Shown: piece by piece, positions 1 to 64,000 of the stretch | How the letters are laid out: each line of letters opens with the position of its first letter | Position numbering within the stretch: the stretch's first letter is position 1 | Assembly: GCA_021815445.1 (NCBI GenBank) | Contig: JAKAGM010000001.1 | Span: forward strand, 659,710 to 723,709 | Length of the DNA stretch: 64,000 nt | Source of the DNA: a bacterium | GTDB lineage: Bacteria; Patescibacteriota; Patescibacteriia; UBA10025 | Direction of reading: 5' to 3' | Notes under the pieces: model-generated | What the model saw: only the letters and a program-made list of their open reading frames with translations | What the model was told of the DNA's origin: nothing | The model's database searches: none | Made by a program: the position numbers and the translations under genes

Positions 1-330
1 CTGGCGGTATTCCGCTGTCTGCATCTTGAGCAATTCGTTGGTCTGCTGTTTTTCTATTGTTTTGAGCCGCTCGATATATTCATCGATGTTGAGGCTGCGG
101 GACTGCACGACAATCTGCAGGACAAAATCGAGCGAGTTGAGAAATTGGACGTACGCCGAGATGACGGCATTTTGCTCATCCTCCGACTTGAGGGCGAAAT
201 TGATCGACGACGCGAGAAGCACGCTCCTGAGCGTTCCGTCTTTCATCACGACGATGCCGTCACGGATTTCGAGGACGTCAAGAAATAATTGCGTTGGCGG
301 GACCCTCTTTTTTATTACGCGTTCTGCCAT
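1..330 (-). CDS. VirB4/TraC-like type IV secretion ATPase, N-terminal part (gene continues past window start)
   Basis: Minus-strand ATG at 328-330, absent from ORF track because no stop lies inside the window. Translation MAERVIKKRVPPTQLFLDVLEIRDGIVVMKDGTLRSVLLASSINFALKSEDEQNAVISAYVQFLNSLDF resembles N-termini of Gram-positive/CPR VirB4-family ATPases. Lies 4 bp downstream of the PrgI-like gene in the same operon. Confidence 0.5.
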   Translation of the reverse strand, partial: MAERVIKKRVPPTQLFLDVLEIRDGIVVMKDGTLRSVLLASSINFALKSEDEQNAVISAYVQFLNSLDFVLQIVVQSRSLNIDEYIERLKTIEKQQTNELLKMQTAEYRQ

Positions 331-333
331 AAG

Positions 334-768
334 TTATTTTATTATCTCCTCTATCCCTTCCTGATATGCACCGCCGGTATCCACAAGAAGTGAAAGCTCC
401 GTCAGGCGGCTCGCATTTACCGCTCTTTTCATGGGAAGTATTTCTTTGACCGGTTCCTTTTCCTGCGGAGCTATTCTTTCTTTCATGCCGCCCTTGTTCC
501 ATATGAGGAGCCCGGGCCGCTGGAGGGTCTGGAGAAGCGAGAGAAGGAAGTAATGGAACGGCCTGCCGTTGATTTTCGCGAAGGCAAAAAGGCCCGTAAC
601 GGCAAAAGTGACGACGGCGAGGACTGCCGCTATCCAAAATTGAAAAAGCTTGAACTCGATGAACATCACCATGAACCCGAAGAGAAACACGACAAACTGG
701 CGCACTGTGATAGGCCCGATAATTTTGTTCTCGACGTCGATAAATTGGGGGACGACAAATTGTTGCAT
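334..768 (-). CDS. PrgI-family small membrane protein (conjugation/T4SS-associated)
   Basis: 144 aa. N-terminus MQQFVVPQFIDVENKIIGPITVRQFVVFLFGF is typical of the PrgI family, followed by two hydrophobic helices. Sits immediately upstream of the VirB4-like gene. Confidence 0.65.
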   Translation of the reverse strand: MQQFVVPQFIDVENKIIGPITVRQFVVFLFGFMVMFIEFKLFQFWIAAVLAVVTFAVTGLFAFAKINGRPFHYFLLSLLQTLQRPGLLIWNKGGMKERIAPQEKEPVKEILPMKRAVNASRLTELSLLVDTGGAYQEGIEEIIK

Positions 769-775
769 AGGTCGT

Positions 776-2341
776 TTAGTAGCGCAATAATCTATTTATA
801 TCGGCTATCGCATCGAATTCTTCGTTGCTGAGGACGGGCGCTTTTTTTCCGGCGCGCGCGGCAATAACCTGTTGGACAGAAACACCCGTTTCGATGCTTT
901 CGCGTCCGATATCGAGATAGAGCTGAAAAAGCGGGGAGCGCCGCCATGCCTTGATGCCCGATGAACGCATTGCATATGATTCTTCCTCCAGGAGACTTAT
1001 TTTTTCAAGAATTTTTCTTTTGGCGTCTTCCGTCGTCGTGCCGAACCTGCGGAAATCGGTCACATCCAAGTCCGCGAGCTCCTCGACGGGGCCGAGTGTC
1101 TTATGAACCGCCGGCACTTCAACGATGTCGGAGATCCGCTGGCGAATCTGGGCATCGGGACGCCGCATCTGCGGAATCTCGGCTTCTGGGCGACTCACCT
1201 GAGGCGGGCTCGGCCTGGGAGAGGGAGCTGGCGGCGGCGTTGATTGCACCTTCAGCGGAATAGATGATTCGGGAGTCGAAACAGGTTGGAGTATAGGAAT
1301 AGTCTTGCCCGGCGAGACACGCGGAGACGGTTGCGCGGGAGGCGCTTGAACGGGCCGAGGCGATGGCATAGGCGCCGGCGAAACGTGCGGTGTCGGCTGG
1401 TAAACCTCAGTAACCGGACGGGACAGCACGACGCGGGGCTCTATCACCGGCGGCGGAGAGATCACCGGCCTGCGTTCCACCTCGGGAATACTCATGGAAG
1501 GATGCGGAGGCCTCAGCGGAATTTTTGGCGCATAGGGCCTCTGCGGAAGACGGTGTAATGCTTGTTGCATCGAGCCTTGCAGCTTCTGCAGCATTCCCTG
1601 AGACGCAAGCGTCGATGCCTCTTCCTCAATATCTACTATCAACCGGCGCGCTAAGTCGCTTTCGAAACCCATCCCGCCGATTTTCTGCGACCGCTGGAGG
1701 GCTTCCTCAGTTTCCATTGAATTGCGCATCTCCGAAAGCCGCGATTTTACTATGTTAAAAAAACGTTTTTCCATCACATCATCGGGAAAATCAACCGCAT
1801 TCCTGACTATGATATTTTGGATCACCGCGTCGAGGTCCGCTTCCGGAGTTTTTACAGCGAGATTGGCGAGCTTTTGGCGATGGAGGAGGATGTCCTGTTC
1901 GTCTTCCGGTTCGACGAAGTATGCCGATTTTGTACCTGACGAGACAGGAGTATGCGGTTCGAGAACAGACCGCTCTGCCAAAGCGCTTCGCGAGGGCGAG
2001 AGTTCAGCATGGTCTGAAGGTTTTAGGGTCTTTATTTCCCCTTGGAGTGTTTGGGGAATCAGACGTACGACCGGCGCTTTCGGCAGCGGTGTTGGAATCC
2101 CCTGATCGGTAGGCTGAGGAGCGACTTGCGGCATGGCCTGCGGGGCACCGGGGATCGGAGAGGCGACTGTTTCGGGAACAAAGGGCTTCTCCCCCACATC
2201 GAGGCTCGATGACGTTTGTCGCAGAGTGCTAAAATCCACCAGCTGTCCCTGCCGGACTATCTTGAGGCGGCCTTCTTTTGTCCTGATAATAAACCCCTCG
2301 GGAAGTCGGCTCGCGTCAAATTGTAGGTTGTCATCAGCCAT
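776..2341 (-). CDS. hypothetical protein with long proline-rich linker
   Basis: 521-aa uninterrupted ORF in the same operon. N-terminal globular part, ~250-aa Pro-rich low-complexity region, C-terminal alpha-helical domain. No recognisable catalytic motif. Confidence 0.6.
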   Translation of the reverse strand: MADDNLQFDASRLPEGFIIRTKEGRLKIVRQGQLVDFSTLRQTSSSLDVGEKPFVPETVASPIPGAPQAMPQVAPQPTDQGIPTPLPKAPVVRLIPQTLQGEIKTLKPSDHAELSPSRSALAERSVLEPHTPVSSGTKSAYFVEPEDEQDILLHRQKLANLAVKTPEADLDAVIQNIIVRNAVDFPDDVMEKRFFNIVKSRLSEMRNSMETEEALQRSQKIGGMGFESDLARRLIVDIEEEASTLASQGMLQKLQGSMQQALHRLPQRPYAPKIPLRPPHPSMSIPEVERRPVISPPPVIEPRVVLSRPVTEVYQPTPHVSPAPMPSPRPVQAPPAQPSPRVSPGKTIPILQPVSTPESSIPLKVQSTPPPAPSPRPSPPQVSRPEAEIPQMRRPDAQIRQRISDIVEVPAVHKTLGPVEELADLDVTDFRRFGTTTEDAKRKILEKISLLEEESYAMRSSGIKAWRRSPLFQLYLDIGRESIETGVSVQQVIAARAGKKAPVLSNEEFDAIADINRLLRY

Positions 2342-2581
2342 TGTGACGATGGGTGCGTATTATCCAGCCGTTTTCCAAAAAATATATTCGAGAGCTTCTC
2401 CAAAAAGTGGATTTATTATAGCACATATTCATGAAAAAATCAAAGACACCGCACTTTGGTGTCTGCCCACCCTGAACTTGATTCCCCGACCTCGCTCCGC
2501 GAAGCGGGGCGGGCAGGGTCCCGTGGTAATATAAACGATATGCTGAATCAAGTTCAGCATGGTATGAAGTAACGATCTTTA

Positions 2582-3910
2582 CTACACCTTATTCACCAGC
2601 TTGCCATTCTCGACGGCATGCGGCGCCCAGAGAAATGTTCCCTCGGCCTCATCAGCGTATGCCATCAGCTTGTACTCTCCGCCCATGATGTCGCCCAGTT
2701 CCATGCCGACTATCGCCGCCTCGTCCGCTGCCATATTCAGGCGGTCCTGCAAAAGGTATTGCAAGAATTCGCTGATGATTATCGGGTCCGTCGGGCGCGC
2801 ATCGATAAACTCCCGTACGCGGGCTTCGGGGTACTTCTTTTCCGCATATCCTGCCACCGTCTGTCGCCAGCTTTCGCTCTGTTTCAGGGCGTCCTGCAGA
2901 CGACCGATCCGGGCAAGTAGCAGAATGCATGCGACGAGATGAGCGCGATCTCTTTTGCGGAGCGCCTCGACAAGTTCTTTTTTGATCTTCACGGGGTCAT
3001 CCCCGAGACTTTGTCTCAGCTTCTGTTCCTCGGCAAACGGGCTAGCCATGCGTTCTTTAGCGAAAGTGAGTAGCTCAGCGAGTGTGCGGCGCGTGCGCAC
3101 GGAGTTTTTTGGTCGTGACGGCAAGCGCGCATCCTGTTTAGAAACTGGCGGCTTCGGAAAGACCTCGGAGCGTTGGGATAATATTCCTGATGCCTGCAGT
3201 CCCGTAGTAACAGGTGACACTACCATCTCTCGGGCAAATTCTTCAACGGGCGGATAACGGACGAAGTTATATACCTGGAGAATCTTGAGGACCTTTTCCC
3301 TGTCTTCTTTTGAGAATTGCCTGATGTTGGCGCTATGGCTGAGGTAATACATTTCTTCAAGGTTGCCGCGCTGTTCATCCGGCCTCGAAAGTCTGTTGTA
3401 ATCCGCTATTACACTGCTTACCGTCGAGGATACTGATCTACCCTGCTCAACTTGCATCGTATACTTTCCAATTTTTTCCATATTTCTTCCCATGGCTCTC
3501 AGGAGAATTCCCCTTTTTTCCCCGCGTAAAAAAGGATCCCACCATCCTTTGAAAAGAATCCTAAGTTTTTCGCGAACATCAATGTCGAGATTAAAAAGCG
3601 CCAGCAAATTTGAGCTGAATATTGTTTCAAGGTCTTGATTTTCGATAAAGGGGAGGGCAATTCCTTTGAGCCAGAGGATTAGTTTGCGGTATCGGCTGAA
3701 GAGGTCAGTATATCGTTGCTCCAGGGGGAGATTTTTATCAAGAAAATTTTGCAGAAAAGCGCTAAGCTTTACCGCGTCGGAATACAGGGATGCCCGTTCA
3801 ATATCGAGAACTTTTTGCCCGATACGCCCGTAAGATTCACTATCCAAGAGGTCATGGGGCGTGAGCTTGATGACCTGGTCGATATCCATGTCGCTGATGT
3901 TTTTGCCCAT
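2582..3910 (-). CDS. hypothetical protein (T4SS-like operon member)
   Basis: 442-aa ORF tightly packed between the VirB6-like gene (4-bp gap) and the Pro-rich gene. No recognisable motif. Confidence 0.55.
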   Translation of the reverse strand: MGKNISDMDIDQVIKLTPHDLLDSESYGRIGQKVLDIERASLYSDAVKLSAFLQNFLDKNLPLEQRYTDLFSRYRKLILWLKGIALPFIENQDLETIFSSNLLALFNLDIDVREKLRILFKGWWDPFLRGEKRGILLRAMGRNMEKIGKYTMQVEQGRSVSSTVSSVIADYNRLSRPDEQRGNLEEMYYLSHSANIRQFSKEDREKVLKILQVYNFVRYPPVEEFAREMVVSPVTTGLQASGILSQRSEVFPKPPVSKQDARLPSRPKNSVRTRRTLAELLTFAKERMASPFAEEQKLRQSLGDDPVKIKKELVEALRKRDRAHLVACILLLARIGRLQDALKQSESWRQTVAGYAEKKYPEARVREFIDARPTDPIIISEFLQYLLQDRLNMAADEAAIVGMELGDIMGGEYKLMAYADEAEGTFLWAPHAVENGKLVNKV

Positions 3911-3913
3911 AGA

Positions 3914-6900
3914 TTATGTTTCTCCTTTCGTAGAGCCTCTAGTGAGCTGATCTTTCATCACCTTGTTCAGCCGGTCCAGTTGCAAGAGCAATTCACGCTG
4001 CTGGACTTGATTGCCTGAGAAACCCGTTGACGCTCCCGTCGCTGCATTTGAACGCATTTCTCCCAGAGTCTCATTGAGACCTTGTGTCCTCTTTTTATCT
4101 ATGTCGCCCATCCCTTTTGACGCTTTGTCAAGAGTGCCGATGAGCCCTCCCAAGCTCTTTTCCATTTCCCCTGCCAGCTTGGAAAAATCATCGATAGTGC
4201 CAGTGGATGTCTCGAGCGCCTCGCGCACTTTCTCTGATAAGGCATTAATATCCAGGAATGCTCCTCCCTGACTAATGCCGCTAATGGACTCCCGGCTTGG
4301 CATATTCTGTTGAAATTGGGCCGAGCTGAGCTGCGAATCGAGCCGATCAATTTCTTTCTGGATAGGCGCCCTATCTTCGTCCAACGGAGTCCTTCCGAGC
4401 TCCTCGACAAGATGCCGACGTCGCTCATTAACTGCCCTCCAGAGATCCCCTAGCGCCTCCTCGGATGCTTTTTCTGCCGTCTGACGATCCTCCGGCGCTC
4501 TCTCCGCTTCGCGGGCATCCATCTGAGCGGCATGTTCTTTTTGCAGATTACGTATCTGGCTTGTTTCAAAGGTTTTTCGCTGTCTCTCCACATCGGGCGG
4601 AACCGACGTCGGAGTCATAGAGGCTGCGGAGGGTCCCAATTGCATGAGTTTATCTGCCAGTTCTCTTTGCTGATCTTTCCCAAGCTTCTCACCCTCAGCA
4701 TTCGTAAGACTAGCGATAGTTCCGTCCAAAACCTTCCGCATATCTTCCCGAGCTTCATTGGTGAGTATGCCGGAGATTTCATTTGCCACGCCCTCAGTAT
4801 CCTCGCTCCAATACCCGCGTATCTTATCACGCTCTTCCGTAAGTTTTTTCAGCTTGCCTTCACGCTCGCTCTTTTCCTGTGGGGAAAGATCATTCCCCGA
4901 AAGCTCGTCCTTCAACTGCTCGATCTCTTGATCAACTTCTTCCCCGCGAGCCTCGGTACCCGGCTTGTATCTTTCCCCGTCCCATTTGAGCTCTTTGTCT
5001 CTTTGCATTTCTTGAGCCCGGGCAATAACCAGCTCACGGGGAATCATTTTCTGCCCGAAACGTGTGGCAAGCTCTGTGGATGCTAAATCATCCCGCAGTT
5101 TAATTGGTGCCCGGGTATCTGTAATGCCATATTGCTTGAGCGTATTATCAACGTCACTGAAATGTATCTCCTGGTCGAGTATCCTCCTGTGCTCGTCAAT
5201 CTCGCTCGGTTTGACCTTCTCCTTATATCCCTCTTCCCAGGGGTATGCATTGCCGCGATCCTTTTCGGGGCTTGCGTCTGGTTTTTTGAGAAACTTTTGA
5301 CTCCAAAATGCCTTTGTCGATGTAGGATTGCTTTCATATAATTTCATCAGATCGGCCTTCAGATCTTCCACGGCAGTTTTTCCATCCCGAGCATGAAATC
5401 CTCGCTTTTCCGCTTCTTCATCTGTGCTAACAATATTGCCATTTTCATCGAAATACTTCCCAACCATTTGATCCGAATACCTCGACTGCATCTGTCTCAT
5501 CTCGGCGACGTGCTGACCGCCGAGCAACTTCCGGTACATGGTGTTTTCAAAGGTACCTTCTTCTGGGGCATAATTATCCGCTGAGTAATCCCATTTGCCG
5601 GTCAGATTGCCATTTTCATCCCGCTGCTCCTGCCATACGCGCTGACGAGTCACATGGGGAGATAATTTGTTAAGAAACGCGCGCATAGGCTGTTTTTTCG
5701 CTTCGCCGAGGATTTCATTCACGCGTTCTTCATCATCCATAATATAGTATGCGCCCGTCTCAGCGTCTTTGGCAGTATCATACTGCTCCCAGTGACCCAC
5801 ATCTTTTGCGGCTTCTGACATGCTCGCCATAGCGCGCAGTTTATGCTGGTCCTCCGCGCTGGCTGCGATTGCATTCTCTTTTTTGAGAAACTTCTTATCG
5901 AGACCTAAAAAGGACATTTTGAAATCTCTTACATTATTTGCACTGTATTTTTCAAACATTTCTTCAGGATTAAACCCGAGCGTTTCAAACTTTTCATCCA
6001 CGTCCGTCTTGAAGTTTTTATCTTTATGGTAGAGTTCACCAAACGCGTAATAAACATCGTCAAGATTCCCCTTGCCTGTGGCGAGCTCCCCAAATGCCTG
6101 CTTGGAAATATCACCTTCATGCCCACCGGTATAGAACGCTCGCCGGGCGAGGTCCTGCATCGCCTGCCTTGATTCGCCTGCTTTACCCAAGTCTTTGTTA
6201 AATTCCGACATTTTCGTGTTGATGACCACGCGTCGTGCAGCCTCGGCACGGTCAAAAGCCGCTTTTTTCCCTTTAAAAAATTTCTCGGAAAAAAATTCGC
6301 CCTTCCCTGCGGCAAGCGTCTTTGACTCTTCAGTCAGACGTTCCCCGCGCTTGGAAAATCCTTTCCAGAAATCAGGGGTGAGGAAAGATAGGTTTTCGCT
6401 CTCGCGCAGAGTCCTGCCGATTTTTGCCGCGCCGCGTCCTAATCCGTACTTTGCGGCGGCAAATGGCGAAGCTGCAAGCTTCAGCGGCGCCGATCCTGCT
6501 TTCCTGAGCCGCGCTATGGCATTACCCGCCATACCGCCCGCGATGCCGCCGGCCTGCTGTGCCACCATCAGCGCCCCGACGAGCATCGCGATACCGATTA
6601 TGAAGCTGAGGATGTTCGGGGCTGTGGAGGCCTGTGACACGCTCGCGGCGAGTGATTTATCGCCCGCAGTGCCGCTGACTGCCTGCGTGTCGACGTCTTT
6701 GGGCAGGTTTTGGACAGTCCTGACGACCTGCGGAGTCGTGTTGACGGTGACAGTGAGCGCGAGCCAGATAAAAAACGCTATCACCGGACCTGTCACGACC
6801 TGCTTCCAAAAAGCGCTCCACCACTGGCTGGAGTATTTCTGCGCTGTGGGAAACACGGCGAGGATGTAGGCAAGCGGTGACAGCACTATCAAAATCCATA

Positions 6901-7582
6901 GCATGATAATGCGGGTCAAGAGTACGACCACGAGGATGACCATCACGACGAGCGCGACGACGACGAGCGCGAGAGCGAGCACTGCGCCGCCGAGAAACTC
7001 TCCCCCCGTCGGCGGTGTCGTGGTGTTGCGGAATTTCAGGATATTATCGAGCTGGAACATCGTGGTAAAGTTGCCCGCGGCGGCGTCTTTGAACGCATTA
7101 ACAAAGGTAAGCATCACGACCTGTCCGGCGTCGATAAAAAAGCCCGCGATGAATTTCGACAGGTTGATGAGGATTGCCATGAGGATCAGCTTGCCGAGAA
7201 GGCGCTGGTATTTGTACTGCTCGAGGCGGAGGATGGTGCCGAACGCGATAACAAGCAGGACAACGATAAAGAACATGTTCGACACGTCGCGGACGATGAC
7301 CCAGCCCGTTTGCACGGCTGGCGTATTCACAAAGTCGTTGTACTGCGCGATGTTGATGAGGAGGCCGATCACGATGAGCAGGAGCTTGCCGAGGAGTTGG
7401 ACTATCGAGAGGATAATTTCCGCGATGACGCTCAGCACGCTGTCACCGATACCCGCCGCCGATGCCGGCAGGGCAAGCGTAAGTAACGACATACCGCATA
7501 CGACAAGCAGGGCGAGTGTGAACGCCCGTATTCGGGGGTCTGATGACCGGAATAGCTTGAGTTTTGAGAAAAAGGATTTCAA
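3914..7582 (-). CDS. TrbL/VirB6-like polytopic membrane protein with ~850-aa charged coiled-coil C-terminal extension
   Basis: 1222 aa. Signal-like N-terminus followed by at least 6 strongly hydrophobic helices (LLGKLLLIVIGLLINIAQ, FFIVVLLVIAFGTIL, LALVVVALVVMVILVVVLL, IAFFIWLALTV and others). Then a long Lys/Glu/Asp-rich hydrophilic tail. Architecture and operon context match VirB6/TrbL. Confidence 0.55.
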   Translation of the reverse strand: MKSFFSKLKLFRSSDPRIRAFTLALLVVCGMSLLTLALPASAAGIGDSVLSVIAEIILSIVQLLGKLLLIVIGLLINIAQYNDFVNTPAVQTGWVIVRDVSNMFFIVVLLVIAFGTILRLEQYKYQRLLGKLILMAILINLSKFIAGFFIDAGQVVMLTFVNAFKDAAAGNFTTMFQLDNILKFRNTTTPPTGGEFLGGAVLALALVVVALVVMVILVVVLLTRIIMLWILIVLSPLAYILAVFPTAQKYSSQWWSAFWKQVVTGPVIAFFIWLALTVTVNTTPQVVRTVQNLPKDVDTQAVSGTAGDKSLAASVSQASTAPNILSFIIGIAMLVGALMVAQQAGGIAGGMAGNAIARLRKAGSAPLKLAASPFAAAKYGLGRGAAKIGRTLRESENLSFLTPDFWKGFSKRGERLTEESKTLAAGKGEFFSEKFFKGKKAAFDRAEAARRVVINTKMSEFNKDLGKAGESRQAMQDLARRAFYTGGHEGDISKQAFGELATGKGNLDDVYYAFGELYHKDKNFKTDVDEKFETLGFNPEEMFEKYSANNVRDFKMSFLGLDKKFLKKENAIAASAEDQHKLRAMASMSEAAKDVGHWEQYDTAKDAETGAYYIMDDEERVNEILGEAKKQPMRAFLNKLSPHVTRQRVWQEQRDENGNLTGKWDYSADNYAPEEGTFENTMYRKLLGGQHVAEMRQMQSRYSDQMVGKYFDENGNIVSTDEEAEKRGFHARDGKTAVEDLKADLMKLYESNPTSTKAFWSQKFLKKPDASPEKDRGNAYPWEEGYKEKVKPSEIDEHRRILDQEIHFSDVDNTLKQYGITDTRAPIKLRDDLASTELATRFGQKMIPRELVIARAQEMQRDKELKWDGERYKPGTEARGEEVDQEIEQLKDELSGNDLSPQEKSEREGKLKKLTEERDKIRGYWSEDTEGVANEISGILTNEAREDMRKVLDGTIASLTNAEGEKLGKDQQRELADKLMQLGPSAASMTPTSVPPDVERQRKTFETSQIRNLQKEHAAQMDAREAERAPEDRQTAEKASEEALGDLWRAVNERRRHLVEELGRTPLDEDRAPIQKEIDRLDSQLSSAQFQQNMPSRESISGISQGGAFLDINALSEKVREALETSTGTIDDFSKLAGEMEKSLGGLIGTLDKASKGMGDIDKKRTQGLNETLGEMRSNAATGASTGFSGNQVQQRELLLQLDRLNKVMKDQLTRGSTKGET

Positions 7583-7635
7583 AGGAAAAGGGGGATTAGG
7601 GGAATAAAGGGGTATTATGGGTTATTCTGCTACTC

Positions 7636-10600
7636 CTAGTCTGTCACCTTAATCACTCCGTTGAAGCCATACCACCCGACACTATCGTCTGGTTTTCCGC
7701 TACTGCTCGCCTGACGGGTGCCTGGCCTTTGCCCTACAAATGTGCAAGAGCCCCCGACGCTGATACAGACATTACTGCCCGCGCCCCAGTGATCAATTAT
7801 CTCCACCCGCGGGGTGTAGTCACCGGTCTTTGTCACCGTATAGAAAAACGTATTCGGATTCTTCGGGTCGCTCCGCGGAGCAAATCCCCACGCCATGCTC
7901 CCCTGATTATCCGACGGGACAGAACCGTCTTTTCCGTCCCAATCAATCAATATAGTATCAAGCGGCATCTGTTCTTTGTCCACATTTTCCGTGAAACTCA
8001 TTTTGATGGTAGAGCCGATCGTCACGCCGGGTATCGTCCAGCCGCCTGCCGGAGCGCTGGCGTTGCTGTAATCCTTGCCGTTGACAGTAAGGATAAAGTT
8101 GGTCACCGCAGGCTGGACAGCGCAGTAATCGCTGGGTGGGGCGGGCCGTTGGTTATTGGGGCAGATCGACATATTATCAAATTGCGTCTGCCAGCTCGTC
8201 ACATCTGTCGTAAAGTCATCCCTTACATACTGTCCTTTAGTGTTATCCCACACCCATCCCTCGTATGCTATCGCGAATAGCCGCCTGAGGGTATACTCCG
8301 CGTCATGTACCGGGTTAAGACTCTCAGTAACAGTAACCGGAGGCAGGATGCCGCTGCAGTAGCCCCCCTTGTTTTCACAGTTTCTTTGCGCTTCAAGTGT
8401 TTTGCAGTCACTGCCATTGAAATCTCCTCCCATGCATATTGCCTGTCCGCAGATGCTTTGCGTGAATACGGGACCGACAGGAGTTTTCCCGTCGCACGCG
8501 TACGGCAGGCCGGCGCGGGTCTGGCTGGAGCGCTTAGTCTTATCGGCATAGGGAACCTGCACGTAGAGAGGAGTGTTATGCTCTTTGCCGAACCAGTCTG
8601 CGGGCGTGCCGACGAGCGGCGGGATGGCGCCGAAAGGCGCGAGGTCGGCATTGTACCCGTAATTATTATTGAGTTGCGTCTGGTATCCGCTCCCATTTGA
8701 TACGCGATTGGCCCATGAGACGACCTCATCGCCGGCGACTTTCACAATCTGGTCGCACGGCTCGCGCAGCTGATAATTGATGACAATGGTAATTGCGGAA
8801 GGCCCTGATTTAGGCAGACCCGCGCGTACATCGTATCCTAGGACAAATCCATTGTCATCAAAACGAACCCGCATACCAAACCCCATCGGAGCGTGCTCCG
8901 CCGAGCATTGAGGCGTATAATTGAAATCAAATCCTTCCTCCGTGGTGCCTCCGTGCCAAATCTTTGGATTATTTTGGTAGAAACTATCAGGTTTGATATA
9001 GAATGACTCATTATTCCATTCACGAACTTTGGAATTTAATGTCACTTTTATAGCCTCTATATCAGTTCTATTTATCGCTTTTTCTGCCGCATTAGCGGGA
9101 ATGATTCTTGGGTCAGTTATCGCAGTTGATCCGGGAGTATCGCAGATAAACTTGCTGGCATTAGTGCTGTCGGTCATGCAGTTTGATGCATAGTCATCTC
9201 CACTCAGTATAAGATTAGCTCCTTGGAAAGGCACATCGGTAGGTGCAACGTTCATTATCGTATAGGAGGTTCCAGAACAGTCATTTGTCAATTTGGCATA
9301 AACGCAAGGATCACCATCATAGCAAGGAGCGACGGCGTTAATTCTCGTATTAAGTACGTACCCCGGCGTCGCCGGGAGAGTAGAAGATGGCAAAGGAATT
9401 TGTGAATTGCCCCGGGCCAACTCACAGAAGTAGAGCGGGGTGCGCTCCTGGTATCCGGCCTGCTGTTCCTGGCCGAAGATCGACGACTCGCCGCTGATGA
9501 TATCGATAGGCCACCAGTTGATGCAGATATCCGGATTTTTTGGATCTTTTTCTATGCAGTACCCTTTCCACCCGCGGTACTGTACGCCGTCAAAGTCTGT
9601 ATATTCGCAAAGCTTCGAATCGTCGCGCGGATACATGCGGCAGGTTCGCGTTAATTTATCAGGCGTTGAGAACGGGCCGGTATTTGACCCCGATTGGACC
9701 CCCAGCACGGGCTTTAGGGAGACGTCATCAAGGTAAAATGTCCGTTCTGATCCGGCACACGTACTACCGACTGGCGGTCTGGCAAGACAGAGAATGACTG
9801 AGGGGCCGTTGTTCACGGGGCTGCTATCCGTGGAACACAAGTTAATATTCGTCGGATCTGCGGTGCAGTGGCTCGGCCCTTGGATAATCTTCAAGAGCGT
9901 TTTGACTGTGCCTACGGGAATATTGGTTGTCACATTGCCTACGACGTATTCTTGCCAGGAGGTGCTCCCGGTCAACCAGCCGAAGGAGTCAATGCCGATT
10001 CGATTGCCGGTGACATCCAAATACTCAAATTCTACCTGGATCACGTCCCTCTGCGTGGCATTGCCTTGTTCATACTCCTGCTTCATTGAGATGCTGTATT
10101 CCGCCTTGTTCTGAATTTTATTCCCGAGATTATAGCTGACGCCATCCCACATCCCACTGCCCGGGTGGACGGCGAGGACATTATTTTCATTCAGCAGGGG
10201 GTTGCCGGGGATTGAACCGTCGTCAGAGCGTTCAGTGAGGGCTACTTTGGTATCGGCGCCGATTGCAGTCCATCCGCGGTACGTTTCTCCGCCTTTCCAC
10301 TGCGTCGTGGAATCATTGGGCTTAATCTCCTGGGACATCATATAATTGCTGTCCCAAAAGTCGCCGTCTTTGATAAGATCTTTTGTTGTCGAGCCGAATG
10401 TGCCAAGCTCGTGCATGACAGCGTACGGATAATCGCCCCCGATAAGACGGTCTATGCCGCACTTCCCGCCGCCGCACTCGCCATCGTTCGAGCACTGCTT
10501 GCTCAGATCATTCGTGCAAACGTTCAGGAATCCCCAATTAACGCCCGCCTTTGCCAGGCCGGAGATATTTTGCATCTTGCTGATATTATTTGTCTGGTCG

Positions 10601-13600
10601 CTCGAGCTGGTAAAGACCAGGTCGGCACTCGATGAGGGGATACACGGCTGGCCGGAACAGTCGGAGGGACCGTTTGGACAGCGTTTCTTCAGATCGTTGG
10701 AGCATACGTTTACAGGCGTCAGCGATGCAATCAGCGTGCAGATGCCGTTGATGCAGTCTGAATCTTTCACGCAGGTTGCGCCGGTGTCTGAACACGCCTT
10801 GAGCCCTACGCATGCGCCCGTAATAGGATCGAGTTTGTTGCACGGCTGCCGTTCGAAGCACACTTGTTCCTGGCTTCCTGACGCGGCCTTCACCGTGGTC
10901 CCGGTCTTGCATTCCAGCCAGGTATTACATACCCTGTCGCGCTGGACTTTGACAAGCTGGTTAGAGTCGCAATCGGGGGCCGCCGGAGTCAGGGGATTGT
11001 TGTCGCAAGCTCCTGACGGGACACTCCCGTCATTTGTGCCCTTGGCATAGAATGTCGCCGGCGGAGAGTTTGTGTCGTAAAAAAGTCTGCATCCCTCTTG
11101 CTGGTTGACCACGCCGTTGCACGATTTCGTGTCTGTTGACTGGGCAAGATTGTAGTGCGCCGCACACGATGCTACGGGAACGCAGCTGCCGCCCGCGCAT
11201 TGGGGGTTGGCATTGCTCAGAACGCAGGGATGCCCGACACCGCATATGCCCTCGGGGTTAAGGATGTCGCATTCTTGCGCGTTGTGAGCCCCTCCGTTGC
11301 AGAACGCCGTCGTGTCGCAGAATGCTCCCGGCGAACCGGATGTTGCGCTGCACCGTCCGGCATTCGACTGGCCCGCCGGGATATTAACATCGCATCCTTT
11401 GGGATCGAGAGGATCGCGGTATTCTGTGCATCCGTTCTGCTCGGCGGGGCACGTCCCCACCATTCCGGGCCCCACAGATGAGACCGTGTTTTGCGGGCCG
11501 CAGCCTATGGTCGTGCCGGTAACAAACCAACCAGCCGTTTTGGTGCCCGACGGCGCCACATACTGGCATGTCCTGCCTCCGGGGTCCTTGAAATAGCTCA
11601 ACCCCGTATCGGTCTTGAATTCCTGACATCCGCTCTCTTCCTGGTGGCACAGCGAGGTCGCATATTGGTCGGGATCATTGATCAGATACGTTGTCTGGTA
11701 TCCGCTTACGACATTATCAGCGTTGATTGTCGGCTTGCCCATTTTGGTACAGCCCGCTTGCGCTGCCTGGCATTGCACCGCCGGGTCATTGACCACGGCA
11801 ACGAGCGTATCGCCGGGAATACTGATCGACTGCGGGAAAGGAACCGGCGTGAATGTATGAGATACTACATCATCATGAAGCAGCGTTACATCATTTCCGT
11901 CCACCGTTCCGTCGCCATTCATGTCCATAATAGCCCACGGGTCAGGCCTGTTGATGCCGGGATGGCATGTCTGTCCCGTGCCGCAGACCGCCGTGGGATC
12001 ATCAGGATTGCACGAAGTGGCCGTGTTTGCCAACGGCCCCGTCGTACACCTCCCGTCATAGTAGCTCTCAATGAGCTTAAGGTCTGTCTGGTCGACCACA
12101 AGATCGTTGTTATAGTCTCCGCGCGGCCGTTTCGTGACCTGGACGCTTTGGTCGAAAGGATAATCACCGTTATTCGTCTGGATCATCGCCTCACAGCCGA
12201 CAGCGTCGGATTTGCAGATCTTGGAGAATGATTTGAGATAGGAAACCTGGCCTTCGCGATCACGGTAGGCGCTGCAGTTCTCATATCCGGAACACTGCGT
12301 CGTCGTGCCCTGGACGCGGAAAATATCATCAGTGACTTCCTGCAGCTGGATGTTATCGAGGAAAAACGAATTGTTGCCGCCGATGAAGAGTATACTGCCC
12401 GCGGGGATGTCCTGGTTGACAAAGAGCGGCCCGAGAGAATACTGGTTCCAGTTTCCTTGGCGCGCTATGGCCGTCCCTGAGAATTTCGAGTTAGGAATCA
12501 TGACTCCTGTGCCGTCATACAGCGCGCTCTCAATGCTTGTGTCATTTGCGCCTCCGGCGGCCCAGAAGGTCAGGATGTACGAGTGGTCGCGTTGGATAAG
12601 GGTATCAATGACTGTCGAAGCGCCTGTCGGCAAAGGGAAGACTACCATCGAGTGGCCGCCTGCCTGGGCGGCATTCGTGCTTGGGTTGAGGGCCGGATCC
12701 GCATTGGATGACCATGGCGCGATAGTCCCTCCCTCAAAATCAGATGAAATAATCGTACGGACATTATTCCCCGCCGAGCCCTTGTATTCCCGACAGCCTG
12801 CGAATGCTGCGGAGCATGTCAGGCCTTCCCCGGGTACCATATGGTACGTTACGTTATTACCTGCCGCCGTATCTATAGAATTCTTAAACGGATGGCAGTC
12901 ATCGGAGACAAAGATGAGTTTCGAGCGAAGACGGTAGGTTACCAGCCCCGAAGCATCGTAAAATTCCGTGCAATCAGGGTTCTTTTGGAGATCGTTAACG
13001 GTGCAAACCGCCGCAAGATGATTTTCAACGATACCGTCGCCGTTCTCATCGAACGGGACGCCGTCGACGCAGTTGGGATACCTGTTGGTCGATGAAGGGG
13101 TATCGGGTCCGAGATTCGTACATGGGGCGTAGTTCCCTCCCGCTTCCGCTGTCTCGCTTCTTAGCAGTCTGAACTCTTTGAGCTGGTATCCTGACTCCTC
13201 GTTCCCCACCCATGAATAGTAGCTTTGCGCGTTTGATCCCGCGTCAGCGGGCTTCACGCACTGCCTGATGAAGCTGTAGTACTCCAGTCCCTCGCCGCCC
13301 CGTGCGACTTGGTCAAGATTCGTGTATTCCTCGCAGCCCACCTGGGTCGCCGGGCAGGACTTGCCGGTTGTAGAAACAAATGATACCGGCTCCTTTGCCG
13401 GACGTATCGGGGTATGGTCTATCGGCATCTCGCGGTACGCCTTGCATCCCACAAATGCCGCCGGGCACTGGTCGCATGAGCCCGGATCATTAGGATCGCA
13501 TGATGCTGAGTCGGTAATCTTGCCCGTCACCGGGATGCTCCCGTCAAGCGGAGTGTATAAATTACAGCCGACATCATCCATCGAACAGCTCTTTCTGGCG

Positions 13601-16233
13601 CCGTTAAGATACGTCTTGTTAACCGTCGCATAATCCCCGTATGCAGAGGTCGCTCCGCCTTCCTCGAGCTGGACATCGTCAATAACAATCGTACACCCGT
13701 CGATTGCGTTAATGACGCCGTTGACTCCCGTTCCTTTGAGTCCCCGTGTAAATGTCGCCGTACGGCTGTATCGTTGCCATGCATCCTGCTTATAGGTTAC
13801 CGTCGAGGACGTTAAGCCGTTCTTATCGACAGCCCAGTCTTCATAGGGATTAAAGTTTTCAATATGATTGCCCCCGTCCGCTGACGTCCGGCCATCCGCG
13901 CATTGAGAGAGTTTTGCGTAGTAGGAGAAGGTGAAAGTTCTGCCCCCTACCGGCTGCAGCGAATCAAAAGGAGCGGGCGCATACCATGATGGACCGGGAC
14001 CGCCGATGAGTTTCATGGCGTATGAACCGCTATAGGCGTTCTTGGTCACATCGAGAGACTGGGCGGAATTGCCTATGTCATAACCGTCTAGCGCAGGTCC
14101 GCGATCATCGACCCCGTCGTCAATTTTACTGTCAGTGATAATGGATTTGTCGAAGAATTCAAAGCTCGAATTGCGGGCAAGGTTAGTCCCCAATCCCGGT
14201 TTGGTGCGGATAAACTCAGAGCATCCCGCGGCAGCGACGTCGCACGCCGGTGCATCCCTGTCGAATGCGATCCTATTTTGTTGTCCGGTTGAGCTGAGCC
14301 CGAAGTCGCACGCCCAGTTTCCTTTGCTGTCCTGTTCTTGACAGTACCACTGGCATCCGGCGTTATTTGCGTTACAGCCGTTTTTTTCCGTCGTATTCTG
14401 GAGATACGAGACCGACTGGCCTTTGGGGTTGGTAAACGTCTTGCAGCTTGCGTATTGCGCGTCGCAGGCCTGGCCTTTGAATTGCCAGACGTCCCGCTCC
14501 TCGGTGCAGTAGCCGTAGCGCTGGCACGAGCCGTCAGGGTTCTCAATGATGCAGGTCTGCTGGTCGACACAGCCCGTCTGCCGCGTTACCTGCTCTTCGC
14601 GGGGGGTAACGTCGGCTTTGTCGACTGTTCCTTGGGTTGCGAGCTGTTCATCGCCATTCTGATCCACCCAGTTTTGCGTGAGAGTTTGCTCGGTTGCCCC
14701 TTCGCGCTTGCAAAAGACTTCGGGAGCTTTGAGAGTCCAATTCGGATCGACGAGTCCGCAGAAAGGCGAATACGAAATTGTCTCGGAGCACGTGCCATCA
14801 GGCGCGCCGTCGCCATTGGTGTCAGGGCATACAAGGTCGCTCGAGCAGGTCTTTGTCTTGTCATTTGAACACACCTTTTGGCCGCAGTTGTTGAATTTGT
14901 CGGCGACTTCTTTGAGGGAGAAACTGCTCTTGGAAAAATTCTTGATATATTCCGCGGCGAGTTCCCACCCGACAGGAATGATTCTGTAGGTCCTCAAGAT
15001 GACAAGGGAACGGTACGGGTAGCCATTGATGTACTCAGGCTCCTGCCCGTCGGCGTTGTAGCCAAAAGCCTTATTGCCGTCCAGAAGTCCGGCGTCCATC
15101 GCCTCCCGCAAGGTGAGCTTCTGCTGGATCGCCTGCGCGAAGCGGTTATCAATGATGCAGTTGCTGTAGCCCGGGTTTGACGGACAGCTCGCGAGGTCGC
15201 TGACCACGTCCACAGTACCTCCGGTAAGATAATCCGGCTGGGCCAAGGTCGAAAAAATACTTTTTGCAGTTGCGATACCGCCGCCCTGGGTGTTGAAAAG
15301 CTGGGAAAAGAATCCCGCGTTTGTCCCGGGATTAAACCCTTGGCTTGATGAAAAAATTCTCTGTAGAAGCTTCGAGACTAGCGTATTTGAAAATACCCCG
15401 AAAGCGTCAGCAAGAGGGGTGCCAGTCTGCTTAGTTACCGCCTCGAAAGACTGCTGTAGCGGGAGCGTAGCGGCATACTCAATGAAACTTGCTGGCGTTT
15501 TAACCTCTCCTGTTATGGGAGACACCACTGATTTGAATCCTGTGATACCAGTAAAGAGCGCGCTGTCCCTCTGCTTTTGCTTGGCCTCCTCCTGGTTCTT
15601 AATAAGATCGTTTTTTATCTGGAGAAAACCACCAAATTCGTTCTGCTCAGGATTAAAATTGTATGAAAAGTCAATGAGTACTTGATTGGTATTTTTCTGG
15701 TAGCTTTTATCCAGGTTGTTCCCGATCTTTGTTACAGTACACTTCCCGCCGAGCTGGGTCGGCTCTCGCAACTTCTGCGCGAAAATTCCCAGCTGCACTT
15801 TGGTCTGGAGATCAATCGGTTCGCAAAGATTTTTGCCAAAATAGCTTGTCGAGAGTGTATTGAGGAAATCCCCTCCCGCGGCGTCACCGATATCCTGGAT
15901 CACCTGCAGCGGTTTCGTATAAAAGAGAGGCTTCTGCCCTGTCCCTCCCGAGGCAATGTATATCGCCGTATCGTATGCCACTCTATTAAGGAAGTTACGG
16001 AGTGCGTTCTTATACGCAAGGTCTGCAGCCGTTTTTAAAGCTTTTGTGATTGCGTTGTCTCTCTTCAGAGCAAGATTCTCAAGTATTATTACCATCGAGG
16101 GACTTACCCCAATCTGCGCTTGCGCTCGATCAGTAAATATTCCAGTCGTCACGCCGATGACACTGATGAAAATTGCAGCGATGATCAATCTCTGGAAATG
16201 CTTTTTTGTACGTCCTGAGAATCGAGAGCTCAT
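7636..16233 (-). CDS. giant (2865 aa) cysteine-rich extracellular/surface protein
   Basis: Uninterrupted 8.6-kb ORF with an N-terminal signal-anchor (IIAAIFISVIGVTTGIF). Very many Cys in EGF/knottin-like spacing. Dockerin-like Ca-binding repeats (DVNGDG, NNDLVVDQTDLKLIESYY, DMNGDGTVDGNDVTLL). At least two beta-sandwich CBM/laminin-G-like modules. Confidence 0.8.
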   Translation of the reverse strand: MSSRFSGRTKKHFQRLIIAAIFISVIGVTTGIFTDRAQAQIGVSPSMVIILENLALKRDNAITKALKTAADLAYKNALRNFLNRVAYDTAIYIASGGTGQKPLFYTKPLQVIQDIGDAAGGDFLNTLSTSYFGKNLCEPIDLQTKVQLGIFAQKLREPTQLGGKCTVTKIGNNLDKSYQKNTNQVLIDFSYNFNPEQNEFGGFLQIKNDLIKNQEEAKQKQRDSALFTGITGFKSVVSPITGEVKTPASFIEYAATLPLQQSFEAVTKQTGTPLADAFGVFSNTLVSKLLQRIFSSSQGFNPGTNAGFFSQLFNTQGGGIATAKSIFSTLAQPDYLTGGTVDVVSDLASCPSNPGYSNCIIDNRFAQAIQQKLTLREAMDAGLLDGNKAFGYNADGQEPEYINGYPYRSLVILRTYRIIPVGWELAAEYIKNFSKSSFSLKEVADKFNNCGQKVCSNDKTKTCSSDLVCPDTNGDGAPDGTCSETISYSPFCGLVDPNWTLKAPEVFCKREGATEQTLTQNWVDQNGDEQLATQGTVDKADVTPREEQVTRQTGCVDQQTCIIENPDGSCQRYGYCTEERDVWQFKGQACDAQYASCKTFTNPKGQSVSYLQNTTEKNGCNANNAGCQWYCQEQDSKGNWACDFGLSSTGQQNRIAFDRDAPACDVAAAGCSEFIRTKPGLGTNLARNSSFEFFDKSIITDSKIDDGVDDRGPALDGYDIGNSAQSLDVTKNAYSGSYAMKLIGGPGPSWYAPAPFDSLQPVGGRTFTFSYYAKLSQCADGRTSADGGNHIENFNPYEDWAVDKNGLTSSTVTYKQDAWQRYSRTATFTRGLKGTGVNGVINAIDGCTIVIDDVQLEEGGATSAYGDYATVNKTYLNGARKSCSMDDVGCNLYTPLDGSIPVTGKITDSASCDPNDPGSCDQCPAAFVGCKAYREMPIDHTPIRPAKEPVSFVSTTGKSCPATQVGCEEYTNLDQVARGGEGLEYYSFIRQCVKPADAGSNAQSYYSWVGNEESGYQLKEFRLLRSETAEAGGNYAPCTNLGPDTPSSTNRYPNCVDGVPFDENGDGIVENHLAAVCTVNDLQKNPDCTEFYDASGLVTYRLRSKLIFVSDDCHPFKNSIDTAAGNNVTYHMVPGEGLTCSAAFAGCREYKGSAGNNVRTIISSDFEGGTIAPWSSNADPALNPSTNAAQAGGHSMVVFPLPTGASTVIDTLIQRDHSYILTFWAAGGANDTSIESALYDGTGVMIPNSKFSGTAIARQGNWNQYSLGPLFVNQDIPAGSILFIGGNNSFFLDNIQLQEVTDDIFRVQGTTTQCSGYENCSAYRDREGQVSYLKSFSKICKSDAVGCEAMIQTNNGDYPFDQSVQVTKRPRGDYNNDLVVDQTDLKLIESYYDGRCTTGPLANTATSCNPDDPTAVCGTGQTCHPGINRPDPWAIMDMNGDGTVDGNDVTLLHDDVVSHTFTPVPFPQSISIPGDTLVAVVNDPAVQCQAAQAGCTKMGKPTINADNVVSGYQTTYLINDPDQYATSLCHQEESGCQEFKTDTGLSYFKDPGGRTCQYVAPSGTKTAGWFVTGTTIGCGPQNTVSSVGPGMVGTCPAEQNGCTEYRDPLDPKGCDVNIPAGQSNAGRCSATSGSPGAFCDTTAFCNGGAHNAQECDILNPEGICGVGHPCVLSNANPQCAGGSCVPVASCAAHYNLAQSTDTKSCNGVVNQQEGCRLFYDTNSPPATFYAKGTNDGSVPSGACDNNPLTPAAPDCDSNQLVKVQRDRVCNTWLECKTGTTVKAASGSQEQVCFERQPCNKLDPITGACVGLKACSDTGATCVKDSDCINGICTLIASLTPVNVCSNDLKKRCPNGPSDCSGQPCIPSSSADLVFTSSSDQTNNISKMQNISGLAKAGVNWGFLNVCTNDLSKQCSNDGECGGGKCGIDRLIGGDYPYAVMHELGTFGSTTKDLIKDGDFWDSNYMMSQEIKPNDSTTQWKGGETYRGWTAIGADTKVALTERSDDGSIPGNPLLNENNVLAVHPGSGMWDGVSYNLGNKIQNKAEYSISMKQEYEQGNATQRDVIQVEFEYLDVTGNRIGIDSFGWLTGSTSWQEYVVGNVTTNIPVGTVKTLLKIIQGPSHCTADPTNINLCSTDSSPVNNGPSVILCLARPPVGSTCAGSERTFYLDDVSLKPVLGVQSGSNTGPFSTPDKLTRTCRMYPRDDSKLCEYTDFDGVQYRGWKGYCIEKDPKNPDICINWWPIDIISGESSIFGQEQQAGYQERTPLYFCELARGNSQIPLPSSTLPATPGYVLNTRINAVAPCYDGDPCVYAKLTNDCSGTSYTIMNVAPTDVPFQGANLILSGDDYASNCMTDSTNASKFICDTPGSTAITDPRIIPANAAEKAINRTDIEAIKVTLNSKVREWNNESFYIKPDSFYQNNPKIWHGGTTEEGFDFNYTPQCSAEHAPMGFGMRVRFDDNGFVLGYDVRAGLPKSGPSAITIVINYQLREPCDQIVKVAGDEVVSWANRVSNGSGYQTQLNNNYGYNADLAPFGAIPPLVGTPADWFGKEHNTPLYVQVPYADKTKRSSQTRAGLPYACDGKTPVGPVFTQSICGQAICMGGDFNGSDCKTLEAQRNCENKGGYCSGILPPVTVTESLNPVHDAEYTLRRLFAIAYEGWVWDNTKGQYVRDDFTTDVTSWQTQFDNMSICPNNQRPAPPSDYCAVQPAVTNFILTVNGKDYSNASAPAGGWTIPGVTIGSTIKMSFTENVDKEQMPLDTILIDWDGKDGSVPSDNQGSMAWGFAPRSDPKNPNTFFYTVTKTGDYTPRVEIIDHWGAGSNVCISVGGSCTFVGQRPGTRQASSSGKPDDSVGWYGFNGVIKVTD

Positions 16234-16257
16234 GTACGTTTCATGAGATAATAATAT

Positions 16258-17136
16258 TTACTGACTTGCCTGCTGAAGCGCCTGCTGGAAGACGAGTTTC
16301 AGCGTCGCATCGTCCATGCCATTGAGCGTAGTTTGATCGACGCCCGACTGAACGAGGAAGGTTCGAATTTCACTCGGAGAAAGGTTGCTCAGACTTGCGT
16401 AAAAGTTTGCTTCAGCGGAATTGGTGCCTGCATTTGTTGAAGCGGTATTTGTGAAAGAAGTGTTTGCAAAAAGGGAGGAATTTGCCGCCAGGTTGGAAGC
16501 GGAAGTATTCGTCGCCGCATTTGCATTCGTCGTATTGCTTTCTGCGACAGTCTGGCTATACAGATTGAGAAGATCGGCGTCAGTGAGATTATCTATGACA
16601 GTTTGGGGCGCACCTGCGTCTTTTAAGGCCTTTCTCAGCGTATCGAGCGGGACAGTATCCGTCACAGCCGTCTGGTTTACGTTCCCGGAGTTTGTCTGGG
16701 CATTGCTATTGGCCGTATTCACGGGCTGACGGCAGGTCTTGCCTTCCGGACAGTTCGGATCAGTGCCCCTGGCAATTTCGTCCTTGTCAGATATCCCGTC
16801 GCTGTCCGAATCGGCGAGATACGGGCTGGTATGGTAGACATATAGCTCGTCATAATCGCTTAAACCGTCGCCATCGGTATCTTTGGTTTTTAAGCTTTCA
16901 AGCGATGCGGTGTTAGTCTCAGCTACCTGCGTGTTTGTTTGATTCGCAACTGGAGGCAGAAAAGGAGACTTTAAGCCTTGAAAGAATGCCACCACGCCAA
17001 AAGCGAGCGCGGCGACGCCTATGCCAAGTATGGAGCCAAAGATGATTTTACGGCGCTTCAGCTCTTCCGGCGTCCCGTCGGGTTGTCCTGGCAATTGATC
17101 GCCGGGACCCTCAAATTTGTTGTCATCTGACTCCAC
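16258..17136 (-). CDS. membrane-anchored protein with thrombospondin type-3-like Ca-binding repeats
   Basis: 292 aa. N-terminal TM (IIFGSILGIGVAALAFGVVAFF). Motifs DTDGDGLSDYDE and DSDSDGISDKDE. Asn/Thr-rich C-terminal tail. First gene of the long minus-strand operon. Confidence 0.7.
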   Translation of the reverse strand: MESDDNKFEGPGDQLPGQPDGTPEELKRRKIIFGSILGIGVAALAFGVVAFFQGLKSPFLPPVANQTNTQVAETNTASLESLKTKDTDGDGLSDYDELYVYHTSPYLADSDSDGISDKDEIARGTDPNCPEGKTCRQPVNTANSNAQTNSGNVNQTAVTDTVPLDTLRKALKDAGAPQTVIDNLTDADLLNLYSQTVAESNTTNANAATNTSASNLAANSSLFANTSFTNTASTNAGTNSAEANFYASLSNLSPSEIRTFLVQSGVDQTTLNGMDDATLKLVFQQALQQASQ

Positions 17137-17195
17137 AGATTTCTGCTCAAAAAGTAACGTTTTTTCTCCGAGGTTAGAGTTGTTTTGATGCCAAC

Positions 17196-17224
17196 ATTAT
17201 ATCAGAGATAGGGTCAAAAGTCAA
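17196..17224 (-). promoter_or_regulatory. near-consensus sigma70-type promoter (TTGACT-17 bp-TATAAT) for the T4SS-like operon
   Basis: Read on the minus strand: TTGACT at 17224-17219, 17-nt spacer, TATAAT at 17201-17196. About 60 bp upstream of the ATG at 17136. Confidence 0.45.
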
Positions 17225-17300
17225 ACGCGCCTACAGCCCTATTTTGGCAATAAACTGGAACTTAGGAACTCTTCCGGTATTTCGTTTTGGATACCCTGAA

Positions 17301-18146
17301 TTAACCGGTTTTCAAGCCGCTAATTTCGAGAACCAGCTCGGCCCACTGCTCAAGAGTGAGCTCCTGCGCGCGGGCAAGCCGCGGAATGCCCGCAGAACTC
17401 AGGGCGTGATGCGCATCATCGGATGAAAGGCGCAGTACAGCAGCGAGATTATTGACCAGCTTCTTTCTCCTTGCGCTAAAGCCCGCTTTAACCACGCGGA
17501 AAAAGTCTCTTTCGGCAATCTGAGGGAATTTCCACTGGGGGGCATCGAGGACAACAAGCGCTGATTCTACCGCCGGCTCAGGCCAGAAACTCGATTGAGC
17601 TATGGTGCGCACGAGGCGGGGATTCGCATAGGCCTGAGCCATAATGCTGAGAACGCTCGTATCCCCCGCGGACGCCGTCAACCGTTCGGCAACCTCTTTT
17701 TGCAAAAGGACTGTCATCTGGACCGGTTTCGGCGACAGCTCCAGGAATACACGAAGAACGTGTGAAGCGATATTGTACGGCAAGTTAGCTACAATTGCAT
17801 ACGGCTTTGAGGCGACTACTGCCGTGCTGGCGCGCAGCCACCTGAAAATGTCGTCATGGACTACATGGACATGCGGGTAAGCGGAAAATTTCCCCTGGAG
17901 AACCTGAGCGAGCTTGGCATCAAGCTCTATAGCGAATACTTCCCGGGATCCTTCTGCAAGTCTCTCGGTGAGCACGCCGAAGCCGGGGCCTATCTCAATG
18001 ACAGCGCACAAGGAAGGAAGCGCAGCAACACGCACGATATCATCTAAAACCGCCGCATCCACGAGAAAATGCTGGCCGAGCTCGCGCGCCGGCTTAATGC
18101 CGTAGATCCTGCATAGTTCCCGGGTCTTTTTTTTGAGATCGGTCAT
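17301..18146 (-). CDS. rsmA: 16S rRNA (adenine1518/1519-N6)-dimethyltransferase
   Basis: Motifs GQHFLVD, IEIGPGFGVLT and NLPYNIAS typical of KsgA/RsmA. Likely start MTDLKKK at 18146, overlapping the stop of the upstream MFS gene by 4 bp (ATGA). The ORF-track start at 18218 is probably an overextension. Confidence 0.85.
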   Translation of the reverse strand: MTDLKKKTRELCRIYGIKPARELGQHFLVDAAVLDDIVRVAALPSLCAVIEIGPGFGVLTERLAEGSREVFAIELDAKLAQVLQGKFSAYPHVHVVHDDIFRWLRASTAVVASKPYAIVANLPYNIASHVLRVFLELSPKPVQMTVLLQKEVAERLTASAGDTSVLSIMAQAYANPRLVRTIAQSSFWPEPAVESALVVLDAPQWKFPQIAERDFFRVVKAGFSARRKKLVNNLAAVLRLSSDDAHHALSSAGIPRLARAQELTLEQWAELVLEISGLKTG

Positions 18147-19321
18147 GCGATACTTCGCCGGATTCCTCGCAAGTAAAGAAGTGAAAATAGCGCCGCAATA
18201 AGGAATATCGGCCCCCATGGATCGCGGAAAACTGCGATGAGGACAAGCGCGCCGGCAGCGCCGAGAATTTTGCCTATCGAGAGCGCCTGTTCAAAAAATA
18301 TCATTGAGCCGACCACCTTTGTCCTGTCAGCCTGTTCATAGAGATCTGTCATGAGCGGGACATAGAGCATATTTTTCGTCAGGCGTGACAGCGCATCAAC
18401 AAAAAAGACGAGCCCGCTCGTCACGACAATCAGCCTCAGGAGCCATGCGAGCACGTAACCCAGCGTACCGGTGCGCGAGACTGCCCCGCGCGAACTCGTG
18501 TCAGTCTTCTTGCCTATGACGAGTACTATGAGCATGGTAATCAGCGTTGCTCCGGCAATAAGTGAGCCGATAACGGCATAGTTGTGGATGACAACGTAGA
18601 TAAAAATGGGCCAAACGACAAGTACGAGCAGCTCTTCACCGAATCCAAGGTACCTCACAAGCTTAGATCGCTGGCTTTTTTCCTTAAGGTGAGACAATAT
18701 TCCGGTATATGTTTCCCGCTCAAGAGTATGTATTTCTTTGATATGCAATAGAGGAAGCGCGGAGAGAAAAAACAGGATGCCCGCAATCAAAAAAAGGAAG
18801 GGGAAGCCAAGCCATAATGCGACCACCCCGCCGATAAGCGGTCCGATAATGTACATGATGGAGCTAAGAGCCAGCAAACTTCCAACTTCGCGTCCCTGCT
18901 GTCCGGTATCGGAAAAAAGCAGAAAATCCACGTGATAAGCGGGCCAATATAGAAGTTTCTGCGCCACGAGCATAAGCGGAGCGATAAAGAGGAAAATAAT
19001 TGAAAATGCGGCGCCAAAAAGACATAGGAAATACCCTATAAGGAAGAACTGGCTGTAGAAAATTGAGTGTTCCACTCCGATCCGGGACAGGATACGGACT
19101 ACCAGCGGCAGAAAAAGAAAATACAACAGGTAAACAGCCAGGTAAAACACCATTACCAGGCTGAGCGAGTGGCGAAGCGTGTAGAGATAGACAGGCTCGA
19201 AAATGAGCACAGAGGCGAGCCCGAGATCCATGAAACCGACAGACCACGCGAGGGAGATAAACTTTCGCGAGACGTGCTTCGAAAAATAATGGGGCAAATG
19301 CAGTCTGATTCTCTCGAGCAT
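18143..19321 (-). CDS. MFS-type transporter
   Basis: 392 aa with ~12 hydrophobic helices in a 6+6 arrangement and a central loop. Confidence 0.7.
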   Translation of the reverse strand: MLERIRLHLPHYFSKHVSRKFISLAWSVGFMDLGLASVLIFEPVYLYTLRHSLSLVMVFYLAVYLLYFLFLPLVVRILSRIGVEHSIFYSQFFLIGYFLCLFGAAFSIIFLFIAPLMLVAQKLLYWPAYHVDFLLFSDTGQQGREVGSLLALSSIMYIIGPLIGGVVALWLGFPFLFLIAGILFFLSALPLLHIKEIHTLERETYTGILSHLKEKSQRSKLVRYLGFGEELLVLVVWPIFIYVVIHNYAVIGSLIAGATLITMLIVLVIGKKTDTSSRGAVSRTGTLGYVLAWLLRLIVVTSGLVFFVDALSRLTKNMLYVPLMTDLYEQADRTKVVGSMIFFEQALSIGKILGAAGALVLIAVFRDPWGPIFLIAALFSLLYLRGIRRSIA

Positions 19322-19328
19322 GAATTTC

Positions 19329-19943
19329 TTAGATAGCTATCTTGACCGGCCCCTCCCTCATCACGATAGGTTTGCCTTTTGTCGAATCGACAACCGTTGA
19401 AACGGCAATTTCGGGGAGCGTCCCCGCGTCGATCAGGAGGTCGGGCCGGGGCTCAGTGTCGCGAAATTGTCTGAGAACGTCATCAATCGTATAATTATTT
19501 TTCATTCCCGAGAGGTTCGCACTCGTCGTGGTGATAGGGCGCCCAAGCGCCCTTACGAGAGCTAAGGCAACCGGAGAATTAGGAATTTTCACTCCGATAG
19601 TCGGTAAGCCCAGTGTAAGCGCGGACGAAATCTGCGGCTGTTTTTTAAAAATAATGGTCAAGGGAGCGGGCCAATATTTTTTGCCCAGCTTGAGACCGAG
19701 AGGGTTGGTCACGGCAACCTGTTTAAGCATAGTAAAATTGGCGACGATTACAGGCAAGGGCTTCTGGATGCGCTTTTTGATTATAAAAATCCTCCCGACC
19801 GCATCTTCATTCAGGGCGTCTGCGCCGAGTCCATAGGCTGTATCGGTTGGATATACGACAATTCCCCCTTGTTTCAAGACGTTCACCGCTTTTTCAATGA
19901 CGTCATGGGGAATCTTTGAACTTTGAATTTTTACAATATCCAT
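19329..19943 (-). CDS. tsaC: L-threonylcarbamoyladenylate synthase (YrdC/TsaC family)
   Basis: VVYPTDTAYGLGADA, PLTII, LGLPTIGVKIPNSP and TSANLSG motifs. Start taken at MDIVKIQ (19943) because the longer track ORF (to 20177) would overlap the Nramp gene. Confidence 0.8.
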   Translation of the reverse strand: MDIVKIQSSKIPHDVIEKAVNVLKQGGIVVYPTDTAYGLGADALNEDAVGRIFIIKKRIQKPLPVIVANFTMLKQVAVTNPLGLKLGKKYWPAPLTIIFKKQPQISSALTLGLPTIGVKIPNSPVALALVRALGRPITTTSANLSGMKNNYTIDDVLRQFRDTEPRPDLLIDAGTLPEIAVSTVVDSTKGKPIVMREGPVKIAI

Positions 19944-19981
19944 ATCGTATACATATATTCTAGCATAAAAAAGGGGGCGGC

Positions 19982-21232
19982 TTATTTGGCATGAGGAAAT
20001 ATGCTTGAAATGACCAGAACAACTGTCGCCGCAATAATCCCTCCGATAGTCAGCCACGCGATAATATTGCCGAATTTCTTGTTGGTATTTTCCCCCATTA
20101 TCTTTTTGTTGTTGATAATTTTTATGACAAAGACAAGTATGAAAGGCAAAAGAATGCCGTTGATATCCTGCGACCACAGCATTATTTTAATCAGGGGGAC
20201 ATGGGGAATGAGGACTACGCCTGCCGGAATAATTAATGAGAGCAGGATGATACTATAGAAAAATTTCCCCTCTTTCCACTTCGTGTTAAACCCGTGCTCC
20301 CACCCGAACGCTTCGCAGATCGCGTACGCCGTTGTCGTCGGGAGGATAAACGCTCCAAGCATCGACGCAATAAAGAGACCGAAAGCAAAAAGCACCTTAG
20401 CAAAATCTCCTGCAAGCGGCTGGAGGGCATAGGCGGCATCTTTTGCATCCTGTATGTGGATGCCATGGACAAAAAATGTCGCTGCGCATCCGATGATAAT
20501 GAAGAAACTTACGATGTCGGTAATGAATGCGCCAAGGTACACTTCAAACTTTTCAGCTTTATAATGCTTAAGACCGAGCCCTTTGTCGACGACATATGAT
20601 TGGATAAAGAACTGTCCCCATGGAGTGATTGTCGTACCGATAAGCGCGATCATTGTGAGTAAAAATGGCGATGTCCATTGTATAGTCGGGGTCACCAGGC
20701 TCTTTGCCGCCAGAGTAAAATCGGGATGGACATGGAATCCGTTAATGATATAAATGACATAGAACATGGAAAACATCAGGAATATTTTCTGGGCGGTCTT
20801 GAACGACCCTTTGTACAAAATAAACCATACGGCAAATCCGGCAAGCGGGACGGAGATATACTTTACAATGTTAAAAATCTCCAGCGACTCCGCGATACCG
20901 GCGAACTCGGCCATCATGGTTCCGAGATTTGCGATCAGCATCGCGACCATCGCGAAGACGGTCCACCGGACGCCGAAATTTTCCCTGATCAGCGACGCAA
21001 GGCCTTTTCTGGTGACGAGGCCGATGCGGATCCCCATTTCCTGAGTAATAGCCAAAGAAAAGGTGATAAGAAGCAGCACCCAGAGCATTGAGTACCCAAA
21101 GCTCGCACCGACGACTGAGTATGTGCTGATGCCGCCCGCGTCGTTATCAGCGTTTGCGGCGATGATGCCGGGCCCGATCACGCTTAAAAAAAACAGCACC
21201 CTCGGCCAGTTCCTTTTTACCCATCCCACCAT
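19982..21232 (-). CDS. mntH: Nramp-family divalent metal (Mn2+/Fe2+) transporter
   Basis: 416 aa. GPGIIAANADNDAGGISTYS and MAEFAGIAESLEIF motifs, ~11 TM helices characteristic of MntH/Nramp. Confidence 0.85.
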   Translation of the reverse strand: MVGWVKRNWPRVLFFLSVIGPGIIAANADNDAGGISTYSVVGASFGYSMLWVLLLITFSLAITQEMGIRIGLVTRKGLASLIRENFGVRWTVFAMVAMLIANLGTMMAEFAGIAESLEIFNIVKYISVPLAGFAVWFILYKGSFKTAQKIFLMFSMFYVIYIINGFHVHPDFTLAAKSLVTPTIQWTSPFLLTMIALIGTTITPWGQFFIQSYVVDKGLGLKHYKAEKFEVYLGAFITDIVSFFIIIGCAATFFVHGIHIQDAKDAAYALQPLAGDFAKVLFAFGLFIASMLGAFILPTTTAYAICEAFGWEHGFNTKWKEGKFFYSIILLSLIIPAGVVLIPHVPLIKIMLWSQDINGILLPFILVFVIKIINNKKIMGENTNKKFGNIIAWLTIGGIIAATVVLVISSIFPHAK

Positions 21233-21286
21233 CCGTGTATCACGGTAAAATAATTAAATCCTCCTTAGAGAAATTCAATACTCGCC

Positions 21287-22501
21287 TTATGCTTCGGGGA
21301 CCAAATACCGCATAATATCATCGACGCTGATGATTCCCTGGATTCTTTTCTCCTTGTCGATGACGGCTACAGAAAGTAAATTATACTTTGTCATCACCCG
21401 CGCCACTTCACTGAGCCGAGTCCTGCTCCTAAGCATGATCATATTTGTCGTCATGCGCTCTGAGACCTTTAATGCACTTGGCGAGACAAAGAGGGTCCTC
21501 ACGGAAAGAACTCCGAGAAGATGCTTTTCGCCGTCTACGACATAGAGATAATAAATTGAACCGAATTCGTCCGAGATCTTTCTAATGTAATTCTGCGCTT
21601 CTTCGATTGTCCACGTGGGGAGGATAGTGACAAATGCCGTGGACATGAGTGAACCCGCTGTGTTCTCGTGATATCCGGAGAGTTTTTTGACAGCGGTTTG
21701 CTCGGTACTCTCAAGTTTGGTGAGTAATTCGCTGGAAGCGCTGTCAGGCATTCGTCTGACGACATCGGCAATTTCATCAGTAGGCATCTCTCGAATAATT
21801 TCGGCAGCGCGTTTCTCGCCGATAAGATTAACGAGGAGGTTTCTCACCTTTGGGTGAACTTCTCCCAGTACTTTCGCCGCGGTCTCATCATCGAGAGCCT
21901 TGACCACCCGGCTTCCTTCTTTGATATTGAGCTGTTCGATGAGGTTCGCGATGTCAGCGGGGTGTATCTTCTGAATTTCGGCGAGACGCGTTTTGATTCT
22001 CAAATCCCCGCTGTGCCTCCCGACGAGACTGACGTCTTTCCAGTCAATATATCCAAGAGATGAGGATTTATAAAAGGGAATCGCATGAACATTGATCCCC
22101 AGGCGCCGCAGCAAAGACCAGTTGGACACGTCAATGCCCACAACAGCAAAAGTGTTCCCAACCTTGCCGAGCTGGAGGTCATTGACCCTGACGACCCGCA
22201 CCCCCCTCATATCGACAATTTGCTGGTCCAGAACGTCAGAAACCAGCATCAGGTAGCTCCCCGTCCGAGTATACGGGGTAACGTGTTCCTTTGTGACTGT
22301 CAGTGTGACCTCTTTTTCTCCGATATTCTCAATCTGCTCCCAGGGGATTACAAGCTCTTCCTTACCCTTTTTCACTACAAGCGCTTCGACGCGAGGATAT
22401 TCGTGAAGGTCATATTTTGTCACCACATCAGCGAGTTTGCCGATATCCTCATATTGGCTGTCTATTACCGGGGCATGGAGCAGTCTGCTGAGATGAATCA
22501 T
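21287..22501 (-). CDS. soluble CBS-pair protein with MgtE-N-like domain (no transporter membrane domain)
   Basis: 404 aa. N-terminal PRC-barrel-like region, a central region resembling the MgtE N-domain (DETAAKVLGEVHPKVRNLLVNLIGEKRAAEIIREMPTDEIADVV), C-terminal tandem CBS motifs. No hydrophobic helices. Confidence 0.65.
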   Translation of the reverse strand: MIHLSRLLHAPVIDSQYEDIGKLADVVTKYDLHEYPRVEALVVKKGKEELVIPWEQIENIGEKEVTLTVTKEHVTPYTRTGSYLMLVSDVLDQQIVDMRGVRVVRVNDLQLGKVGNTFAVVGIDVSNWSLLRRLGINVHAIPFYKSSSLGYIDWKDVSLVGRHSGDLRIKTRLAEIQKIHPADIANLIEQLNIKEGSRVVKALDDETAAKVLGEVHPKVRNLLVNLIGEKRAAEIIREMPTDEIADVVRRMPDSASSELLTKLESTEQTAVKKLSGYHENTAGSLMSTAFVTILPTWTIEEAQNYIRKISDEFGSIYYLYVVDGEKHLLGVLSVRTLFVSPSALKVSERMTTNMIMLRSRTRLSEVARVMTKYNLLSVAVIDKEKRIQGIISVDDIMRYLVPEA

Positions 22502-22574
22502 ATTGGCTGTCTATCTGAGTGAAGTTGATGTCTGTTCAATGTATTCCGTTCAAAAAGCGGGTAAAGGTGATCGG

Positions 22575-23105
22575 TTAATTCTTCTTTTCCAGAAAAAACC
22601 GCGCTGGCTCCTGCGTGAGATCCCATGAACGGGCCTGGAATGCTTCTCCGTACTTCTCTACATACTTTACCGCGAAGCTCTGGAGTGCGTCAAAAAGATC
22701 AAGGTCGAGAATCCCTGCGACAGCGGTAACTACCTTATGCACCGCTGAAGCCCGTTCTGCTGAGGTTTTGAATCCATAGTGCAGGTTTTGCCTGACCAGA
22801 TTGGTCATGAGGAATACCAACATCACGCTGGTATCCTCATCCGCACCGATAGTCAAGGGGCGGGAAAGGGAATCGCCGTTAGCGACAATGTAAATAGGAA
22901 TCAGGGGATCTGTGTGCTCTTCCCACGGATAGCCGGAAAATACCGGGATTGCTTTGAGGATTTGCTCGATATATATATCATATACCTCTTCAAAGTTCCC
23001 GCCGGCGGTAATAATATCCTGCCATACTTCAGAGAACGGCTTGTCTCCCTTATACAGTCTTTCAGCGTAGTCAAAACTATAATGAATTTCGGTCTTTGGG
23101 ATCAT
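22575..23105 (-). CDS. hypothetical protein
   Basis: 176-aa ORF with compact spacing to its neighbours. No recognisable motif. Confidence 0.45.
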   Translation of the reverse strand: MIPKTEIHYSFDYAERLYKGDKPFSEVWQDIITAGGNFEEVYDIYIEQILKAIPVFSGYPWEEHTDPLIPIYIVANGDSLSRPLTIGADEDTSVMLVFLMTNLVRQNLHYGFKTSAERASAVHKVVTAVAGILDLDLFDALQSFAVKYVEKYGEAFQARSWDLTQEPARFFLEKKN

Positions 23106-23199
23106 ATTCGATTACTTACCAGCGCAGGCACGGCGGCCCTGCGCTGCGCATGTTATCAACTCCGGGCACGCCCCCCGCTGTGGGTGCGCTCAAATGGTT

Positions 23200-26100
23200 T
23201 CAAACCACAATACTCACCAGCCGTCCTTTAATGTATATGACTTTCTTCGGTTGCTTGCCGTCCAGCCATTTAAGCACTTTTTCGCTCGAGAGCGCAAGTT
23301 TCTTGGCTTCGTCCTCGGAAATATCTGAGGCAACTTTCATTTGGTCGCGGACTTTGCCGTTTATTTGGACTACAATAGTAATTTCGTCCTCGACGATCAA
23401 TTTTGGATCGAAAGAAGGCCACGGTTCTTTGGAAATACTTTCTTTGTGACCTAGCTGCTCCCAAAGTTCCTCTGAAAGGTGGGGGGCGAAGGGTGAAAGT
23501 AGTCGTAACAAAACTTCAAAATCTTGCTTTAAAAATTCGGCCGGTGCCTCTGCTACTGCATTCGTATACTTCATATATTCTGAAACAGCAGTGTTGAACT
23601 TGAACTGTTCGATGTCCACAGTGATCTTCTTAACTAACTGGTGTGTTCTTTTATTCATGGTCGCCATCGCAGGCGCGGAGACCTGCGCTGGCTGATCGAC
23701 AAATACATTCCATACTCTCTCCAAAAATCTTTTTACCCCGATCATCCCCTGCGTACTCCACGGCTTGGCGTCCTCGAATGGACCCATAAACATTTCATAC
23801 ATGCGCATGGTGTCTGCCCCGAACTTCTTGATGACTTCATCGGGATTGATGACGTTGCCCCGGGACTTGGACATCTTCTGTCCGTCTTCGCCGAGAATGA
23901 GCCCCTGGTTTTTTAACTTTGTGAACGGCTCGTCGCCGTGTTTCTTTACGAATGACTTTGGCACGACCTCAATGTCGCACAGGAACTTATAGATGAATCG
24001 AGCGTAGAGCAGGTGAAGTACTGCGTGTTCCGCACCGCCGATATACATATCTACTGGCAGCCATTTCTCTAGCTTTTTCGGATCGGCAAGCTTTTTGTCA
24101 TTCTTCGGATCGCAGTAGCGCAGGAAATACCAGTTCGATCCGGCCCACTGGGGCATGGTATTCGTCTCACGCTTTGCCGGCTTGCCGCACTTCGGGCATT
24201 TCACATTCACCCATTTTTCAATACTGGCCAAGGGCGACTCACCTGTGCCGGTGGGTTCGTACTTTTTTACGTTGGGAAGTTCGACGGGCAAATCTTTTTC
24301 GTGAACAGGATTCACTCCGACGGGCAGGGGGTTCTTTCCAACTATTTCTTCGAGAACTTCGGGGAATGTATATGCATGGCCATTTTTCAATGAGAAATGA
24401 TTGCGCCCGGGGAGGAGATGATAGTCGCCGCGGAGTTTCTTCTTATACCATTCCGGGATTTCGGCGGGAATGTACGCATCATTGTCCGAATAATAATATG
24501 AAATTTTTTCCGTGTTTTTTTGCACATCGGCGTACCGAAGTTCGGCCTCATGGAATTTCCTTTGCCAAGCCGCGGGATTATCGGGATGCTGCTTCTGGAA
24601 TTCGGTCCAATCCATCTCTGTGCTGGTTGGAGCCACTAAAATCAGTTTTTTGATCTTTTTCTTGCGTGATGCCAAAAAATACATTGCCGCGATGCCGCCG
24701 AGTGAATGACCGATCAGTATTGTATGTTCATCAAATGCATTCTTCAACGTTTCCAAAGCCGTTAACCATTGTTCACGGTCAGGCTGCTTCGAGTCAGGCA
24801 TATCGGGTACTATAACCTGATGTCCAAGTTCGCGTAGTTTGGTCGCCAACCAGTCATACCAGTTCGCCTTGCCATTGCTCCCCGTACCGTGAATAATCAC
24901 AATAGTTTCTTTTTTCTGCTTCCGACAATGTTCACAATGCACAATCGGTATCGGTTCGCCCCAGTACCGCTGTCGGCTAAATAGCCAATCGCGAAGTTTA
25001 TATTGCACTTTGAATCTGCCGCGACCGTCTTTTTCGAGACGCGCAATGATTTTTTTCTTACACTGGACCGTCGTCAATCCGTCGTACTCTCCTGAGTTTA
25101 TTGCTACTCCTTCGCCGATAAACGCCGCCGGCTTTACATAATATTGCCAAATTTCTTTGGCATTTAAATGGGTAACGGCATCCAATACCTTGTGTTCAGA
25201 CACCCAGACTGGCTCATGCTTTTCTTTTTCCTCATTGTGAATCTGATGTCGTGTCTCATCGACTAAATCAAACACGACACCGCTAGCCATGCCGTATCTG
25301 TTTTCATTCTTATGCTTGGCAAAAAAGGTGAAATGAGTCTGCCAGTTTATTTCCTCGACAAACTTGAGATTGATATAGCCTGTTTCTTCGGCTATTTCGC
25401 GTTTCGCGGCTGTTATCAAGTCCTCCCCGTCTTCTACTCCGCCGACGACAAACGATACCCAATCATATTTTTTCCACCGCAGGCAAAGGACGTCATTGTT
25501 CTTCGGATTCCTGACGATACCATACACGAGCTTGCGCCTCACCATCGGTTTGTCCGATCGCAATTTCAAGTCTTCGGTATTCTGAAAAAAAGGAGCCATC
25601 ACCTGCTTGACAGGCAGTGAATATTTTTTCGCAAACTCAAAGTCCCGCTGGTCATGCGCCGGCACCGCCATAATCGCGCCAGTGCCGTAAGACATCAAAA
25701 CGTAGTCCGCCGCCCATATAGGGATTTCCTGTCCATCAACAGGGCGAATCGCTTTTATCCCCTTAAGCTCAACGCCGGTTTTTACTTTCACTAAATCGGT
25801 TCTCTCTAAGTCCGACTTATTTACGGCGGAATGAATATATTTTTCAACTTCGCTTTTATTTTCAACCATGCTGAGGGCATCCTGGACAAGCGGGTGCTCA
25901 GGGGCAACCACCATATATGTAGCGCCGAATATCGTGTCGGGTCGCGTAGTAAAAACAGTGAGCTCCCTGGTTTGTAGTTTCGGGTTTTGAATTTTGAACA
26001 CGATTTCGGCGCCTTCGCTCTTCCCGATCCAGTTCTTCTGCAACAGTTTGATGTTCTCCGGCCAGTCAACTTTGTCTAAATCGTTCAGCAACCGTTCGAT

Positions 26101-26700
26101 GTACCGTTCGTCGGTGATTTTCACCAGCCACTGTTTGATTTTTTTCTTGGTGACGGGAGTCCCGCACCGTTCGCATTTGCCGTCGATGACCTCTTCGTTC
26201 GCCAGACCCGTCTTGTCTTTCGGGCACCAGTTGATCGGGGCGTCAGCCTCGTAGGCGAGGCCGTGCTCGAAAAGTTTGAGGAAGATCCACTGCGTCCATC
26301 GGTAATACTTCGGATCGGAGGTAATAACTTCACGATCCCAGTCATAGGAAAAGCCGAGCGACTGAATCTGCCGCCGCATGTTCTCGATGTTTTTCGCTGT
26401 CGTCACCGCGGGATGTGTGCCTGTTTTGAGGGCGTAGTTTTCCGCCGGAAGTCCGAATGCGTCGAACCCCATCGGGTGGAGCACCTCAAATCCTTTCATC
26501 CGCAGGTAGCGGGAATAAATATCCGACGCCGTGTATCCCTCGGGATGGCCGACATGCAGACCCTCGGCTGACGGATACGGGAACATGTCCAGAATGTACT
26601 TCTTTTCCCGTCGTGAAGTATCGCTGGCATGGAATGACTTCTCTTTTGCCCAACGTTCTTGCCACTTTTTTTCTATGCTCTGGTGGTCGTAACGGTCCAT
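23200..26700 (-). CDS. leuS: leucyl-tRNA synthetase with inserted NUDIX and alpha/beta-hydrolase domains
   Basis: HIGH motif (HVGHPEGY), KMSKS motif (KMSKSRGN), CP1 editing domain (TTRPDT, AHDQRD), anticodon-binding and C-terminal domains all present. 1166 aa versus ~800-880 for canonical bacterial LeuRS. Extra NUDIX box [23 protein letters not shown] and GHSLGG serine-hydrolase module. Confidence 0.9.
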
Positions 26701-26857
26701 ATGTGGCGAAATTGTACCATTTTTTCAACAATAAAAAAACTGACCTCCCAAACAGAGCATTGACACGCGAGACCGGCGATGATATGCTTTCCCTTGACTC
26801 AAAATTTTACTGAAAAACGCTATACTTGGCCTTCGAATCAAGAAAACACTGGTCGTA

Positions 26858-28168
26858 GTGCTTCATGCCTTCTTGCGGGGGTCATGGGCAATTGCGCGCG
26901 GATTTGGACGTTTTCTTGACATGGGCCTGGCGAAGCCGTTGCGGGCAATCGGCATCATCGTCTTTAAACATGGGTTGGTACATCTCTATCGCGCCTACCT
27001 CATCGCAAAAAATGCGCTGAAGAGTTTTTTTTCACCTGCAAAAAACAAAATACTCTTCCCGCTCATGAAAAGGGGGATACTGCATATACTTCTCGTGATT
27101 ATCGCCGCCGGGGTTATTTTCACAAATCTTAACGTCCATACCGGCCGGGCAGAGACTCTCGGACAGGGCACGCTGATGGGAACGCTTGTGCCGCCGGAGG
27201 AAGCCGATACAGTGGAAACAATCACGAAGATCCCCCAGAAACACGTATCGTATCTCGGCGACTTTGCAAGCGCGCAGTACGAAAGCGGTCAGGGCACCGA
27301 CCAGGACCAGGGCCCTCTCAGCATTGCTGATACGAGCGGAGCCCTGATTCAGCCGACGCTCCCGTCCACCACGCAATCGGGCGCGGCACGAGACCAAGTA
27401 GAATATTATATTGTCCAAGGCGGTGACACTTCCAGCACTATTGCCGAGAAGTTCGGGATCTCCACCAATACGCTATTGTGGGAAAATCGTCTCGGCCCGA
27501 GTGATGTGATAAAACCCGGCCAGAAGCTTACTATCCTGCCTACAAGCGGTCTCTCTTATCAAGTACAAAAAAACGACACTCTGGCGAGCATCGCAAAAAA
27601 GCTTTCCGCGGATGAAAATACCATCATAGATTACAATCAGCTTGCCAATGCGGATGCCATCGAGCTTGGCCAGATTCTGATCGTTCCGGGCGGGAAACCC
27701 CCTGAACAACCGGCGCAACCACGGACGCAACCGTCTGCACCGTCGACCGCCGTCCCGTCACAGGTTGCCACAGGTCCGATACCTCCTTCGGCAAGGGCGC
27801 CCGTTGGCTCGAGGTTTTTATGGCCCACCACCAGCCATAGAATTAATCAGTATTTCAAAGGATACCGGCATACCGGACTGGACATAGACGGTGATTACTC
27901 TTCGCCAATCTGGGCTGCGGCTGACGGCACCGTAGAGTTGGTCGCTTATCAAAATTACGGGTACGGGTACCACATCATCATCAACCACGGGGGAGGATTC
28001 AAAACGCTGTACGGACACGCGAGCAAAATCTTCGTTAAACAGGGGCAACATGTTGATAAAGGTCAGACCATAGCCATAGTCGGCAGCACCGGCAGGTCTA
28101 CGGGCACTCACGTCCATTTCGAAGTGATTATCAACGGCCAGAAAGTAAACCCGTTAAGCTACCTCTAG
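26858..28168 (+). CDS. LysM-domain M23 family metallopeptidase
   Basis: Two LysM-like repeats (YIVQGGDTSSTIAEKFGISTNTLLWEN, YQVQKNDTLASIAKKL), Pro-rich linker, C-terminal M23 motifs (HTGLDIDGD, GYGYHIIINHGGGFKTLYGHAS, GSTGRSTGTHVHFE). Alternative start at MKRGILH (27065) gives a cleaner signal-anchor. Confidence 0.85.
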   Translation: MLHAFLRGSWAIARGFGRFLDMGLAKPLRAIGIIVFKHGLVHLYRAYLIAKNALKSFFSPAKNKILFPLMKRGILHILLVIIAAGVIFTNLNVHTGRAETLGQGTLMGTLVPPEEADTVETITKIPQKHVSYLGDFASAQYESGQGTDQDQGPLSIADTSGALIQPTLPSTTQSGAARDQVEYYIVQGGDTSSTIAEKFGISTNTLLWENRLGPSDVIKPGQKLTILPTSGLSYQVQKNDTLASIAKKLSADENTIIDYNQLANADAIELGQILIVPGGKPPEQPAQPRTQPSAPSTAVPSQVATGPIPPSARAPVGSRFLWPTTSHRINQYFKGYRHTGLDIDGDYSSPIWAAADGTVELVAYQNYGYGYHIIINHGGGFKTLYGHASKIFVKQGQHVDKGQTIAIVGSTGRSTGTHVHFEVIINGQKVNPLSYL

Positions 28169-28234
28169 CATTGCATCAATGTAAACAAAAGCGAGTTTTC
28201 TGAGCACTCAGGAAACTCGCTTTGATATATGGAT

Positions 28235-29044
28235 TTACCGCTTCACCGTTTGCTGGATTTTTTCGATGATTTCATCAATTGTGAAGTTCGATTTGATAAG
28301 GTAGTCGCTTGCCCCCAGCGCTTTGCCCTTTTCGACATCGGCCTCCTGTCCGAGATTGGAAAGTAAAACAACGGGGATGGTCTTGAGCGACTCGGAGCTC
28401 TTCATACGCTTCAGTATTTCGAATCCGTCTATTCCGGGCAGAATAATATCGAGCAATACCACGTGAGGACGGTCGTTTGCAATGCGTTCCAGCCCTTCAG
28501 GCCCGTCAATGGCCGTACTGACATCGAACCCCTCTCGTGCGAGCTTTGTGCGCATAAGATCCCGGAGAAATTGATCATCCTCAATCACAAGCACTTTGAT
28601 GCCATGGGAGACGGCTGCATCGGGCAGTTTGCCGGCCATACGAACTGTCTTCTGGATCGGCGGCGCGCTCTCAGTCTGTTGTAAAAGCGCTTTAACCTTT
28701 GAGATGACTTCCGCTGGAGTAAATTCGGCTTTAATAATGTAGTCGCGTGCTCCGAGCTTCGTCGCCCTATCTATCTCTACTGGCTGTCCGGAGTTGGAGA
28801 TAATGATCACTGGCGGGATCGGACGCTTATCTTTCTGCAATTCTTCAAGCACTTCATATCCGTTGAGGCGCGGCATCAGAATATCGAGCAAGACAATGTC
28901 GGGGCTTACCTCGCGTATTTTTCGCAGACCTATCTCGCCGTTCTCCGCCGTAAAGACGTCAAAGCCCTCCTTCATGAGCTTTTTTTCGAGCACATCGAGC
29001 AATACTTTTTCATCCTCAATAATGAGTATTTTTTTTCGTGTCAT
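28235..29044 (-). CDS. response regulator with two tandem receiver (REC) domains and no output domain
   Basis: Two CheY-like halves, each with the DD...D...K pattern (ILIIEDEKVLLD...DIVLLDILMP and VLVIEDDQFLRD...HVVLLDIILP). Confidence 0.8.
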   Translation of the reverse strand: MTRKKILIIEDEKVLLDVLEKKLMKEGFDVFTAENGEIGLRKIREVSPDIVLLDILMPRLNGYEVLEELQKDKRPIPPVIIISNSGQPVEIDRATKLGARDYIIKAEFTPAEVISKVKALLQQTESAPPIQKTVRMAGKLPDAAVSHGIKVLVIEDDQFLRDLMRTKLAREGFDVSTAIDGPEGLERIANDRPHVVLLDIILPGIDGFEILKRMKSSESLKTIPVVLLSNLGQEADVEKGKALGASDYLIKSNFTIDEIIEKIQQTVKR

Positions 29045-29051
29045 AGTATTG

Positions 29052-29744
29052 TCAGACTACGTTTTTGAGTGTTCGCTTGTAGTATACTCCGATAAAGATG
29101 CTGAGAAAAGCCGACAAGGAAAAAAAGTCCGAAACCAACACCATGAGCTGCGTGCCCGCAGAATAGTAAGTCGCGGCCGCTATAAGCAGGAGGGAAATGC
29201 CAAAAGCGATCCAGATGGAGCGAACGCGGATGACACGGTCACGAGTCCGCATTCCCTGGTAAAAGAAAAATAAACTTGAGGGAACAAGCACTAAGAGGAG
29301 CAATACCGATGTGAGCGTGCCGAAGATCTCATCAATATTCCAGTTAGTTAAGCCGGTCGTTGGATCATAGAAGGGTTCGTGAAAGCGAATGATGCCGACG
29401 ATAAGGACGCCGAGTGAGAGCGTAAGAAAAATCCAAAAGAGAACCCTGTGAAGACCGGTTTTGAAAAAGAATGTCGTGACCATGACGAAGTATGCCGTAG
29501 CGAGAAAAAGAAAGGCGTGTGCGACAATAAATCCGATCCCTATCGCCTGGGCATTGTGCGGCGCCAGAAGACGAGGAAGTGAAAATGCAAAGTAGGCAAA
29601 GATAAGAAAAAAATATGCGGTGGCAAAATAGCTCAGCACGGTATTTGGCGGATCCATTTTATACGACCGATATATCCTCCACGCACAGAACCCGCAGAGT
29701 ATGCTGTTGAGGAGATCAATGACGGGAGAAATAGGAAAATTCAT
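29052..29744 (-). CDS. polytopic membrane protein of unknown function (inside two-component operon)
   Basis: 230 aa with ~6-7 hydrophobic helices. 5-bp gap to the kinase gene and 7-bp gap to the dual-REC gene. Confidence 0.55.
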   Translation of the reverse strand: MNFPISPVIDLLNSILCGFCAWRIYRSYKMDPPNTVLSYFATAYFFLIFAYFAFSLPRLLAPHNAQAIGIGFIVAHAFLFLATAYFVMVTTFFFKTGLHRVLFWIFLTLSLGVLIVGIIRFHEPFYDPTTGLTNWNIDEIFGTLTSVLLLLVLVPSSLFFFYQGMRTRDRVIRVRSIWIAFGISLLLIAAATYYSAGTQLMVLVSDFFSLSAFLSIFIGVYYKRTLKNVV

Positions 29745-29749
29745 ATGAA

Positions 29750-31186
29750 CTATATGCTTGACATAAATTTTTCAAATGACGTGCCGGGAACAGGCCCGCG
29801 GCCCTCTATAGGGAGCGTAAAAGTAAACGTCGAACCTACGCCCTCCTTGCTTTCAAAAGTGACCTCCCCTTGATGTCCCTCGACTATATTTTTGACTATA
29901 AAGAGTCCAAGACCAGATCCTTCAGTCTGCATTCTGATGACATTATCTGCTCGAAAAAATTTGGAAAATATCCTGTCCTGCTGACGCGCCGGGATGCCCG
30001 CTCCCGTGTCAGCTATTTTGAATCGCAACTGGTCGTTGTCCAGCCCGAGTGACACTTCAACCTTTCCGCCCTTGGGAGTATATTTGATCGCGTTATCGAT
30101 GAGATTCTGAACAACGAGGTGCATTTTCTGCTCGTCGATACTCGCCTTGGGCAAAATGCTCATGGACTGCTGATAACGGAAGATGACCCCGCGCGCTTTG
30201 ATATCGGGCTGCATTTCCTCTATTACACGCTGGACAATTTCACCCAAGTCGTTGCGGGAAAACCGGTACTGGAACCGACCTTCTTCAATCCGCGAAACGT
30301 TGAGAAGGTCATTAATCAGAAGGATCATGCGCTCATTTGACTGGTACCCTTTGCCTAACAGGTCCATCTGCTCGACATTGAGCGGCCCCATGTCCCCGTC
30401 TAACAGCATCTTGATAACCCACTTGATCGCGGAGAGGGGCGTGCGCATCTGGTGCGACGCGACAGAGATGAATTCGGTCTTCATTTCATCTATCTCTTTT
30501 AACCGCCTGTTCGCGACAAAAAACGCCCGGTTGGTTTGGACCAGTTCTTCATTAACCTCGAAGAGCTTCTTCTCGATAGTGGAAAGCGACCTGACAACAT
30601 ATCCGGAACGATACGTGCTGATCCCCATAAACGAGATCATCGCAAATGACAGCATCGTTACATATGTTTGATGCTGGTAGATGAGTACGCCGCCGGTATA
30701 GGGCTGCACGAGGTGCGAAAGTTTGCCAGTAAACTCCAGGAACACTAACAGGAGGAAAATTCCGCCGCCGAAAATGAAATTAATCGGCCCCGCGAGGCGT
30801 GAAAAATGCACATTCGACCCGACAATTTGCAAGAAATACAACGGTAGAAAAACGCTTTCAATCCCGCCGGTATAGTGCACAATGAATGTGATAACAACCA
30901 TGTCGATAACGATCCCGATGTACGGCCACACCTTTGGATATCGTGTATTTGTATACACGAAGCTGCACGCAATATTGTAAATGAGTCCCAGCGATACGGC
31001 TACAAAAATACCCCGGAGATCATAATTCAGCCCGAGGGCATGCCCGAGGAGGGTTAAAATCAAAATCACTATGATAACGAGGTAACGTACAGTAACCGAC
31101 CAATTAAGACGCCCGAGCTGTTCTCGAGCGGAAAGTTTGTTGACCTCATTTTTATCGAATTCTTTTACTGCCATAGCACCCACCAT
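29750..31186 (-). CDS. sensor histidine kinase (multi-TM sensor + HisKA + HATPase_c)
   Basis: N-terminal ~200 aa with 5-6 TM helices. H-box FISVASHQMRTPLSAI, N-box QNLIDNAIKYT, G-boxes DTGAGIP and GSGLGL. Confidence 0.85.
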   Translation of the reverse strand: MVGAMAVKEFDKNEVNKLSAREQLGRLNWSVTVRYLVIIVILILTLLGHALGLNYDLRGIFVAVSLGLIYNIACSFVYTNTRYPKVWPYIGIVIDMVVITFIVHYTGGIESVFLPLYFLQIVGSNVHFSRLAGPINFIFGGGIFLLLVFLEFTGKLSHLVQPYTGGVLIYQHQTYVTMLSFAMISFMGISTYRSGYVVRSLSTIEKKLFEVNEELVQTNRAFFVANRRLKEIDEMKTEFISVASHQMRTPLSAIKWVIKMLLDGDMGPLNVEQMDLLGKGYQSNERMILLINDLLNVSRIEEGRFQYRFSRNDLGEIVQRVIEEMQPDIKARGVIFRYQQSMSILPKASIDEQKMHLVVQNLIDNAIKYTPKGGKVEVSLGLDNDQLRFKIADTGAGIPARQQDRIFSKFFRADNVIRMQTEGSGLGLFIVKNIVEGHQGEVTFESKEGVGSTFTFTLPIEGRGPVPGTSFEKFMSSI

Positions 31187-31350
31187 TTTGGCACTATGTA
31201 TTGTAGCATATTTTTACAAAAAAATCAAGCTCGATAACTTGTTTGCGTTCAAAAATAATAGACAAACTCCCCGGGCTACATTCCCGTGCACTTTAATTCT
31301 TCGGAACAAGAAGAAGACAAAATAAGGGAATTCAACTTTCAGCAGTGCAT

Positions 31351-32871
31351 CTACTCTACCTTCGGCCGGTACTGCAGGGCTTCAGCCACATGCTCCACAC
31401 GAATGTCAGGCATCCCGGCCAAATCAGCAATTGTTCGCGAAACTTTAAGAATTCGAAAATACGATCGAGCGGAAAATTGGAGTCGTTCTGCAGCGCTCCT
31501 TAGGAGATCCACGGTACGGGAGTCGATACCGCAAAAAGTTTTTGTATCGCGGGAAGACATCTCCGCGTTTGTCACCAATGAAGTGCCTGTGAATCGCCGG
31601 CGCTGAACTTCGCGCGCTTTTTCCACACGGCGTCTGATATCGCGGGAAGTTTCTCCGGGTGACATGCCCGCAAGCTTCTCAAATGCTACTTTGGGAACGT
31701 CCACATGAAAATCAATCCGGTCAAGCAGCGGACCAGAAATTTTTCTCTGGTACTTGCTGACAAGCGAAGCAGTGCACATGCAGCGACGGTCCGGATCGGT
31801 TAGGTATCCGCACGGACATGGATTCATCGCAGCGACCAGGATAAACTTCGCCGGGAACATGCATGTCCCCGCTGCACGGGATACTGATATGACTCCGTCT
31901 TCGAGGGGTTGACGAAGATACTCGAGTACTGTTCGGGGGAATTCCGGAAACTCATCGAGAAAGAGCACTCCGCGATGCGCTAGTGAAATTTCGCCGGGTT
32001 TCGGTGATGTCCCTCCGCCGACAAGCGCGACGCCTGACGCCGTATGGTGTGGAGACCTGAAAGGACGATACATTATCAGCGGCCTGTCGGCTGGCAGATG
32101 ACCCGCGACGCTGTAGATACGAGTGACTTCGAGAGATTCCTCCATTGCCATAGCGGGCAATATGGTCACCATCGTTTTTGCGAGTAATGTTTTTCCCGAC
32201 CCCGGCGGACCCGATAAAAGGACGTTGTGTCCCCCTGCCGCTGCAATCTCGAGCGCCCGTTTGGCATGCCCCTGGCCACGAATATCGGAAAAATCAACTC
32301 CCGGATAGGGCATAGCATGCGGCAAAATCACGCACTTTCTCTGTGAAGAAATGATACAGGATTTTGCCATTAAATGGTTTGCCAGATCAGTCAGAGAAGA
32401 AACAGGGAATACGCGTATTCCTTTTATCAGGGAGGCCTCGGAAGCATTTTCTGCAGGGACAAAAAGATTGCGTATCCCCTCGTTCCTCGCCATAGCAGCG
32501 ATAGAGAGAACGCCTTTAACACCGCGCGCCGTACCATCGAGAGCCAGCTCGCCGACAAAGAGGCTTGACGCAAGTCTTTCGCTCTCAATAAGGCGCTTGG
32601 CGCGGAGAAGCGCAAGAGCAATTGGCAAATCATAGAGCGACCCTTCCTTCTTTACATCTGCAGGAGCCAGATTCACGGTAATTCGCGTACGGGGGAAAGG
32701 CAGCCCGCTGTTTGTGATTGCGGACCGGATGCGCTCACGAGCTTCCTGCACGGCGGCGTCAGGAAGACCGACGATGGTAAAACGAGGCAGGCCACGGAGA
32801 ATATCCGCCTCGACTTCGACACGACGGGCGTCAATGCCCATGAGGGCGGCTGATTGAATAGCTATTTTCAT
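31351..32871 (-). CDS. comM: YifB/ComM-family Mg-chelatase-like AAA+ protein
   Basis: 506 aa. Walker A GPPGSGKT, the motif VLFLDEFPEF, a Cys cluster (NPCPCGYLTDPDRRCMC), and a ChlI-like C-terminus. Confidence 0.85.
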   Translation of the reverse strand: MKIAIQSAALMGIDARRVEVEADILRGLPRFTIVGLPDAAVQEARERIRSAITNSGLPFPRTRITVNLAPADVKKEGSLYDLPIALALLRAKRLIESERLASSLFVGELALDGTARGVKGVLSIAAMARNEGIRNLFVPAENASEASLIKGIRVFPVSSLTDLANHLMAKSCIISSQRKCVILPHAMPYPGVDFSDIRGQGHAKRALEIAAAGGHNVLLSGPPGSGKTLLAKTMVTILPAMAMEESLEVTRIYSVAGHLPADRPLIMYRPFRSPHHTASGVALVGGGTSPKPGEISLAHRGVLFLDEFPEFPRTVLEYLRQPLEDGVISVSRAAGTCMFPAKFILVAAMNPCPCGYLTDPDRRCMCTASLVSKYQRKISGPLLDRIDFHVDVPKVAFEKLAGMSPGETSRDIRRRVEKAREVQRRRFTGTSLVTNAEMSSRDTKTFCGIDSRTVDLLRSAAERLQFSARSYFRILKVSRTIADLAGMPDIRVEHVAEALQYRPKVE

Positions 32872-32943
32872 AGTAGTATTTAATTACCTAAAACACTCCC
32901 AGGTGTATATACCTCGAGAAGAGCGATGAAAGTGAGTATAAAC

Positions 32944-33402
32944 TTATCCGATGCGCCTGGGATGGACTATCAGGCGGAAAGCGAGCATCACTACTCCTGC
33001 AGTGATGGCGAGATCAGCGATATTCGCGGTAGGTAACAGAGGAAAACGCAGATAGTCTACCACGGCTCCGAAGCGGATACGGTCAAGTAGATTTGAAAAT
33101 GCCCCGACAGAGATAAGGAGCAACGCCAGGATTAAAAATTGATCCCGTCGCACATATGCTTTGGTGAGCGCCACTAATACAGAGGCAAGGACAAGGGCAA
33201 TGATGAGAAGCACGAACAATCCTGTGATCGGGATCCCCCAGGCGATTCCTTCATTTTGCTGGGGGCTAAAAATAAGGACATCGGGAATGAGTTGTTTGTC
33301 GTGGTAGAAAAAACTAGCCGCAACCTTACAAAAACGGTCTAGAAAAAAAATTCCAGTTACACCTATGTACATGAGAACTTGAGAGTAAGTTCTCATACGC
33401 AT
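32944..33402 (-). CDS. lspA: lipoprotein signal peptidase II
   Basis: 152 aa, 4 TM. Motifs FLDRFCK, NEGIAWGI, FSNLLDRIRFGAVVDYL typical of LspA. Confidence 0.8.
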   Translation of the reverse strand: MRMRTYSQVLMYIGVTGIFFLDRFCKVAASFFYHDKQLIPDVLIFSPQQNEGIAWGIPITGLFVLLIIALVLASVLVALTKAYVRRDQFLILALLLISVGAFSNLLDRIRFGAVVDYLRFPLLPTANIADLAITAGVVMLAFRLIVHPRRIG

Positions 33403-33417
33403 GCTATATGATACTTT

Positions 33418-33774
33418 TTAAGCCGGACTGCAATCAGTATGCTGAGTTGCCGCAGGAAAAGCCTCGAGTCGATCTTCGGGTATTTTGTTTCCGCAGATTG
33501 AACAGATGCCGTATGTTCCATCGTGAATTTTTTGCAGAGCGGCATCCACTTCCTCAAGCGCTTTATCGAGATTTTTGCTCAGTGAAAGTTTTTCCTCATA
33601 GGAAGTCACTTCGGCGGCATTTTCATCATCCTTAGAACCAATTTCAGTCCATTTGATGTTATTCGGACCGTTTTTGTGCTTTTCGCCACCTACGAGCTGG
33701 GCAATCTGTTGTTCCAGTCTCTTTTTCTCTTCCTCAAGTTTTGACTTCATCTGCTTGATGAACGCTGTCATCAT
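33418..33774 (-). CDS. DksA/TraR-family zinc-finger protein
   Basis: 118 aa. Coiled-coil N-terminus, then C-terminal CSICGNKIPEDRLEAFPAATQHTDC zinc-ribbon-like motif (CxxC...HxxC). Confidence 0.65.
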   Translation of the reverse strand: MMTAFIKQMKSKLEEEKKRLEQQIAQLVGGEKHKNGPNNIKWTEIGSKDDENAAEVTSYEEKLSLSKNLDKALEEVDAALQKIHDGTYGICSICGNKIPEDRLEAFPAATQHTDCSPA

Positions 33775-34003
33775 AGGTTGATAATACGAGAATAATTATT
33801 AAGCCAAAAAAGTTTTCAGCCACTAAAAAGTGGCTAATACCAGCTTATTACCCTGTACTGACAGTCTAGCACAGATACAAAAAATGGTACAGACCCGCTT
33901 GGGCCCGGCGCGGAGATTTTAATACTGCTATGGTCCAATACACCAAAACTCCATCCCCTCTACACAAGGGGATGGAGTAATAAATCAACTAACCGTTGAG
34001 ACC

Positions 34004-37000
34004 TTACATCCCGTAGGCGGCAAAGATGCTGACACCGCCGCGGAACTTTGTATTGAGGGCAAAGAACCGGGAAATCACGCGGCCGTTTTGGTTGAATACG
34101 CTGATCTGCGGACCTAATCCCGCGCCGGGCCCTGTCACAATTTCCGCTTTACCGTCACCGTCAACGTCTGCGGCAAACATCGTGAAGCTTCCTTTCAGGC
34201 TTGAGCCGTAAGCGTTAAATTGCGACTTTGCCACTCCCTTGTTGTTGAAGACCCTGACCTGAGATATGGCGCCACCCATCGGCATAGCGATGAATTCGTT
34301 TGTGCCATCGCCTCCCATGTCCGCAACAGCCACATTAACTCCTCCTCTGAAGCCGCTTGGGAAGGCCATAAATCTCGCGAGTTGCTTGCCGTCTTTATTG
34401 AATGCTGCAACCTGGGGGCCGAGCCCTGTTTTCGGCGCTACAACGACATCGTCGGTACCGTCACCATTGATATCTCCCGTCGTCAGATTGTATCCGCCTC
34501 GAACTCCCACTGCATATGCGTTGAATCGTTTCACCAGTTTTCCATCACCATGGAAGATTGCAACCTCAGGACCGCCGTTTGATGCCGGTGTACCGATGAT
34601 ATCGGCTTTTCCGTCGCCATCGACATCGCTGACCGCGAGGTTGACCCCGCCTCGGAAGCCCGATCCGATGATGAAGAATTGTTTTAGGAGCTTGCCGTTG
34701 CCATCAAAGATGCGCACTTGAGGACCCGCGCCCGCAAGCGGGACAGCGATAATCTCATCTTTTCCGTTGCCATCGATATCAGCAACAGCGACATGAATTC
34801 CCGTTCTGAGACTCGAACCGTAGGCATTGAAATTCTTGAGTAACTTCCCGGCCTTAGTGAAGACGCGAATTTCCGGACCGGCGCCGACTCCGGGAGCAGT
34901 GACAATCTCGTTGGCCCCATCGCCGTTGACATCGCCAGTTGCCACCTCAAGCCCCACACGGAGAGATGAAGCGTAGGCGAAAAAGCTTACGACTTTCTTT
35001 CCGGTTTTGTCGGTGACATAAACCTGCGGACCGCCTTTTGACGCGGGAACCGTGGCTATGTCAGCCGTACCGAGACCAGCCGCCGCAGATCCGCCCGAAG
35101 CGACCACAAATGTCGTGAAGTGGTTAGTCTGAATAGTAATGGTATTCGAGTCCTTATCGACGGTGATGCCTATGGGGTCTTGGTACGCATTGGATGTCGA
35201 ATCGAAGTACTTGCTGACAAGCGTATCTTCGTTAATACCCAGTTCATCGAGCTGATCCTGCGTGTAAGTGAACTTGATCGTCACGTTTGAATTAAACGTG
35301 GTAATCGCATTGTTGCTTGAGTCAGTCGCGGTAAGTTCATACCCCACGCCGAATGGCTGGACGTTCTTCATCTTATACATATTGCCTACCGTCGGCGTTG
35401 CCGTAACGCTCACATTCGAGCCCGATGATCCGAGAGCTCCGGAAGGAATTGTGATTGTTACACCATTCTCAAGAGCTATTACCTGCGCCGATCCCGCGTC
35501 AAACGTGGAACTCACTGGTGAAGGAACGGTAAAGCTCGCACCCTTAAGGCTGAAATTCTGCGTGATGCTAGTCTGAGTAGAAATTGTAATTGTCGCTTCG
35601 TCGGATCGGTAGAACTTGTTGCCGTCAAAGCTGTCCGCTCCGCAGTGCCAAGTGCCTGCTTTGTAGTTGACCGAGTAGCTGCCTCCAAACTGCACAGGTC
35701 CGCCGGTGAATCCGCCATTTTCTTCCCAGCAGTGGACGAAGCCGATGTTGATCGGCACATTACCCACCTTAACGCTCCCGCTCATGGTCCCGAGCGCTCT
35801 GCCGAGTTTGAGCGTGATACTGGCAGTTGACGCACTGGTCAGATCAACTTTCTGAAAGTCTGCAGGTATGTACGAACTGCCGGGAGGTAACCCCATTCCG
35901 ACCTGATACCTGTGCCCCTTGAGGACATTCAAGGTGAATGTCCCGTCAGGATTGGTTTTGGTATCCGCATGAAGTTGGTTCTTGAAGCTCTCCTCAGTTT
36001 GGACGCTCTGGTTCTCTTGCTCTACGCCGTTGTCGGCGAAGACAAATGCGTCAATTCCGTTGCCGCTCGGATCAAGTACGCGTCCGGTGATTGTCGCATT
36101 GGCTTTGGTTACCGTGATATTGAGCGTCGTGGTTCCAGCAGCAATTGTTAATGATGTAGGATCAGGGGGTTTCATCATAAATCCGTTTCCAGGATTGATG
36201 TAGTACCCCATGTGATATCCGCTTCCAGAGAGAAGACTTACGCTAAATGTGCAGTCAGGCTTGATGTCTCCGCCTCTCCATGATCCGTTCTTTTCGAAGT
36301 GGACATCGCCGAACCAGCCGCCCGAAGAAGAACATGAGGTAATGCTGGCTCCATTCTGATCCAGAATTCTGCCTTGAACTGTCGCATCATTGCTTCTTAC
36401 TTGGATATTCTTGGTCGAAGTCGTATTCGCAAATACAGCTACATTTTGACTGTCAAGCGAAGAATATGGCGAGTTAGGGGGTGTACCGAGTGATAATGTA
36501 TAGGTTGACGCTACGGTGCTCGGCACACTTAAGGAGAACGAACCGTTCTGGCAGTCAACCGGACCGCCGTACCCGGGACCGGGGTTGCCGATAGTCGTGG
36601 CTGACGCCGGCTGTGCATTGATCCATGCGCAGAATCCAGTGATCACCGTTCCGGACTCATTAACGACAAATCCGCTGATAGTGGCATCGGCATATGTCAG
36701 CTGTATCGTGCCGACATTAATTGTTGCATTATCGTCGGTGACATTCGCATCGATTGGCTGGCCGCTGTAAACATATTTTGAATTGCGGCCGGGCCCCTGA
36801 TCAAGATTGACCCCCCACATACCGGCGGTAACCGCGAGAACAAAATTCCCGTTTGAATCACTCTGGGTATTGCTCCAGCCCGGCTGATTATGCATAAAGG
36901 CATTGAGGTATACGCCTCCGACACCGGTACCGTCGGATTTCACAACTTTTCCTGTTATTTTCGCTGATTTCGATTTCGCAGTGATCGTACCAACATTCTT

Positions 37001-38683
37001 CGTCTCATTGTCGCCTATAGTCACTGACATCTCAGGGAATGATAACGTGTTGTCAGGGCTAAAAACGCTCACCCGGTATGTTCCGGCTTTGACGTTCACG
37101 CTGAACGTGCCGTCTGGCCTGACCTGCGAGTTGTTACCGACACCGTCCTGAGTCCTCACGTCAACATTTGCATTTGTCATCGGCGAACCATCGGGTTTTA
37201 ATGCCCTCCCCGTGACTGAAGCGTTGGCAACAGTTACAGTTATGTTAAGTGTCTTGTTTTCCACTGCGGAATTTGTCGCAAAGTCAACCATCTGGGGCGG
37301 ACCGGAAAAAAACCAGTCAGGCGCGGGCGCCCCGGGGCCCATATTTGGATTGACCATAATGTTCCAGCTGCCTCCTGAGAGTGTCAGGGTGTAATTCCCG
37401 CTTGCATCCGTTGTTGCCTGGCTGAACCCTGATCCGTTTTTGTTTGCATTGATTTGCGCGCCAGCAACAGCCAAACCATTACTCTTAGTCACTTTTCCTG
37501 TCAGAAATTTTGACGCCTGAACAAAAGTGAGGTTCTTCACTACAACAGTTGCTCCAATAGTGATAGAAGCAGAATCGGGAGACACGTATCCGCTAGAACC
37601 CCATGGAGACATAACATCCAATTTATATGTCCCTGCGGGAAAACCGCCGATGAGATAGGTGCCATCCTGGCCGCTCTGGGCATTTTGGTTTACCGACCAA
37701 TCGTCAGTATGGATTTGGACGTTTGCATTCGCGACAGGTGTTGCCCCGTCCGGTGCATATACAGTACCTGTGACTTGGGCAGTAGTGAGGCGCACCTCGC
37801 CGACGTTGAGTAGTGTTCCTGAAGTTACGGAAATTGTCCGCGAAACAGGCGACGTGAAACTAAGGCCCTGGACCATGCATTGGAGAGTGTATGATCCGGT
37901 CGCCATGGTGCCAAATCTGAACACACCGCTAGGATCAGCATTTGTGTTCATCTGAACACTGTGGTCCTGGTTATAAATATTGCAGTTAACATTGCCACCA
38001 TGTGAAAAGTCGACGGCATTCCCGCTCGGATCTTTGATAGTACCGGTAACATTTGGAGCAGAAAGGCTGACGGTTTGGCCGGTGAGAACGGTGCCCGCAA
38101 AGCTCACCGTCAATGTTCCGGTCGTATAGGGCGAACTTTCCGGAGCTTGTGCTTCAATAATGTACGTCCCGCTTGCTAAACCGCCGAATTTAAAGTTTCC
38201 GCCGTCGTCAGTGTTGGTTCCTGAATTGAACGACCAGTCATTGGTCCTGATCATGACATTTGTTCCGGGAACAGGCGTTACTCCATCGGGATTTGTCACA
38301 GTACCGGTAATACTCGGCGTTGTAAGTTTGATATTTCCAAGGTCCACCGCCGAAGTATCAATAGTTATCAAAAAGGGCGCCGGTCCGGTGTAATTTCCGT
38401 CTGTTCCGGCATACGATACTTGGACAGTGTATTGTCCCGACGCAACATTCGTGATAGAAAACGTCCCATTATTATTCATTGGCCCGCCATTACCGGGTCC
38501 TGGATTCTTTGGCGAAAGGCTCACGAAACCGCCGGCCTGCGTGAGTGCGGCACCGGTAGGACTGACAACTGTTCCGCTGACCACTACGCCCGAGGCATGG
38601 ACAGTTTGCGGGTGGGCCGCTACGAGGGAAACGGCAATTGCCGCGACAGTGACCGCCCAGTAGAGATAAGATTTCTTATGCAT
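34004..38683 (-). CDS. giant (1559 aa) secreted protein: multiple carboxypeptidase-regulatory/Cna-B-like beta-sandwich repeats plus C-terminal FG-GAP-like beta-propeller
   Basis: Signal peptide (VTVAAIAVSLVAAHPQTVHA). More than 10 repeats of the type GTVTNPDGVTPVPGTNVMI...GTYIIEA. C-terminal 6-7 repeats such as DVNGDGANEIVTAPGVGAGPEIRVF and DIDGNGKDEIIAVPLAGAGPQVRIF (FG-GAP/VCBS-like). Confidence 0.8.
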   Translation of the reverse strand: MHKKSYLYWAVTVAAIAVSLVAAHPQTVHASGVVVSGTVVSPTGAALTQAGGFVSLSPKNPGPGNGGPMNNNGTFSITNVASGQYTVQVSYAGTDGNYTGPAPFLITIDTSAVDLGNIKLTTPSITGTVTNPDGVTPVPGTNVMIRTNDWSFNSGTNTDDGGNFKFGGLASGTYIIEAQAPESSPYTTGTLTVSFAGTVLTGQTVSLSAPNVTGTIKDPSGNAVDFSHGGNVNCNIYNQDHSVQMNTNADPSGVFRFGTMATGSYTLQCMVQGLSFTSPVSRTISVTSGTLLNVGEVRLTTAQVTGTVYAPDGATPVANANVQIHTDDWSVNQNAQSGQDGTYLIGGFPAGTYKLDVMSPWGSSGYVSPDSASITIGATVVVKNLTFVQASKFLTGKVTKSNGLAVAGAQINANKNGSGFSQATTDASGNYTLTLSGGSWNIMVNPNMGPGAPAPDWFFSGPPQMVDFATNSAVENKTLNITVTVANASVTGRALKPDGSPMTNANVDVRTQDGVGNNSQVRPDGTFSVNVKAGTYRVSVFSPDNTLSFPEMSVTIGDNETKNVGTITAKSKSAKITGKVVKSDGTGVGGVYLNAFMHNQPGWSNTQSDSNGNFVLAVTAGMWGVNLDQGPGRNSKYVYSGQPIDANVTDDNATINVGTIQLTYADATISGFVVNESGTVITGFCAWINAQPASATTIGNPGPGYGGPVDCQNGSFSLSVPSTVASTYTLSLGTPPNSPYSSLDSQNVAVFANTTSTKNIQVRSNDATVQGRILDQNGASITSCSSSGGWFGDVHFEKNGSWRGGDIKPDCTFSVSLLSGSGYHMGYYINPGNGFMMKPPDPTSLTIAAGTTTLNITVTKANATITGRVLDPSGNGIDAFVFADNGVEQENQSVQTEESFKNQLHADTKTNPDGTFTLNVLKGHRYQVGMGLPPGSSYIPADFQKVDLTSASTASITLKLGRALGTMSGSVKVGNVPINIGFVHCWEENGGFTGGPVQFGGSYSVNYKAGTWHCGADSFDGNKFYRSDEATITISTQTSITQNFSLKGASFTVPSPVSSTFDAGSAQVIALENGVTITIPSGALGSSGSNVSVTATPTVGNMYKMKNVQPFGVGYELTATDSSNNAITTFNSNVTIKFTYTQDQLDELGINEDTLVSKYFDSTSNAYQDPIGITVDKDSNTITIQTNHFTTFVVASGGSAAAGLGTADIATVPASKGGPQVYVTDKTGKKVVSFFAYASSLRVGLEVATGDVNGDGANEIVTAPGVGAGPEIRVFTKAGKLLKNFNAYGSSLRTGIHVAVADIDGNGKDEIIAVPLAGAGPQVRIFDGNGKLLKQFFIIGSGFRGGVNLAVSDVDGDGKADIIGTPASNGGPEVAIFHGDGKLVKRFNAYAVGVRGGYNLTTGDINGDGTDDVVVAPKTGLGPQVAAFNKDGKQLARFMAFPSGFRGGVNVAVADMGGDGTNEFIAMPMGGAISQVRVFNNKGVAKSQFNAYGSSLKGSFTMFAADVDGDGKAEIVTGPGAGLGPQISVFNQNGRVISRFFALNTKFRGGVSIFAAYGM

Positions 38684-38725
38684 ATGTATGGTTTATTTAT
38701 CGACTTAACTTGGTATGTTAATGTT

Positions 38726-38757
38726 AAAAATAAAAAAGCCCATAGTGTTAAGGGCTC
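38726..38757 (-). terminator. rho-independent terminator-like hairpin (minus strand) ~260 bp downstream of gdhA
   Basis: Minus strand reads GAGCCCTTAACACTATGGGCT followed by TTTTTTATTTTT. Confidence 0.4.
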
Positions 38758-39017
38758 GTGTCTCCAAACAAAACGGATATCCCGTGGGATATTCGCTGAA
38801 GATGGTTTTGGTATTTTTGTTTTTTATACATCTCCCAAGATTCAAGCGATTTTGACACGCTTAAATAGCTCTTCTGCATGCAGTATACAGCTTTTTCAGG
38901 AAAAAGTCAACTATATCTCATGCACCCCACACCGAGTTGTGCATCCTCTAAAGTTAAAAAAATCGTAGTTTCTTACTTTTCTGCGGAGTACAAAATCCCA
39001 TGAAGCGGCTTCGCGCT

Positions 39018-40286
39018 TCACTTCCCCATTGCCAAAGCTATTCGCTTGAGCGCAAGGACATATGCGCCTGTCCGCAAATCAACTTTATGCTTTCTTGAGA
39101 TACGCCACATGTCATTGAAACTTGCCAACATGAGAGGTCTCAATTTTTTTAATGTCTTTGCCTGCGACCAGCGGGATTTCTCCTTATTCTGCACCCATTC
39201 AAAATAACTTCCGGTGACTCCGCCCGCATTGGCCAAAACATCAGGGACAACGGGAATACGCCTCCGGTAAAGAATAGCGTCAGCTCCGGGCGCCGTAGGG
39301 CCGTTGGCCATTTCAACAACTACCTTTGCCTTAATACGGCGCGCATTTGCTCCGGTAATCTGATGCTCAAGAGCCGCGGGAATGAGAATATCGCATGACG
39401 TCGTCAACAATTCAGAGTTTGTTATTTTTTTAAAGTTGACGCAATCGCACACGGTTCCGAGACAATAACATCCGTCAATCATCCCTTTTTCACGCTTTGT
39501 CTTCATGACAACATCCGGGTCCATTGATTGGCCGTTGATGGAAAGTATCCCCCCCCGCGAATCTGACAGCGCTACAATCTTATAACCTGCCGCATATAGT
39601 AAACGCGCCGTATGATATCCCACATTGCCGAAACCCTGAACGACGACACGCGTCTGTGATGGAACAAGGTGAAGTTTTTTTACCACTTCCTGGATGATAA
39701 ACACGCCGCCCTGAGCGGTAGAATCTTCCCGCCCCCGCAAGCCGCCTAGAGCAAGGGGTTTGCCGGTAAAAGCAGCCGGAGTTTTTTTGCCGGCGATATT
39801 GCTGTACTCATCCACCATCCATCCCATGATCGTGGGATTGGTATAGACGTCTGGCGCAGGAACATCCTTGTCGGGACCTATCACCGGGTACATGCCTCTC
39901 GCCCAGCCACGGCTTAAACGTTCAAGTTCCTTTGTTGACAGCTTCTGAGGATGAACGGCGACACCGCCTTTGCTCCCGCCAAAAGGAATTCCGACTGTTG
40001 CGCATTTAATCGTCATCCAAAAACCGAGTGCTTTCACTTCGTCCATATTCACCGCGGGATGAAACCGTATCCCGCCTTTAAAAGGCCCCCGGGCGTTGTT
40101 GTATTGCACCCGATACCCGGTGAACATCCGGGTCCTTCCGTTGTCCATTCGAACGGGAATATTGATTTCCACGGTTCTCATGGGTTTCTCAAGTTGAGTA
40201 AGAATATCCCGCTTGAGATGGAGAATTGACGCTGCACGATGAAGCTGCGCCAAAGCCGTTGCAAAGGGATTAGTAGACATAAACAA
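39018..40286 (-). CDS. gdhA: NAD(P)-dependent glutamate dehydrogenase
   Basis: 422 aa. Motifs ARGPFKGGIRFHP, GIPFGGSKGG, GFGNVG (Rossmann), typical of Glu/Leu/Phe/Val dehydrogenases. Confidence 0.9.
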   Translation of the reverse strand: MFMSTNPFATALAQLHRAASILHLKRDILTQLEKPMRTVEINIPVRMDNGRTRMFTGYRVQYNNARGPFKGGIRFHPAVNMDEVKALGFWMTIKCATVGIPFGGSKGGVAVHPQKLSTKELERLSRGWARGMYPVIGPDKDVPAPDVYTNPTIMGWMVDEYSNIAGKKTPAAFTGKPLALGGLRGREDSTAQGGVFIIQEVVKKLHLVPSQTRVVVQGFGNVGYHTARLLYAAGYKIVALSDSRGGILSINGQSMDPDVVMKTKREKGMIDGCYCLGTVCDCVNFKKITNSELLTTSCDILIPAALEHQITGANARRIKAKVVVEMANGPTAPGADAILYRRRIPVVPDVLANAGGVTGSYFEWVQNKEKSRWSQAKTLKKLRPLMLASFNDMWRISRKHKVDLRTGAYVLALKRIALAMGK

Positions 40287-40305
40287 AAGTTTTATCCTAC
40301 ACGGG

Positions 40306-40629
40306 CTATTCGAATAACTTATCGAGCTCTTCGGAGATTCTGTCCTTGGACTGCACGCCGGTCGCTTGCCAGATAGGCTTGCCCTGTTTAAAAAGGATGA
40401 GCGTCGGAATGCTCAATATGCCATACTGCTGGGCTGACACGGGGCTCTGGTCTACCTCAAGCGAAGCAACTTTTACTTTTCCTTCATACTCTTTCGCAAC
40501 GGTTTCTATAATGGGTCCCTGCACCTTGCAGGGGGCGCACCATTCTGCCCAGAAATCAACAAGAACAGGCTTGTCGGCCTTCAAAACTTCCTGATCGAAC
40601 GAGCTGTCGGTAAGTTTGACTTCTGGCAT
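40306..40629 (-). CDS. trxA: thioredoxin (active site WCAPC)
   Basis: 107 aa with VLVDFWAEWCAPCK and a thioredoxin fold pattern. Alanine replaces the canonical glycine of CGPC. Confidence 0.85.
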   Translation of the reverse strand: MPEVKLTDSSFDQEVLKADKPVLVDFWAEWCAPCKVQGPIIETVAKEYEGKVKVASLEVDQSPVSAQQYGILSIPTLILFKQGKPIWQATGVQSKDRISEELDKLFE

Positions 40630-40711
40630 ATGGTTTGAGAGTTAAAAAAATAAGCTAAAAAAAATCTTGGAGCTTTAGTATACCTCTAACCGCCGTGGCC
40701 AACAAGCTTGT

Positions 40712-40960
40712 CTAGGTGTACTTAAAAAGCGTCGTGGCGACCTCTTTGATGCGGGCCCGATCCTCGCGCTTGTTGGAACGGAGACAAAGGTCAGTTTCCT
40801 CAGAGAGAACCCTGAGCGCGAGTTTTTCAATAGATGACTTCGCGGCCATCAGCTGCATGACCACGTCACTGCACGAACGGCAGTCTCGCATCATGCGTTC
40901 TACGGCGGCAAGCTGGCCCTGGGCTCGATGAATATGGTTGAGGACTGTTTGTGAGCTCAT
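40712..40960 (-). CDS. CsoR/RcnR/FrmR-family (DUF156) metal- or stress-sensing transcriptional repressor
   Basis: LNHIHRAQGQLAAVERMMRDCRSCSDVVMQLMAAKSSIEKLALRV matches the RIxGQxxAIxRMIEEDxYCxDVLxQ pattern. Start taken at MSSQ (40960). The track ORF start at 41026 is just a translation of the upstream palindrome. Confidence 0.7.
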   Translation of the reverse strand: MSSQTVLNHIHRAQGQLAAVERMMRDCRSCSDVVMQLMAAKSSIEKLALRVLSEETDLCLRSNKREDRARIKEVATTLFKYT

Positions 40961-41007
40961 ATACCCTATAGGGGTATATTGCCATAACAAAAATGGGGTG
41001 TCAAGCC

Positions 41008-41027
41008 TGTGTTCTACGTAGAACACA
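41008..41027. promoter_or_regulatory. perfect 20-bp palindrome TGTGTTCTACGTAGAACACA, putative operator ~45 bp upstream of the CsoR-family gene
   Basis: Exact reverse-complement symmetry read directly from the sequence. Two near-copies lie 2.8 and 3.6 kb away. Confidence 0.5.
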
Positions 41028-41055
41028 GCAGAACACTAGCCCCACGCTGGGCCCA

Positions 41056-41844
41056 TTATTTCAGATCGAAGTCGAAAATCAACGGCAAGTGATCGGATAT
41101 TTCGATCTGGGGTACTTGCAAGCCGCGCGGAGTAATTTTTTCGTTGGAAAATATATAGTCAACAAGCATCGCTGTTTCGAGATTCCCCCGTGAATTAGGC
41201 AGCGTTGAACTTATTTGGAAAGTTTCGATCATGTTTTCGAACACTTCACTAAGCATCCGAATAGACTTTGTTTTTGGCGCAACGTTAAAATCACCAACAA
41301 GCAAAAGGGGATCCGAAATATCTTTTGCAATGTCTAATAAATACATACTTTGTTTCAATGAAAACTCCGTATCTTTTTTTCCTTTGCTCCAGCAACCATG
41401 GATATTCATAAGCGTAAGTTTTCTTCCTTGGATATCTACTGTTGTGATTGCGACTGAGCGCGGGTGGTCGGTTTCTGCAAACTTTGTGTGGTCGGACTCA
41501 AGGCGGTAGGTGTAAAGATAATGTCTATTTTCAGCTGACAAAATGGGGTATTTTGAAAGGAAATAATTCCCCTGCTCTACATATCCCCCGAAGTCTCTTT
41601 GCCTATTACCTCGTAACTCAAGATGTTTTGAAATCCACTGCGGACCAAAAAACGTATGAGGGTATATATCTTTAAGTGCTTCGTCGATGACTTTCTTTGA
41701 TCTATACTGGCGAAAAGCCGTGTCATCAAAATGGCGAATTACTTCCTGGAGACAAAGGATATCAGCGTCCTGTTCCTTGAGAAACTGTGCAACTTTTTCA
41801 CTATTATCGATTTTTATTCCAATGTTGTAACTTATTAGCTTCAT
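41056..41844 (-). CDS. endonuclease/exonuclease/phosphatase (EEP) family protein
   Basis: 262 aa. ILCLQEV, LMNIHG, LLVGDFNV and SDHLPL motifs typical of the EEP fold. Confidence 0.8.
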   Translation of the reverse strand: MKLISYNIGIKIDNSEKVAQFLKEQDADILCLQEVIRHFDDTAFRQYRSKKVIDEALKDIYPHTFFGPQWISKHLELRGNRQRDFGGYVEQGNYFLSKYPILSAENRHYLYTYRLESDHTKFAETDHPRSVAITTVDIQGRKLTLMNIHGCWSKGKKDTEFSLKQSMYLLDIAKDISDPLLLVGDFNVAPKTKSIRMLSEVFENMIETFQISSTLPNSRGNLETAMLVDYIFSNEKITPRGLQVPQIEISDHLPLIFDFDLK

Positions 41845-41853
41845 ACTTCGGCA

Positions 41854-42612
41854 TTACTTAGCTATGGCTTTCGACTGCCCCCACATATACCAGAACCAGG
41901 TTCGATAGCTTTCCGCTAAATCCTTGCTGTGGATCACAAAATACACTATATCATCGGGCATCTGTAATAGGGGAAGTCCGGTATACGTGATAACGTAATC
42001 TCCGAATATGTGTATCGCGGAGTTCGTTGAATACTCCTTCGGGAGAAACCGATATTGCAATTCTCCTTCAAATTCTGCGGGAAAGTCTGGGTTCTTTTCC
42101 TTGAGCTGGTAATCGAAAAGCTGGATAAATTTGATGTTTTTCCGCTTTGCTTCTTTAAAAAAAGCTTTTCTCGCCGGTTCCAAGCGCGGATCGTACCAGT
42201 TGCCTTTTGCGCCGATGAAATAACTGTCCTTGCCGACACGGATAACATCACGGAATATATTCTTTTGGCCTTCGTGGCCCCGGTAGATGTATGCCTCTTG
42301 CGGCGCAAACCGCTCGCCAAATTTCTTTTTTAAGTCAGGCAAAATTTCTTTCAGCTTGTGCTCACGTTCTGCAAAGAGCTCTAACAACTTATCGGGGTCA
42401 ACAGCGTTGTATCGATTTTCCGTGTGGGAAAAAATCTGGAAGCATAAACCTTTTTCGATTAAGCGTTCAATCGCATCGTATGCGTTACGACGGTGGATTT
42501 TTGCCGCGACGGCAATCTCGCTGATCGTGGACTCGCCTCGCTCAACTAACGACTCATACATTTTCGCCTCGTTCGGGCTTAAACCGAGTCCTTCGAATAT
42601 TTCTTGGTACAT
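41854..42612 (-). CDS. TrmB-family transcriptional regulator
   Basis: N-terminal wHTH (LGLSPNEAKMYESLVERGESTISEIAVAAKIHRRNAYDAIERLIEKGL) followed by a ~150-aa effector-like domain. Confidence 0.65.
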   Translation of the reverse strand: MYQEIFEGLGLSPNEAKMYESLVERGESTISEIAVAAKIHRRNAYDAIERLIEKGLCFQIFSHTENRYNAVDPDKLLELFAEREHKLKEILPDLKKKFGERFAPQEAYIYRGHEGQKNIFRDVIRVGKDSYFIGAKGNWYDPRLEPARKAFFKEAKRKNIKFIQLFDYQLKEKNPDFPAEFEGELQYRFLPKEYSTNSAIHIFGDYVITYTGLPLLQMPDDIVYFVIHSKDLAESYRTWFWYMWGQSKAIAK

Positions 42613-42729
42613 ATTATTCCGTGGTGATTACTAGCACCAAATGGTGGTGTTGGCCACTCATTTATAATACTATAGCATACCCTGTTAACAGTCAACCAAT
42701 AAAAACGGTTCTTTGACAAGGAGGAGTAG

Positions 42730-43173
42730 ATGCTAACGTGTGTTTTTGGAACCTACAAAGGCTTCTTCCATCTCGGTGATGAGAAGGTTCGCGGGGGGAA
42801 ATATCATGGTAGATGCGGTTTGGCGATTGTTCGAACTTCGGGTCACTTCATATCCAAGCCGATGACAAGAGCAATTCCTAATCTTATCCTGCGTATGAAG
42901 CAATTCATGCCTGAGGCGGATAAGGTAGTTTTCTACATCGGAGAGAATGCTGATGATGAAGGGTACCTGCTAAAAGTCTTGGATGCATTTCCAAGCGACA
43001 AGCTGATCCTCGTGATGTGCACTTGCGTTTCGGACGAATTTCCTAAGCAGAGAAACGTGCGCGTCATTCGATCCGAATGCGGTGGCTACGAAACTATGGG
43101 CTATCTTTTTACTAACTTCCTTGAAACGGGAAAAGTTGAATTGCTACCATCTCAACAGAAGGATAACAAATGA
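42730..43173 (+). CDS. hypothetical protein
   Basis: 147-aa ORF preceded by a strong AGGAGG RBS 5 nt upstream of the ATG. Stop overlaps the start of the next gene (ATGA). Confidence 0.5.
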   Translation: MLTCVFGTYKGFFHLGDEKVRGGKYHGRCGLAIVRTSGHFISKPMTRAIPNLILRMKQFMPEADKVVFYIGENADDEGYLLKVLDAFPSDKLILVMCTCVSDEFPKQRNVRVIRSECGGYETMGYLFTNFLETGKVELLPSQQKDNK

Positions 43174-43763
43174 AAAAAATCATTCTGGGGTTAGTGTTGG
43201 GGGTTATCTTTTTTTCTCCTGCCAACGTATTTTCCACCGACTTCCAAGTCCGCCTTTTGCTTCATAAACAGGCTATTTTTGAGCAAAAACACTTGGGTAT
43301 CGCTGGCTGGTTCGTCGTACCTGACATCAGCACTAACAAGCCTTTGAAGAACCTCCTGGTTGCCGGTCCGTGCTACAAGGATTCACTCACATGGGTTGAA
43401 CTTATGGCTGGTGCCTTCATTACAGGATCAACTGCTAAAGATGACTCGAGGAAACCTACGGAGTTTGTAATCAACCTGCGAGCTCAAAGACAGCACATCC
43501 TCGCCTGTGATTTGTATATCGAGGTTCTCTACCGGCGAAGCGACCCGGTGATACCGATCAATATCACGCGAAGGATATTTTCACCGCTTCCTGGTGCTGT
43601 TCTTTCCGCCGGGCCTGAATGTGACTGGTTCACAAAAAAACGTGAATTGCGATACGGTACGCGAGTCACGGTCAAGTACCTGAAGATTATTTCGCTTAGC
43701 GCTGCCTACCAGTTTGCAAAGGGCGAGGACATTCTGCGGATTTACTGCCTTTTGAACCTATAG
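43170..43763 (+). CDS. hypothetical secreted protein
   Basis: 197 aa with a clear signal peptide (MKKIILGLVLGVIFFSPANVFS). Translationally coupled to the upstream ORF. Confidence 0.55.
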   Translation: MKKIILGLVLGVIFFSPANVFSTDFQVRLLLHKQAIFEQKHLGIAGWFVVPDISTNKPLKNLLVAGPCYKDSLTWVELMAGAFITGSTAKDDSRKPTEFVINLRAQRQHILACDLYIEVLYRRSDPVIPINITRRIFSPLPGAVLSAGPECDWFTKKRELRYGTRVTVKYLKIISLSAAYQFAKGEDILRIYCLLNL

Positions 43764-43813
43764 CAGTGCTAAGTAGCATCAACGACTTCCGATCTGTTTT
43801 CGGGAGTCTTTTT

Positions 43814-43831
43814 TTGTTCCACGTAGAACAA
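43814..43831. promoter_or_regulatory. near-copy of the palindrome (TTGTTCCACGTAGAACAA) at the 3' end of the udk-like gene
   Basis: 17/18 symmetric positions. Shares the core GTTC(C/T)ACGTAGAAC with the 41008 site. Confidence 0.4.
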
Positions 43832-43834
43832 TTT

Positions 43835-43860
43835 CAAAAAAGGCCGTTTTTAGGCCTTTT
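43835..43860. terminator. hairpin AAAAAAGGCC-gttttta-GGCCTTTT between converging genes (bidirectional terminator-like)
   Basis: GGCC/GGCC stem flanked by an A-tract and a T-tract. Lies between the + gene ending at 43763 and the minus gene ending at 43850. Confidence 0.45.
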
Positions 43861-44557
43861 CTTCACTATCGTTATGAATTACTATGGTGGCTTTTTCCCT
43901 TTGAGTCGTCACATGCTCGCGAGTCGCAGGTCTGACGTTTTGCTCAAACCTTTCTTTTACAACGTCTTCCGGAATACCACGTTCTGCAGTATCACGAGCT
44001 AATTTCCGGCTCAACATGGTATCTTCAGTAACATCGATGTAAACCTTGAAGGGTGTTTCGGCATCTACCTGGTCGAGCGCGTATATGCCCTCGATCACAA
44101 GGCACCGAGTCACTGGAATATCTTCTTCCCCGACACGTTCACTTACCCGCATATCAAAAATAGGTACTTTAACTTTCTCTCTCTGTTTAGCAGAGAGAAA
44201 AGCTTGCACATCACTTCTTATTCTTTCTGTGTCTAGCGCTGAAGGCAAACTGAAATTCGCTTTACCGTCTCTAGCTTCCAATTCGTCCTTTTCTAAATAA
44301 TATCTGTCTAAACTGAGAACCGTCGTATCTTCCGGAGAAAAGTCCATCCTTTCTACAAAAGTGCTTTTTCCACCTGCAGTCGGCCCGGAAACTAGTACCA
44401 GTGTCCTTTTATCCGGGTTATCCTGTTCCCAGGATTGTACTTGTTCTCGAATAGCCAAAACTGCCTCATCAAGGCCTTCATACTCCTTCTTTAAGTCCCT
44501 TAATGCAATATCCCTCCTGTCAGGATCTATTCGCCCTTCGCCAGTCGGAATTGGCAT
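43850..44557 (-). CDS. uridine kinase/phosphoribulokinase-family P-loop kinase
   Basis: P-loop VSGPTAGGKST, plus LSLDRYY and IEGIYAL motifs typical of the Udk/PRK family. Start taken at MPIPTGEG (44557). The track start at 44602 is a translation of the palindrome. Confidence 0.7.
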   Translation of the reverse strand: MPIPTGEGRIDPDRRDIALRDLKKEYEGLDEAVLAIREQVQSWEQDNPDKRTLVLVSGPTAGGKSTFVERMDFSPEDTTVLSLDRYYLEKDELEARDGKANFSLPSALDTERIRSDVQAFLSAKQREKVKVPIFDMRVSERVGEEDIPVTRCLVIEGIYALDQVDAETPFKVYIDVTEDTMLSRKLARDTAERGIPEDVVKERFEQNVRPATREHVTTQREKATIVIHNDSEEKA

Positions 44558-44585
44558 ATTACATGTAATTAATGCGTTTCGCCAA

Positions 44586-44602
44586 TGTTCCACGTAGAAC
44601 AA
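44586..44602. promoter_or_regulatory. third palindrome copy (TGTTCCACGTAGAACAA) ~30 bp upstream of the udk-like gene start
   Basis: Same core as the 41008 and 43814 sites. Confidence 0.4.
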
Positions 44603-44657
44603 TTATTCGAATGCGCTTGTATTCAAAGGATAAAGTGGACCGTACCGGATTCTAATT

Positions 44658-44730
44658 TGGACCTCAGGGGGCTCGAACCCCTCACCTCTTCCATGCCATG
44701 GAAGCGCTCTACCAAATGAGCTAGAGGCCC
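44658..44730 (-). tRNA. tRNA-Ala(GGC)
   Basis: Manual cloverleaf: acceptor GGGCCTC/GAGGTCC with the G3:U70 Ala identity pair. Anticodon stem CTTCC/GGAAG, loop ATGGCAT. T-arm AGGGG-TTCGAGC-CCCCT. CCA not encoded. Confidence 0.85.
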
Positions 44731-44736
44731 AGAACT

Positions 44737-45030
44737 TTATCTTATTTCTCTATCTATAAGTAAAATAATATCGGTAAGAGCTTTAACTGTATGATGAATA
44801 TTACCAGGAATTTCGATCTTCTTGTAGCCCGATATTATATCCCTTTCTTCGCCAACCTCAAGCTCTATCTTCCCTGAAATAAGGAATAATACTTCTTTTT
44901 CTTCATGTTGATGGTTCGCGCTGGTACTGCCCTGCTTTCTAGAAATTATTCGCACTTTACCACAATCATAAATTACCCCCCGTTCATCAGATTTATACGT
45001 ATCTATTTTCGTAATCTTGGCTTTTTTCAT
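44737..45030 (-). CDS. small cupin-domain protein
   Basis: About 98 aa from MKKAKITK. Beta-rich with a GxxxHxH-like region (IPGNIHHT). Sits between two tRNA-Ala genes. Confidence 0.5.
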   Translation of the reverse strand: MKKAKITKIDTYKSDERGVIYDCGKVRIISRKQGSTSANHQHEEKEVLFLISGKIELEVGEERDIISGYKKIEIPGNIHHTVKALTDIILLIDREIR

Positions 45031-45160
45031 AAATCTCTTGGTGGACCTAGGCGGAATCGTCAGGTCACCCGACCGGACGCCCCGTCGGACCTGTCCCGTC
45101 GAATGACGGGATGACGGGGCGAACTCTATCCTCAATAAACACTTAATTACATTGACCACA

Positions 45161-45231
45161 TGGACCTAGGGAGAATCGAACTCCCGCTTCCACAATGCGA
45201 ATGTGGTGTCATACCACTAGACCATAGGCCC
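45161..45231 (-). tRNA. tRNA-Ala(CGC)
   Basis: Acceptor GGGCCTA/TAGGTCC with G3:U70. Anticodon stem CCACA/TGTGG, loop TTCGCAT. T-arm GGGAG-TTCGATT-CTCCC. Confidence 0.8.
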
Positions 45232-45239
45232 TTGTTACT

Positions 45240-45311
45240 TGCCCCCACCAGGAATTGAACCTAGATCTATCCCTTAGGACGGGATTGTTCTATCCGTTGA
45301 ACTACGGGGGC
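45240..45311 (-). tRNA. tRNA-Arg(CCT)
   Basis: Acceptor GCCCCCG/TGGGGGC. Anticodon stem ATCCC/GGGAT, loop GTCCTAA. T-arm CTAGG-TTCAATT-CCTGG. Confidence 0.8.
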
Positions 45312-45472
45312 AAAGCGCACTAAGCTATATTTAGAAAATAAAATGTTCCACATGGAACATATTTTCAAATCATTATGATATTTTCAGCAAAAATTGTCAA
45401 TATTTCAATATTTTATATGGAGATATTTCTACAAATCATCTATATTTAGCCAAATCTATGTGTCGTAAAACA

Positions 45473-45721
45473 CTATTTGATAAATAAACCTGATATTGAT
45501 GATGAAATGCCAGAGATAAAGTTTAATCGCTTATCAAAAAAATACAATGCCGTAAGAAGCAGAACAATAGAAAGAATCAGGATCATCGTGTTGCGCAAGT
45601 CTCTTCGCAACGTTTTTGAATGAATATCCGCCGCTGTATCGTTATTTGTTTGAGTCATGTTGTTATCTTTACCTATATGATGAGTATACACAAGTGTACA
45701 AAAAAAGATAAAAGCAGGCAA
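45473..45721 (-). CDS. possible small membrane protein
   Basis: 82-aa ORF in a ~690-bp AT-rich intergenic region. One hydrophobic helix (MILILSIVLLLTALYFF). No other support. Confidence 0.25.
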   Translation of the reverse strand: MPAFIFFCTLVYTHHIGKDNNMTQTNNDTAADIHSKTLRRDLRNTMILILSIVLLLTALYFFDKRLNFISGISSSISGLFIK

Positions 45722-46000
45722 TCATCGATCTATCCTACAATTACCTGCATTGGCAGGCAACAGCGCATCATTGAATGCAGTGAAATAAAAATGAGTGCCA
45801 TGAACCGAGGCACATAAAAATAAATTTTCGGGTAAAATATTTTGATCGTCGATCCATTTTCAAATGCTTTTTATCTCCGAAACTTTTAAATGACATGACG
45901 CAATTTTTCGCCCGTAAATCCTGCGTTTTTGCGAAATGGGGTCGAACCAGATACCTTTGACACTTGACGGTTTGCGTACTACAATGGGGTCACTCAATAA

Positions 46001-46405
46001 TTGAATTTTAATAAGAATATGTTTGAAAAAGAAACGCAAAAAACGTCTCCGCGCGATATCGAAACAATCATCGGCCCTTCCGTAAAAGTTGAGGGAAATT
46101 TTGTCGGAACCGGCAATGTTGTCGTCGAAGGCTCAGTCCAGGGCATGCTCAAAACACAACAGAACCTCAGGATTGGAAAAGACGCGAAGGTGAAAGCAGA
46201 TATCCAGGCGACAAACCTGTATGTCGCAGGAGAAGTTCGCGGTAACGTCAAAGTAAGCGAAAAGACGGAACTTGCGTCTACGGCAAAAATTATAGGAAAT
46301 CTCGAGACAAAAGCTCTTTCTGTCGAAACGGGAGCGCTCCTGAACGGCAAGTGTCAGATGATTACCGAACCTAAAGAATCTAACGACAAACGCGCCGTCA
46401 AATAG
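46001..46405 (+). CDS. bactofilin-family cytoskeletal protein
   Basis: Repetitive beta-helix pattern (VEGNFVGTGNVVVEGSVQGML, KVKADIQATNLYVAGEVRGNVKV, AKIIGNLETKALSVETGALLNGK). Alternative start at MFEKE (46019). Confidence 0.75.
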   Translation: MNFNKNMFEKETQKTSPRDIETIIGPSVKVEGNFVGTGNVVVEGSVQGMLKTQQNLRIGKDAKVKADIQATNLYVAGEVRGNVKVSEKTELASTAKIIGNLETKALSVETGALLNGKCQMITEPKESNDKRAVK

Positions 46406-46429
46406 AAAAAGTGTGCGGATATAATCCGT

Positions 46430-47203
46430 ATGTATACATACATATACGACTCATTTCTTACAGAAAAAAAATATGAAAACCTCCTCTTCAGGATGGAGGC
46501 GCGTTTGCTTGAGCTTGGGATTAACGGCCGCGTTGAGAAACTTACGCTCCTAAAGAGCATGAAGGAAATTGTTGCCGACGCCGTGGATCGCAACAGCGAA
46601 ACTGTCGTGGTCGTCGGGAATGATGAAACGGTGTCAAAAGCCATAAGCTTTTTGCCCGCCCATAAGGCCGTTTTAGGCATTTTACCGATGGGAAATAACA
46701 ACAGTATTGCCGATATACTCGGGATTTCGCAGGGTATTGAAGCATGCGATATTCTTTCAAAACGGATTATAGAGCGCATTGACCTGGGTAAAGCGAACGG
46801 AAGATATTTTCTTTCCCGTCTGGTAATACAGGATGCTGCGCACGTCACACTCGACTGCAACGGATTCCAGGTATCTACACAGACCCCTGACGGGACAGTG
46901 GAGATATGTAACTTCAGCGAAGCCTCAGCGGACGACAATGATGTTTTTTCGAATCCTCAGGATGGCATTCTCGAAGCGGTGATCCGCCCTGAGATAAAAA
47001 AAAGTTGGTGGCAGACATTCAATAAGTCGTATAACCGTGCGAGTGTTTTTCCGATAAAAAAACTCCGCATCCGAAGCACCGGGGAAAATGTTACTGTCCT
47101 CGCCGACGGTCAGACGACGCTCAAAACTCCCGTCTCAATTGAAATTGTTCCCAGAGAACTGCGCGTGATCGTAGGAAAAGGAAGAGCATTCACCCGCGCC
47201 TGA
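46430..47203 (+). CDS. diacylglycerol-kinase-catalytic-domain family lipid kinase (YegS/DgkA-like)
   Basis: VVVGNDETVSKAISFL and LGILPMGNNNSIADILGI motifs typical of DAGK_cat. Confidence 0.7.
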   Translation: MYTYIYDSFLTEKKYENLLFRMEARLLELGINGRVEKLTLLKSMKEIVADAVDRNSETVVVVGNDETVSKAISFLPAHKAVLGILPMGNNNSIADILGISQGIEACDILSKRIIERIDLGKANGRYFLSRLVIQDAAHVTLDCNGFQVSTQTPDGTVEICNFSEASADDNDVFSNPQDGILEAVIRPEIKKSWWQTFNKSYNRASVFPIKKLRIRSTGENVTVLADGQTTLKTPVSIEIVPRELRVIVGKGRAFTRA

Positions 47204-47327
47204 AAAACAACGGGCCCTGTCTATACATACTCTTTCCGTACACTCGGCGGAAAAAAGCTATTTTTTCATTGACGGAAACGCAGAAAAAACGTACACTATA
47301 TGAAGTTTTCTCAAGTACAAGTCACCT

Positions 47328-49316
47328 ATGAACGTTACTGAGCTTGCCCGAAAGCTTAAAATCCCAACTGAATCCTTGCGCACACTCATTCCGGAGCTGG
47401 GCTTTGACGTGGGAAGAAAAGCTATAAAGGTAGACGACAGGGTCGCGCATCAAATTATTCAGAAGATAAAGAGCCAGCCGACACTGCTTGAGAGTATCCG
47501 CCGAGGCAGGATTGCCGCCGTGACTGACAAAGAAGAAGCTATTGCAGTCACCGAAGCTTCGGAAACATTGTCGCTGCCGCCGAAGATTGCTGTCAGAGAT
47601 TTTGCCGAACAGCTGCGTATGCCTGTGACGAGCATCATCAAGGAGCTGATGAATAACGGCATCCTTGCGTCGCTCAATGAACAGATCGATTACGACACCG
47701 CCTCAATTATTGCCGAAGACCTGGGGTTTCACACCCAGCTGAAGAAAGAAGCGGCAACTCTGGAAGAAACAACGGTAGAAAGTGTCGTAGGCAAACAGGA
47801 TGAAAAAAACCTTGTCGACAGAGCTCCTGTTGTGGTTGTCATGGGACATGTAGACCATGGTAAAACCAAGCTTCTTGATGCAATCCGTAAAACAAACGTC
47901 GTAGAGGGAGAAGCCGGCGGGATTACCCAGCACATTGGCGCGTATCAAGTGGTACATAAAGGCGCCGAAATTACATTTATAGATACGCCCGGACATGAGG
48001 CATTTACGACAATGCGGTCGAGAGGCGCGCGTGTCGCCGATATCGCCATCCTCGTCGTCGCAGCGGACGAAGGAATCAAGCCGCAAACAGAGGAAGCCAT
48101 CACCATTATACAGAATTCAGAGCTCCCGTTTGTCGTCGCGATAAATAAGATCGACAAAGAAGGGGCGAATATTGAGCGCATTAAACAGCAGCTCGCCGAA
48201 AAGAATCTCCTACCGGAAGACTGGGGCGGAAAAATTATCACCGTCCCTATTTCAGCGAAAAAATCTCAGGGCATCGACGGACTGCTCGATACCATCTTGC
48301 TTGTCAGAGACATGGAACGTGAGCATATCCGTGCGAACCCGCACAGGCCGGCAGTCGGTACTATTATAGAATCGCATATAGACAAAGGGGAAGGCGCAGT
48401 TTCCACGGTGCTGATCCAGTCGGGAACTTTGCGAACGGGAAACCTCATTAGCGTAGGCGGCATAGGAGGCAAAATTAAAACTATGAAAGACTTCCGCGGC
48501 CGGGAAATAGCCTCTGCCGGACCGTCGACCCCTGTCAAAATACTCGGACTGAAATCGGCTCCAACTGTTGGCGACATCCTCCAAGTGCAGGGAGATTCTA
48601 AAATACTCAAAAAGACGCTCAAAGATCACGATAATCAAAAAAGGAAATACGAAGCCGGGCTCACCACGCGATCAAGCGATGAAGAGGATGGCGTACAGAA
48701 ATTTCCTATCATATTGAAGACTGACACGCTCGGTTCGCAAGAAGCTATCATCCAGGAGATAGAGCGGCTCGCACTTCCTGATTTTAAAATTGCTATCATA
48801 AAAAAAGGACTCGGCAACGTATCTGAATCTGACATAGAATCCGCGCAAGCTACGGGCGCTATCATCTACGGGTTTCACGTCATAGTCTCACCGGCTGTCC
48901 AAGAATCAGCAATTGAACGTAATGTAAGCATCAGGCCTTTCGCCATTATTTACGAGCTTATTCAGGACGTACAAAACGAAGGTGAAAAAATACTCTCGCC
49001 TGAAATCGTTAAGACTGAAATAGGAAGGATAAAAATACTCTCAATATTCAGGACGGAAAAAAAGTCGATGATTATCGGCGGTACCGTGACCAAAGGAAGC
49101 GCGAAACTCGACGTGAAGGTCCGTGTCATGCGGAATAAAGTGGAAATATCCCAAGGCAAGATCACCGGCCTGCAGTCAGGGAAACAGGACGTAAAGGAAG
49201 TGGCTGCAGTCGCTGAATGCGGAATAAAATTTGAGGGCCCCACGGTGATTGAGGCGGGCGACATGCTCGAACTGTACACTGAGGAAAAAAGATTCCGTAA
49301 ACTCAATAGGAAATAG
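47328..49316 (+). CDS. infB: translation initiation factor IF-2
   Basis: G-domain ([30 protein letters not shown]). N-terminal IF2-N-like helix [18 protein letters not shown]-terminal beta-barrels. Confidence 0.9.
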
Positions 49317-49343
49317 GCCTGCTAAATTTTTTGCTCAAGCGGC

Positions 49344-49721
49344 ATGACACTCAACCGCATGGATCGCATCAATGAGCTTATCAAGCGCCAGCTGGGTTTG
49401 CTGTTCCTTCGGGAACTTGACCTCCCACACGAGAGCTTCGTGACCGTGACCGAGGTGCGAACGACTAATGATCTCTCGGCGTGCACGATATATATCAGCG
49501 TCACTCCCGGAGACGCGGCAAAAGAAATTCTTGCCCTCCTGCAGAAACGGAGAGGATTCTTTCGGCATGAGCTGAGCCAGCAGGTTATTTTGAGGAAAAT
49601 GCCTGAAGTGAGATTTGAACTTGATATGGGGGCGCAGAAAGCCGCGCGAATTGAAGAGCTTCTTGATAAAATTATCCCTGACGACAAACCTGCTTCTGAT
49701 AGCAGCCATGAACCGCTATAG
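49344..49721 (+). CDS. rbfA: ribosome-binding factor A
   Basis: RINELIKRQLGLLFLRELDLPHESFVTVTEVRTTNDLSACTIYISV matches the RbfA KH-like pattern. Conserved position after infB. Confidence 0.85.
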   Translation: MTLNRMDRINELIKRQLGLLFLRELDLPHESFVTVTEVRTTNDLSACTIYISVTPGDAAKEILALLQKRRGFFRHELSQQVILRKMPEVRFELDMGAQKAARIEELLDKIIPDDKPASDSSHEPL

Positions 49722-49798
49722 AGCCCGAACCCGCTGAGGGTTGACAGACCTACGCAGAAGAAGTACACTCCTCTATCCATGAATAACCACAACATGAG

Positions 49799-50773
49799 AT
49801 GACGGAGTTTCTTCCCTTATTTCAAAGCATCAAAAACCACCTTAAAGGAGCAGAACGTGTGCTTATCATAGCCCACCAAAAGCCCGACGGTGACGCGCTG
49901 GGTGCGGCATTGGCCCTTTCGCATTACCTTGATTACCTGAAGATACCGCACGTCTGTTTCTGCAAAGATCAGGTACCCCAACAGTTCTTTTTTATGCCGT
50001 CAGTCGGGAGGTTTACTCATGACCACGAGGCCGCGCGACGCGACAGTTTTGACGTGATATGTGTCGTGGATTCCGGAGACCTGGTGTATGCCGGCGCGGA
50101 AGAACTCGTTAATACCCACTCGGCCCGAAACGCCGTCATTTTAAATATCGACCATCACCCGACGAATACGAATTTTGGCCATTGTAACCTGGTCCACGAT
50201 ACGGCATCCTCAACATCTGAAATTATTTTCCACTTCCTTGACCATCAGCGCTACCCGATATCCCAGGAAACGGCTACTTGCCTTCTGACGGGTATTCTCA
50301 CTGATACTGGGATTTTTTCCAACCTTGCGACAACCCCGTCATCTCTGGAGGTTGCCTCGCGGCTCTTTGCATACGGCGCCCGGGTCAAAGACATCATGCG
50401 TTATACGATGCGCAACATGTCATTGGTGAACCTCCAGCTGTGGGGCAGGGCGCTCTCCCGGCTCAAAGAAGACGCGGAATCCGGCATCGTAACTACAGTG
50501 ATCACCAGGGCTGATTTTGACGAACTCGGTATCACGGAAGACGGTACTGAAGGAATAGCGAATTTCCTGAATAATCTCGGCCAGGCGCGAATGGTGATGG
50601 TGCTCAAAGAGTTCGAGCAGGGCAAGATCAAGGCCTCTTTGAGGACGACGCACGCCGATGTAGACGTCTCGAAGCTAGCCCAGGCATTCGGCGGAGGAGG
50701 GCATAAAAAAGCCGCGGGATTCACCATTGAGGGCGCGCTCAAAGAGACTGAGACCGGCTGGGAAGTAGTCTAG
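49799..50773 (+). CDS. nrnA: DHH/DHHA1 phosphoesterase (NrnA-like oligoribonuclease/pAp phosphatase)
   Basis: AHQKPDGDALGAALAL (DHH motif I), DHH (NIDHHPTN), C-terminal GGGH (AQAFGGGGHKKAAG). Confidence 0.8.
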   Translation: MTEFLPLFQSIKNHLKGAERVLIIAHQKPDGDALGAALALSHYLDYLKIPHVCFCKDQVPQQFFFMPSVGRFTHDHEAARRDSFDVICVVDSGDLVYAGAEELVNTHSARNAVILNIDHHPTNTNFGHCNLVHDTASSTSEIIFHFLDHQRYPISQETATCLLTGILTDTGIFSNLATTPSSLEVASRLFAYGARVKDIMRYTMRNMSLVNLQLWGRALSRLKEDAESGIVTTVITRADFDELGITEDGTEGIANFLNNLGQARMVMVLKEFEQGKIKASLRTTHADVDVSKLAQAFGGGGHKKAAGFTIEGALKETETGWEVV

Positions 50774-50839
50774 CGCACTTGACGACCGTTGCGGGAGAGC
50801 ACTATCATCAAAGGCGCGCTCTATATAAACCCTAAACCT

Positions 50840-51436
50840 ATGAATGAGACATCATCAATGTATCTAATCCCCACGGTGATTGAAAAATCCCAGTTTGGCG
50901 AGCGGGCTTATGACATCTATTCCCGCCTTTTAAAGGATCGAATTATCTTCCTTGGAAGCCCGATAGACGACGGTGTCGCCAACACCGTCATCGCCCAGCT
51001 GCTTCTGCTTGATTCCCAGGACAAAAACAAGGACATTAAACTCTACATCAACTCTCCCGGCGGTTCTGTCACCGCGGGAATGGCAATCTACGACACGATG
51101 CAGTACGTGAAATCTGATGTCATCACCATTTGCATCGGCCTCGCCGCGTCGATGGCCGCGACATTGCTTGCTTCTGGGGCAAAGGGCAAGCGTTTTGTCC
51201 TCCCAAACTCCGAGGTGATGATCCATCAGGTCATGGGGGGCGCCGAGGGCCAGGCGACAGACATTAAGATCCGAGCTGAACATATTTTGAAGATACGCGA
51301 CCGCCTCAACCAGATCCTCGCCAAACATACAGGCCAATCCATTAAGAAAATTGAAGTAGACACGGACAGGGACTTTTTTATGTCGGCTGATGAAGCGAAA
51401 AAATACGGCATTGTAGACAAGATTATCCAACAATAA
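50840..51436 (+). CDS. clpP: ATP-dependent Clp protease proteolytic subunit
   Basis: [32 protein letters not shown] plus catalytic Ser/His regions ([15 protein letters not shown]). Start taken at MNETSS (50840), not the longer track ORF. Confidence 0.9.
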
Positions 51437-51598
51437 TACTGCGGAATAAAAAATACACTACCCCGCAGCTCTTGCTGGTGGTTCCTGTTTGGCTGTCTTA
51501 AACACAACTGGTTTTAAATAATACTGGAATAGCTTTTTCCCCATGCGCGGCGCACTGCCTGAGGCCGGCGACGGAACAAGGATATAAACCAAACGGCC

Positions 51599-51674
51599 GA
51601 GTTTGCGCCGCGACGTCCTTTCTTTTCTCTCCACTTTTCTTTGGACGAGCAAAGAAAAGTGGAGCCTCCGGAGG
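51599..51674 (+). repeat. intergenic repeat element, copy 1 (perfect 15-bp-stem hairpin CTCCACTTTTCTTTG/gacgag/CAAAGAAAAGTGGAG followed by CCTCCGGAGG)
   Basis: Stem 51629-51643 and 51650-51664 are exact reverse complements. Whole ~75-bp block recurs at 61060-61192. Confidence 0.6.
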
Positions 51675-51869
51675 AAAACATTGGTTGGGAAAGAGTGGAT
51701 TGGGCACATAACGTAATCACCTCCTTTTTTCTAAAAATCGGGCGCTTATTTAGCGTACAACCTCCACCCCAATCGAACACGCCCGTCATAAAAGCATGGT
51801 TTTTACAGGGATTGAAGAACCATTAAATCAAAAACTTTTTGTTATTCATCGAAGTTCAAGGCCCTTCCC

Positions 51870-51898
51870 TTGCGTTCGGCGGACACATGTGTTACACT
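51870..51898 (+). promoter_or_regulatory. candidate promoter for rny (TTGCGT-17-TACACT with TG extension)
   Basis: Spacing read from the sequence. About 55 bp upstream of the rny ATG. Confidence 0.3.
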
Positions 51899-51952
51899 GT
51901 TATAGACTCAATTTTTTCTAACCCATGAGTCGTATGATAGAAACTTCAACCT

Positions 51953-53488
51953 ATGTCACCCGAAAATTTTATCTGGGTCATTTTGACCTTCGTGGGGTTA
52001 CCCGGAGGTATGATTGTTGGGTATTTCGCCCGAAAAGTCTGGGCAGCCAAACAAATCAATACCGCCGAGGCTAGACTCCAACAGCTCACCCAAGAAACAA
52101 AAAATAAGCAAAAAGAAATCCTCCTGCACGCCAAAGAGCAGGCTGTTCAGGTTGTCGAAGATGCGAAGCGGGAAGAGCAGGAGCGTCGCAGGGAAATCAC
52201 GTCTTTGCAGTCACGCCTTGAGAAGCGTGAAACGCTCTTTGACCAGAAGCTCATAGATCTGGAAAATCGCCAGCAAAGGCTGCAGGACAAGGCGCAGGAG
52301 ATAGATGGGATTAAAAAAGAGATAGGAGTCATTAAGGAAAAACAAATAGAAAAGCTCCAGAAAGTAGCCGAGTTGAGCCGTGAAGAAGCGCAGAAAGTAT
52401 TGATAGAAAACGTCGAAACAAGCGTCAAGGATGATCTCGTGCTCCGAGTGAAACGGATTGAAAAAGAGGGCTCTGAAGCATATGAAAAGAAGGCGCGCGA
52501 ACTGATCAGCACTGCCATGCAGCGCTGGGCGTCGTCGCATGCCGCTGAAACGACAACTACAGTCGTCACGCTCCCGTCTGATGAAATGAAGGGACGCATT
52601 ATCGGCCGTGAAGGGCGTAATATCAAAACTATCGAACAGCTTACCGGAGTCGAAATTATTGTTGACGACACACCGGAATCAATCTTGGTATCCGGTTTTA
52701 GCCCTATCCGCCGCCATCTGGCAAAACGCGCTCTCGAGAAGCTCATCCAGGACGGCAGAATCCACCCGGGAAGGATAGAAGAGGCCATAGACCAGGCAAA
52801 AAAAGAGCTCGCGCGCGATATCAGGGAAGCGGGCGAAGAAGCGGCGTATGAGGTGGGAGTTCCTGGCCTGGATCCTAAACTTCTCCAAATACTCGGCCGC
52901 TTAAAATACCGCACCAGTTACGGCCAAAACCAGCTTCGGCACTCGATAGAAGTCGCCAACCTGGCCACAATGATTGCCGAGGAGCTCGGCGCGAATGTCG
53001 CTGTGGCGAAAAAAGGCGGCCTTTTCCATGATATCGGCAAAGCTGTCGACCATGAGATACAGGGCTCTCACACGGAAATCGGCTATGACATTTTGAAACG
53101 CAAATTTAACTTTCCCGAAGAGATTGCCTACATCTGCATCGGCCACCATGAGGATGCGCCCAAGACCCTTGAGGCTATAATCGTTAAAGTTGCTGACGCG
53201 ATCTCAGGGGCGCGACCAGGCGCACGCAAAGACACGTACGAACAATATGTACAGCGCCTCGAAGAGCTTGAAACTATTGCAAAGAGCTTCGAAGGCGTAG
53301 AGAAAACGTACGCGATCCAGGCAGGCCGCGAGGTGCGCGTCTTCGTTACCCCCGACAAAATTGATGACTGGGGCGCCGTTAAACTGGCTAAATCTGTGGC
53401 TGAAAAGATACAGCAGGAGCTGAAATACCCGGGGGAAATCAAGGTAACGGTCATTAGAGAAAAACGCGTCGTCGAATACGCCAGGTAA
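51953..53488 (+). CDS. rny: ribonuclease Y
   Basis: N-terminal TM, long coiled coil, KH domain (GRIIGREGRNIKTIEQLTGV), HD domain (HSIEVANLA...FHDIGK...HH). Confidence 0.9.
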   Translation: MSPENFIWVILTFVGLPGGMIVGYFARKVWAAKQINTAEARLQQLTQETKNKQKEILLHAKEQAVQVVEDAKREEQERRREITSLQSRLEKRETLFDQKLIDLENRQQRLQDKAQEIDGIKKEIGVIKEKQIEKLQKVAELSREEAQKVLIENVETSVKDDLVLRVKRIEKEGSEAYEKKARELISTAMQRWASSHAAETTTTVVTLPSDEMKGRIIGREGRNIKTIEQLTGVEIIVDDTPESILVSGFSPIRRHLAKRALEKLIQDGRIHPGRIEEAIDQAKKELARDIREAGEEAAYEVGVPGLDPKLLQILGRLKYRTSYGQNQLRHSIEVANLATMIAEELGANVAVAKKGGLFHDIGKAVDHEIQGSHTEIGYDILKRKFNFPEEIAYICIGHHEDAPKTLEAIIVKVADAISGARPGARKDTYEQYVQRLEELETIAKSFEGVEKTYAIQAGREVRVFVTPDKIDDWGAVKLAKSVAEKIQQELKYPGEIKVTVIREKRVVEYAR

Positions 53489-53503
53489 GTGGAACGCTTG
53501 CCC

Positions 53504-54298
53504 ATGAACATTCTCTTTATCGGCGACATTGTCGGCAAATCAGGCCGAAGGACTGTCGCGAAAATCCTTCCTGACCTGCGAAAGGAGCTTGACGCGGACC
53601 TCGTCATCGCCAATGTCGAGAACATTGCGCATGGTACCGGCATCACTAAAAGTACGCTTGAAGAGATGAAGTCGGCCGGGGTTGACGCGTTCACTTCGGG
53701 CAACCATGTTTGGGCAAAGCCCGAGGTTTTGGATATCTTTGCGGAAAAAAATTACCAGCTTATCCGCCCGGCAAACTTTCCTGAAGGGTCTCCCGGCACA
53801 GGATCATTGACGCTCCGTGTAGGGGCCAGAACACTCCTCCTGGTGAACCTGCAAGGAAGAGTCTTTATGACGCAGGATTTGACCGACCCCTTTCGCGGTC
53901 TCGATGGGATATTGGCGGAATATAAAGCAAAAAAGCCCGATGCGGTCATTGTGGATCTGCACGCTGAGGCCACGTCCGAGAAGGTTGCTTTTGGCTTTTG
54001 GGCCGACAGCCGGGTCGCGGCAGTCGTCGGCACCCACACGCATGTCGGCACGGCTGACGCGAAAATCCTGCCCCAAGGCACTGCCTATGTCACCGACATC
54101 GGCATGGTGGGCCCCAGAGATTCAGTAATCGGAGTGGATAAGGATGTTATTATCAAGCAATTCCTTACTCAACAGCCCTCCCGGCACGAGATCCCCGATG
54201 GGGGAGTACAAACATTTAACGCCGTGCTGATAAAGATAGACCCGGCGAAGCATCTCGCAACAAGTATTGAGCGTATTGATAGGGAAACGGAAATATAA
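53504..54298 (+). CDS. ymdB: YmdB-family metallophosphoesterase (2',3'-cyclic-nucleotide phosphodiesterase)
   Basis: MNILFIGDIVGKSGRR matches the YmdB N-terminus, plus ANVENIAHG, GNHVW and GTHTH metal-binding motifs. Conserved rny-ymdB pairing. A GTG start at 53489 is also possible. Confidence 0.85.
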   Translation: MNILFIGDIVGKSGRRTVAKILPDLRKELDADLVIANVENIAHGTGITKSTLEEMKSAGVDAFTSGNHVWAKPEVLDIFAEKNYQLIRPANFPEGSPGTGSLTLRVGARTLLLVNLQGRVFMTQDLTDPFRGLDGILAEYKAKKPDAVIVDLHAEATSEKVAFGFWADSRVAAVVGTHTHVGTADAKILPQGTAYVTDIGMVGPRDSVIGVDKDVIIKQFLTQQPSRHEIPDGGVQTFNAVLIKIDPAKHLATSIERIDRETEI

Positions 54299-54338
54299 TA
54301 TACTAGAGACTGCTAAAAAACTATAACCTCTTATACCT

Positions 54339-54620
54339 ATGAATAAAGCGGAACTCATCGACGCAATAGCTACTAAAACAGGTGTAGCCAAAAAACAGGC
54401 TGAGGATATGCTCGAGGCCTTCACGGAGATTGTCACTGCGACGCTCAAAAGCAAGGGCGAAGTGACGCTCACCGGCTTCGGGACATTTATGTCCAAAGAG
54501 CGTTCAGCACGAACTGGAGTAAACCCCCAGAATCCAACTGAGAAGATACAGATTGCCGCCGTTACCATCCCTAAGTTCAAGTCTGGGAAAGCCCTCAAGG
54601 ACGCGCTTAAGGGGATTTAA
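54339..54620 (+). CDS. hup: HU-family DNA-binding protein
   Basis: MNKAELIDAIATKTG...GFGTF...RTGVNPQ... 93-aa HU/IHF fold. Confidence 0.85.
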   Translation: MNKAELIDAIATKTGVAKKQAEDMLEAFTEIVTATLKSKGEVTLTGFGTFMSKERSARTGVNPQNPTEKIQIAAVTIPKFKSGKALKDALKGI

Positions 54621-54642
54621 TAACATCATACACTAAGAAGAT

Positions 54643-54666
54643 GGGATCACCCGATCCCATTTTTTA
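54643..54666 (+). terminator. rho-independent terminator after hup
   Basis: GGGATC-accc-GATCCC followed by ATTTTTT. Confidence 0.6.
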
Positions 54667-54790
54667 GTTTTAGAAACACCCTTGACGACCCCCTACCCTG
54701 TCATGGTAAGGTTGCAAACCGAAATCTCTTTTTGCACTTTCAACCCGCCTTATCCTTGATTGGATAAGGACAATCCGGAGGGAGTAGTCT

Positions 54791-55132
54791 ATGTTCACGT
54801 TGTTTCCGAAGTATCTCAACGTCGGATCGCGGGGCCCAGCCGTCCTTTGGTTACAGCAGTTGCTGTATGCTCTGGATTTCTGTGCTGATTGCCTCCCTTG
54901 TGATGGTGAGTACGACACTGTCACTGCCAAGAACGTTGAGATGCTACAGCGTTTGCTCGGAGTCACCCCCGATGGCAACTTCGGCCCAGAGACCCGTGCC
55001 GCCCTGAAGGCACACATGAAAATCGATGTTGAGGCGATTCACTTCGCAGCAACTTTCTACATCGCACCCAACGGCCCCGGAGTTCATCCGGCCATGCCCG
55101 AGGGAGATCACGTTAACTCAAGCGGCGAATAA
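54791..55132 (+). CDS. small peptidoglycan-binding-domain (PG_binding_1-like) protein
   Basis: GSRGPAVLWLQQLL...LGVTPDGNFGPETRAALKA matches the PG-binding repeat. GGAGGG RBS. No signal peptide. Confidence 0.65.
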   Translation: MFTLFPKYLNVGSRGPAVLWLQQLLYALDFCADCLPCDGEYDTVTAKNVEMLQRLLGVTPDGNFGPETRAALKAHMKIDVEAIHFAATFYIAPNGPGVHPAMPEGDHVNSSGE

Positions 55133-55154
55133 CCGTTCCCCCGTCCTTCCTACC

Positions 55155-55202
55155 GGCCACCCCAAACACATCCACGCGGTGTACATGGGGTGGCCGTTTT
55201 TC
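55155..55202 (+). terminator. rho-independent terminator
   Basis: GGCCACCCC...GGGGTGGCC 9-bp stem followed by GTTTTTC. Confidence 0.55.
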
Positions 55203-55322
55203 TTATGTAATGTAAATTACTTTGGCGAACTGCGGCCTAGTGGAGGACGGCGAAATCATGTCATGAAAAACGAACACGGGTGAGGGGGGGTATCCTGAGT
55301 TGATACTGAAACTTCGGATCGA

Positions 55323-56177
55323 CTATTGACGGCGTACGCTGTACGGCGTACGCACGCAAGTATCAAGTTTGCGATGCACATATGACACCATCGTGAGAAG
55401 ATCAATCGCATCCCTTTCCTCAAGCTTCCAGACTATTTTTGGCGCATGTGCGTGGGGATTTCGGAAGGCTCCAAAAATGCCTTTGAGTAGGTTTACGAAG
55501 CCTTTCTGTTCCGACTGCTCACTTTCCAATTCAAGCCTGTTTAGAGCGAGAAGGGGCTGATTTATCGAGAACGCCTCATCGAACAATGTTGCCCCGTCGG
55601 TACTCAGGCCAGTCATAGACCTGATCCGTTCCGTGATACCCTTCGCGGCTTCCAAGACAGCATGGAAGTAATTGTTCTGGATCAGTTCTGAGCGGCAGTA
55701 CTTTAGTACTTCCGCATGTACTTCTCTACCTTGCAATTTGTAACGTAGGGATTTGGCTTTTTCTTCGGCTTCCTCCAGCGTGGCCGCCTTGGGTATTTGG
55801 CTAAATCGGCCATGCTTACCGAGCGACAGTCCGTAAAACGATAACACTTTGTTGAGATCGGATCGCGACGCTTCGAAAAATTCAGGATTTCCCACAAAGC
55901 GAACGGGATCCATGACAACCATAATGAACCGGCAGACTGCATTCGCGCAATGGTCTGAAAGCTGCTGCGCAACAAGCGTGGATCGTATTCTTCTCCACTT
56001 GGTGCTAGATTCAGCCTCTTGCTCCACAATCTTGCACTGAGTCAACAAGGGTCCAATCTCGGCGCCGGTCACAGCCTCGCCGAGGACTCTAGCGATCTGC
56101 TCAATAGCGGATGTGGGAAAGGATGGTATCGTCGACCCCATGATGTTTTTGCGAAAGAGAAATGGCGAAGTAGTCAA
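55323..56177 (-). CDS. HEPN-like (Rx4H motif) Abi/TIGR02391-like protein
   Basis: 284 aa, alpha-helical. C-terminal FRNPHAHAP contains an R-x4-H HEPN-type motif. Flanked by a tRNA island and strong terminators. Assignment rests on the motif and overall similarity recalled for abortive-infection HEPN families. Confidence 0.5.
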   Translation of the reverse strand: MTTSPFLFRKNIMGSTIPSFPTSAIEQIARVLGEAVTGAEIGPLLTQCKIVEQEAESSTKWRRIRSTLVAQQLSDHCANAVCRFIMVVMDPVRFVGNPEFFEASRSDLNKVLSFYGLSLGKHGRFSQIPKAATLEEAEEKAKSLRYKLQGREVHAEVLKYCRSELIQNNYFHAVLEAAKGITERIRSMTGLSTDGATLFDEAFSINQPLLALNRLELESEQSEQKGFVNLLKGIFGAFRNPHAHAPKIVWKLEERDAIDLLTMVSYVHRKLDTCVRTPYSVRRQ

Positions 56178-56193
56178 TACTCTTCCTGCCCCA

Positions 56194-56265
56194 TGGGTCG
56201 TGGAGGACTCGAACCTCCAACCTTAGGCTTAAGAGGCCTCTGCTCTACCATTGAGCTAACGACCC
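56194..56265 (-). tRNA. tRNA-Lys(CTT)
   Basis: Acceptor GGGTCGT/ACGACCC. D-arm GCTC-AATGGTA-GAGC. Anticodon stem (G)AGGC/GCCT(A), loop CTCTTAA. T-arm GGAGG-TTCGAGT-CCTCC. Flanks CTGCCCCA/TGGGGCAG could extend the acceptor helix by 8 bp. Confidence 0.85.
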
Positions 56266-56304
56266 ATGGGGCAGGAAGAAATATCACCGACTCAGAGACT
56301 GTAA

Positions 56305-56562
56305 TTAATTAGGATTGTTGCCTTGAATGATTTTCTTAATACTATTATGTTTCTTGAGTGATTTCAAGTACCGCTCTCGCAAGTAAGCTTGCTGTATTGT
56401 ATCAAATTCTTCGATATGAGCTAGCCTCCATGGACGACGCGATTTTGTTGAGAGAGAGTAACCTGCCTGGTGTTCTCGAAAACGCCGCTTCGGGTTGTTT
56501 GAAACACCAATATAATAGGAACCATCATTCTGGCTCTCCAAAACGTACAAATAATGTTTCAT
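56305..56562 (-). CDS. small GIY-YIG nuclease-domain protein
   Basis: MKHYLYVLESQNDGSYYIGVSNNPKRRFREHQAG matches the GIY-x10-YIG...R...E pattern. About 86 aa from MKHY. The longer track ORF extends through an upstream hairpin region. Confidence 0.7.
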   Translation of the reverse strand: MKHYLYVLESQNDGSYYIGVSNNPKRRFREHQAGYSLSTKSRRPWRLAHIEEFDTIQQAYLRERYLKSLKKHNSIKKIIQGNNPN

Positions 56563-56630
56563 ATCAACCTTGGGTCCCGGCCCCGCTTCCGGCGGGGCCG
56601 AGGATCCTCGATGCCGGAACGGCATCGGGA

Positions 56631-56701
56631 CTTAAGAGGCCCCTGCTCTACCATTGAGCTAACGACCCATGGCACAGGAAGAAATATCACCGACCGGCAC
56701 A
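56631..56701 (-). pseudogene. diverged duplicate of the tRNA-Lys(CTT) 5' half (positions 1-38) plus its upstream flank
   Basis: About 63-71-nt block near-identical to 56228-56292 (3 mismatches). Contains acceptor 5' strand, D-arm, and an anticodon stem-loop with compensatory stem (GGGGC/GTCCC). No T-arm or 3' acceptor strand follows. Instead hairpins GATGCCG-ttc-CGGCATC and GGCCCCGC-cggaa-GCGGGGCC follow. Confidence 0.5.
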
Positions 56702-56770
56702 TAGCAACGAAATGGCTCGTGTAGAATGATTGTTGTATAAAAAAACTTCTTCGTCAAGGAATGACTACTT

Positions 56771-56791
56771 GCGCCCGGAGGGAGTCGAGTC
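56771..56791 (-). repeat. 21-nt duplicate of the 3' end of tRNA-Arg(TCG) (att-site-like scar)
   Basis: TCGACTCCCTCCGGGCGCAAG on the minus strand is identical to the 3' T-arm/acceptor end of the tRNA at 56923-56995, 130 bp upstream. Confidence 0.5.
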
Positions 56792-56922
56792 CTGGGCAGC
56801 GCCAGATGCTTCGCTTGCTCGCATCTGTCGACGCTCACTTCGTTTCGCTTCTGCCCTTCGACTCCTCGGCTATTTGGAAAGAGAAACCTTTAAGAAACAG
56901 TAAAGTAGCTATGAGCAATTCT

Positions 56923-56995
56923 TGCGCCCGGAGGGAGTCGAACCCCCAACCCCATGGTCCGAAGCCATGTACTCTATCCATTGAGCTACGGGCGC
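56923..56995 (-). tRNA. tRNA-Arg(TCG)
   Basis: Acceptor GCGCCCG/CGGGCGC. Anticodon stem CATGG/CCATG, loop CTTCGGA. T-arm GGGGG-TTCGACT-CCCTC. Confidence 0.8.
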
Positions 56996-57177
56996 ATAAC
57001 TGAAACTGCCGCCATAGTGTAACAATCATCGTACCAAATTTCAAGCTTTAATCTGCTAGAATAATCTTCCAGTCAAACTTTGCGGAACATCACCCCTGCC
57101 TTATCCACATGCTTCGTTATCGCTAAGCTTTGTGGTATACTTTCACCTGTTATTATTTTTTTCACATTGAGAACTCT

Positions 57178-58200
57178 ATGCCAAAAGTTACGAAAAAATC
57201 CTTGCTTCGGGAAACCATTGAACACATTAACATAAAGAAACTCAACGCCAAGCCGTTGATAAGTGCGTATAGCAAAATGTCATTTTCCGCACGCGACCTG
57301 GCGCGGGCGACGGAGATTTACAACATGATGCTTGCCGACAAGTCAGCTTCGGTTTGGCTCACCCTGGCCGGCTCCACCAGTGCCGCCGGCTGTATGCAGG
57401 TCTATGTGGACATGGTAAAAAACAACATGATTGACGCCATTGTCGCTACCGGCGCCTCTATCGTCGATATGGACTTTTTTGAGGCGCTCGGCTTTAAGCA
57501 CTATCGCGGCACGCCATTTATCGACGACGGCCTTTTGCGCTCGCTCTACATTGACCGCATTTACGACACGTTTATTAATGAGGAGGACTTGCAGGTTTGC
57601 GACCAGACTATCGCAAAAATCGCCGACTCGCTTGAGCCGCGGCCGTACTCGTCGCGGGAATTCATCTGGGAAATGGGTAGGTACCTTGCCAAACATTCTA
57701 AGAAAAAAGATTCCCTGGTCCAGGCGTGTTATGAGCATAACGTCCCGATTTTCTGTCCGGCCTTCTCCGATTCTTCGGCAGGATTCGGTATCGTGTACCA
57801 CCAATGGCATCACCGCGATAGCCACGTGTCGATTGATTCAGCTAAGGACTTCCTCGAGCTGACCATGGTCAAGATGAAAAGCAAACAAACCGGCCTGCTG
57901 ATGATCGGCGGCGGCGTGCCAAAAAACTTCGCCCAGGACACCGTAGTCTGCGCGGAAATCCTCGGCAAAGAAGCTCCGGTGCACAAGTATGCTGTGCAAA
58001 TTACTGTTGCTGATGTCCGAGACGGCGCCTGCTCGTCTTCAACACTGAAAGAAGCCAGCTCCTGGGGCAAAGTCAGTACTGTCCATGAGCAGATGGTGTT
58101 CGCCGAGGCGACAATGGCGCTGCCGCTGCTGGCGGCTGACGCCTACCAAACAGGCCACTGGAAAACCAGGAAAAAGCACAACCTGGCAAAGATTTTTTAA
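57178..58200 (+). CDS. deoxyhypusine synthase-like protein
   Basis: LTLAGSTSAAG, IDAIVATGASIVDMDFFEALG, LLMIGGGVPKNF motifs typical of the DHS/homospermidine synthase family. Start at MPKVTKK (57178). Confidence 0.75.
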   Translation: MPKVTKKSLLRETIEHINIKKLNAKPLISAYSKMSFSARDLARATEIYNMMLADKSASVWLTLAGSTSAAGCMQVYVDMVKNNMIDAIVATGASIVDMDFFEALGFKHYRGTPFIDDGLLRSLYIDRIYDTFINEEDLQVCDQTIAKIADSLEPRPYSSREFIWEMGRYLAKHSKKKDSLVQACYEHNVPIFCPAFSDSSAGFGIVYHQWHHRDSHVSIDSAKDFLELTMVKMKSKQTGLLMIGGGVPKNFAQDTVVCAEILGKEAPVHKYAVQITVADVRDGACSSSTLKEASSWGKVSTVHEQMVFAEATMALPLLAADAYQTGHWKTRKKHNLAKIF

Positions 58201-58276
58201 CTTCATATCAGCGCGATCCGCTCGATCTTAGCAGCTTGTTGAACAGAGGGCCTGATATCCTGTAATAACAATCCGA

Positions 58277-58312
58277 CCCCGCATATTCTGCGGGGCCGAA
58301 TTTTTTTGTTTT
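58277..58312 (+). terminator. rho-independent terminator after the DHS-like gene
   Basis: CCCCGCA-tattc-TGCGGGG followed by CCGAATTTTTTTGTTTTTT. Confidence 0.5.
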
Positions 58313-58326
58313 TTATCTCTCAGAGA

Positions 58327-59376
58327 CTAAAGCGTTTGGGGAGTCGACATGTACATACGCGCCGTCTCCTTCTCGATGAGTCCCTGATCGAATAATCGTT
58401 TAATGTCCTGATCCATGGTGACCATCCCCTCTTCTCCGGACGTCTGAATGGTGGTCTTGATCTGCGCTACCTTGTTTTCACGGATCAAGTTCGCGATTGC
58501 CGGTGTATTAATAAGAATTTCACGCGTCGCGATACGCCCTCCGCCTTTGCGAGGCAGCAGTTGCTGGGAAATAATGCCTTTTAAGAACATGGAAAGCTGG
58601 AGACGTACCTGTGATTGCTGGTAGGGAGGAAAAACGTCAATGATACGGTCGACAGTCTGTCCCGCATTGAACGTATGTAAAGTGGCAAGCACCAAATGGC
58701 CTGTTTCTGCGAGCGTTATTGTCGCCGCGATAGTCTCGAGATCGCGCATCTCACCGACGAGAATGACATTGGGATCCTGGCGCAAGACGTGTTTCAAGGC
58801 CTGGGCAAATGAGAGCATGTCGGTACCAAGCTGTCGCTGTTTGATAATGGCTTTGATGCTCGGATCGTTTTCGTAGATAAATTCAATGGGATCCTCAAGC
58901 GTGATGATGTGCACCGCACGTTCATGGGCTATCATGTTGATCATTGCGGCAAGAGACGTCGATTTGCCGCATCCTGTCGGACCGGTGACGAGCACTAACC
59001 CTTGCTTGAGACGCAAGAGATCATACACGATATTCGGCATCATCAGTTCTTCCAGCGTCGGGATAGTCTGTGAAATAATACGCGCGACAAGACCGGGGTG
59101 GTTGCGTTCCCAGTGGCAGTTGATGCGAAACCGGGACAGCCCGTTGATTTCGTGCGAAATATCAAGCTCGCGTTCGTTGAGATATATGGCTTTTTGGCGC
59201 TCGCTCATGAGCGAAAAGATCATCTCTGCCGCCTCTTTATCGCTTAGCTCGGGCAGCTTTTCATACTCGGTAAGGACCCCGTCAATACGAAAAATAGGCC
59301 TGCGTCCGACGACAAGGTGGATGTCCGAAGCGCCCCGGCCTACAGCTTCCTTAAAAATTGCGTCTATTTTTGTCAT
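58327..59376 (-). CDS. pilT: type IV pilus retraction ATPase PilT
   Basis: Walker A GPTGCGKST. Motifs ITLEDPIEF, ILVGEMRD, TGHLVLATLHT. 349 aa, typical PilT size. Confidence 0.85.
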   Translation of the reverse strand: MTKIDAIFKEAVGRGASDIHLVVGRRPIFRIDGVLTEYEKLPELSDKEAAEMIFSLMSERQKAIYLNERELDISHEINGLSRFRINCHWERNHPGLVARIISQTIPTLEELMMPNIVYDLLRLKQGLVLVTGPTGCGKSTSLAAMINMIAHERAVHIITLEDPIEFIYENDPSIKAIIKQRQLGTDMLSFAQALKHVLRQDPNVILVGEMRDLETIAATITLAETGHLVLATLHTFNAGQTVDRIIDVFPPYQQSQVRLQLSMFLKGIISQQLLPRKGGGRIATREILINTPAIANLIRENKVAQIKTTIQTSGEEGMVTMDQDIKRLFDQGLIEKETARMYMSTPQTL

Positions 59377-59647
59377 ATCCCATGAGACGTAAAAGTCGTT
59401 TTACCATCTTAAGCGACAGAAACGTTGTCTTCTTACTTCCGTAGTAGACACTGTTGCCAAAAGTCGCGAAGGCGATTGACGAGGTGGCAAATGATTTTGT
59501 TGTTCTCATCGTTTTTTGTTTTATTTTTTTACTTTCTGTAACCATTGTAACACATCTAAAGTAAAAAGTCAAACCGGCTCAACGAAAAAGTTGTATAAAT
59601 TGCGTATTGAAAAAAAATAGCTTTTGTGATATACTTGAATCCGTGAG

Positions 59648-60946
59648 ATGAAAAACAAATACTATAGCCTTATCAGCTTAGGTGTCCTGACTGCAGTAGC
59701 GTCGGGCGTGTTTGTGTTCGCCACACCGCATATTGCTCTTGCCGTTTCGGCTCCGACAATCCGCACACCAAAGAACGGCGCAGTGGTTGCTCCCGATACC
59801 AAGATAGTTGTTACGGGATTGGCACAGAATAATTCGACAATTTATTTTATTTTAGATAAAAAAGTTATCGGCGGGACAAAAGTGAAGAACGGCAAGAACA
59901 ATCTTGGCTCGTTTTCCTTCACGATAAAGCAAACGCTTTCCCGGGGCGTGAAACACTCCCTCGAATCTCAGGCGCTCAACAAAGGCGCAAAAAGTCCTTT
60001 TTCTTCACCAATAACGTTTACCTTGCCAAAAACATGGCCGCGGCGGCTGGATGGCGTTATCGTTGATGCTTCAAAGGCGAATGTCCTCCCCGTTGCCGTT
60101 ATGATAGAGAATCTTGCGCAAGTCAGGCCCCAGTCGGGACTTGCCTCGGCTTCAATAGTATACGAGGCTCTCGCCGAAGGAGGGATTCCGAGATTTATGG
60201 CAATCTTTGCGAGAGACGATATGCTGAAAGTCGGGCCTGTACGGTCCACGCGCCCGTATTACGTCGACATTGCAAAAGAATACGGCGGCCCGCTGTTGCA
60301 TGCGGGAGGAAGCCGGGATGCCTTCCAAGAAATCGGCCGCCTGCAAGTACGCAGCATAGACGCGTTGGTAAATAAAACGGCAAAATACTTTTTCCGCACG
60401 GGAACATCCCCGTCGACACATAATCTTTTTACCAATAAAACAAGAATTGCGGCAATCAAAAATGACTTTAAGCTGGAGTCGGTTATAGCGGGTTTTGACC
60501 CCTGGAAATTTAAGGATGACCCGGTGCTGTCCAAGCGGCCCAATGAAAAAAGACAGCTTACCATCGACTTTAAATCGGGGAGAGAGTACATTGTCATGTA
60601 CAAGTATGAGAGGGCGTCTAACAGTTACTTGCGGTTCAATGGAGGCAGGCCCCATCTCGACGCGAATTATCCCAAGGCGACGCAAATCAAAGTGAAAAAC
60701 GTCGTTGTCCAACTTATCGAAAAGGAAAAGGTTCTCGATGCAAAAAAGCATCTTGCCCTCCAGATCACGGGGTCGGGGAAGGGCTGGCTCCTGCAGGACG
60801 GCAAACTCCAACAGATTATCTGGAGGAAAGCAAAGGCAAACAGCCGGACAAAGTTCTATTTCACAAACGGCAAAGAGATTGAATTTGACCGCGGTAACAC
60901 GTGGGTCGAGATAGTGCCAAAAGACCGGCCGGTAACATATAAATAA
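59648..60946 (+). CDS. DUF3048-domain secreted protein (YerB-like)
   Basis: Signal peptide, then VMIENLAQVRPQSGLASASIVYEALAEGGIPRFMAIF, characteristic of DUF3048. Confidence 0.7.
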   Translation: MKNKYYSLISLGVLTAVASGVFVFATPHIALAVSAPTIRTPKNGAVVAPDTKIVVTGLAQNNSTIYFILDKKVIGGTKVKNGKNNLGSFSFTIKQTLSRGVKHSLESQALNKGAKSPFSSPITFTLPKTWPRRLDGVIVDASKANVLPVAVMIENLAQVRPQSGLASASIVYEALAEGGIPRFMAIFARDDMLKVGPVRSTRPYYVDIAKEYGGPLLHAGGSRDAFQEIGRLQVRSIDALVNKTAKYFFRTGTSPSTHNLFTNKTRIAAIKNDFKLESVIAGFDPWKFKDDPVLSKRPNEKRQLTIDFKSGREYIVMYKYERASNSYLRFNGGRPHLDANYPKATQIKVKNVVVQLIEKEKVLDAKKHLALQITGSGKGWLLQDGKLQQIIWRKAKANSRTKFYFTNGKEIEFDRGNTWVEIVPKDRPVTYK

Positions 60947-60972
60947 CTCCCCGACAAGAGTCATGCACGAAA

Positions 60973-61005
60973 CTGAGGATTGATCCTCAGTCGTGGTTTT
61001 CGGAT
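60973..61005 (+). terminator. terminator-like hairpin after the DUF3048 gene
   Basis: CTGAGGAT-tg-ATCCTCAG followed by TCGTGGTTTTCGG. Confidence 0.35.
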
Positions 61006-61059
61006 ATTCTTTGCTCGCGGTGCACTGTCCGAACCCCACACCATCAGATGGTGTGGGGT

Positions 61060-61192
61060 GAGTTTGCACCGCGACGTCTTTTTCCCGCCACCTTTATCTC
61101 AAACCATGGGGGCGGGATCCCGCCTATACGGCGGTGACTTTTCTCTCCACTTTTCTTTGGACGAGCAAAGAAAAGTGGAGCCCCTCCGGAGG
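61060..61192 (+). repeat. intergenic repeat element, copy 2 (same 15-bp-stem hairpin, with a ~52-bp internal insertion relative to copy 1)
   Basis: GAGTTTGCACCGCGACGTC...CTTTTCTCTCCACTTTTCTTTGGACGAGCAAAGAAAAGTGGAGCCCCTCCGGAGG. Hairpin at 61145-61180. Confidence 0.6.
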
Positions 61193-61320
61193 AGATCAGA
61201 AAACTTCCCGACAAGACTTTTTTCTCCTATCAATAGTGCATCTAACTTGTAAAAAATCTTTACACAGTTTATTTACCCGCCTCGTTATTAATTAAATTGA
61301 CAAAATGACTATTTTATGCT

Positions 61321-62070
61321 ATGATGTATACGATGATCAACTGGGAAAACGGCAAAAAAAACGTCAAAGAAAAAGAAGCGAAACGGACTGAGTTTATCTC
61401 CATCGTATCCCACCAACTACGGACGCCTCTTGCTATTGTCCGAGGATACCTCGAAGCGCTTCTCACCGACGACCTCGGCAAATTGACGGACGGACAGCGG
61501 GAATATGTATCTGAAGCGCTGAAAAAGAATAACACGATGATCCATCTTATCAATGACTACCTAAATGCGGCCCAGCTCGACCAGGGAAAGATTGAGATTC
61601 ACGCTGAACCGACGCAATTTGAGGAGCTCGTGGATGAAACAGTGCAGTCGTTAGTCACCTTCGCACAAGCGTCGAACTGCGAGCTTACCTTCGAGAAGCC
61701 GAAAGAGAAGCTCCCCCCGCTGAACATAGACCCGATTAAAATTCAGCAGGTGATCGAGAATGTCATTTCAAACGCCGTCAAATATACAGGCAGGGGCGGA
61801 AAAGTGAAAACGTCACTCATAAAGAAAGAAAATGGCGTTGAGTTTGTCTGCCAAGATACCGGCGTCGGTATTCCGCAACAACAACAGGATGAGATCTTCA
61901 CCCGTTTTTTTCGCGGCCACAATGTCATAGGCAAAGATACCCAGGGGTCAGGGCTCGGACTCTTTATTGCAAAAACGATTATCGACGCGTCTAGCGGGAA
62001 AATTTGGTTTGAATCGGAAGAAGGCAAGGGAACCACTATGCATGTCTTTCTTCCTCTTACAAAAACATAA
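61321..62070 (+). CDS. cytoplasmic histidine kinase (HisKA + HATPase_c only)
   Basis: H-box FISIVSHQLRTPLAIV, N-box ENVISNAVKYT, G-boxes DTGVGIP and GSGLGL. No TM or sensor domain. Confidence 0.8.
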   Translation: MMYTMINWENGKKNVKEKEAKRTEFISIVSHQLRTPLAIVRGYLEALLTDDLGKLTDGQREYVSEALKKNNTMIHLINDYLNAAQLDQGKIEIHAEPTQFEELVDETVQSLVTFAQASNCELTFEKPKEKLPPLNIDPIKIQQVIENVISNAVKYTGRGGKVKTSLIKKENGVEFVCQDTGVGIPQQQQDEIFTRFFRGHNVIGKDTQGSGLGLFIAKTIIDASSGKIWFESEEGKGTTMHVFLPLTKT

Positions 62071-62089
62071 CCACTCTTGAACACGTCCT

Positions 62090-62464
62090 ATGTCCACACA
62101 CAAAAAAATACTGCTGATAGAAGACGATCTGTATCTTTTAAAAATCTACGGTAATAAATTGCGCCTCAATAACTTCGACGTTGCCGTGGCAACAACCGGC
62201 GAAGAAGGTTTGCACAAGGCGGCAGTCGAAAAACCAAATCTGATACTGTTGGACCTCATGCTTCCCGGCATAGACGGGTTTCAAGTACTGGAAGATTTAA
62301 AAAGGAAAAAGGATACCCAAGACATCCCCGTCATCATCTTGTCCAACCTCGGCCAGGAATCAGACATCCACACGGGCAAGAGCCTCGGCGCCAAAGATTA
62401 CCTCGTCAAAGCTAATCTCTCACTGATCCACCTGGTGGATAAAATCAACAAATATCTGGCATAA
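62090..62464 (+). CDS. single-domain response regulator (CheY-like receiver)
   Basis: ILLIEDD...ILLDLMLPGIDG...K pattern. 124 aa, no output domain. Confidence 0.8.
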   Translation: MSTHKKILLIEDDLYLLKIYGNKLRLNNFDVAVATTGEEGLHKAAVEKPNLILLDLMLPGIDGFQVLEDLKRKKDTQDIPVIILSNLGQESDIHTGKSLGAKDYLVKANLSLIHLVDKINKYLA

Positions 62465-62478
62465 AGATTGTTTCACCC

Positions 62479-64000
<1,522 letters not shown>

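Follow-up and report, generated by a model that had tools for sequence, protein, structure and literature searches.

In the prg operon of pCF10, the order runs from the adhesin PrgB through to PrgH/VirB6, PrgI/VirB3, PrgJ/VirB4, PrgK/VirB1, and PrgL/VirB8. The ComB system of Helicobacter pylori is a diderm type IV secretion system (T4SS) with VirB7-10 homologues. In the epibiont S. epibionticum, the T4SS is essential for epibiotic growth, and the T4CP homologue is dispensable. Patescibacteria T4SS combine TrsD beside VirB4 with PrgI, VirB6, and VirB2-like pilins; a relaxase is rare, and the loci often lie near ksgA or recG, the latter proximity being reported for class ABY1 (PMC12102498). No adhesins were detected in that survey, where giant proteins and DsbA go unmentioned (Quinonero-Coronel et al. 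2025; PMC12102498). Tube-like structures that extend to host cells have been observed, and uptake of RNA has been suggested (bioRxiv 10.64898/2026.06.21.733656).

We describe the front half of a relaxase-free chromosomal T4SS cluster of ultrasmall Patescibacteria, of the kind already described in 2023–2025. The window (the whole stretch analysed, 64,000 nucleotides) belongs to a Patescibacteria (CPR) genome, and the 877-kb parent contig was recovered for the region beyond it. The whole cluster is chromosomal and comprises 14 genes on one strand over about 25 kb; positions 1–17225 hold its promoter-proximal two thirds, and past coordinate 1 it extends about 8 kb further, with RecG marking its end. 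Judged by its sequence, the cluster encodes a Patescibacteria-clade T4SS, a derivative of monoderm (MPF-FATA) conjugation machinery. A sequence-only reading had listed seven consecutive minus-strand genes here; the open reading frames are present as given, the last cut by the window edge:

17196–17224, minus strand: sigma-70-type promoter-like site, TTGACT-17 nt-(TG)TATAAT, 11 of 12 positions, extended -10; a consensus match only
16258–17136, minus strand: TSP3-repeat membrane-anchored protein, 292 aa (Pfam PF18884)
7636–16233, minus strand: giant secreted Cys-rich protein, 2865 aa (Pfam, composition, AF2 model)
3914–7582, minus strand: extended VirB6-like protein, 1222 aa (homologues and predicted fold); alternative start ATG at 7492
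2582–3910, minus strand: g04, conserved hypothetical, 442 aa; position kept in related loci
2444–2464, minus strand: terminator-like hairpin and T-run, 7-bp stem with 4 GC pairs, tail TTGATTTTTT; a pattern match only
2415–2443, minus strand: internal promoter-like site ahead of g05, TTGATT-17-(TG)TATAAT, 10 of 12 positions, extended -10
776–2341, minus strand: g05, conserved hypothetical, 521 aa; C-terminal domain kept directly before PrgI
334–768, minus strand: PrgI/VirB3-like protein, 144 aa (Pfam PF12666)
1–330, minus strand: TrsD-like protein, first 110 of 224 codons (NCBIfam); the gene leaves the window

The consensus promoter claimed ahead of these genes is the best promoter match within 1–17500 and precedes the cluster's first gene (17224–17196). 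The claimed spacing of 3–24 bp holds in part: the six gaps measure, in order, 24, 53 (143 with the ENA-called ATG), 3, 240, 7, and 3 bp, so that the second and fourth fall outside the range. The 240 bp separating g04 from g05 contain the terminator-like hairpin and the second promoter-like site, and two loci of the same arrangement, L002 and L024, have long gaps of 242 and 352 bp, each with an extended -10 match. It is improbable that all seven genes share one simple transcript.

The secretion core is recognizable at the distal end. The PrgI-like protein, named as such from the letters alone, scores above threshold with PF12666 (30.3 versus 27 bits, E 6.2e-7), carries two TM helices (aa 16-39 and 41-68), and adjoins TrsD-VirB4 in 46 loci. 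The edge gene, taken earlier for a VirB4-like ATPase, is on sequence grounds a complete separate TrsD-like protein, that is, a VirB4 N-terminal domain encoded apart. Its full frame (L001:10439-11113 on the parent contig) ends in TAA; the VirB4 ATG follows 2 nt past this stop in a different frame. The 224-aa product matches TrsD and the N-terminal part of VirB4 models in NCBIfam, and a separate frame of 221-246 aa occurs in 46/46 related loci. The ATPase itself is the next gene, outside the window: a 644-aa protein that matches CD1110 VirB4 at 365.6 bits (cut-off 325), covering model positions 150-730 where the TrsD-like protein covers 11-123, and that matches the solved VirB4 structure 4ag5 at 9e-49 and P-loop_TraG at 2.2e-28.

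Beyond VirB4, the order continues with a lipoprotein, a membrane protein, a VirB2-like pilin protein, a TM beta-propeller protein, DsbA (DsbA/Thioredoxin_4, 1.7e-21), and a final gene that joins a T4SS_pilin domain (PF18895, 32.8 versus 26.6 bits) to an SLT domain (3e-20), a VirB1-like lytic transglycosylase fusion. The two VirB2-like pilin domains share 52% identity. No VirB8-like protein was identified in the cluster; the lipoprotein is a candidate by position only. The sequence-only reading had called the set reduced. Its lack of a visible relaxase stands, but the window alone makes the set look smaller than it is: VirB1-like and VirB2-like genes and DsbA lie just beyond the edge.

The assignment of the 1222-aa protein to VirB6/TrbL is supported indirectly. 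Neither Pfam nor NCBIfam gives a match for the protein itself; TrbL (PF04610) is matched by 4/37 of its homologues (best E 8.4e-7), and several homologues carry precomputed PF04610/PF19590 (TrbL/TrbL_3) annotation. A polytopic membrane domain of about seven hydrophobic segments makes up the N-terminal ~370 aa of the 1222-aa protein, and an AF2 model of this domain (pLDDT 79.5) gives R388 TrwI/VirB6 for all of the top 5 PDB matches (Foldseek probability 0.92-0.99, E 0.016-0.05, TM-scores 0.3-0.4). The C-terminal ~820 aa are rich in charge (35% KRDE), lack Cys, and show poor conservation. The protein is VirB6-like through its homologues and predicted fold only, with weak scores. It resembles the extended VirB6 proteins of Rickettsiales and MPF-FA in its polytopic N-terminal domain and large hydrophilic extension; it differs from them in showing no detectable TrbL/VirB6 profile similarity and in the character of that extension.

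The two promoter-proximal genes encode predicted surface proteins, as had been proposed. The 292-aa protein matches PF18884, bacterial calcium-binding TSP3 repeats, at 41.6 bits (cut-off 25), and consists of a single TM segment (aa 30-57), the repeats, and an N/S/T-rich region; in 18 related loci, and likewise in L082-L084, one of its homologues immediately precedes the giant gene. The giant protein has 114 Cys (4.0%), a signal-like N-terminus followed by a conserved N-terminal domain, and 11 C-x6-GC-x-[EAKLW]-[YFM] motifs. Pfam finds CBM_4_9 (aa 2004-2097) and Dockerin_1 (aa 1372-1453), a dockerin-like Ca-binding stretch; in the PDB, a profile of the family hits chains of CBM4 and CBM22. The structure prediction proposed earlier for this protein covers aa 840-1360 (pLDDT 86.9), where the fold matches CBM22/CBM16. 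The protein carries at least three CBM-type jelly rolls, predicted to bind sugar. LPxTG, a C-terminal anchor, and a PrgB polymer-adhesin domain were not found in the 2865-aa sequence. Cys content follows predicted compartment: 3-4% in extracytoplasmic proteins and 0-0.3% in cytoplasmic or TM proteins. In the literature searched, we found no mention of a conserved giant Cys-rich sugar-binding surface protein beside a VirB6-like gene.

The two hypotheticals match no family, as first described. The first, g04, has no TM segment and one Cys, is probably cytoplasmic, and has no Pfam or NCBIfam match; L083, L084, and 13 further loci have its homologue after the VirB6-like gene. The second, g05, has neither TM segment nor Cys, a Pro-rich middle, and a conserved C-terminal domain of about 120 aa that occurs in 47/80 loci, every time directly before PrgI; no match was found in Pfam or in a PDB profile search.

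Gene order, which the sequence-only reading had proposed to compare, is conserved over the 80 Patescibacteria loci sampled. In 45/56 loci, the VirB6-like gene is preceded on its strand by a homologue of the giant. A reciprocal test from three distant giant homologues recovered KsgA-TSP3-giant-VirB6-like in 3/3 loci, with g04 following in both loci that reach past the VirB6-like gene. All homologues, including the 202 of the giant, come from Patescibacteria. Together with the PrgI and VirB4 profiles and the fit to the published locus, this upholds the earlier proposal of a CPR-type T4SS without relaxase and with large adhesin-like proteins.

The cluster shares much with the Patescibacteria-clade T4SS (Wang et al. 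2023, Southlakia epibionticum; PMC12102498): it is chromosomal and relaxase-less, has an MPF-FATA-type VirB4 with a separate TrsD, PrgI/VirB3, a VirB6 homologue, and paralogous VirB2-like PF18895 pilins, and lies between ksgA and recG. It differs from that description in that the multi-CBM Cys-rich giant (2865 aa), the TSP3 protein, the extended VirB6-like protein (1222 aa), g04, g05, and DsbA are conserved parts of the locus, and in that the lytic transglycosylase is joined to one of the pilin-like proteins. It is also colinear with Gram-positive operons (pCF10 prg; pGO1/pIP501 TrsC-TrsD-TrsE) in the order surface adhesins, VirB6, VirB3, (TrsD), VirB4, wall hydrolase, and like them has a two-helix PrgI and no VirB7/9/10/11. 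In contrast to those operons, it has VirB2-like pilins and an extended-type VirB6, its adhesin candidate has neither LPxTG nor the PrgB domain, relaxase, T4CP, and oriT are absent from the locus, and its location is a conserved chromosomal address rather than a mobile element.

These likenesses bear on whether the cluster could be the transfer region of a conventional Gram-positive-type ICE or integrated plasmid, with relaxase and coupling protein beyond the examined sequence. In gene content (PrgI, TrsD, VirB4, VirB6-like protein, SLT hydrolase) and in gene order, the core does resemble pGO1/pIP501 and pCF10, and relaxases occur in a few Patescibacteria genomes; yet a search of the other ~47 kb of the window, and of the opposite side up to RecG (10-kb extension), turned up no relaxase, T4CP, integrase, or replication gene. 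The flanks are housekeeping genes (nearest neighbours KsgA, Sua5, LeuRS, and RecG), no compositional island is visible around the cluster, and LeuRS-MFS-Sua5-KsgA-TSP3-giant is kept in distant Patescibacteria. Such a conserved neighbourhood argues against a mobile element, which would not show such an address, and we consider this origin highly improbable. The fixed address beside KsgA would also fit another alternative, in which TSP3-giant-VirB6-like-g04 is an independent surface-display or adhesion module merely abutting the VirB4 machine, its VirB6-like protein serving the giant, for example in anchoring or export. This block lacks a following VirB4 in 9/53 loci and also in L083 and L084, standing alone with unrelated genes after it (L003, L004, L006, L011, L022, L048, L053, L077, L078, L083, L084); within the window, a promoter-like site of its own precedes it, and the hairpin and second promoter-like site separate it from g05, so that it might act alone. 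The VirB6-like gene is, however, directly followed by g05-PrgI-TrsD-VirB4 in 44/53 loci, with a median gap before g05 of 22 bp (47 loci); g04 and g05, from the two blocks, form a single ORF in L033 and L075; the VirB6-like protein is the sole VirB6 candidate for the VirB4 machine at the locus; and split T4SS loci are known elsewhere, as in Rickettsia. An independent module appears quite unlikely, and the giant and TSP3 proteins may be functionally tied to the T4SS.

A machine that injects proteins into a host bacterium through a pilus-like tube, with the giant or g04/g05 as substrates or chaperones, is a further alternative. Speculation about effector delivery exists for Saccharibacteria (PMC11665869), the conserved cytoplasmic proteins g04 and g05 lie between VirB6 and VirB3, and effector systems without T4CP exist (Ptl, Brucella VirB). 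Against it, the locus has no coupling protein, profile searches found no toxin or enzyme domain in g04 or g05, and the giant, given its Sec-type signal and domains rich in disulfides, would cross the membrane by Sec rather than through VirB4. We regard this account as unlikely.

The whole is best explained as a T4SS-type machine for host contact and exchange, rather than conjugation, of which the giant lectin-like protein is a part; we assign this a probability of roughly 0.7. VirB4 and TrsD, tethered by PrgI, would energise a platform in the membrane whose base is the VirB6-like protein; the wall would be opened by the SLT domain, and the pilin-like proteins would build a short tube or pilus. 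The Cys-rich extracytoplasmic parts, in the giant and the pilin extensions, would be oxidised by DsbA. Together with the Ca-binding TSP3 protein, the giant would recognise host-cell glycans, a role equivalent to that of adhesins such as PrgB in Gram-positive conjugation. As to direction, effector export is doubtful and ranks second. By analogy with H. pylori ComB, a precedent for T4SS import that likewise has neither relaxase nor coupling protein and differs in its VirB7-10 homologues, none of which occur here, our tentative best guess is that the machine may serve attachment or penetration together with the uptake of host macromolecules.

The cluster at the start of the window is a Patescibacteria-clade type IV secretion system (T4SS), derived from the MPF-FATA type; it is of an already known kind, and its category is unchanged. 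The published system (PMC12102498; Wang et al. 2023) matches the locus feature by feature. Seven consecutive minus-strand ORFs, as the sequence-only reading had counted, occupy positions 1-17225. They are listed here with the promoter- and terminator-like sites.

17224-17196, minus strand: promoter-like site, TTGACT-17-(TG)TATAAT
16258-17136, minus strand: TSP3 protein, 292 aa
7636-16233, minus strand: giant protein, 2865 aa
3914-7582, minus strand: VirB6-like protein, 1222 aa
2582-3910, minus strand: g04, conserved hypothetical protein, 442 aa
2464-2444, minus strand: terminator-like hairpin and T-run, inside the g04/g05 gap
2443-2415, minus strand: second promoter-like site, TTGATT-17-(TG)TATAAT, immediately after the hairpin
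776-2341, minus strand: g05, conserved hypothetical protein, 521 aa
334-768, minus strand: PrgI-like protein, 144 aa
1-330, minus strand: TrsD-like protein, 110 codons in the window, remainder past the edge

The consensus promoter proposed ahead of the cluster is real as a pattern, with 11/12 positions matched and the top score in 17.5 kb. Gaps of 3-24 bp had also been claimed; these hold at four of the six junctions (24, 3, 7, and 3 bp) and fail at the giant/VirB6-like junction, where the gap is 53 bp (143 bp with the ENA-called ATG at 7492), and at the g04/g05 junction, where it is 240 bp (2342-2581, minus strand). Within this 240-bp gap, a long imperfect hairpin lies upstream of the terminator-like stem; the whole gap has an MFE of -73.7 kcal/mol, computed without a shuffle control, and no Rfam match, tRNAs being the only Rfam matches in the window. 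An alternative genetic code was ruled out, as the 2865-aa and 1222-aa ORFs are open under table 11.

Recovery of the upstream contig placed the whole VirB4 gene just outside the window. The parent contig, ena:ERZ27237554:k141_1660939 (877,264 bp), was identified through an exact match of the PrgI-like protein sequence. The same strand continues past the window edge (locus L001, a 10-kb extension) with eight further genes, including the full TrsD-like ORF.

L001: TrsD-like protein, 224 aa; matches TrsD/TraD and VirB4 N-terminal models
L001:11116-13050: VirB4 ATPase, 644 aa; P-loop_TraG 2.2e-28, NF045971, PDB 4ag5
L001: lipoprotein, 184 aa; no Pfam or NCBIfam family
L001: membrane protein, 297 aa; no Pfam or NCBIfam family
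L001:14540-15526: T4SS_pilin-like protein, 328 aa; PF18895 at 21.6 bits, under the cut-off of 26.6
L001: TM beta-propeller protein, 416 aa; beta-propeller matches weak only
L001: DsbA/thioredoxin, 214 aa; 1.7e-21
L001:17440-18684: T4SS_pilin and SLT lytic transglycosylase fusion, 414 aa; PF18895 at 32.8 bits (cut-off 26.6), SLT 3e-20

The cluster ends at a convergent small ORF followed by recG, and the complete unit comprises 14 genes in ~25 kb. The T4SS-like set had been described as reduced; it is fuller than that, with VirB1-like and VirB2-like parts encoded outside the window. VirB2-like pilin domains (PF18895) occur near virB4 in the 414-aa protein, which exceeds the cut-off, and in its 328-aa paralogue, which falls below it; the two domains share 52% identity over 145 aa. 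In each protein the pilin domain comes after an N-terminal extension rich in Cys, and in the 414-aa protein it is joined to the SLT lytic transglycosylase.

The gene at the window edge had been taken for a VirB4-like ATPase, and this assignment was mistaken. Window positions 1-330 hold 110 codons of a complete 224-aa ORF ending in TAA; the 644-aa VirB4 starts with an ATG 2 nt further on, in another reading frame. On the CD1110 VirB4 model, the 224-aa protein covers positions 11-123 and the 644-aa protein covers 150-730. A separate TrsD-like ORF of 221-246 aa precedes VirB4 in 46/46 related loci containing VirB4; this recurrence, with the published description, rules out an assembly frameshift as the origin of the split. 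TrsD is the most abundant T4SS component of Patescibacteria according to the survey (PMC12102498). The 644-aa protein is a monoderm (CD1110 / MPF-FATA-like) VirB4, scoring 365.6 bits against the CD1110 VirB4 family (NCBIfam NF045971; cut-off 325) and matching the VirB4 structure 4ag5 at 9e-49. As the sole indication that it may fall in the monophyletic Patescibacteria clade of the VirB4 tree, its identity by best HSP is 59-81% to the VirB4 proteins of the Patescibacteria loci where one was found, excluding a partial match of 48% in L045, and 68-81% in all of these except the end-truncated L043. The PrgI-like assignment stood up to profile search (PF12666, 30.3 bits against a cut-off of 27), and the protein, with its two TM helices, belongs with VirB3/PrgI.

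The 1222-aa protein had been called VirB6/TrbL-like. Its own sequence yields no Pfam match at E<=0.1, nor at E<=0.01 in a second scan, and no NCBIfam match, so that the family profiles (PF04610/PF19590) lend the name no direct support; homologues do, and a predicted fold may. Among 419 database homologues, all taxon-labelled ones are Patescibacteria (Kerfeld-, Falkow-, and Parcubacteria), and a few are annotated TrbL (PF04610) or TrbL_3 (PF19590); a TrbL Pfam match was obtained in 4 of the 37 homologues scanned (best E 8.4e-7). The part common to the homologues is the N-terminal ~370 aa only, with ~7 hydrophobic segments. A search of PDB sequences with the full-length family profile returned coiled-coil noise only (SMC, dynactin), caused by the charged C-terminal extension, and a structure model of the TM domain was used in its place. 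For the AlphaFold (AF2) model of aa 31-400 (pLDDT 79.5), the top five PDB matches in Foldseek were all R388 TrwI/VirB6, with probabilities of 0.92-0.99 and weak statistics (E 0.016-0.05, TM-scores 0.3-0.43). VirB6-like is the best reading of this protein from the model and its homologues, short of formal family membership. Charged residues make up 35% of its C-terminal ~820 aa, a stretch that lacks Cys and is poorly conserved; the protein is thus an "extended VirB6" as the FEMS review uses the term.

The N-terminus of the giant protein is of Sec type (hydrophobic aa 13-35 followed by AQAQ), and no C-terminal TM segment was found. It contains 114 Cys (4.0%), many invariant across the family, including 11 C-x6-GC-x-[EAKLW]-[YFM] motifs; this short motif is the only recurring unit, as self-BLAST revealed no internal repeats at E<1e-3. 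Pfam detects CBM_4_9 at aa 2004-2097 and Dockerin_1 in a single stretch at aa 1372-1453 (24.4 bits; cut-off 22.9). No cohesin was present in the ORFs scanned, and the dockerin-like stretch may be no more than an EF-hand-like Ca-binding loop. With these as its only Pfam matches, and no LPxTG-like motif in any cluster product, the protein falls outside the PrgB-type/LPxTG adhesin class. The family profile matches PDB chains of CBM4 and CBM22. A structure of the whole protein had been suggested; the segment modelled with confidence, aa 840-1360 (pLDDT 86.9), has CBM22/CBM16 jelly rolls as matches. Nowhere in the protein was a catalytic domain recognised. The 202 homologues are all 1600-3800 aa long, and every taxon-labelled one is from Patescibacteria. 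A second large surface-type protein, unrelated in sequence (34004-38683, minus strand; 1559 aa), carries six CarboxypepD_reg-like domains and FG-GAP repeats.

Cys content separates predicted extracytoplasmic products from cytoplasmic/TM ones: 4.0% in the giant protein, 3.0 and 4.1% in the pilin-like proteins, and 0-0.3% in the others, a distribution that fits with the cluster-encoded DsbA. Neither g04 nor g05 has a Pfam or NCBIfam family; for g05, a family profile against PDB and a Pfam scan of 32 members also returned nothing.

One genome per species was scanned, giving 556 related loci, and the best 80 of 556 were analysed. Synteny across Patescibacteria was borne out in this set: on one strand, the order runs giant protein, VirB6-like, a ~350-450-aa protein, g05, PrgI, TrsD, VirB4, a ~200-aa lipoprotein, and DsbA or a pilin, with DsbA in some loci. 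Within the best 80 of 556, 45/56 loci with sufficient flank carry a same-strand giant homologue upstream, PrgI+TrsD+VirB4 lie downstream in 44/53, and a TSP3-type Ca-binding membrane protein precedes the giant gene in about a third. The exact KsgA-TSP3-giant-VirB6-like arrangement recurs in five loci (L002, L024, L038, L048, and L081). In a reciprocal test from three distant giant homologues (L082-L084), 3/3 loci carried LeuRS-(MFS)-Sua5-KsgA-TSP3-giant-VirB6-like; g04 is next in L083 and L084, and the L082 sequence stops inside the VirB6-like gene. The wider conserved neighbourhood (window 17301-32871; L082, L083, and L084) comprises a ComM/ChlI-like ATPase, an M23/LysM peptidase on the opposite strand, LeuRS, MFS, and Sua5, and goes on with KsgA, TSP3, the giant protein, and VirB6-like; its persistence across distant Patescibacteria places the T4SS head block at a fixed chromosomal address. 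TPA_asm MAG records titled 'uncultured Gammaproteobacteria bacterium' (L002, L003, L009, and ~30 other loci) carry the Patescibacteria-type locus, and this label looks like a placeholder or mislabel.

These comparisons bear on whether the first block (TSP3 protein, giant protein, VirB6-like protein, and g04) is instead a separate surface or adhesion unit that merely abuts the VirB4 machine. The block occurs without VirB4 after it in nine of the best 80 loci, as well as in L083 and L084; in L004 it is followed by PEP-utilising enzymes, a HAD hydrolase, and an IS200 transposase. Against full independence, g04 and g05, which straddle the supposed boundary, are fused in one ORF in two loci (L033:12939-14933, 665 aa; L075:6706-8772, 689 aa), and this fusion may also account for the large g05 ORFs that immediately follow the VirB6-like gene in L021, L038, L050, L058, and L044. 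Moreover, g05 follows the preceding gene by ~22 bp in most loci, and only the window, L002, and L024 have a long gap that contains an extended -10 site.

The cluster is very unlikely to be a mobile element. No relaxase had been visible in the initial reading, and scanning of ORFs in the 64-kb window and the 10-kb extension yielded none, nor any T4CP or integrase domain. A conjugative element (ICE or plasmid) would carry linked relaxase, coupling protein, and integration or replication functions, none of which was found in the window or L001; chromosomal context without a nearby relaxase is a feature of the Patescibacteria T4SS. The cluster neighbours are KsgA, Sua5, LeuRS, and RecG, and no compositional island is evident in the window. 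The other 47 kb encode KsgA, an MFS transporter, Sua5, Nramp, MgtE, LeuRS, an M23 peptidase, a two-component system, ComM-like ChlI, LspA, GDH, IF-2, ClpP, RNase Y, YmdB, a PilT-like ATPase, and tRNAs.

Other observations concern the flanking genes. LeuRS (23200-26700, minus strand; 1166 aa) has a NUDIX insert at aa 390-508 and a serine-hydrolase / alpha-beta-hydrolase domain at aa 595-781, both between the editing domain and the rest; LeuRS genes with hydrolase and/or NUDIX inserts lie at the corresponding place in L082-L084. The 349-aa PilT-like T2SSE ATPase (58327-59376, minus strand; PF00437, 3.5e-43) is a sign that this genome also has type IV pilus machinery. A deoxyhypusine synthase homologue (57130-58200, plus strand; PF01916, 3e-95) is present in this bacterial genome, and a Hypoth_Ymh protein (PF09509; 55323-56177, minus strand) lies between tRNA-Lys (56193-56266) and tRNA-Arg (56922-56996).

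What the locus adds to the known T4SS is modest. The survey of Patescibacteria T4SS detected no adhesins such as PrgB (PMC12102498), whereas the locus here encodes the giant and TSP3 proteins. A term search of the 2025 survey and one of the literature turned up no mention of a giant multi-CBM Cys-rich protein, a TSP3 protein, or a DsbA, and the papers searched likewise yielded none of the g04/g05 pair and its fusions, or of a pilin-SLT fusion.

Gene content, gene order, and their conservation were observed directly, and from them a working mechanism can be sketched. VirB4 and TrsD, held at the membrane by PrgI, would power a VirB6-based platform; the SLT domain would open the wall, the two pilin-like paralogues would build a tube, and DsbA would fold the disulfide-rich exterior. 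Ca-dependent binding of host surface glycans would fall to the giant lectin-like protein and the TSP3 protein. As to what the machine does, we favour attachment or penetration with uptake (probability about 0.4) over effector export, which we consider rather unlikely. Uptake is favoured because neither a coupling protein nor a relaxase was found in the locus and because in S. epibionticum, the only species tested, the T4SS is essential for epibiotic growth and the T4CP homologue is not. A 2026 preprint describes tube-like structures reaching the host and proposes host RNA uptake (bioRxiv 10.64898/2026.06.21.733656).

Among the ABY1-like lineages sampled, a gene for a giant, secreted, lectin-like protein goes with the channel gene (45/56 loci), which makes the giant and TSP3 proteins specific candidates for the component that binds the host. 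A bolder and quite doubtful extension is that the TSP3-giant-VirB6-like-g04 block by ksgA is the head, otherwise missing, with which the essential Patescibacteria T4SS recognises its host; the giant lectin would dock on the VirB6 platform or pilus in place of VirB5 or PrgB and would select the host for coupling-protein-less macromolecule uptake. Were this true, variation in the giant protein would set host range.

Follow-up and report, generated by a model that had tools for sequence, protein, structure and literature searches.

The locus raises the question of whether one bacterial protein can combine a leucyl-tRNA synthetase (LeuRS) with two further complete enzymes, and what those enzymes might be doing there. 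Aminoacyl-tRNA synthetases (aaRS) are textbook cases of domain accretion, in which the editing domain is itself an insert in the Rossmann fold. To our knowledge, the added modules of bacterial aaRS are tRNA-binding or editing domains, and we know of no earlier link between tRNA and the hydrolase families described below. The window analyzed here is a stretch of 64,000 nucleotides from a Patescibacteria (CPR) bacterium, and the LeuRS gene and its features are listed in Table 1.

Table 1 Features of the LeuRS gene in the window; Tth, residue numbering of Thermus thermophilus LeuRS
Feature	Residues (aa)	Position in window	Strand	Remark
Complete LeuRS gene	1166 aa + stop	23200..26700	(-)	Hosts two guest domains
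HIGH signature (HVGH), class I catalytic core	49-52	26545..26556	(-)	Motif read in ORF
CP1 editing domain, first segment	222-368	25597..26037	(-)	PF13603 aa 222-374 = model positions 1-146/185
Guest 1, complete NUDIX domain	369-525	25126..25596	(-)	Nested in CP1 editing domain; replaces 13-aa loop Tth 363-375
Nudix box [23 protein letters not shown]	420-442	25375..25443	(-)	Fits GX5EX7REUXEEXGU
Predicted metal-binding residues	Glu435, Glu438, Glu439	in 25375..25443	(-)	In Nudix box
Return to host, C-terminal CP1 part and catalytic core	526-592	24925..25125	(-)	Aligned with Tth 376-442
First zinc knuckle CEHC (C589/C592)	589-592	24925-24936	(-)	Closes host segment aa 526-592
Guest 2, complete RBBP9/YdeN-family alpha/beta serine hydrolase	593-794	24319..24924	(-)	Between Tth 442 and 443, directly after CEHC
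Nucleophile elbow GHSLGG	664-669	24694..24711	(-)	Motif read in ORF
Predicted catalytic triad	Ser666, Asp741, His768	24703-24705, 24478-24480, 24397-24399	(-)	
Second zinc knuckle CPKC	835-838	24187..24198	(-)	CEHC partner, 243 residues apart in sequence
KMSKS loop	942-946	23863..23877	(-)	Motif read in ORF
Anticodon-binding domain, followed by C-terminal tRNA-binding domain	1015-1129	23314..23658	(-)	PF08264 89.8 bits

The reading frame runs through all 1166 codons with zero internal stops, as the initial annotation had it, and the bacterial LeuRS equivalog model (TIGR00396, leuS_bact) assigns the product to its family at 1063.6 bits (cut-off 548.4). The protein matches T. thermophilus LeuRS (PDB code 1h3n) with an E-value of 8.9e-219, and shares with the bacterial enzymes of the T. 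thermophilus and Escherichia coli (PDB code 4aq7) type the core, the ZN1 module, the CP1 editing domain with its T-rich and Asp motifs, and the anticodon-binding and C-terminal domains; the C-terminal part, including the anticodon-binding domain, aligns with Tth 637-876. Unlike these enzymes, it carries two additional enzymes (approximately 360 aa) in loops, one of them within CP1, and the leucine-specific domain that precedes KMSKS in the T. thermophilus and E. coli proteins (Tth ~581-636) is absent, as the alignment with 1h3n shows. The editing domain scores 209.5 bits with PF13603, and its motifs are located at aa 251-256 (the T-rich TTRPDT) and aa 339-353 ([15 protein letters not shown]). 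In an alignment of 62 homologues with and without guests, residues H49, G51 and H52 of HVGH, T251, T252, R253, D255, T256, D350 and D353 of CP1, and K942, M943, S944 and K945 of the KMSKS loop are invariant, and C835 and C838 of CPKC are nearly so. The host has kept its synthetic and editing motifs, with HVGH, KMSKS and the CP1 editing domain all in place as originally read; the host is a bacterial-type LeuRS of a Patescibacteria bacterium, and apparently a housekeeping enzyme. The full-length AF2 model is confident (pLDDT 90.2, pTM 0.83), both guests included (81-97 pLDDT per 10-residue block). The view that the inserts occupy surface loops of an otherwise intact LeuRS is supported. The insert coordinates first proposed proved accurate within about 15 aa in that alignment.

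The first guest matches the Pfam NUDIX family (PF00293) at aa 390-508 with 52.1 bits in the full protein (gathering threshold, GA, 21.1) and with 56.8 bits when the insert is scanned alone, and the complete insert with a perfect Nudix box that had been proposed is thereby recovered. Its placement after the editing domain and ahead of the return to the core was slightly wrong, however. The insert splits the PF13603 model, of which positions 1-146 of 185 lie upstream in our protein, and the fragmentary sequences P0223 and P0191 have parts of PF13603 on either side of the NUDIX domain; hence, the guest lies inside CP1 rather than after it. NUDIX-in-CP1 is a second-level nesting. Free-standing NUDIX proteins of ~160 aa align over ~95% of the insert. 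Its AF2 model (pLDDT 94.9) retrieves NUDIX structures with Foldseek at probability 1.0 and has 493 PDB Nudix matches at E<=0.001. The fold neighbours include Aquifex (3i7u; TM 0.70-0.83, rmsd 2.3-2.5 Å), Chlamydia and human Ap4A hydrolases, MutT1, Rv2985 and RppH, at 15-20% identity. With small Nudix enzymes such as 3i7u, Mycobacterium smegmatis MutT1, E. coli RppH and Chlamydia CT771, the guest shares the alpha/beta/alpha sandwich fold and the canonical Nudix box, but it belongs to a separate small clade found mostly inside LeuRS, and only 15-20% of its residues are identical to theirs. The scores remain below the Nudix equivalog cut-offs (25.2 versus 116 bits for RNA pyrophosphohydrolase, NF001938; 25.3 versus 103 for NudB, NF006961), and the sole PDB match by sequence, to lupin Ap4A hydrolase (E 0.0031), is confined to the Nudix box. 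A search of 1.84 billion proteins returned 424 cluster representatives of the clade at E<=1e-3; among the top 150, 111 are LeuRS and 30 are free-standing, and the sole other host found is a prolyl-tRNA synthetase (ProRS). We assign the guest as a predicted NUDIX pyrophosphohydrolase of ~157 aa that belongs to a small CPR-centred clade and occupies a distal CP1 loop.

The second guest was expected to be an alpha/beta serine hydrolase of YdeN/RBBP9 type lying between CEHC and CPKC, and both the identity and the position hold. Ser_hydrolase (PF06821) matches aa 600-781 of the full protein with 66 bits (GA 22), covering model positions 1-166 of 172, and the insert alone with 72.1 bits, so that both guests score above their gathering thresholds. 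Its PDB relatives include Bacillus subtilis YdeN (1uxo; 4.9e-11) and RBBP9 (1.3e-10), and free-standing bacterial RBBP9/YdeN proteins of ~186-191 aa cover ~95% of the insert with 30-32% identity. The minimal ~190-aa alpha/beta hydrolase architecture, the GxSxG elbow and the Ser-Asp-His triad are those of the family (1uxo; human RBBP9, 2qs9). What distinguishes the guest from its relatives is that it is nested in a synthetase, and that its lid differs: the lid varies in length and sequence among the copies and cannot be aligned with the substrate-anchoring residues of RBBP9 (Glu108/Tyr99, the alpha-amine anchor), and an acidic residue occurs at the column aligned with RBBP9 Glu108 in 26 of the 65 copies. 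The linker between the zinc ligand Cys592 and the first hydrolase strand is only ~6 residues long. Guest 2 is thus a predicted Ser-Asp-His hydrolase of ~200 aa and RBBP9/YdeN type, placed immediately after the first CxxC of the zinc knuckle; the host range of this guest is known from LeuRS-centred searches only.

Conservation across the family points to catalysis by both guests. The nucleophilic serine of the hydrolase guest is kept in 65/65 copies, and Ser, Asp and His are invariant in the corresponding alignment (A4), while Glu16, Glu19 and Glu20 of the Nudix box are retained in 78/78, 77/78 and 78/78 NUDIX copies, respectively. As judged from these alignments, strong purifying selection acts on the catalytic residues of the two guests, which are probably active hydrolases. 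The box deviates in a few copies, e.g., P0033, P0061 and P0069, and one hydrolase copy (P0087, q535) has a GTSAGG elbow.

Within the 120 best homologues of the query, all of them Patescibacteria-like, guest modules are spread over at least nine loop sites, none of them outside residues ~208 to ~882. Six guest types are present, i.e., NUDIX, Ser_hydrolase, Ham1/ITPase, HAD (of the HAD_2 family), a weakly ASCH-like module of 133 aa and a module of 194 aa; NUDIX guests are found at two sites, tandem doublets included, and Ser_hydrolase guests at six. The 133-aa module has weak ASCH matches in 5 of its 12 members (best E 0.0031) and no match in a PDB sequence search, and the Pfam scan gave no match for the 194-aa module or for a 237-aa insert in P0112. 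A LeuRS may have from zero to four guests, and combinations are patchy even between close relatives, some of which have none. Since one type of guest can reside at up to six sites and close relatives do without, the comparison indicates that the guests are dispensable for LeuRS function and that no fixed geometry is conserved. Among 80 species-representative LeuRS loci, 22 contain a NUDIX domain; one LeuRS, from Ca. Magasanikbacteria (L002), has both guests at the same sites as the query at 46% identity, and in none of the 80 loci does a free-standing guest copy adjoin LeuRS. The LeuRS reading frames of L017, L068 and L054 are 984, 820 and 880 aa long, and the upstream match at these loci is an adjoining class I aaRS. 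Free-standing relatives of the guests are found in variable small-gene neighbourhoods and not in translation operons.

The query is therefore one example of a large mosaic family of CPR LeuRS with nested hydrolases. The initial annotation regarded the fusion as undescribed and by implication unique; the former stands, in that our literature searches found no paper describing LeuRS with nested hydrolase guests, whereas the latter does not, the architecture being common among Patescibacteria LeuRS in public databases. The nesting habit is thus widespread in Patescibacteria and apparently undescribed. It shares the principle of domain accretion with other aaRS that have gained enzyme domains, such as ProRS with INS/YbaK-type editing domains, the isoleucyl-tRNA synthetase (IleRS) with a GNAT acetyltransferase domain listed by NCBIfam (NF040702) and the eukaryotic accretions, but differs from them in that the guests are interchangeable generic hydrolases that use many alternative loops, with up to four per protein. 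A 2026 survey of domain insertions names aaRS as favoured hosts and states that the LeuRS editing domain never acts as one (PMC13114784); contrary to that listing, the editing domain of our LeuRS hosts a NUDIX domain. What emerges is an uncultured, genome-reduced radiation that repeatedly nests generic small-molecule hydrolases in a single synthetase, with no more than four per protein and one of them inside the editing domain.

The explanation we favour for this LeuRS, at slightly less than an even chance, is that its guests are captured, tethered clean-up hydrolases. They would have been captured from free-standing genes and then passed on by vertical descent, in the course of which guests were lost, duplicated within the gene or relocated. 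Tentatively, they may be independent hydrolases that stay attached to the synthetase and act on small molecules that arise from or around aminoacylation. The NUDIX guest could act on adenylate-type dinucleotides (Ap4A/Ap3A) or aminoacyl-adenylate-like species, and the RBBP9-like guest on aminoacyl esters or amides whose alpha-amine is free; as a pair, the guests would form a clean-up layer that is added to CP1 editing and does not replace it. Such a role would not require precise substrate channelling, as co-expression and proximity would suffice. The clearance of Ap4A or aminoacyl-adenylate and the additional deacylation suggested at the outset are compatible with the sequences. A link to aminoacylation is suggested by the distribution of the NUDIX clade, which, free-standing copies aside, is found only in LeuRS and one ProRS, and by chemistry, since the NUDIX fold neighbours include Ap4A hydrolases and RBBP9 handles aminoacyl-X substrates with a free amine. 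[quoted passage not shown] Activation of valacyclovir, a valyl-ester prodrug, is a further activity of RBBP9 according to Shenoy 2020, as cited in PMC7730578. Most guests cluster by site, however, and truly independent capture events may therefore be few, which weakens the argument from host specificity. Against the mechanism speak also the Ham1/ITPase, HAD and ASCH-like guests of relatives, which have no obvious aminoacylation link, the changing sites and the dispensability of the guests, the lid of the hydrolase guest, which does not align with the amine anchor of RBBP9, the general preference of insertions for aaRS (PMC13114784), and the position of the NUDIX guest below every NCBIfam equivalog cut-off, at only 15-20% identity to characterised enzymes. 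If the guests do act on by-products or errors of aminoacylation, they would add a novel level of quality control to translation, or of control over the alarmone Ap4A, and the poorly understood bacterial RBBP9/YdeN family would gain a function.

Ranked second, and nearly as likely as tethered clean-up, is that the guests are generic house-cleaning enzymes unrelated to leucylation, for which LeuRS, and above all its CP1 (connective-polypeptide) region, serves as a structurally permissive and constitutively expressed carrier in streamlined genomes. The repertoire of NUDIX, Ham1/ITPase, HAD_2 and weakly ASCH-like guests is a classical house-cleaning set, and the nine variable sites, the patchy combinations in close relatives and the genomic neighbourhoods of the free-standing relatives fit passengers well, as do the documented preference for aaRS as insertion hosts (PMC13114784) and the invariance of the CP1 editing residues, which implies that nothing in the host has been replaced. 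On the other side, the hosts found for the NUDIX clade are LeuRS (111 of the 150 top representatives) and one ProRS; polymerases, translocases and other large essential proteins did not appear among them, and at least six guest families converge on one gene. The aminoacyl-X chemistry of the RBBP9 family, with Leu and Ile among the trapped acyl groups, fits aaRS products notably well, and the short linkers, such as that after Cys592, and the high pTM suggest a fixed rather than floppy attachment. Should the guests prove to be passengers, they would provide a natural data set on loops that tolerate the insertion of whole domains, which is useful for protein engineering.

A bolder version of tethering, which we consider doubtful, would make CPR LeuRS, and occasionally ProRS and other synthetases, a docking platform for interchangeable hydrolase cartridges that form a hitherto unrecognised, tethered quality-control or immunity layer. 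Over evolutionary time, the synthetases would acquire such modules, duplicate them and shift them from loop to loop, with possible roles in a second proofreading of aminoacyl esters or adenylates, control of the Ap4A alarmone where it is made, or the detoxification in situ of antibiotics that mimic adenylates.

Built-in immunity, with the guests detoxifying aminoacyl-adenylate-mimic or nucleotide-analogue inhibitors at their target, is improbable. By analogy with MccF and MccE, which detoxify processed microcin C, the fusion of an aminoacyl-X serine hydrolase and a nucleotide pyrophosphohydrolase to a drug target would be a logical design; NCBIfam also lists the IleRS with a GNAT domain, and the patchy, fast-turnover distribution resembles that of defence and resistance genes; RBBP9/YdeN hydrolases, however, are not homologous to MccF, and Ham1 and HAD guests are not known as antidote enzymes. 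Still less probable are catalytically dead guests, i.e., pseudoenzymes or ligand sensors that modulate LeuRS as structural or regulatory modules. The deviant Nudix boxes and the GTSAGG hydrolase mentioned above would suit such modules, but every catalytic residue is kept in the query and in >90% of the copies, a retention not expected without selection for catalysis. An artefact, whether an assembly chimera, a frameshifted set of genes or an intein-like insert that is spliced out, has nothing in its favour and is effectively refuted already, since the identical protein (P0001) is encoded on nine contigs of independent assemblies (ENA, Logan and NCBI; the longest ~880 kb) in an uninterrupted frame, the same nesting is common to dozens of homologues at 45-70% identity, no Hint/intein family is among the Pfam matches and the inserts correspond end to end to ordinary free-standing enzymes.

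A recent horizontal insertion is not supported, as the inserts are similar to the host gene in GC3 and codon usage. Database entries of guest-bearing LeuRS have been present since 2015, and some are named after the guest, as 'alpha/beta fold hydrolase' or 'non-canonical purine NTP pyrophosphatase', a misannotation that the domain assignments given here correct.

The leuS gene of the window encodes a bacterial-type leucyl-tRNA synthetase (LeuRS; TIGR00396, 1063.6 bits; cut-off 548.4) that matches T. thermophilus LeuRS (Tth; 1h3n) with an E-value of 8.9e-219. It is securely a LeuRS of the housekeeping type in which two intact guest enzymes are nested, a NUDIX hydrolase (guest 1, aa 369–525) and a serine hydrolase of the RBBP9/YdeN type (guest 2, aa 593–794), and belongs to a mosaic family of the Patescibacteria radiation (CPR). 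The query lacks the leucine-specific domain found ahead of KMSKS in the T. thermophilus and E. coli enzymes, query residues 938–942 (window 23863–23890) covering Tth 580–637 in the alignment to 1h3n. Nine contigs, taken from ENA, Logan and NCBI assemblies and reaching 877–881 kb, encode a protein identical to the query (P0001); the gene neighborhood is ordinary for a small-genome bacterium, and the inserts resemble the core in GC3 (0.52 vs 0.48–0.63 in core segments) and codon usage (cosine to core 0.85–0.89; core against core 0.90). A chimera, a frameshift or a recent transfer is therefore unlikely.

Features of the query LeuRS and guests of related synthetases (q, query residue numbering; P, retrieved proteins; GA, gathering threshold)
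Feature	Position	Protein	Remarks
leuS ORF	window 23200..26700, minus strand	query	1166 aa, uninterrupted; ORF reading
HVGH	aa 49–52	query	LeuRS motif
TTRPDT	aa 251–256	query	T-rich editing motif
Second editing motif	aa 339–353	query	15 residues
NUDIX (PF00293)	aa 390–508	query	52.1 bits, GA 21.1; insert alone 56.8 bits
CEHC zinc knuckle	C589/C592	query
Ser_hydrolase (PF06821)	aa 600–781	query	66 bits, GA 22; insert alone 72.1 bits
Guest 2 catalytic triad	Ser666/Asp741/His768	query
CPKC	aa 835–838	query	zinc-knuckle partner
KMSKS	aa 942–946	query	LeuRS motif
NUDIX	q371; q208	about 70 proteins at q371	at q208 single and as tandem doublets of 340–353 aa
Tandem double NUDIX	q208	P0063, P0093, P0104
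Ser_hydrolase	q236, q274, q371, q535, q553, q589
Ham1/ITPase	q236	P0041, P0012, P0029
HAD_2, phosphatase-type	q838	P0063, P0114
133-aa conserved module	q589	P0021, P0024, P0082 and others	weak ASCH matches in 5/12 members, best E 0.0031
194-aa module	q871	P0012, P0029, P0069	no Pfam match
NUDIX in class II prolyl-tRNA synthetase	aa 379–544; gene L088:2906-4837 (8.5-kb contig)	P0186	full length, 643 aa

The insertion points were set by residue-by-residue alignment to 1h3n. Query residues 1–368 correspond to Tth 1–362 and 526–592 to Tth 376–442, so that guest 1 replaces a 13-residue loop; the alignment restarts at query 795 with Tth 443, and guest 2 is thus cleanly inserted right behind the CEHC knuckle. 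Both inserts exceed their Pfam gathering thresholds, in agreement with the domains first assigned to them. The initial annotation also had good coordinates for the inserts, but the NUDIX domain, which it placed after the editing domain, lies inside this domain (CP1): positions 1–146 of the 185 in PF13603, the CP1 profile, precede it in the query, and the fragments P0223 and P0191 carry PF13603 pieces on either side of it. The nesting has two levels, the NUDIX domain being enclosed by CP1 and CP1 by the Rossmann fold, and contradicts a 2026 survey that covered 48,551 insertion events and in which the LeuRS editing domain is insertion-exclusive, with zero host events (PMC13114784).

As judged from sequence and predicted structure, both guests are complete and look active. 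Guest 1 is 36–42% identical to free-standing NUDIX proteins of ~160 aa (P0121–P0125) over 84–95% of its length, and guest 2 is 29–32% identical to free-standing RBBP9/YdeN proteins of 186–191 aa over 92–95%, its best solved relatives being B. subtilis YdeN (1uxo, 4.9e-11) and human RBBP9 (1.3e-10). The model of guest 1 has a canonical NUDIX fold (pLDDT 94.9, pTM 0.88), and both guests are folded confidently in the whole-protein model (pLDDT 90.2, pTM 0.83). In the Nudix box, the metal ligands Glu16, Glu19 and Glu20 are kept in 78/78, 77/78 and 78/78 copies and Arg15 in 75/78; the nucleophilic Ser is kept in 65/65 hydrolase copies, and an 18-sequence hydrolase alignment that includes free-standing members shows no variation in Ser, Asp or His.

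The query exemplifies a phenomenon seen across its family. Its 120 best homologues, all named ones of which are Patescibacteria, range from 791 to 1554 aa; the largest (1518–1554 aa) carry four guests, several LeuRSs have two hydrolase copies, and ~17 have no guest. Inserts of at least 60 aa in at least one protein of the MAFFT alignment define nine sites (q208, q236, q274, q371, q535, q553, q589, q838 and q871), with guest types assigned by scanning representative inserts against Pfam. The sites are confined to residues ~208 to ~882, and none of the nine lies in the anticodon-binding or C-terminal domain. Five map within CP1, whose Tth boundaries we take to be 224–417 from the published structure.

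Neighbor-joining trees from short alignments (760 core columns for the host) show a patchy distribution of guest architectures. The nearest neighbors of the query carry hydrolase–NUDIX–hydrolase (P0002), two hydrolases (P0008) or no guest (P0105), and another near neighbor, P0007, has a hydrolase at the query's NUDIX position. The guest trees give a mixed picture of guest history. The nearest neighbor comes from the same site in 57/60 cases, which implies few ancient insertions per site; one hydrolase subtype, GHSAGG, is found at q236, q371 and q535, the two hydrolase copies of P0087 are sisters, indicating intragenic duplication, and free-standing NUDIX genes nest inside the radiation of LeuRS guests. 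Among 80 species-representative genomes, a less biased sample, 22 LeuRSs carry NUDIX and 3 the hydrolase, and non-CPR LeuRSs are ~800–840 aa long. Both guests occupy the query's two sites in a Ca. Magasanikbacteria UBA11699 locus (L002, 46% identity). By the labels of their database records, the NUDIX-bearing loci L012, L014–L016, L020, L021, L024 and L028 belong to Gammaproteobacteria, Bacilli, Tenericutes, Pacearchaeota or Nanoarchaeota (the last two DPANN archaea); either these are CPR bins under wrong labels or the guest is more widely distributed.

Searched exhaustively with HMMER, 1.84 billion cluster representatives yield only 424 proteins of the NUDIX clade (E ≤ 1e-3). The best 150 comprise 111 with LeuRS sequence, 30 free-standing proteins (≤215 aa) and 9 unclear cases, among them two further LeuRS fragments, a free tandem NUDIX and the prolyl-tRNA synthetase P0186; no non-synthetase host was seen among these 150. 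In P0186 the NUDIX takes the place of a short linker that joins the anticodon-binding domain to the C-terminal domain, and guest capture is thus not limited to LeuRS. At L085:1640-3006 and L086:1686-3052, a free-standing NUDIX-clade gene is immediately followed by a gene for a 284–292-aa alpha/beta hydrolase, the two enzyme classes of the guests as separate genes.

Foldseek neighbors of guest 1 include E. faecalis MutT/nudix protein, M. smegmatis MutT1, E. coli RppH, Chlamydia CT771, human and Aquifex Ap4A hydrolases (the latter with TM 0.70–0.83, rmsd 2.3–2.5 Å) and M. tuberculosis Rv2985, a diadenosine polyphosphatase. Since identity to all of them is 15–20% and guest 1 reaches none of the NCBIfam subfamily thresholds, a (di)nucleoside-polyphosphate substrate is a lead from the model rather than an assignment. 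What is published on the RBBP9/YdeN family hints, by analogy, at hydrolysis of aminoacyl esters by guest 2: RBBP9 is trapped as acyl adducts of single Leu, Ile, Phe, Tyr and Trp, needs a free alpha-amine on its substrate and may act on amides, esters or thioesters (PMC8866121). By the account in PMC7730578, Shenoy et al. (2020) identified it as a valacyclovir-activating enzyme, one that cleaves the valyl ester from a nucleoside analogue. The lid region of the embedded hydrolases cannot be aligned to the RBBP9 substrate pocket. LeuRSs with and without guests share the same, invariant CP1 editing residues, so any guest activity would add to canonical editing, not substitute for it.

We favor, tentatively and at somewhat less than an even chance, a role in tethered clean-up: held on LeuRS, the guests would remove small molecules linked to aminoacylation. 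This is suggested by the restriction of NUDIX-clade hosts to synthetases in the best 150 of 424 representatives, the fact that six or more guest families have converged on one gene, the chemistry of RBBP9 together with Ap4A-hydrolase-like fold neighbors, and short linkers with high pTM. It is quite possible, if doubtful, that the guests are passengers, as the other guests (ITPase, HAD) are house-cleaning in character, the sites variable and the distribution patchy, and synthetases are generally prone to host insertions (PMC13114784). Built-in immunity to adenylate-mimic antibiotics, conceivable by analogy, is improbable; pseudoenzyme modules, contradicted by the motif conservation, are slightly more so, and an artefact or intein can be practically discounted.

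Domain accretion on synthetases is a known principle; a guest-loaded LeuRS would surprise a synthetase specialist. Full-text literature searches turned up no account of NUDIX, RBBP9-like, ITPase or HAD domains within LeuRS or CPR synthetases. Sequences of this kind entered the public databases with the groundwater CPR genomes of 2015 (e.g., KKR13732.1/UniRef A0A0G0RJC7, 1136 aa), and guest-derived record names hide the synthetase: MDD5341768.1 (P0012) is auto-named 'non-canonical purine NTP pyrophosphatase' and other LeuRS records 'alpha/beta fold hydrolase' (misnamed records: P0012, P0009, P0087).

Downstream, leuS is immediately followed on its own strand by a 176-aa ORF (window 22575-23105) with no Pfam match on record. 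Three very large minus-strand ORFs are probably CPR surface proteins: 7636-16233 (2865 aa) and 34004-38683 (1559 aa) have only faint carbohydrate-binding or CarboxypepD_reg/FG-GAP matches, and 3914-7582 (1222 aa) has no Pfam match. The window of this bacterial genome also carries a deoxyhypusine-synthase-family gene (PF01916, 319 bits; 57130-58200) and five minus-strand tRNA genes in two small clusters (44658-45311 and 56194-56995).

Follow-up and report, generated by a model that had tools for sequence, protein, structure and literature searches.

The window, that is the whole stretch of 64,000 nucleotides that we analyzed, carries two copies of a repeated element on the + strand. Copy 1 (51546-51674) is located between clpP and rny, and copy 2 (61015-61194) between a DUF3048 gene and a histidine kinase gene. 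Both copies lie between same-strand genes, one upstream and one downstream. The 36-mer hairpin of the element and a 19-mer, GAGTTTGCRCCGCGACGTC, each occurred exactly twice in the window, with 0.00 and 0.06 occurrences expected from shuffles, respectively. A covariance model scored at every position of the window found no third copy. On the + strand the model scored copy 1 at 67.1 bits and copy 2 at 60.9 bits; the reverse complements scored 20 bits.

A preliminary description of this DNA had reported a ~75-bp repeat. Its sequence for copy 1 at 51599-51674 was exact, with a perfect 15-bp stem, CTCCACTTTTCTTTG / CAAAGAAAAGTGGAG, and the loop GACGAG, and the second copy, in the same orientation at 61060-61194 with an identical hairpin, was real. 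The conserved unit, however, begins ~55 nt further 5' (51546 and 61015), and the features that define the element, namely its 5' half, the pseudoknot, and the putative triple helix, had been overlooked. The element does lie between clpP and rny, in a spacer of 516 bp rather than 500 bp. Within 61060-61194, copy 2 has the 47-nt core of copy 1 and a 54-nt insertion at 61084-61137. The unit is ~130-190 nt long in the window and up to ~250 nt in other lineages.

Copy 1 consists of the following parts:
51546-51554, + strand: 5' strand of helix P1, CGCGGCGCA, pairing with 51604-51612; P1 covaries in the family
51555-51562, + strand: internal-loop strand J5', CUGCCUGA; motif (C/A)UGUYUGA in 22 of 23 parsed members
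51563-51598, + strand: variable hairpin P2, GGCCG ... CGGCC with a 26-nt loop; position and pairing are kept
51599-51603, + strand: internal-loop strand J3', GAGUU; RAGUY recurs across subfamilies
51604-51612, + strand: 3' strand of P1, UGCGCCGCG, partner of the P1 5' strand
51614-51617, + strand: pseudoknot strand S1a, CGUC, pairing with loop GACG at 51644-51647, with covariation
51619-51627, + strand: putative third strand L1, UUUCUUUUC, parallel to AAAGAAAAG at 51651-51659; run length and position of the C track the purine arm
51629-51664, + strand: hairpin S2 (sequence and covariation), 15-bp stem, loop GACGAG at 51644-51649
51665-51674, + strand: tentative small 3' hairpin P6, CCUCCGGAGG; also in copy 2 and in the related loci L003 and L004

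Copy 2 has the same plan with one insertion:
61015-61024 / 61065-61074, + strand: P1, part of the 5' domain (61015-61074)
61025-61032, + strand: J5', CUGUCCGA, conserved internal-loop strand
61033-61059, + strand: P2, a perfect 12-bp hairpin within the 5' domain
61060-61064, + strand: J3', GAGUU, conserved internal-loop strand
61075-61083, + strand: pseudoknot strand CGUC (61075-61078) and start of the putative third strand (U-UUU-U), in the register of copy 1 through triple 3
61084-61137, + strand: optional two-hairpin insert, splitting the third strand between triples 3 and 4
61138-61143, + strand: remainder of the third strand, CUUUUC, facing GAAAAG of the purine arm; register kept across the insertion
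61145-61180, + strand: hairpin S2, identical to copy 1, loop at 61160-61165
61181-61194, + strand: small 3' hairpin P6, CCCCUCCGGAGGAG

The 5' stem P1 is conserved as CGCGGYGCA / TGCRCCGCG and includes a compensatory change from C:G to T:A. Between P1 and the variable P2 lies a conserved internal loop, CTGYCYGA / GAGTT. The P2 sequences of the two copies are unrelated despite the same position and pairing. An insert homologous to that of copy 2, with the motif GCGGGAUCCCGC, was found at the same point in two related loci (L041 and L087), and L003 also has an insertion there. P6 reads CCCCCAGAGGG in L003 and L004, and GC-rich members have analogous hairpins.

Pseudoknot and putative triple helix

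Base pairing between the upstream CGUC and the loop bases GACG of the 15-bp hairpin creates an H-type pseudoknot. In 72 sequences, the hairpin and pseudoknot together were 96.2% paired and 14 of 17 pairs had changed on both sides. Controls with the partners slid by 1-3 columns were 44-53% paired, and none of 500 shuffles reached the observed values. Both parts contributed: 11 of 13 tested pairs of hairpin S2 had changed on both sides, as had three of the four pseudoknot pairs, which were paired in 96.5% of cells. Seven versions of the pseudoknot were found, all Watson-Crick compatible (CGUC:GACG, UGUC:GACA, CGCC:GGCG, UGCC:GGCA, CCGC:GCGG, GCUG:CAGC, and UCGC:GCGA). P1 and P2 also covaried (23 parsed members). 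At the level of sequence comparison, covariation establishes a two-module fold with a pseudoknot, and the covarying pairing of a loop with an upstream strand places the element among H-type pseudoknots.

The U/C tract between the pseudoknot strands runs parallel to the purine arm of the hairpin, as a Hoogsteen triple helix requires. We compared the U-run that follows the C in this third strand with the A-run that follows the G of the purine arm: the two had the same length in 74 of 91 sequences (Spearman 0.85; reached in 0 of 10000 permutations), and the match between third strand and purine arm held in 47 of 55 sequence clusters. Among 33 clusters that discriminate between registers, 29 fitted the parallel register and one a direct-repeat register. 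Where the G-C pair is shifted in the stem, the C is shifted in the third strand (L100, L118, and L109), and insertions that divide the third strand leave the register unchanged. The predicted number of triples ranges from 6 to 10, with a nearly invariant C+.G-C triple. The covariation is that expected of a major-groove triplex: the third strand is parallel to the purine strand, and its U and C face A-U and G-C pairs, respectively. In the window copies, UUUCUUUUC over AAAGAAAAG would give ~9 stacked U.A-U and C+.G-C triples. As an alternative, Watson-Crick pairing between this tract and the purine arm was rejected because A-runs of 2, 4, or 5 would put the C opposite A. H-DNA formed from a mirror repeat was also rejected, as it leaves the covarying pseudoknot and the basal stem unexplained.

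The pyrimidine third strand was found on the + strand only, and 27 G.U pairs were counted against 17 A.C mismatches; both observations point to the + strand as the one that folds. The covariation fits RNA and single-stranded DNA alike and cannot distinguish between them. If the + strand is transcribed, its RNA would fold into two modules. In the 5' module, helix P1 would close the conserved asymmetric internal loop (CUGYYUGA / GAGUU) and the variable hairpin P2. The 3' module would be the H-type pseudoknot, with UUUCUUUUC occupying the hairpin's major groove in parallel orientation to the purine arm AAAGAAAAG. This topology would be that of the telomerase RNA and SAM-II pseudoknots, with a much longer triplex.

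This architecture could belong to an RNA of the riboswitch type (SAM-II or preQ1-II architecture) that senses a ligand or a condition, for example pH through the C+.G-C triple, Mg, or polyamines. The SAM-II, SAM-V, and preQ1-II riboswitches share the topology of an H-type pseudoknot with a major-groove triplex, and a protonation-dependent triple is nearly invariant in the family. Against a sensor, the copies are randomly oriented, the downstream genes are inconsistent, and there is no expression platform. The triplex is canonical throughout, without interruption or an evident pocket, and no Rfam riboswitch model matches. We consider this reading very improbable.

Family range and searches against known RNA models

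The 20-mer at the hairpin apex was found as an exact match in at least 120 metagenome contigs, and the covariance model gave 132 matches in 100 loci with 28-69% GC. Relatives occur in Burkholderia/Caballeronia, Variovorax, Pseudoalteromonas, Ilyobacter, and Patescibacteria, often several per replicon, and the cultured hosts cover three phyla. Some Burkholderia/Caballeronia replicons have 11-19 matching places, and L100 has ~12 copies within 14.6 kb. A search of E. coli gave no match. A phage origin was rejected: IMG/VR contained no exact match of the 20-mer, and versions with variant loops were found on 6 IMG/VR contigs. No description of the element was found in the literature on its sequence, on Patescibacteria non-coding RNAs, or on bacterial triplex RNAs. 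The best reading of these results is that the copies are units of a large, previously unannotated family of structured RNAs distributed across very different bacteria. The preliminary description had allowed for an element unique to these two loci or part of a larger known IS or MITE; the element occurs beyond these two loci, and it is not part of a known IS or MITE.

That description had also proposed an Rfam search and covariation analysis. The latter supported the hairpin, the pseudoknot, and P1/P2; the former returned no family of Rfam 15. Our Rfam searches took in the window, both copies, and 37 related loci and used the gathering score as well as a permissive E-value. At gathering thresholds, the window gave only 5 tRNAs and 20 diverse family loci gave one tRNA only. 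Both copies at E up to 10 gave only noise (<20 bits), nothing real was found in L110, and no family was found in 14 GC-rich loci. In Burkholderia sp. RPE67, the family RF02421 (Bp1_Cand684_SIPHT) reached 30.5 bits compared with a gathering score of 44. The alignment starts in the 3' arm of the hairpin, includes P6, and continues into a lineage-specific tail. RF02421 had no match in the window or in 14 other GC-rich members. Since its model extends ~80 nt beyond P6 in Burkholderia, the triplex need not be the 3' terminus of the RNA. The B. pseudomallei sRNA candidate Bp1_Cand684 is reported to be RT-PCR positive, to have no conserved neighbors, and possibly to act in trans (Khoo et al. 2012, PMC3521395).

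A patchy, gene-independent, multi-copy distribution across phyla is also a property of the hammerhead and twister ribozymes. The element could represent a new class of catalytic RNA, whether a self-cleaving ribozyme or another kind, and its highly conserved unpaired nucleotides beside tandem G-A positions (UGA [P2] GAG), together with the pseudoknot, would suit one. We regard this as quite improbable: even a permissive E of up to 10 brought no match to a known ribozyme model, the internal loop has no third stem or hammerhead core, and no cleavage site could be inferred. More specific candidates were also rejected. A weak match to the hammerhead model RAGATH-1 at 60934-60997 (19 bits, with 56 needed) is the hairpin after the DUF3048 gene, outside the element. 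J5'/J3' resembles the hammerhead loop CUGAnGA...GAAA only superficially and has no third stem. A kink-turn would use the tandem G-A positions beside P2, but by eye the rest of the loop is off consensus.

Guide RNAs of the TnpB/Cas12 group combine a pseudoknot with a triplex. Such RNAs are multi-copy and cross-phylum, and the conserved scaffold of the family stops abruptly at P6 and is followed by unrelated sequence, as in an orphan guide-RNA scaffold (omega-RNA). However, none of the ~120 loci has a TnpB, IscB, or Cas gene overlapping it or next to it. The upstream open reading frames have no relation to one another and stop over 150 nt short of the hairpin. We consider a guide-RNA scaffold extremely improbable.

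Genomic context and traces of mobility

The copies were found to be intergenic, randomly oriented, and without a conserved neighbor. No neighbor gene recurred among 162 neighbor protein clusters, both flanking genes were on the opposite strand in 19 of 60 non-redundant loci, and same-strand downstream genes had no common theme. In the window, the region between copy 1 and rny contains one further feature:
51870-51898, + strand: rny promoter-like site TTGCGT-17-TACACT, conserved in relatives (alignment with L135, L137, and L138)

This site is outside the element and forms the right limit of a lineage-specific insertion. The conserved promoter of the histidine kinase is likewise downstream of copy 2, and at both copies a terminator-like hairpin stands between the upstream gene and the element. 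The preliminary description had assigned copy 1 to the rny leader region. This assignment is unsupported, as the element is upstream of the rny promoter and the clpP-rny spacer of relatives (127-166 nt) is element-free.

The position of both window copies between same-strand genes would nevertheless suit a cis-acting mRNA element, either a 3'-UTR stabilizer or unconventional terminator of clpP or the DUF3048 gene, or a leader of rny or the histidine kinase. A triple helix could stop 3' exonucleases, and three copies in L100 lie 90-200 nt upstream of same-strand genes. We judge a cis-acting role improbable, given the promoters downstream of the elements, the terminator-like hairpins upstream of them, the random orientation in 60 loci with 19 on the strand opposite to both neighbors, and the functionally unrelated downstream genes.

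Signals for transcription of the element itself were weak. A candidate promoter before copy 2, TTGATC-17-GATATT, was under the scan threshold, and the scan found nothing convincing before copy 1. The S2 stem is A-U rich and is followed by CCUCCGGAGG with no U-tract, and the terminator scan made no call. The earlier statement that the hairpin is not a simple terminator is thus correct for both copies. Terminator-like sites at most 180 nt downstream were found in 13 of 84 members, compared with 8 and 6 in two control regions; there was no family-wide enrichment.

An 83-aa minus-strand open reading frame (51458-51709) is called over copy 1 in the metagenome-assembled genome. We rejected it as a gene: by hand translation, the core is in different frames in the two copies, and no Pfam match was found. 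The apparent strong Shine-Dalgarno sequence of this reading frame is the complement of the + strand AAUCACCUCCUUUUUU.

In the nearest relatives, neither the syntenic clpP-rny locus nor the DUF3048-kinase locus holds the element, and ~100 kb of their DNA is likewise free of it. Copy 1 sits in a lineage-specific insertion of ~390 bp. Copy 2, together with its upstream hairpin, is bracketed by a direct repeat:
60945-60959, + strand: left 15-nt direct repeat, AACTCCCCGACAAGA
61202-61216, + strand: right direct repeat, AACTTCCCGACAAGA, 14 of 15 positions identical to the left copy

The only repeat at copy 1 is 10 nt long and surrounds the hairpin that follows clpP rather than the RNA. No empty site in relatives could be aligned base for base, and aligning the two window copies showed no terminal inverted repeats. 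Pairs in opposite orientation were found on at least 8 contigs, with spacings that fit 5' ends placed face to face (full read-out for L100 alone). The absence from syntenic loci, the direct repeat, and the 11-19 places or arrays on some replicons suit a mobile element no less than a cellular RNA gene.

The main rival reading is a selfish, non-autonomous mobile repeat (MITE-, REP-, or retrozyme-like) whose folded RNA or single-stranded DNA would serve its own propagation and not the host. The copy numbers, the orientation at random relative to genes, the opposite-orientation pairs, and the few copies on IMG/VR contigs all agree with it. However, no transposase, integrase, or reverse transcriptase recurs beside the copies in the 162 neighbor clusters, and the repeat bracketing copy 2 has no equivalent around copy 1 RNA. 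Copies in the same genome have diverged strongly, but compensatory changes have preserved 96% of their pairs, which suggests that each copy is under selection and speaks against recent bursts with subsequent decay. Conservation of the sequence core across phyla also sets the element apart from REPs and MITEs. On balance, we find the mobile repeat possible but unlikely. Of the candidates in the preliminary description, a small RNA or stability element is best supported, and the miniature mobile repeat keeps some plausibility because the element is patchy among relatives and multi-copy and copy 2 has its direct repeat.

We favor a stand-alone structured RNA with a putative function, in which the triplex pseudoknot would be a rigid, nuclease-resistant and/or protein-recognition module, and give this reading about an even chance. 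It draws on the absence of a recurrent neighbor, the 19 of 60 loci with both flanks opposite, the unrelated downstream genes, and the RT-PCR-positive sRNA candidate of B. pseudomallei that overlaps the family. The RNA would be transcribed on its own and not within a neighboring mRNA. The triplex pseudoknot may resist exonucleases and/or be bound by a protein, stabilizing the RNA without a canonical terminator, and the conserved internal loop of the 5' module may be its working surface. As the family is present in culturable hosts (Variovorax, Caballeronia/Burkholderia, Pseudoalteromonas, and Ilyobacter), the question is directly testable. The family also marks an annotation gap: spurious open reading frames are called over the element, and one Rfam family covers just its tail.

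Comparison with known structured RNAs and repeats

The RF02421 model starts mid-hairpin and covers neither the 5' domain nor the pseudoknot or triplex; the other 80 nt of the model are lineage-specific. REP, BIME, and REPIN sequences are also intergenic and multi-copy, occur in both orientations and in alternating arrays, and REPs stabilize mRNA. In contrast, REPs are ~35-nt imperfect palindromes that are species-specific and tied to RAYT transposases, whereas the element is 130-250 nt long, has several covarying helices and a pseudoknot, and shares the same 20-mer core across phyla.

The RNAs of type III toxin-antitoxin systems (ToxI/CptI) are bacterial and have pseudoknots with triplex cores (PMC4627078). 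They consist of 34-45 nt direct tandem repeats beside a toxin gene, and the element has neither. The SAM-II, SAM-V, and preQ1-II riboswitches are bacterial H-type pseudoknots in which loop 1 forms a major-groove triplex. Riboswitches have 2 canonical and a few non-canonical triples around the ligand and are located in the 5' UTRs of functionally coherent genes (PMC7583470). The element differs in its uninterrupted triplex and in having no gene association, no expression platform, and no Rfam match.

The pseudoknot of telomerase RNA is also of the H type, with a U-rich loop 1 in the major groove of stem 2, parallel to an A-rich strand, and stacked U.A-U triples near the helical junction. The strand order is likewise the same (S1a, U-rich L1, S2a ending in U's, S1b, L3, and S2b starting with A's). 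Telomerase RNA is eukaryotic and part of a reverse-transcriptase RNP with a template, and it has fewer triples, and its long A-rich L3 occupies the minor groove. The element is bacterial, with 6-10 predicted canonical triples that include an almost invariant C+.G-C, a 2-nt L3, and no adjacent reverse transcriptase or recognizable template. No reverse transcriptase as a telomerase-type partner was found among the 10 main open reading frames scanned at 47-62.5 kb of the window, and since no neighbor of any kind recurs in the family, no reverse transcriptase recurs beside the copies.

In two reviews of RNA triple helices (2020; August 2026), the bacterial examples are riboswitches and group II introns only, and riboswitch triplexes are short, with the ligand at their center. 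If our reading is correct, a stand-alone bacterial RNA with 6-10 uninterrupted canonical triples that covary across phyla, including the minimal genomes of Patescibacteria, would be a new structural class, and bacteria, like eukaryotes and viruses, would appear to rely on triplexes to stabilize RNA or for its recognition. The ENE elements of MALAT1 and PAN likewise have a long U.A-U stack broken by C+.G-C, and the blocking of 3' exonucleases, which is the role of the ENE, is the one that we propose for the element. The ENE is eukaryotic or viral and uses a U-rich internal loop to clamp a 3' A-rich tail; in the element, the fold is a pseudoknot and the purine strand is the 3' arm of the hairpin. 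We hold it about equally likely to be right or wrong that the family is a new and broad class of bacterial RNA, in Patescibacteria, Pseudomonadota, Fusobacteriota, and probably Bacteroidota, with the longest canonical bacterial RNA triplex known (6-10 triples in a telomerase-like pseudoknot). Its members would then be terminator-independent devices for stabilization or recognition, the bacterial counterpart of the ENE and telomerase triplexes.

Two copies of a structured element

Comparison with related sequences identifies the element as a member of a widespread, unannotated family of structured nucleic acids with a covariation-supported pseudoknot and major-groove triplex. Two members lie in the window:

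51546-51674, + strand: copy 1, with the main hairpin
61015-61194, + strand: copy 2
61084-61137, + strand: 54-nt insertion in copy 2, which folds as two hairpins

Re-reading the window bore out the sequence in the preliminary description at 51599-51674. The stem of copy 1 (CTCCACTTTTCTTTG / CAAAGAAAAGTGGAG) forms a perfect 15-bp helix with the loop GACGAG and is followed by CCTCCGGAGG. The second copy was confirmed on the same strand at 61060-61194. Within the window there are exactly two occurrences each of the 36-nt hairpin and of the 19-mer GAGTTTGCRCCGCGACGTC, against means of 0.00 and 0.06, respectively, in shuffled sequences. The boundaries first proposed held for the core but not for the 5' end, as similarity in the two-locus alignment starts ~55 nt further 5'. 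This 5' module consists of a helix, P1, and a variable hairpin inside it, P2. P1 pairs CGCGGCGCA with UGCGCCGCG in copy 1 and CGCGGUGCA with UGCACCGCG in copy 2, with a compensatory C:G to U:A change, and contains in both copies the conserved internal loop CUGYCYGA ... GAGUU. P2 was paired in both copies, with unrelated sequences. A covariance model (R1) of the 3' module, which comprises the main hairpin, the pseudoknot, and a U/C third strand, found only these two copies in the window, both on the + strand (67.1 and 60.9 bits); the reverse complements scored 20 bits.

A search with a 25-mer from the hairpin uncovered two copies (loci L003 and L004) in a single-cell genome labelled Patescibacteria group bacterium, in which the P1 sequence differs from the window copies and still pairs. 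The window RNase Y was closest to proteins of Patescibacteria and Candidatus Kerfeldbacteria. The apex 20-mer TTCTTTGGACGAGCAAAGAA was found in at least 120 metagenome contigs from many environments and had no match in IMG/VR. In the metagenome members, the basal stem varies in sequence with its pairing kept, and the GGGCGUCYUUUCUU block upstream of the stem is conserved. A BLAST search of PLSDB placed relatives on large secondary replicons of Caballeronia/Burkholderia (11-19 matching places per PLSDB record), Variovorax, Ilyobacter polytropus (Fusobacteriota), and Pseudoalteromonas. Matches in Paraburkholderia were weak, and no copy was found in E. coli at the sensitivity of that search. R1 gave 132 matches across 100 related loci with a G+C content of 28-69%.

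Multiple copies were found on several contigs. The contig L100 has ~12 members in 14.6 kb (2000-3950, 8070-8510, and 14540-14620), alternating in orientation and belonging to two paralog types with loops GGGCAAGC and GGACGAGC/AGACGAGU. They form a ~590-bp tandem unit within a capsule/EPS gene cluster, with a GCTGAGT-type microsatellite between. At least 8 other contigs (including L083, L110, L113, L118, L130, L131, and L134) have oppositely oriented copies paired at a distance of a few hundred nt. In Burkholderia sp. RPE67 p1 (L125, 2250-3210), a tandem duplication of 478 bp (96% identity) includes an element copy together with the 3' end of an MFS transporter gene; one of its repeat units also has, just 3' of that unit's hairpin, a CDS annotated as 'hypothetical protein' (2584-2847).

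Pseudoknot and third strand

The loop sequence GACG is the complement of the CGUC on the 5' side of the U/C tract. The loop variants in relatives indicate that both strands are altered together.

Pseudoknot strands (tract side : loop) in related loci and contigs (L-numbers) and in named replicons
UGUC : GACA, in L015, L038, L089, L131, L132
CGCC : GGCG, in L017, L083, L097
UGCC : GGCA, in L100, L118, L130, Ilyobacter, Pseudoalteromonas
CCGC : GCGG, in L113
GCUG : CAGC, in Burkholderia sp. RPE67
UCGC : GCGA, in Variovorax

In an alignment of 72 sequences, pairing reached 96.2% over the 13 apical stem pairs and 4 pseudoknot pairs, with two-sided changes at 14 of these 17. Pairing fell to 44-53% when the 3' partners were slid by 1-3 columns, and none of 500 shuffles reached the observed values.

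The tract UUUCUUUUC of copy 1 matches the purine arm AAAGAAAAG when both are read 5'-to-3'. This parallel register points to a pyrimidine-motif major-groove triplex (U.A-U, C+.G-C), and it fits the reach of loop 1 in an H-type pseudoknot. Its register across members indicates that the U/C tract linking pseudoknot strand and stem is a triplex strand and not a spacer. In 74 of 91 sequences (Spearman 0.85; 0/10000 permutations) and in 47 of 55 sequence clusters, the C is followed by as many Us as there are As after the G. With a run length other than 3, neither a direct repeat of the 5' arm nor an alternative Watson-Crick partner can be mistaken for a parallel copy; among such discriminating clusters, 29 of 33 had the parallel register and 1 the direct-repeat register. 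Where the G-C pair has moved in the stem, the third-strand C has moved too, in L100 (UUUUUCU over AAAAAGA), L118 (UUCUCUUU over AAGAGAAA), and L109 (UUCUUU over AAGAAA). In copy 2, L003, L041, and L087, an insertion separates triple 3 from triple 4, and both halves stay in register. We regard the pseudoknot and triplex as established at the level of sequence comparison, and as predicted physical structures. The element was assigned to the + strand because the pyrimidine third strand is found on that strand only, R1 is strongly strand-asymmetric, and G.U pairs outnumber A.C mismatches (27 vs 17).

P1 and P2 covary widely across members (for example, GGGUCGUCAUG with UAUGGCGACCC, AAGGUUCAGUA with UGCUGAACCUU, and UGUGGAUUG with CAAUCCACA). 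The internal loop is conserved as (C/A)UGUYUGA / GAGUU, with the version CUGUUUGA-GCGAAGC-GAGUU in Variovorax. Many lineages have an additional 5' hairpin domain and a middle domain, giving an RNA of ~200-250 nt; in the minimal forms, copy 1 and L004, P1 lies directly against the pseudoknot strand. In the window lineage and in GC-rich members, the main hairpin is followed by a small one, P6.

In several AT-rich members (L022 at 8241, L027 at 2012, L032, L047, L049, and L056), a shorter second hairpin was observed just 3' of the main hairpin and has the same design, (U)UCUUG G-NNNA-G CAAGA(A), with loops GGAAAG, GAGAAG, GGCAAG, or GACAAG. One sequence cluster (L007, L026, L067, L069, L076, L088, L099, L108, L110, and L111) is also conserved over ~60 nt upstream, with a Bacteroidota-like promoter pattern TTTG ... 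TAnnTTT, and for ~190 nt past the hairpin to an AT-rich hairpin and UUUUU, despite differing neighbour genes. A short AAGKUUAUGAAUAA segment is conserved in this cluster but keeps no reading frame.

Genomic context and turnover

Other features of the window are as follows:

51870-51898: rny promoter, TTGCGT-17-TACACT, downstream of copy 1
61297-61325: kinase promoter, TTGACA-17-TATGAT, downstream of copy 2
60945-60959 and 61202-61216: 15-nt direct repeat AACTCCCCGACAAGA / AACTTCCCGACAAGA, spacing 257
51432-51441 and 51517-51526: 10-nt repeat AATAATACTG
51458-51709, - strand: 83-aa ORF
60934-60997, + strand: weak match to the RAGATH-1 hammerhead
44657-45312 and 56193-56996, - strand: five tRNA genes (Ala-GGC, Ala-CGC, Arg-CCU, Lys-CUU, Arg-UCG)

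The element was always intergenic. In the window, clpP, rny, and ymdB flank copy 1, the first two as in the preliminary description; copy 2 lies between a DUF3048 gene and a histidine kinase gene. Across the family, neighbour proteins formed 162 clusters, among which no recurrent family was found. The orientation classes of 60 non-redundant loci numbered 19 (both neighbours opposite), 18, 14, and 9, so that one third of copies cannot be part of either neighbour's mRNA. Genes downstream on the same strand had no common theme, and downstream terminator-like sites were not enriched (13/84 vs 8 and 6 in two control regions). The rny and kinase promoters are both conserved in relatives and lie downstream of the copies. 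Neither copy serves as the leader of either gene, and the label 'rny leader region' given to copy 1 is not supported.

The 83-aa ORF, a gene call in the source MAG, is antisense to the element. Its frame is lost in copy 2, it has no Pfam match, and what looks like a very strong Shine-Dalgarno sequence is AAUCACCUCCUUUUUU of the + strand read as its complement. The call is probably spurious, an effect of the element. The RAGATH-1 match (19 bits vs a gathering score of 56, E = 1.2) falls on the DUF3048 gene's stop region and terminator-like hairpin and was rejected; its hammerhead core is not intact. The tRNA genes were the only Rfam-recognisable RNAs in the window.

The gene order infB-rbfA-nrnA-clpP-rny-ymdB-hup is kept in the closest relatives (RNase Y 84-86% identical), where the clpP-rny spacer is 127-166 nt vs 516 nt in the window, placing copy 1 within a ~390 bp insertion. 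The DUF3048-kinase interval of a relative holds a 296-aa gene and no element; this is probably the same organism as one RNase Y relative, since both come from the same sample. R1 found no copy in ~100 kb of relatives' DNA. The 15-nt direct repeat (14/15 identical) brackets copy 2 and the hairpin after the DUF3048 gene, as a target-site duplication might; we roughly estimate its chance rate in the region at ~0.005. The 10-nt repeat at copy 1 brackets only the hairpin after clpP. The absence in relatives and the direct repeat around copy 2 favour insertion or rapid gene turnover.

These signs agree with one candidate in the preliminary description, a miniature mobile repeat, and with the main rival explanation, a selfish mobile element with a structure that would promote its own spread. 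Three points speak against a simple MITE or REP. No mobilising enzyme recurs next to copies, and no terminal inverted repeats are evident. Copies of one genome keep their pairing with differing pseudoknots and unrelated P2 hairpins, suggesting that they are old. We consider a selfish element rather unlikely. That the element acts as a stand-alone RNA, with the triplex pseudoknot as a stabilising or recognition module, seems to us about an even prospect. The family includes cultured hosts, making the question of function directly testable.

Relation to known RNAs

No Rfam 15 family matched the element, either in its two window copies or at the related loci searched. The sole contact was RF02421 (Bp1_Cand684_SIPHT) in Burkholderia sp. 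RPE67, at 30.5 bits vs 44 needed; its model starts inside the hairpin 3' arm, takes in P6, and continues over a lineage-specific tail. One lineage's version had thus been partly glimpsed before, mis-delimited and without the fold. At the related locus L024, the same-strand gene 210 nt downstream presumably encodes dihydrolipoamide dehydrogenase, as read from its protein sequence. Bp1_Cand684 was detected by RT-PCR, lies between pdhB and lpdA in B. pseudomallei, has no conserved neighbours, and was suggested to act in trans (PMC3521395). The likeness between the L024 and pdhB-lpdA neighbours may be coincidence.

We found no description of the element RNA in the literature, and the bacterial triple helices in two reviews are those of riboswitches and group II introns only (PMC7583470; PMC13541005). 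The element is structurally nearest to the telomerase RNA pseudoknot and to the SAM-II and preQ1-II riboswitches, with which it has its topology in common, and its long U.A-U stack with C+.G-C resembles the ENE/MALAT1 triplexes.
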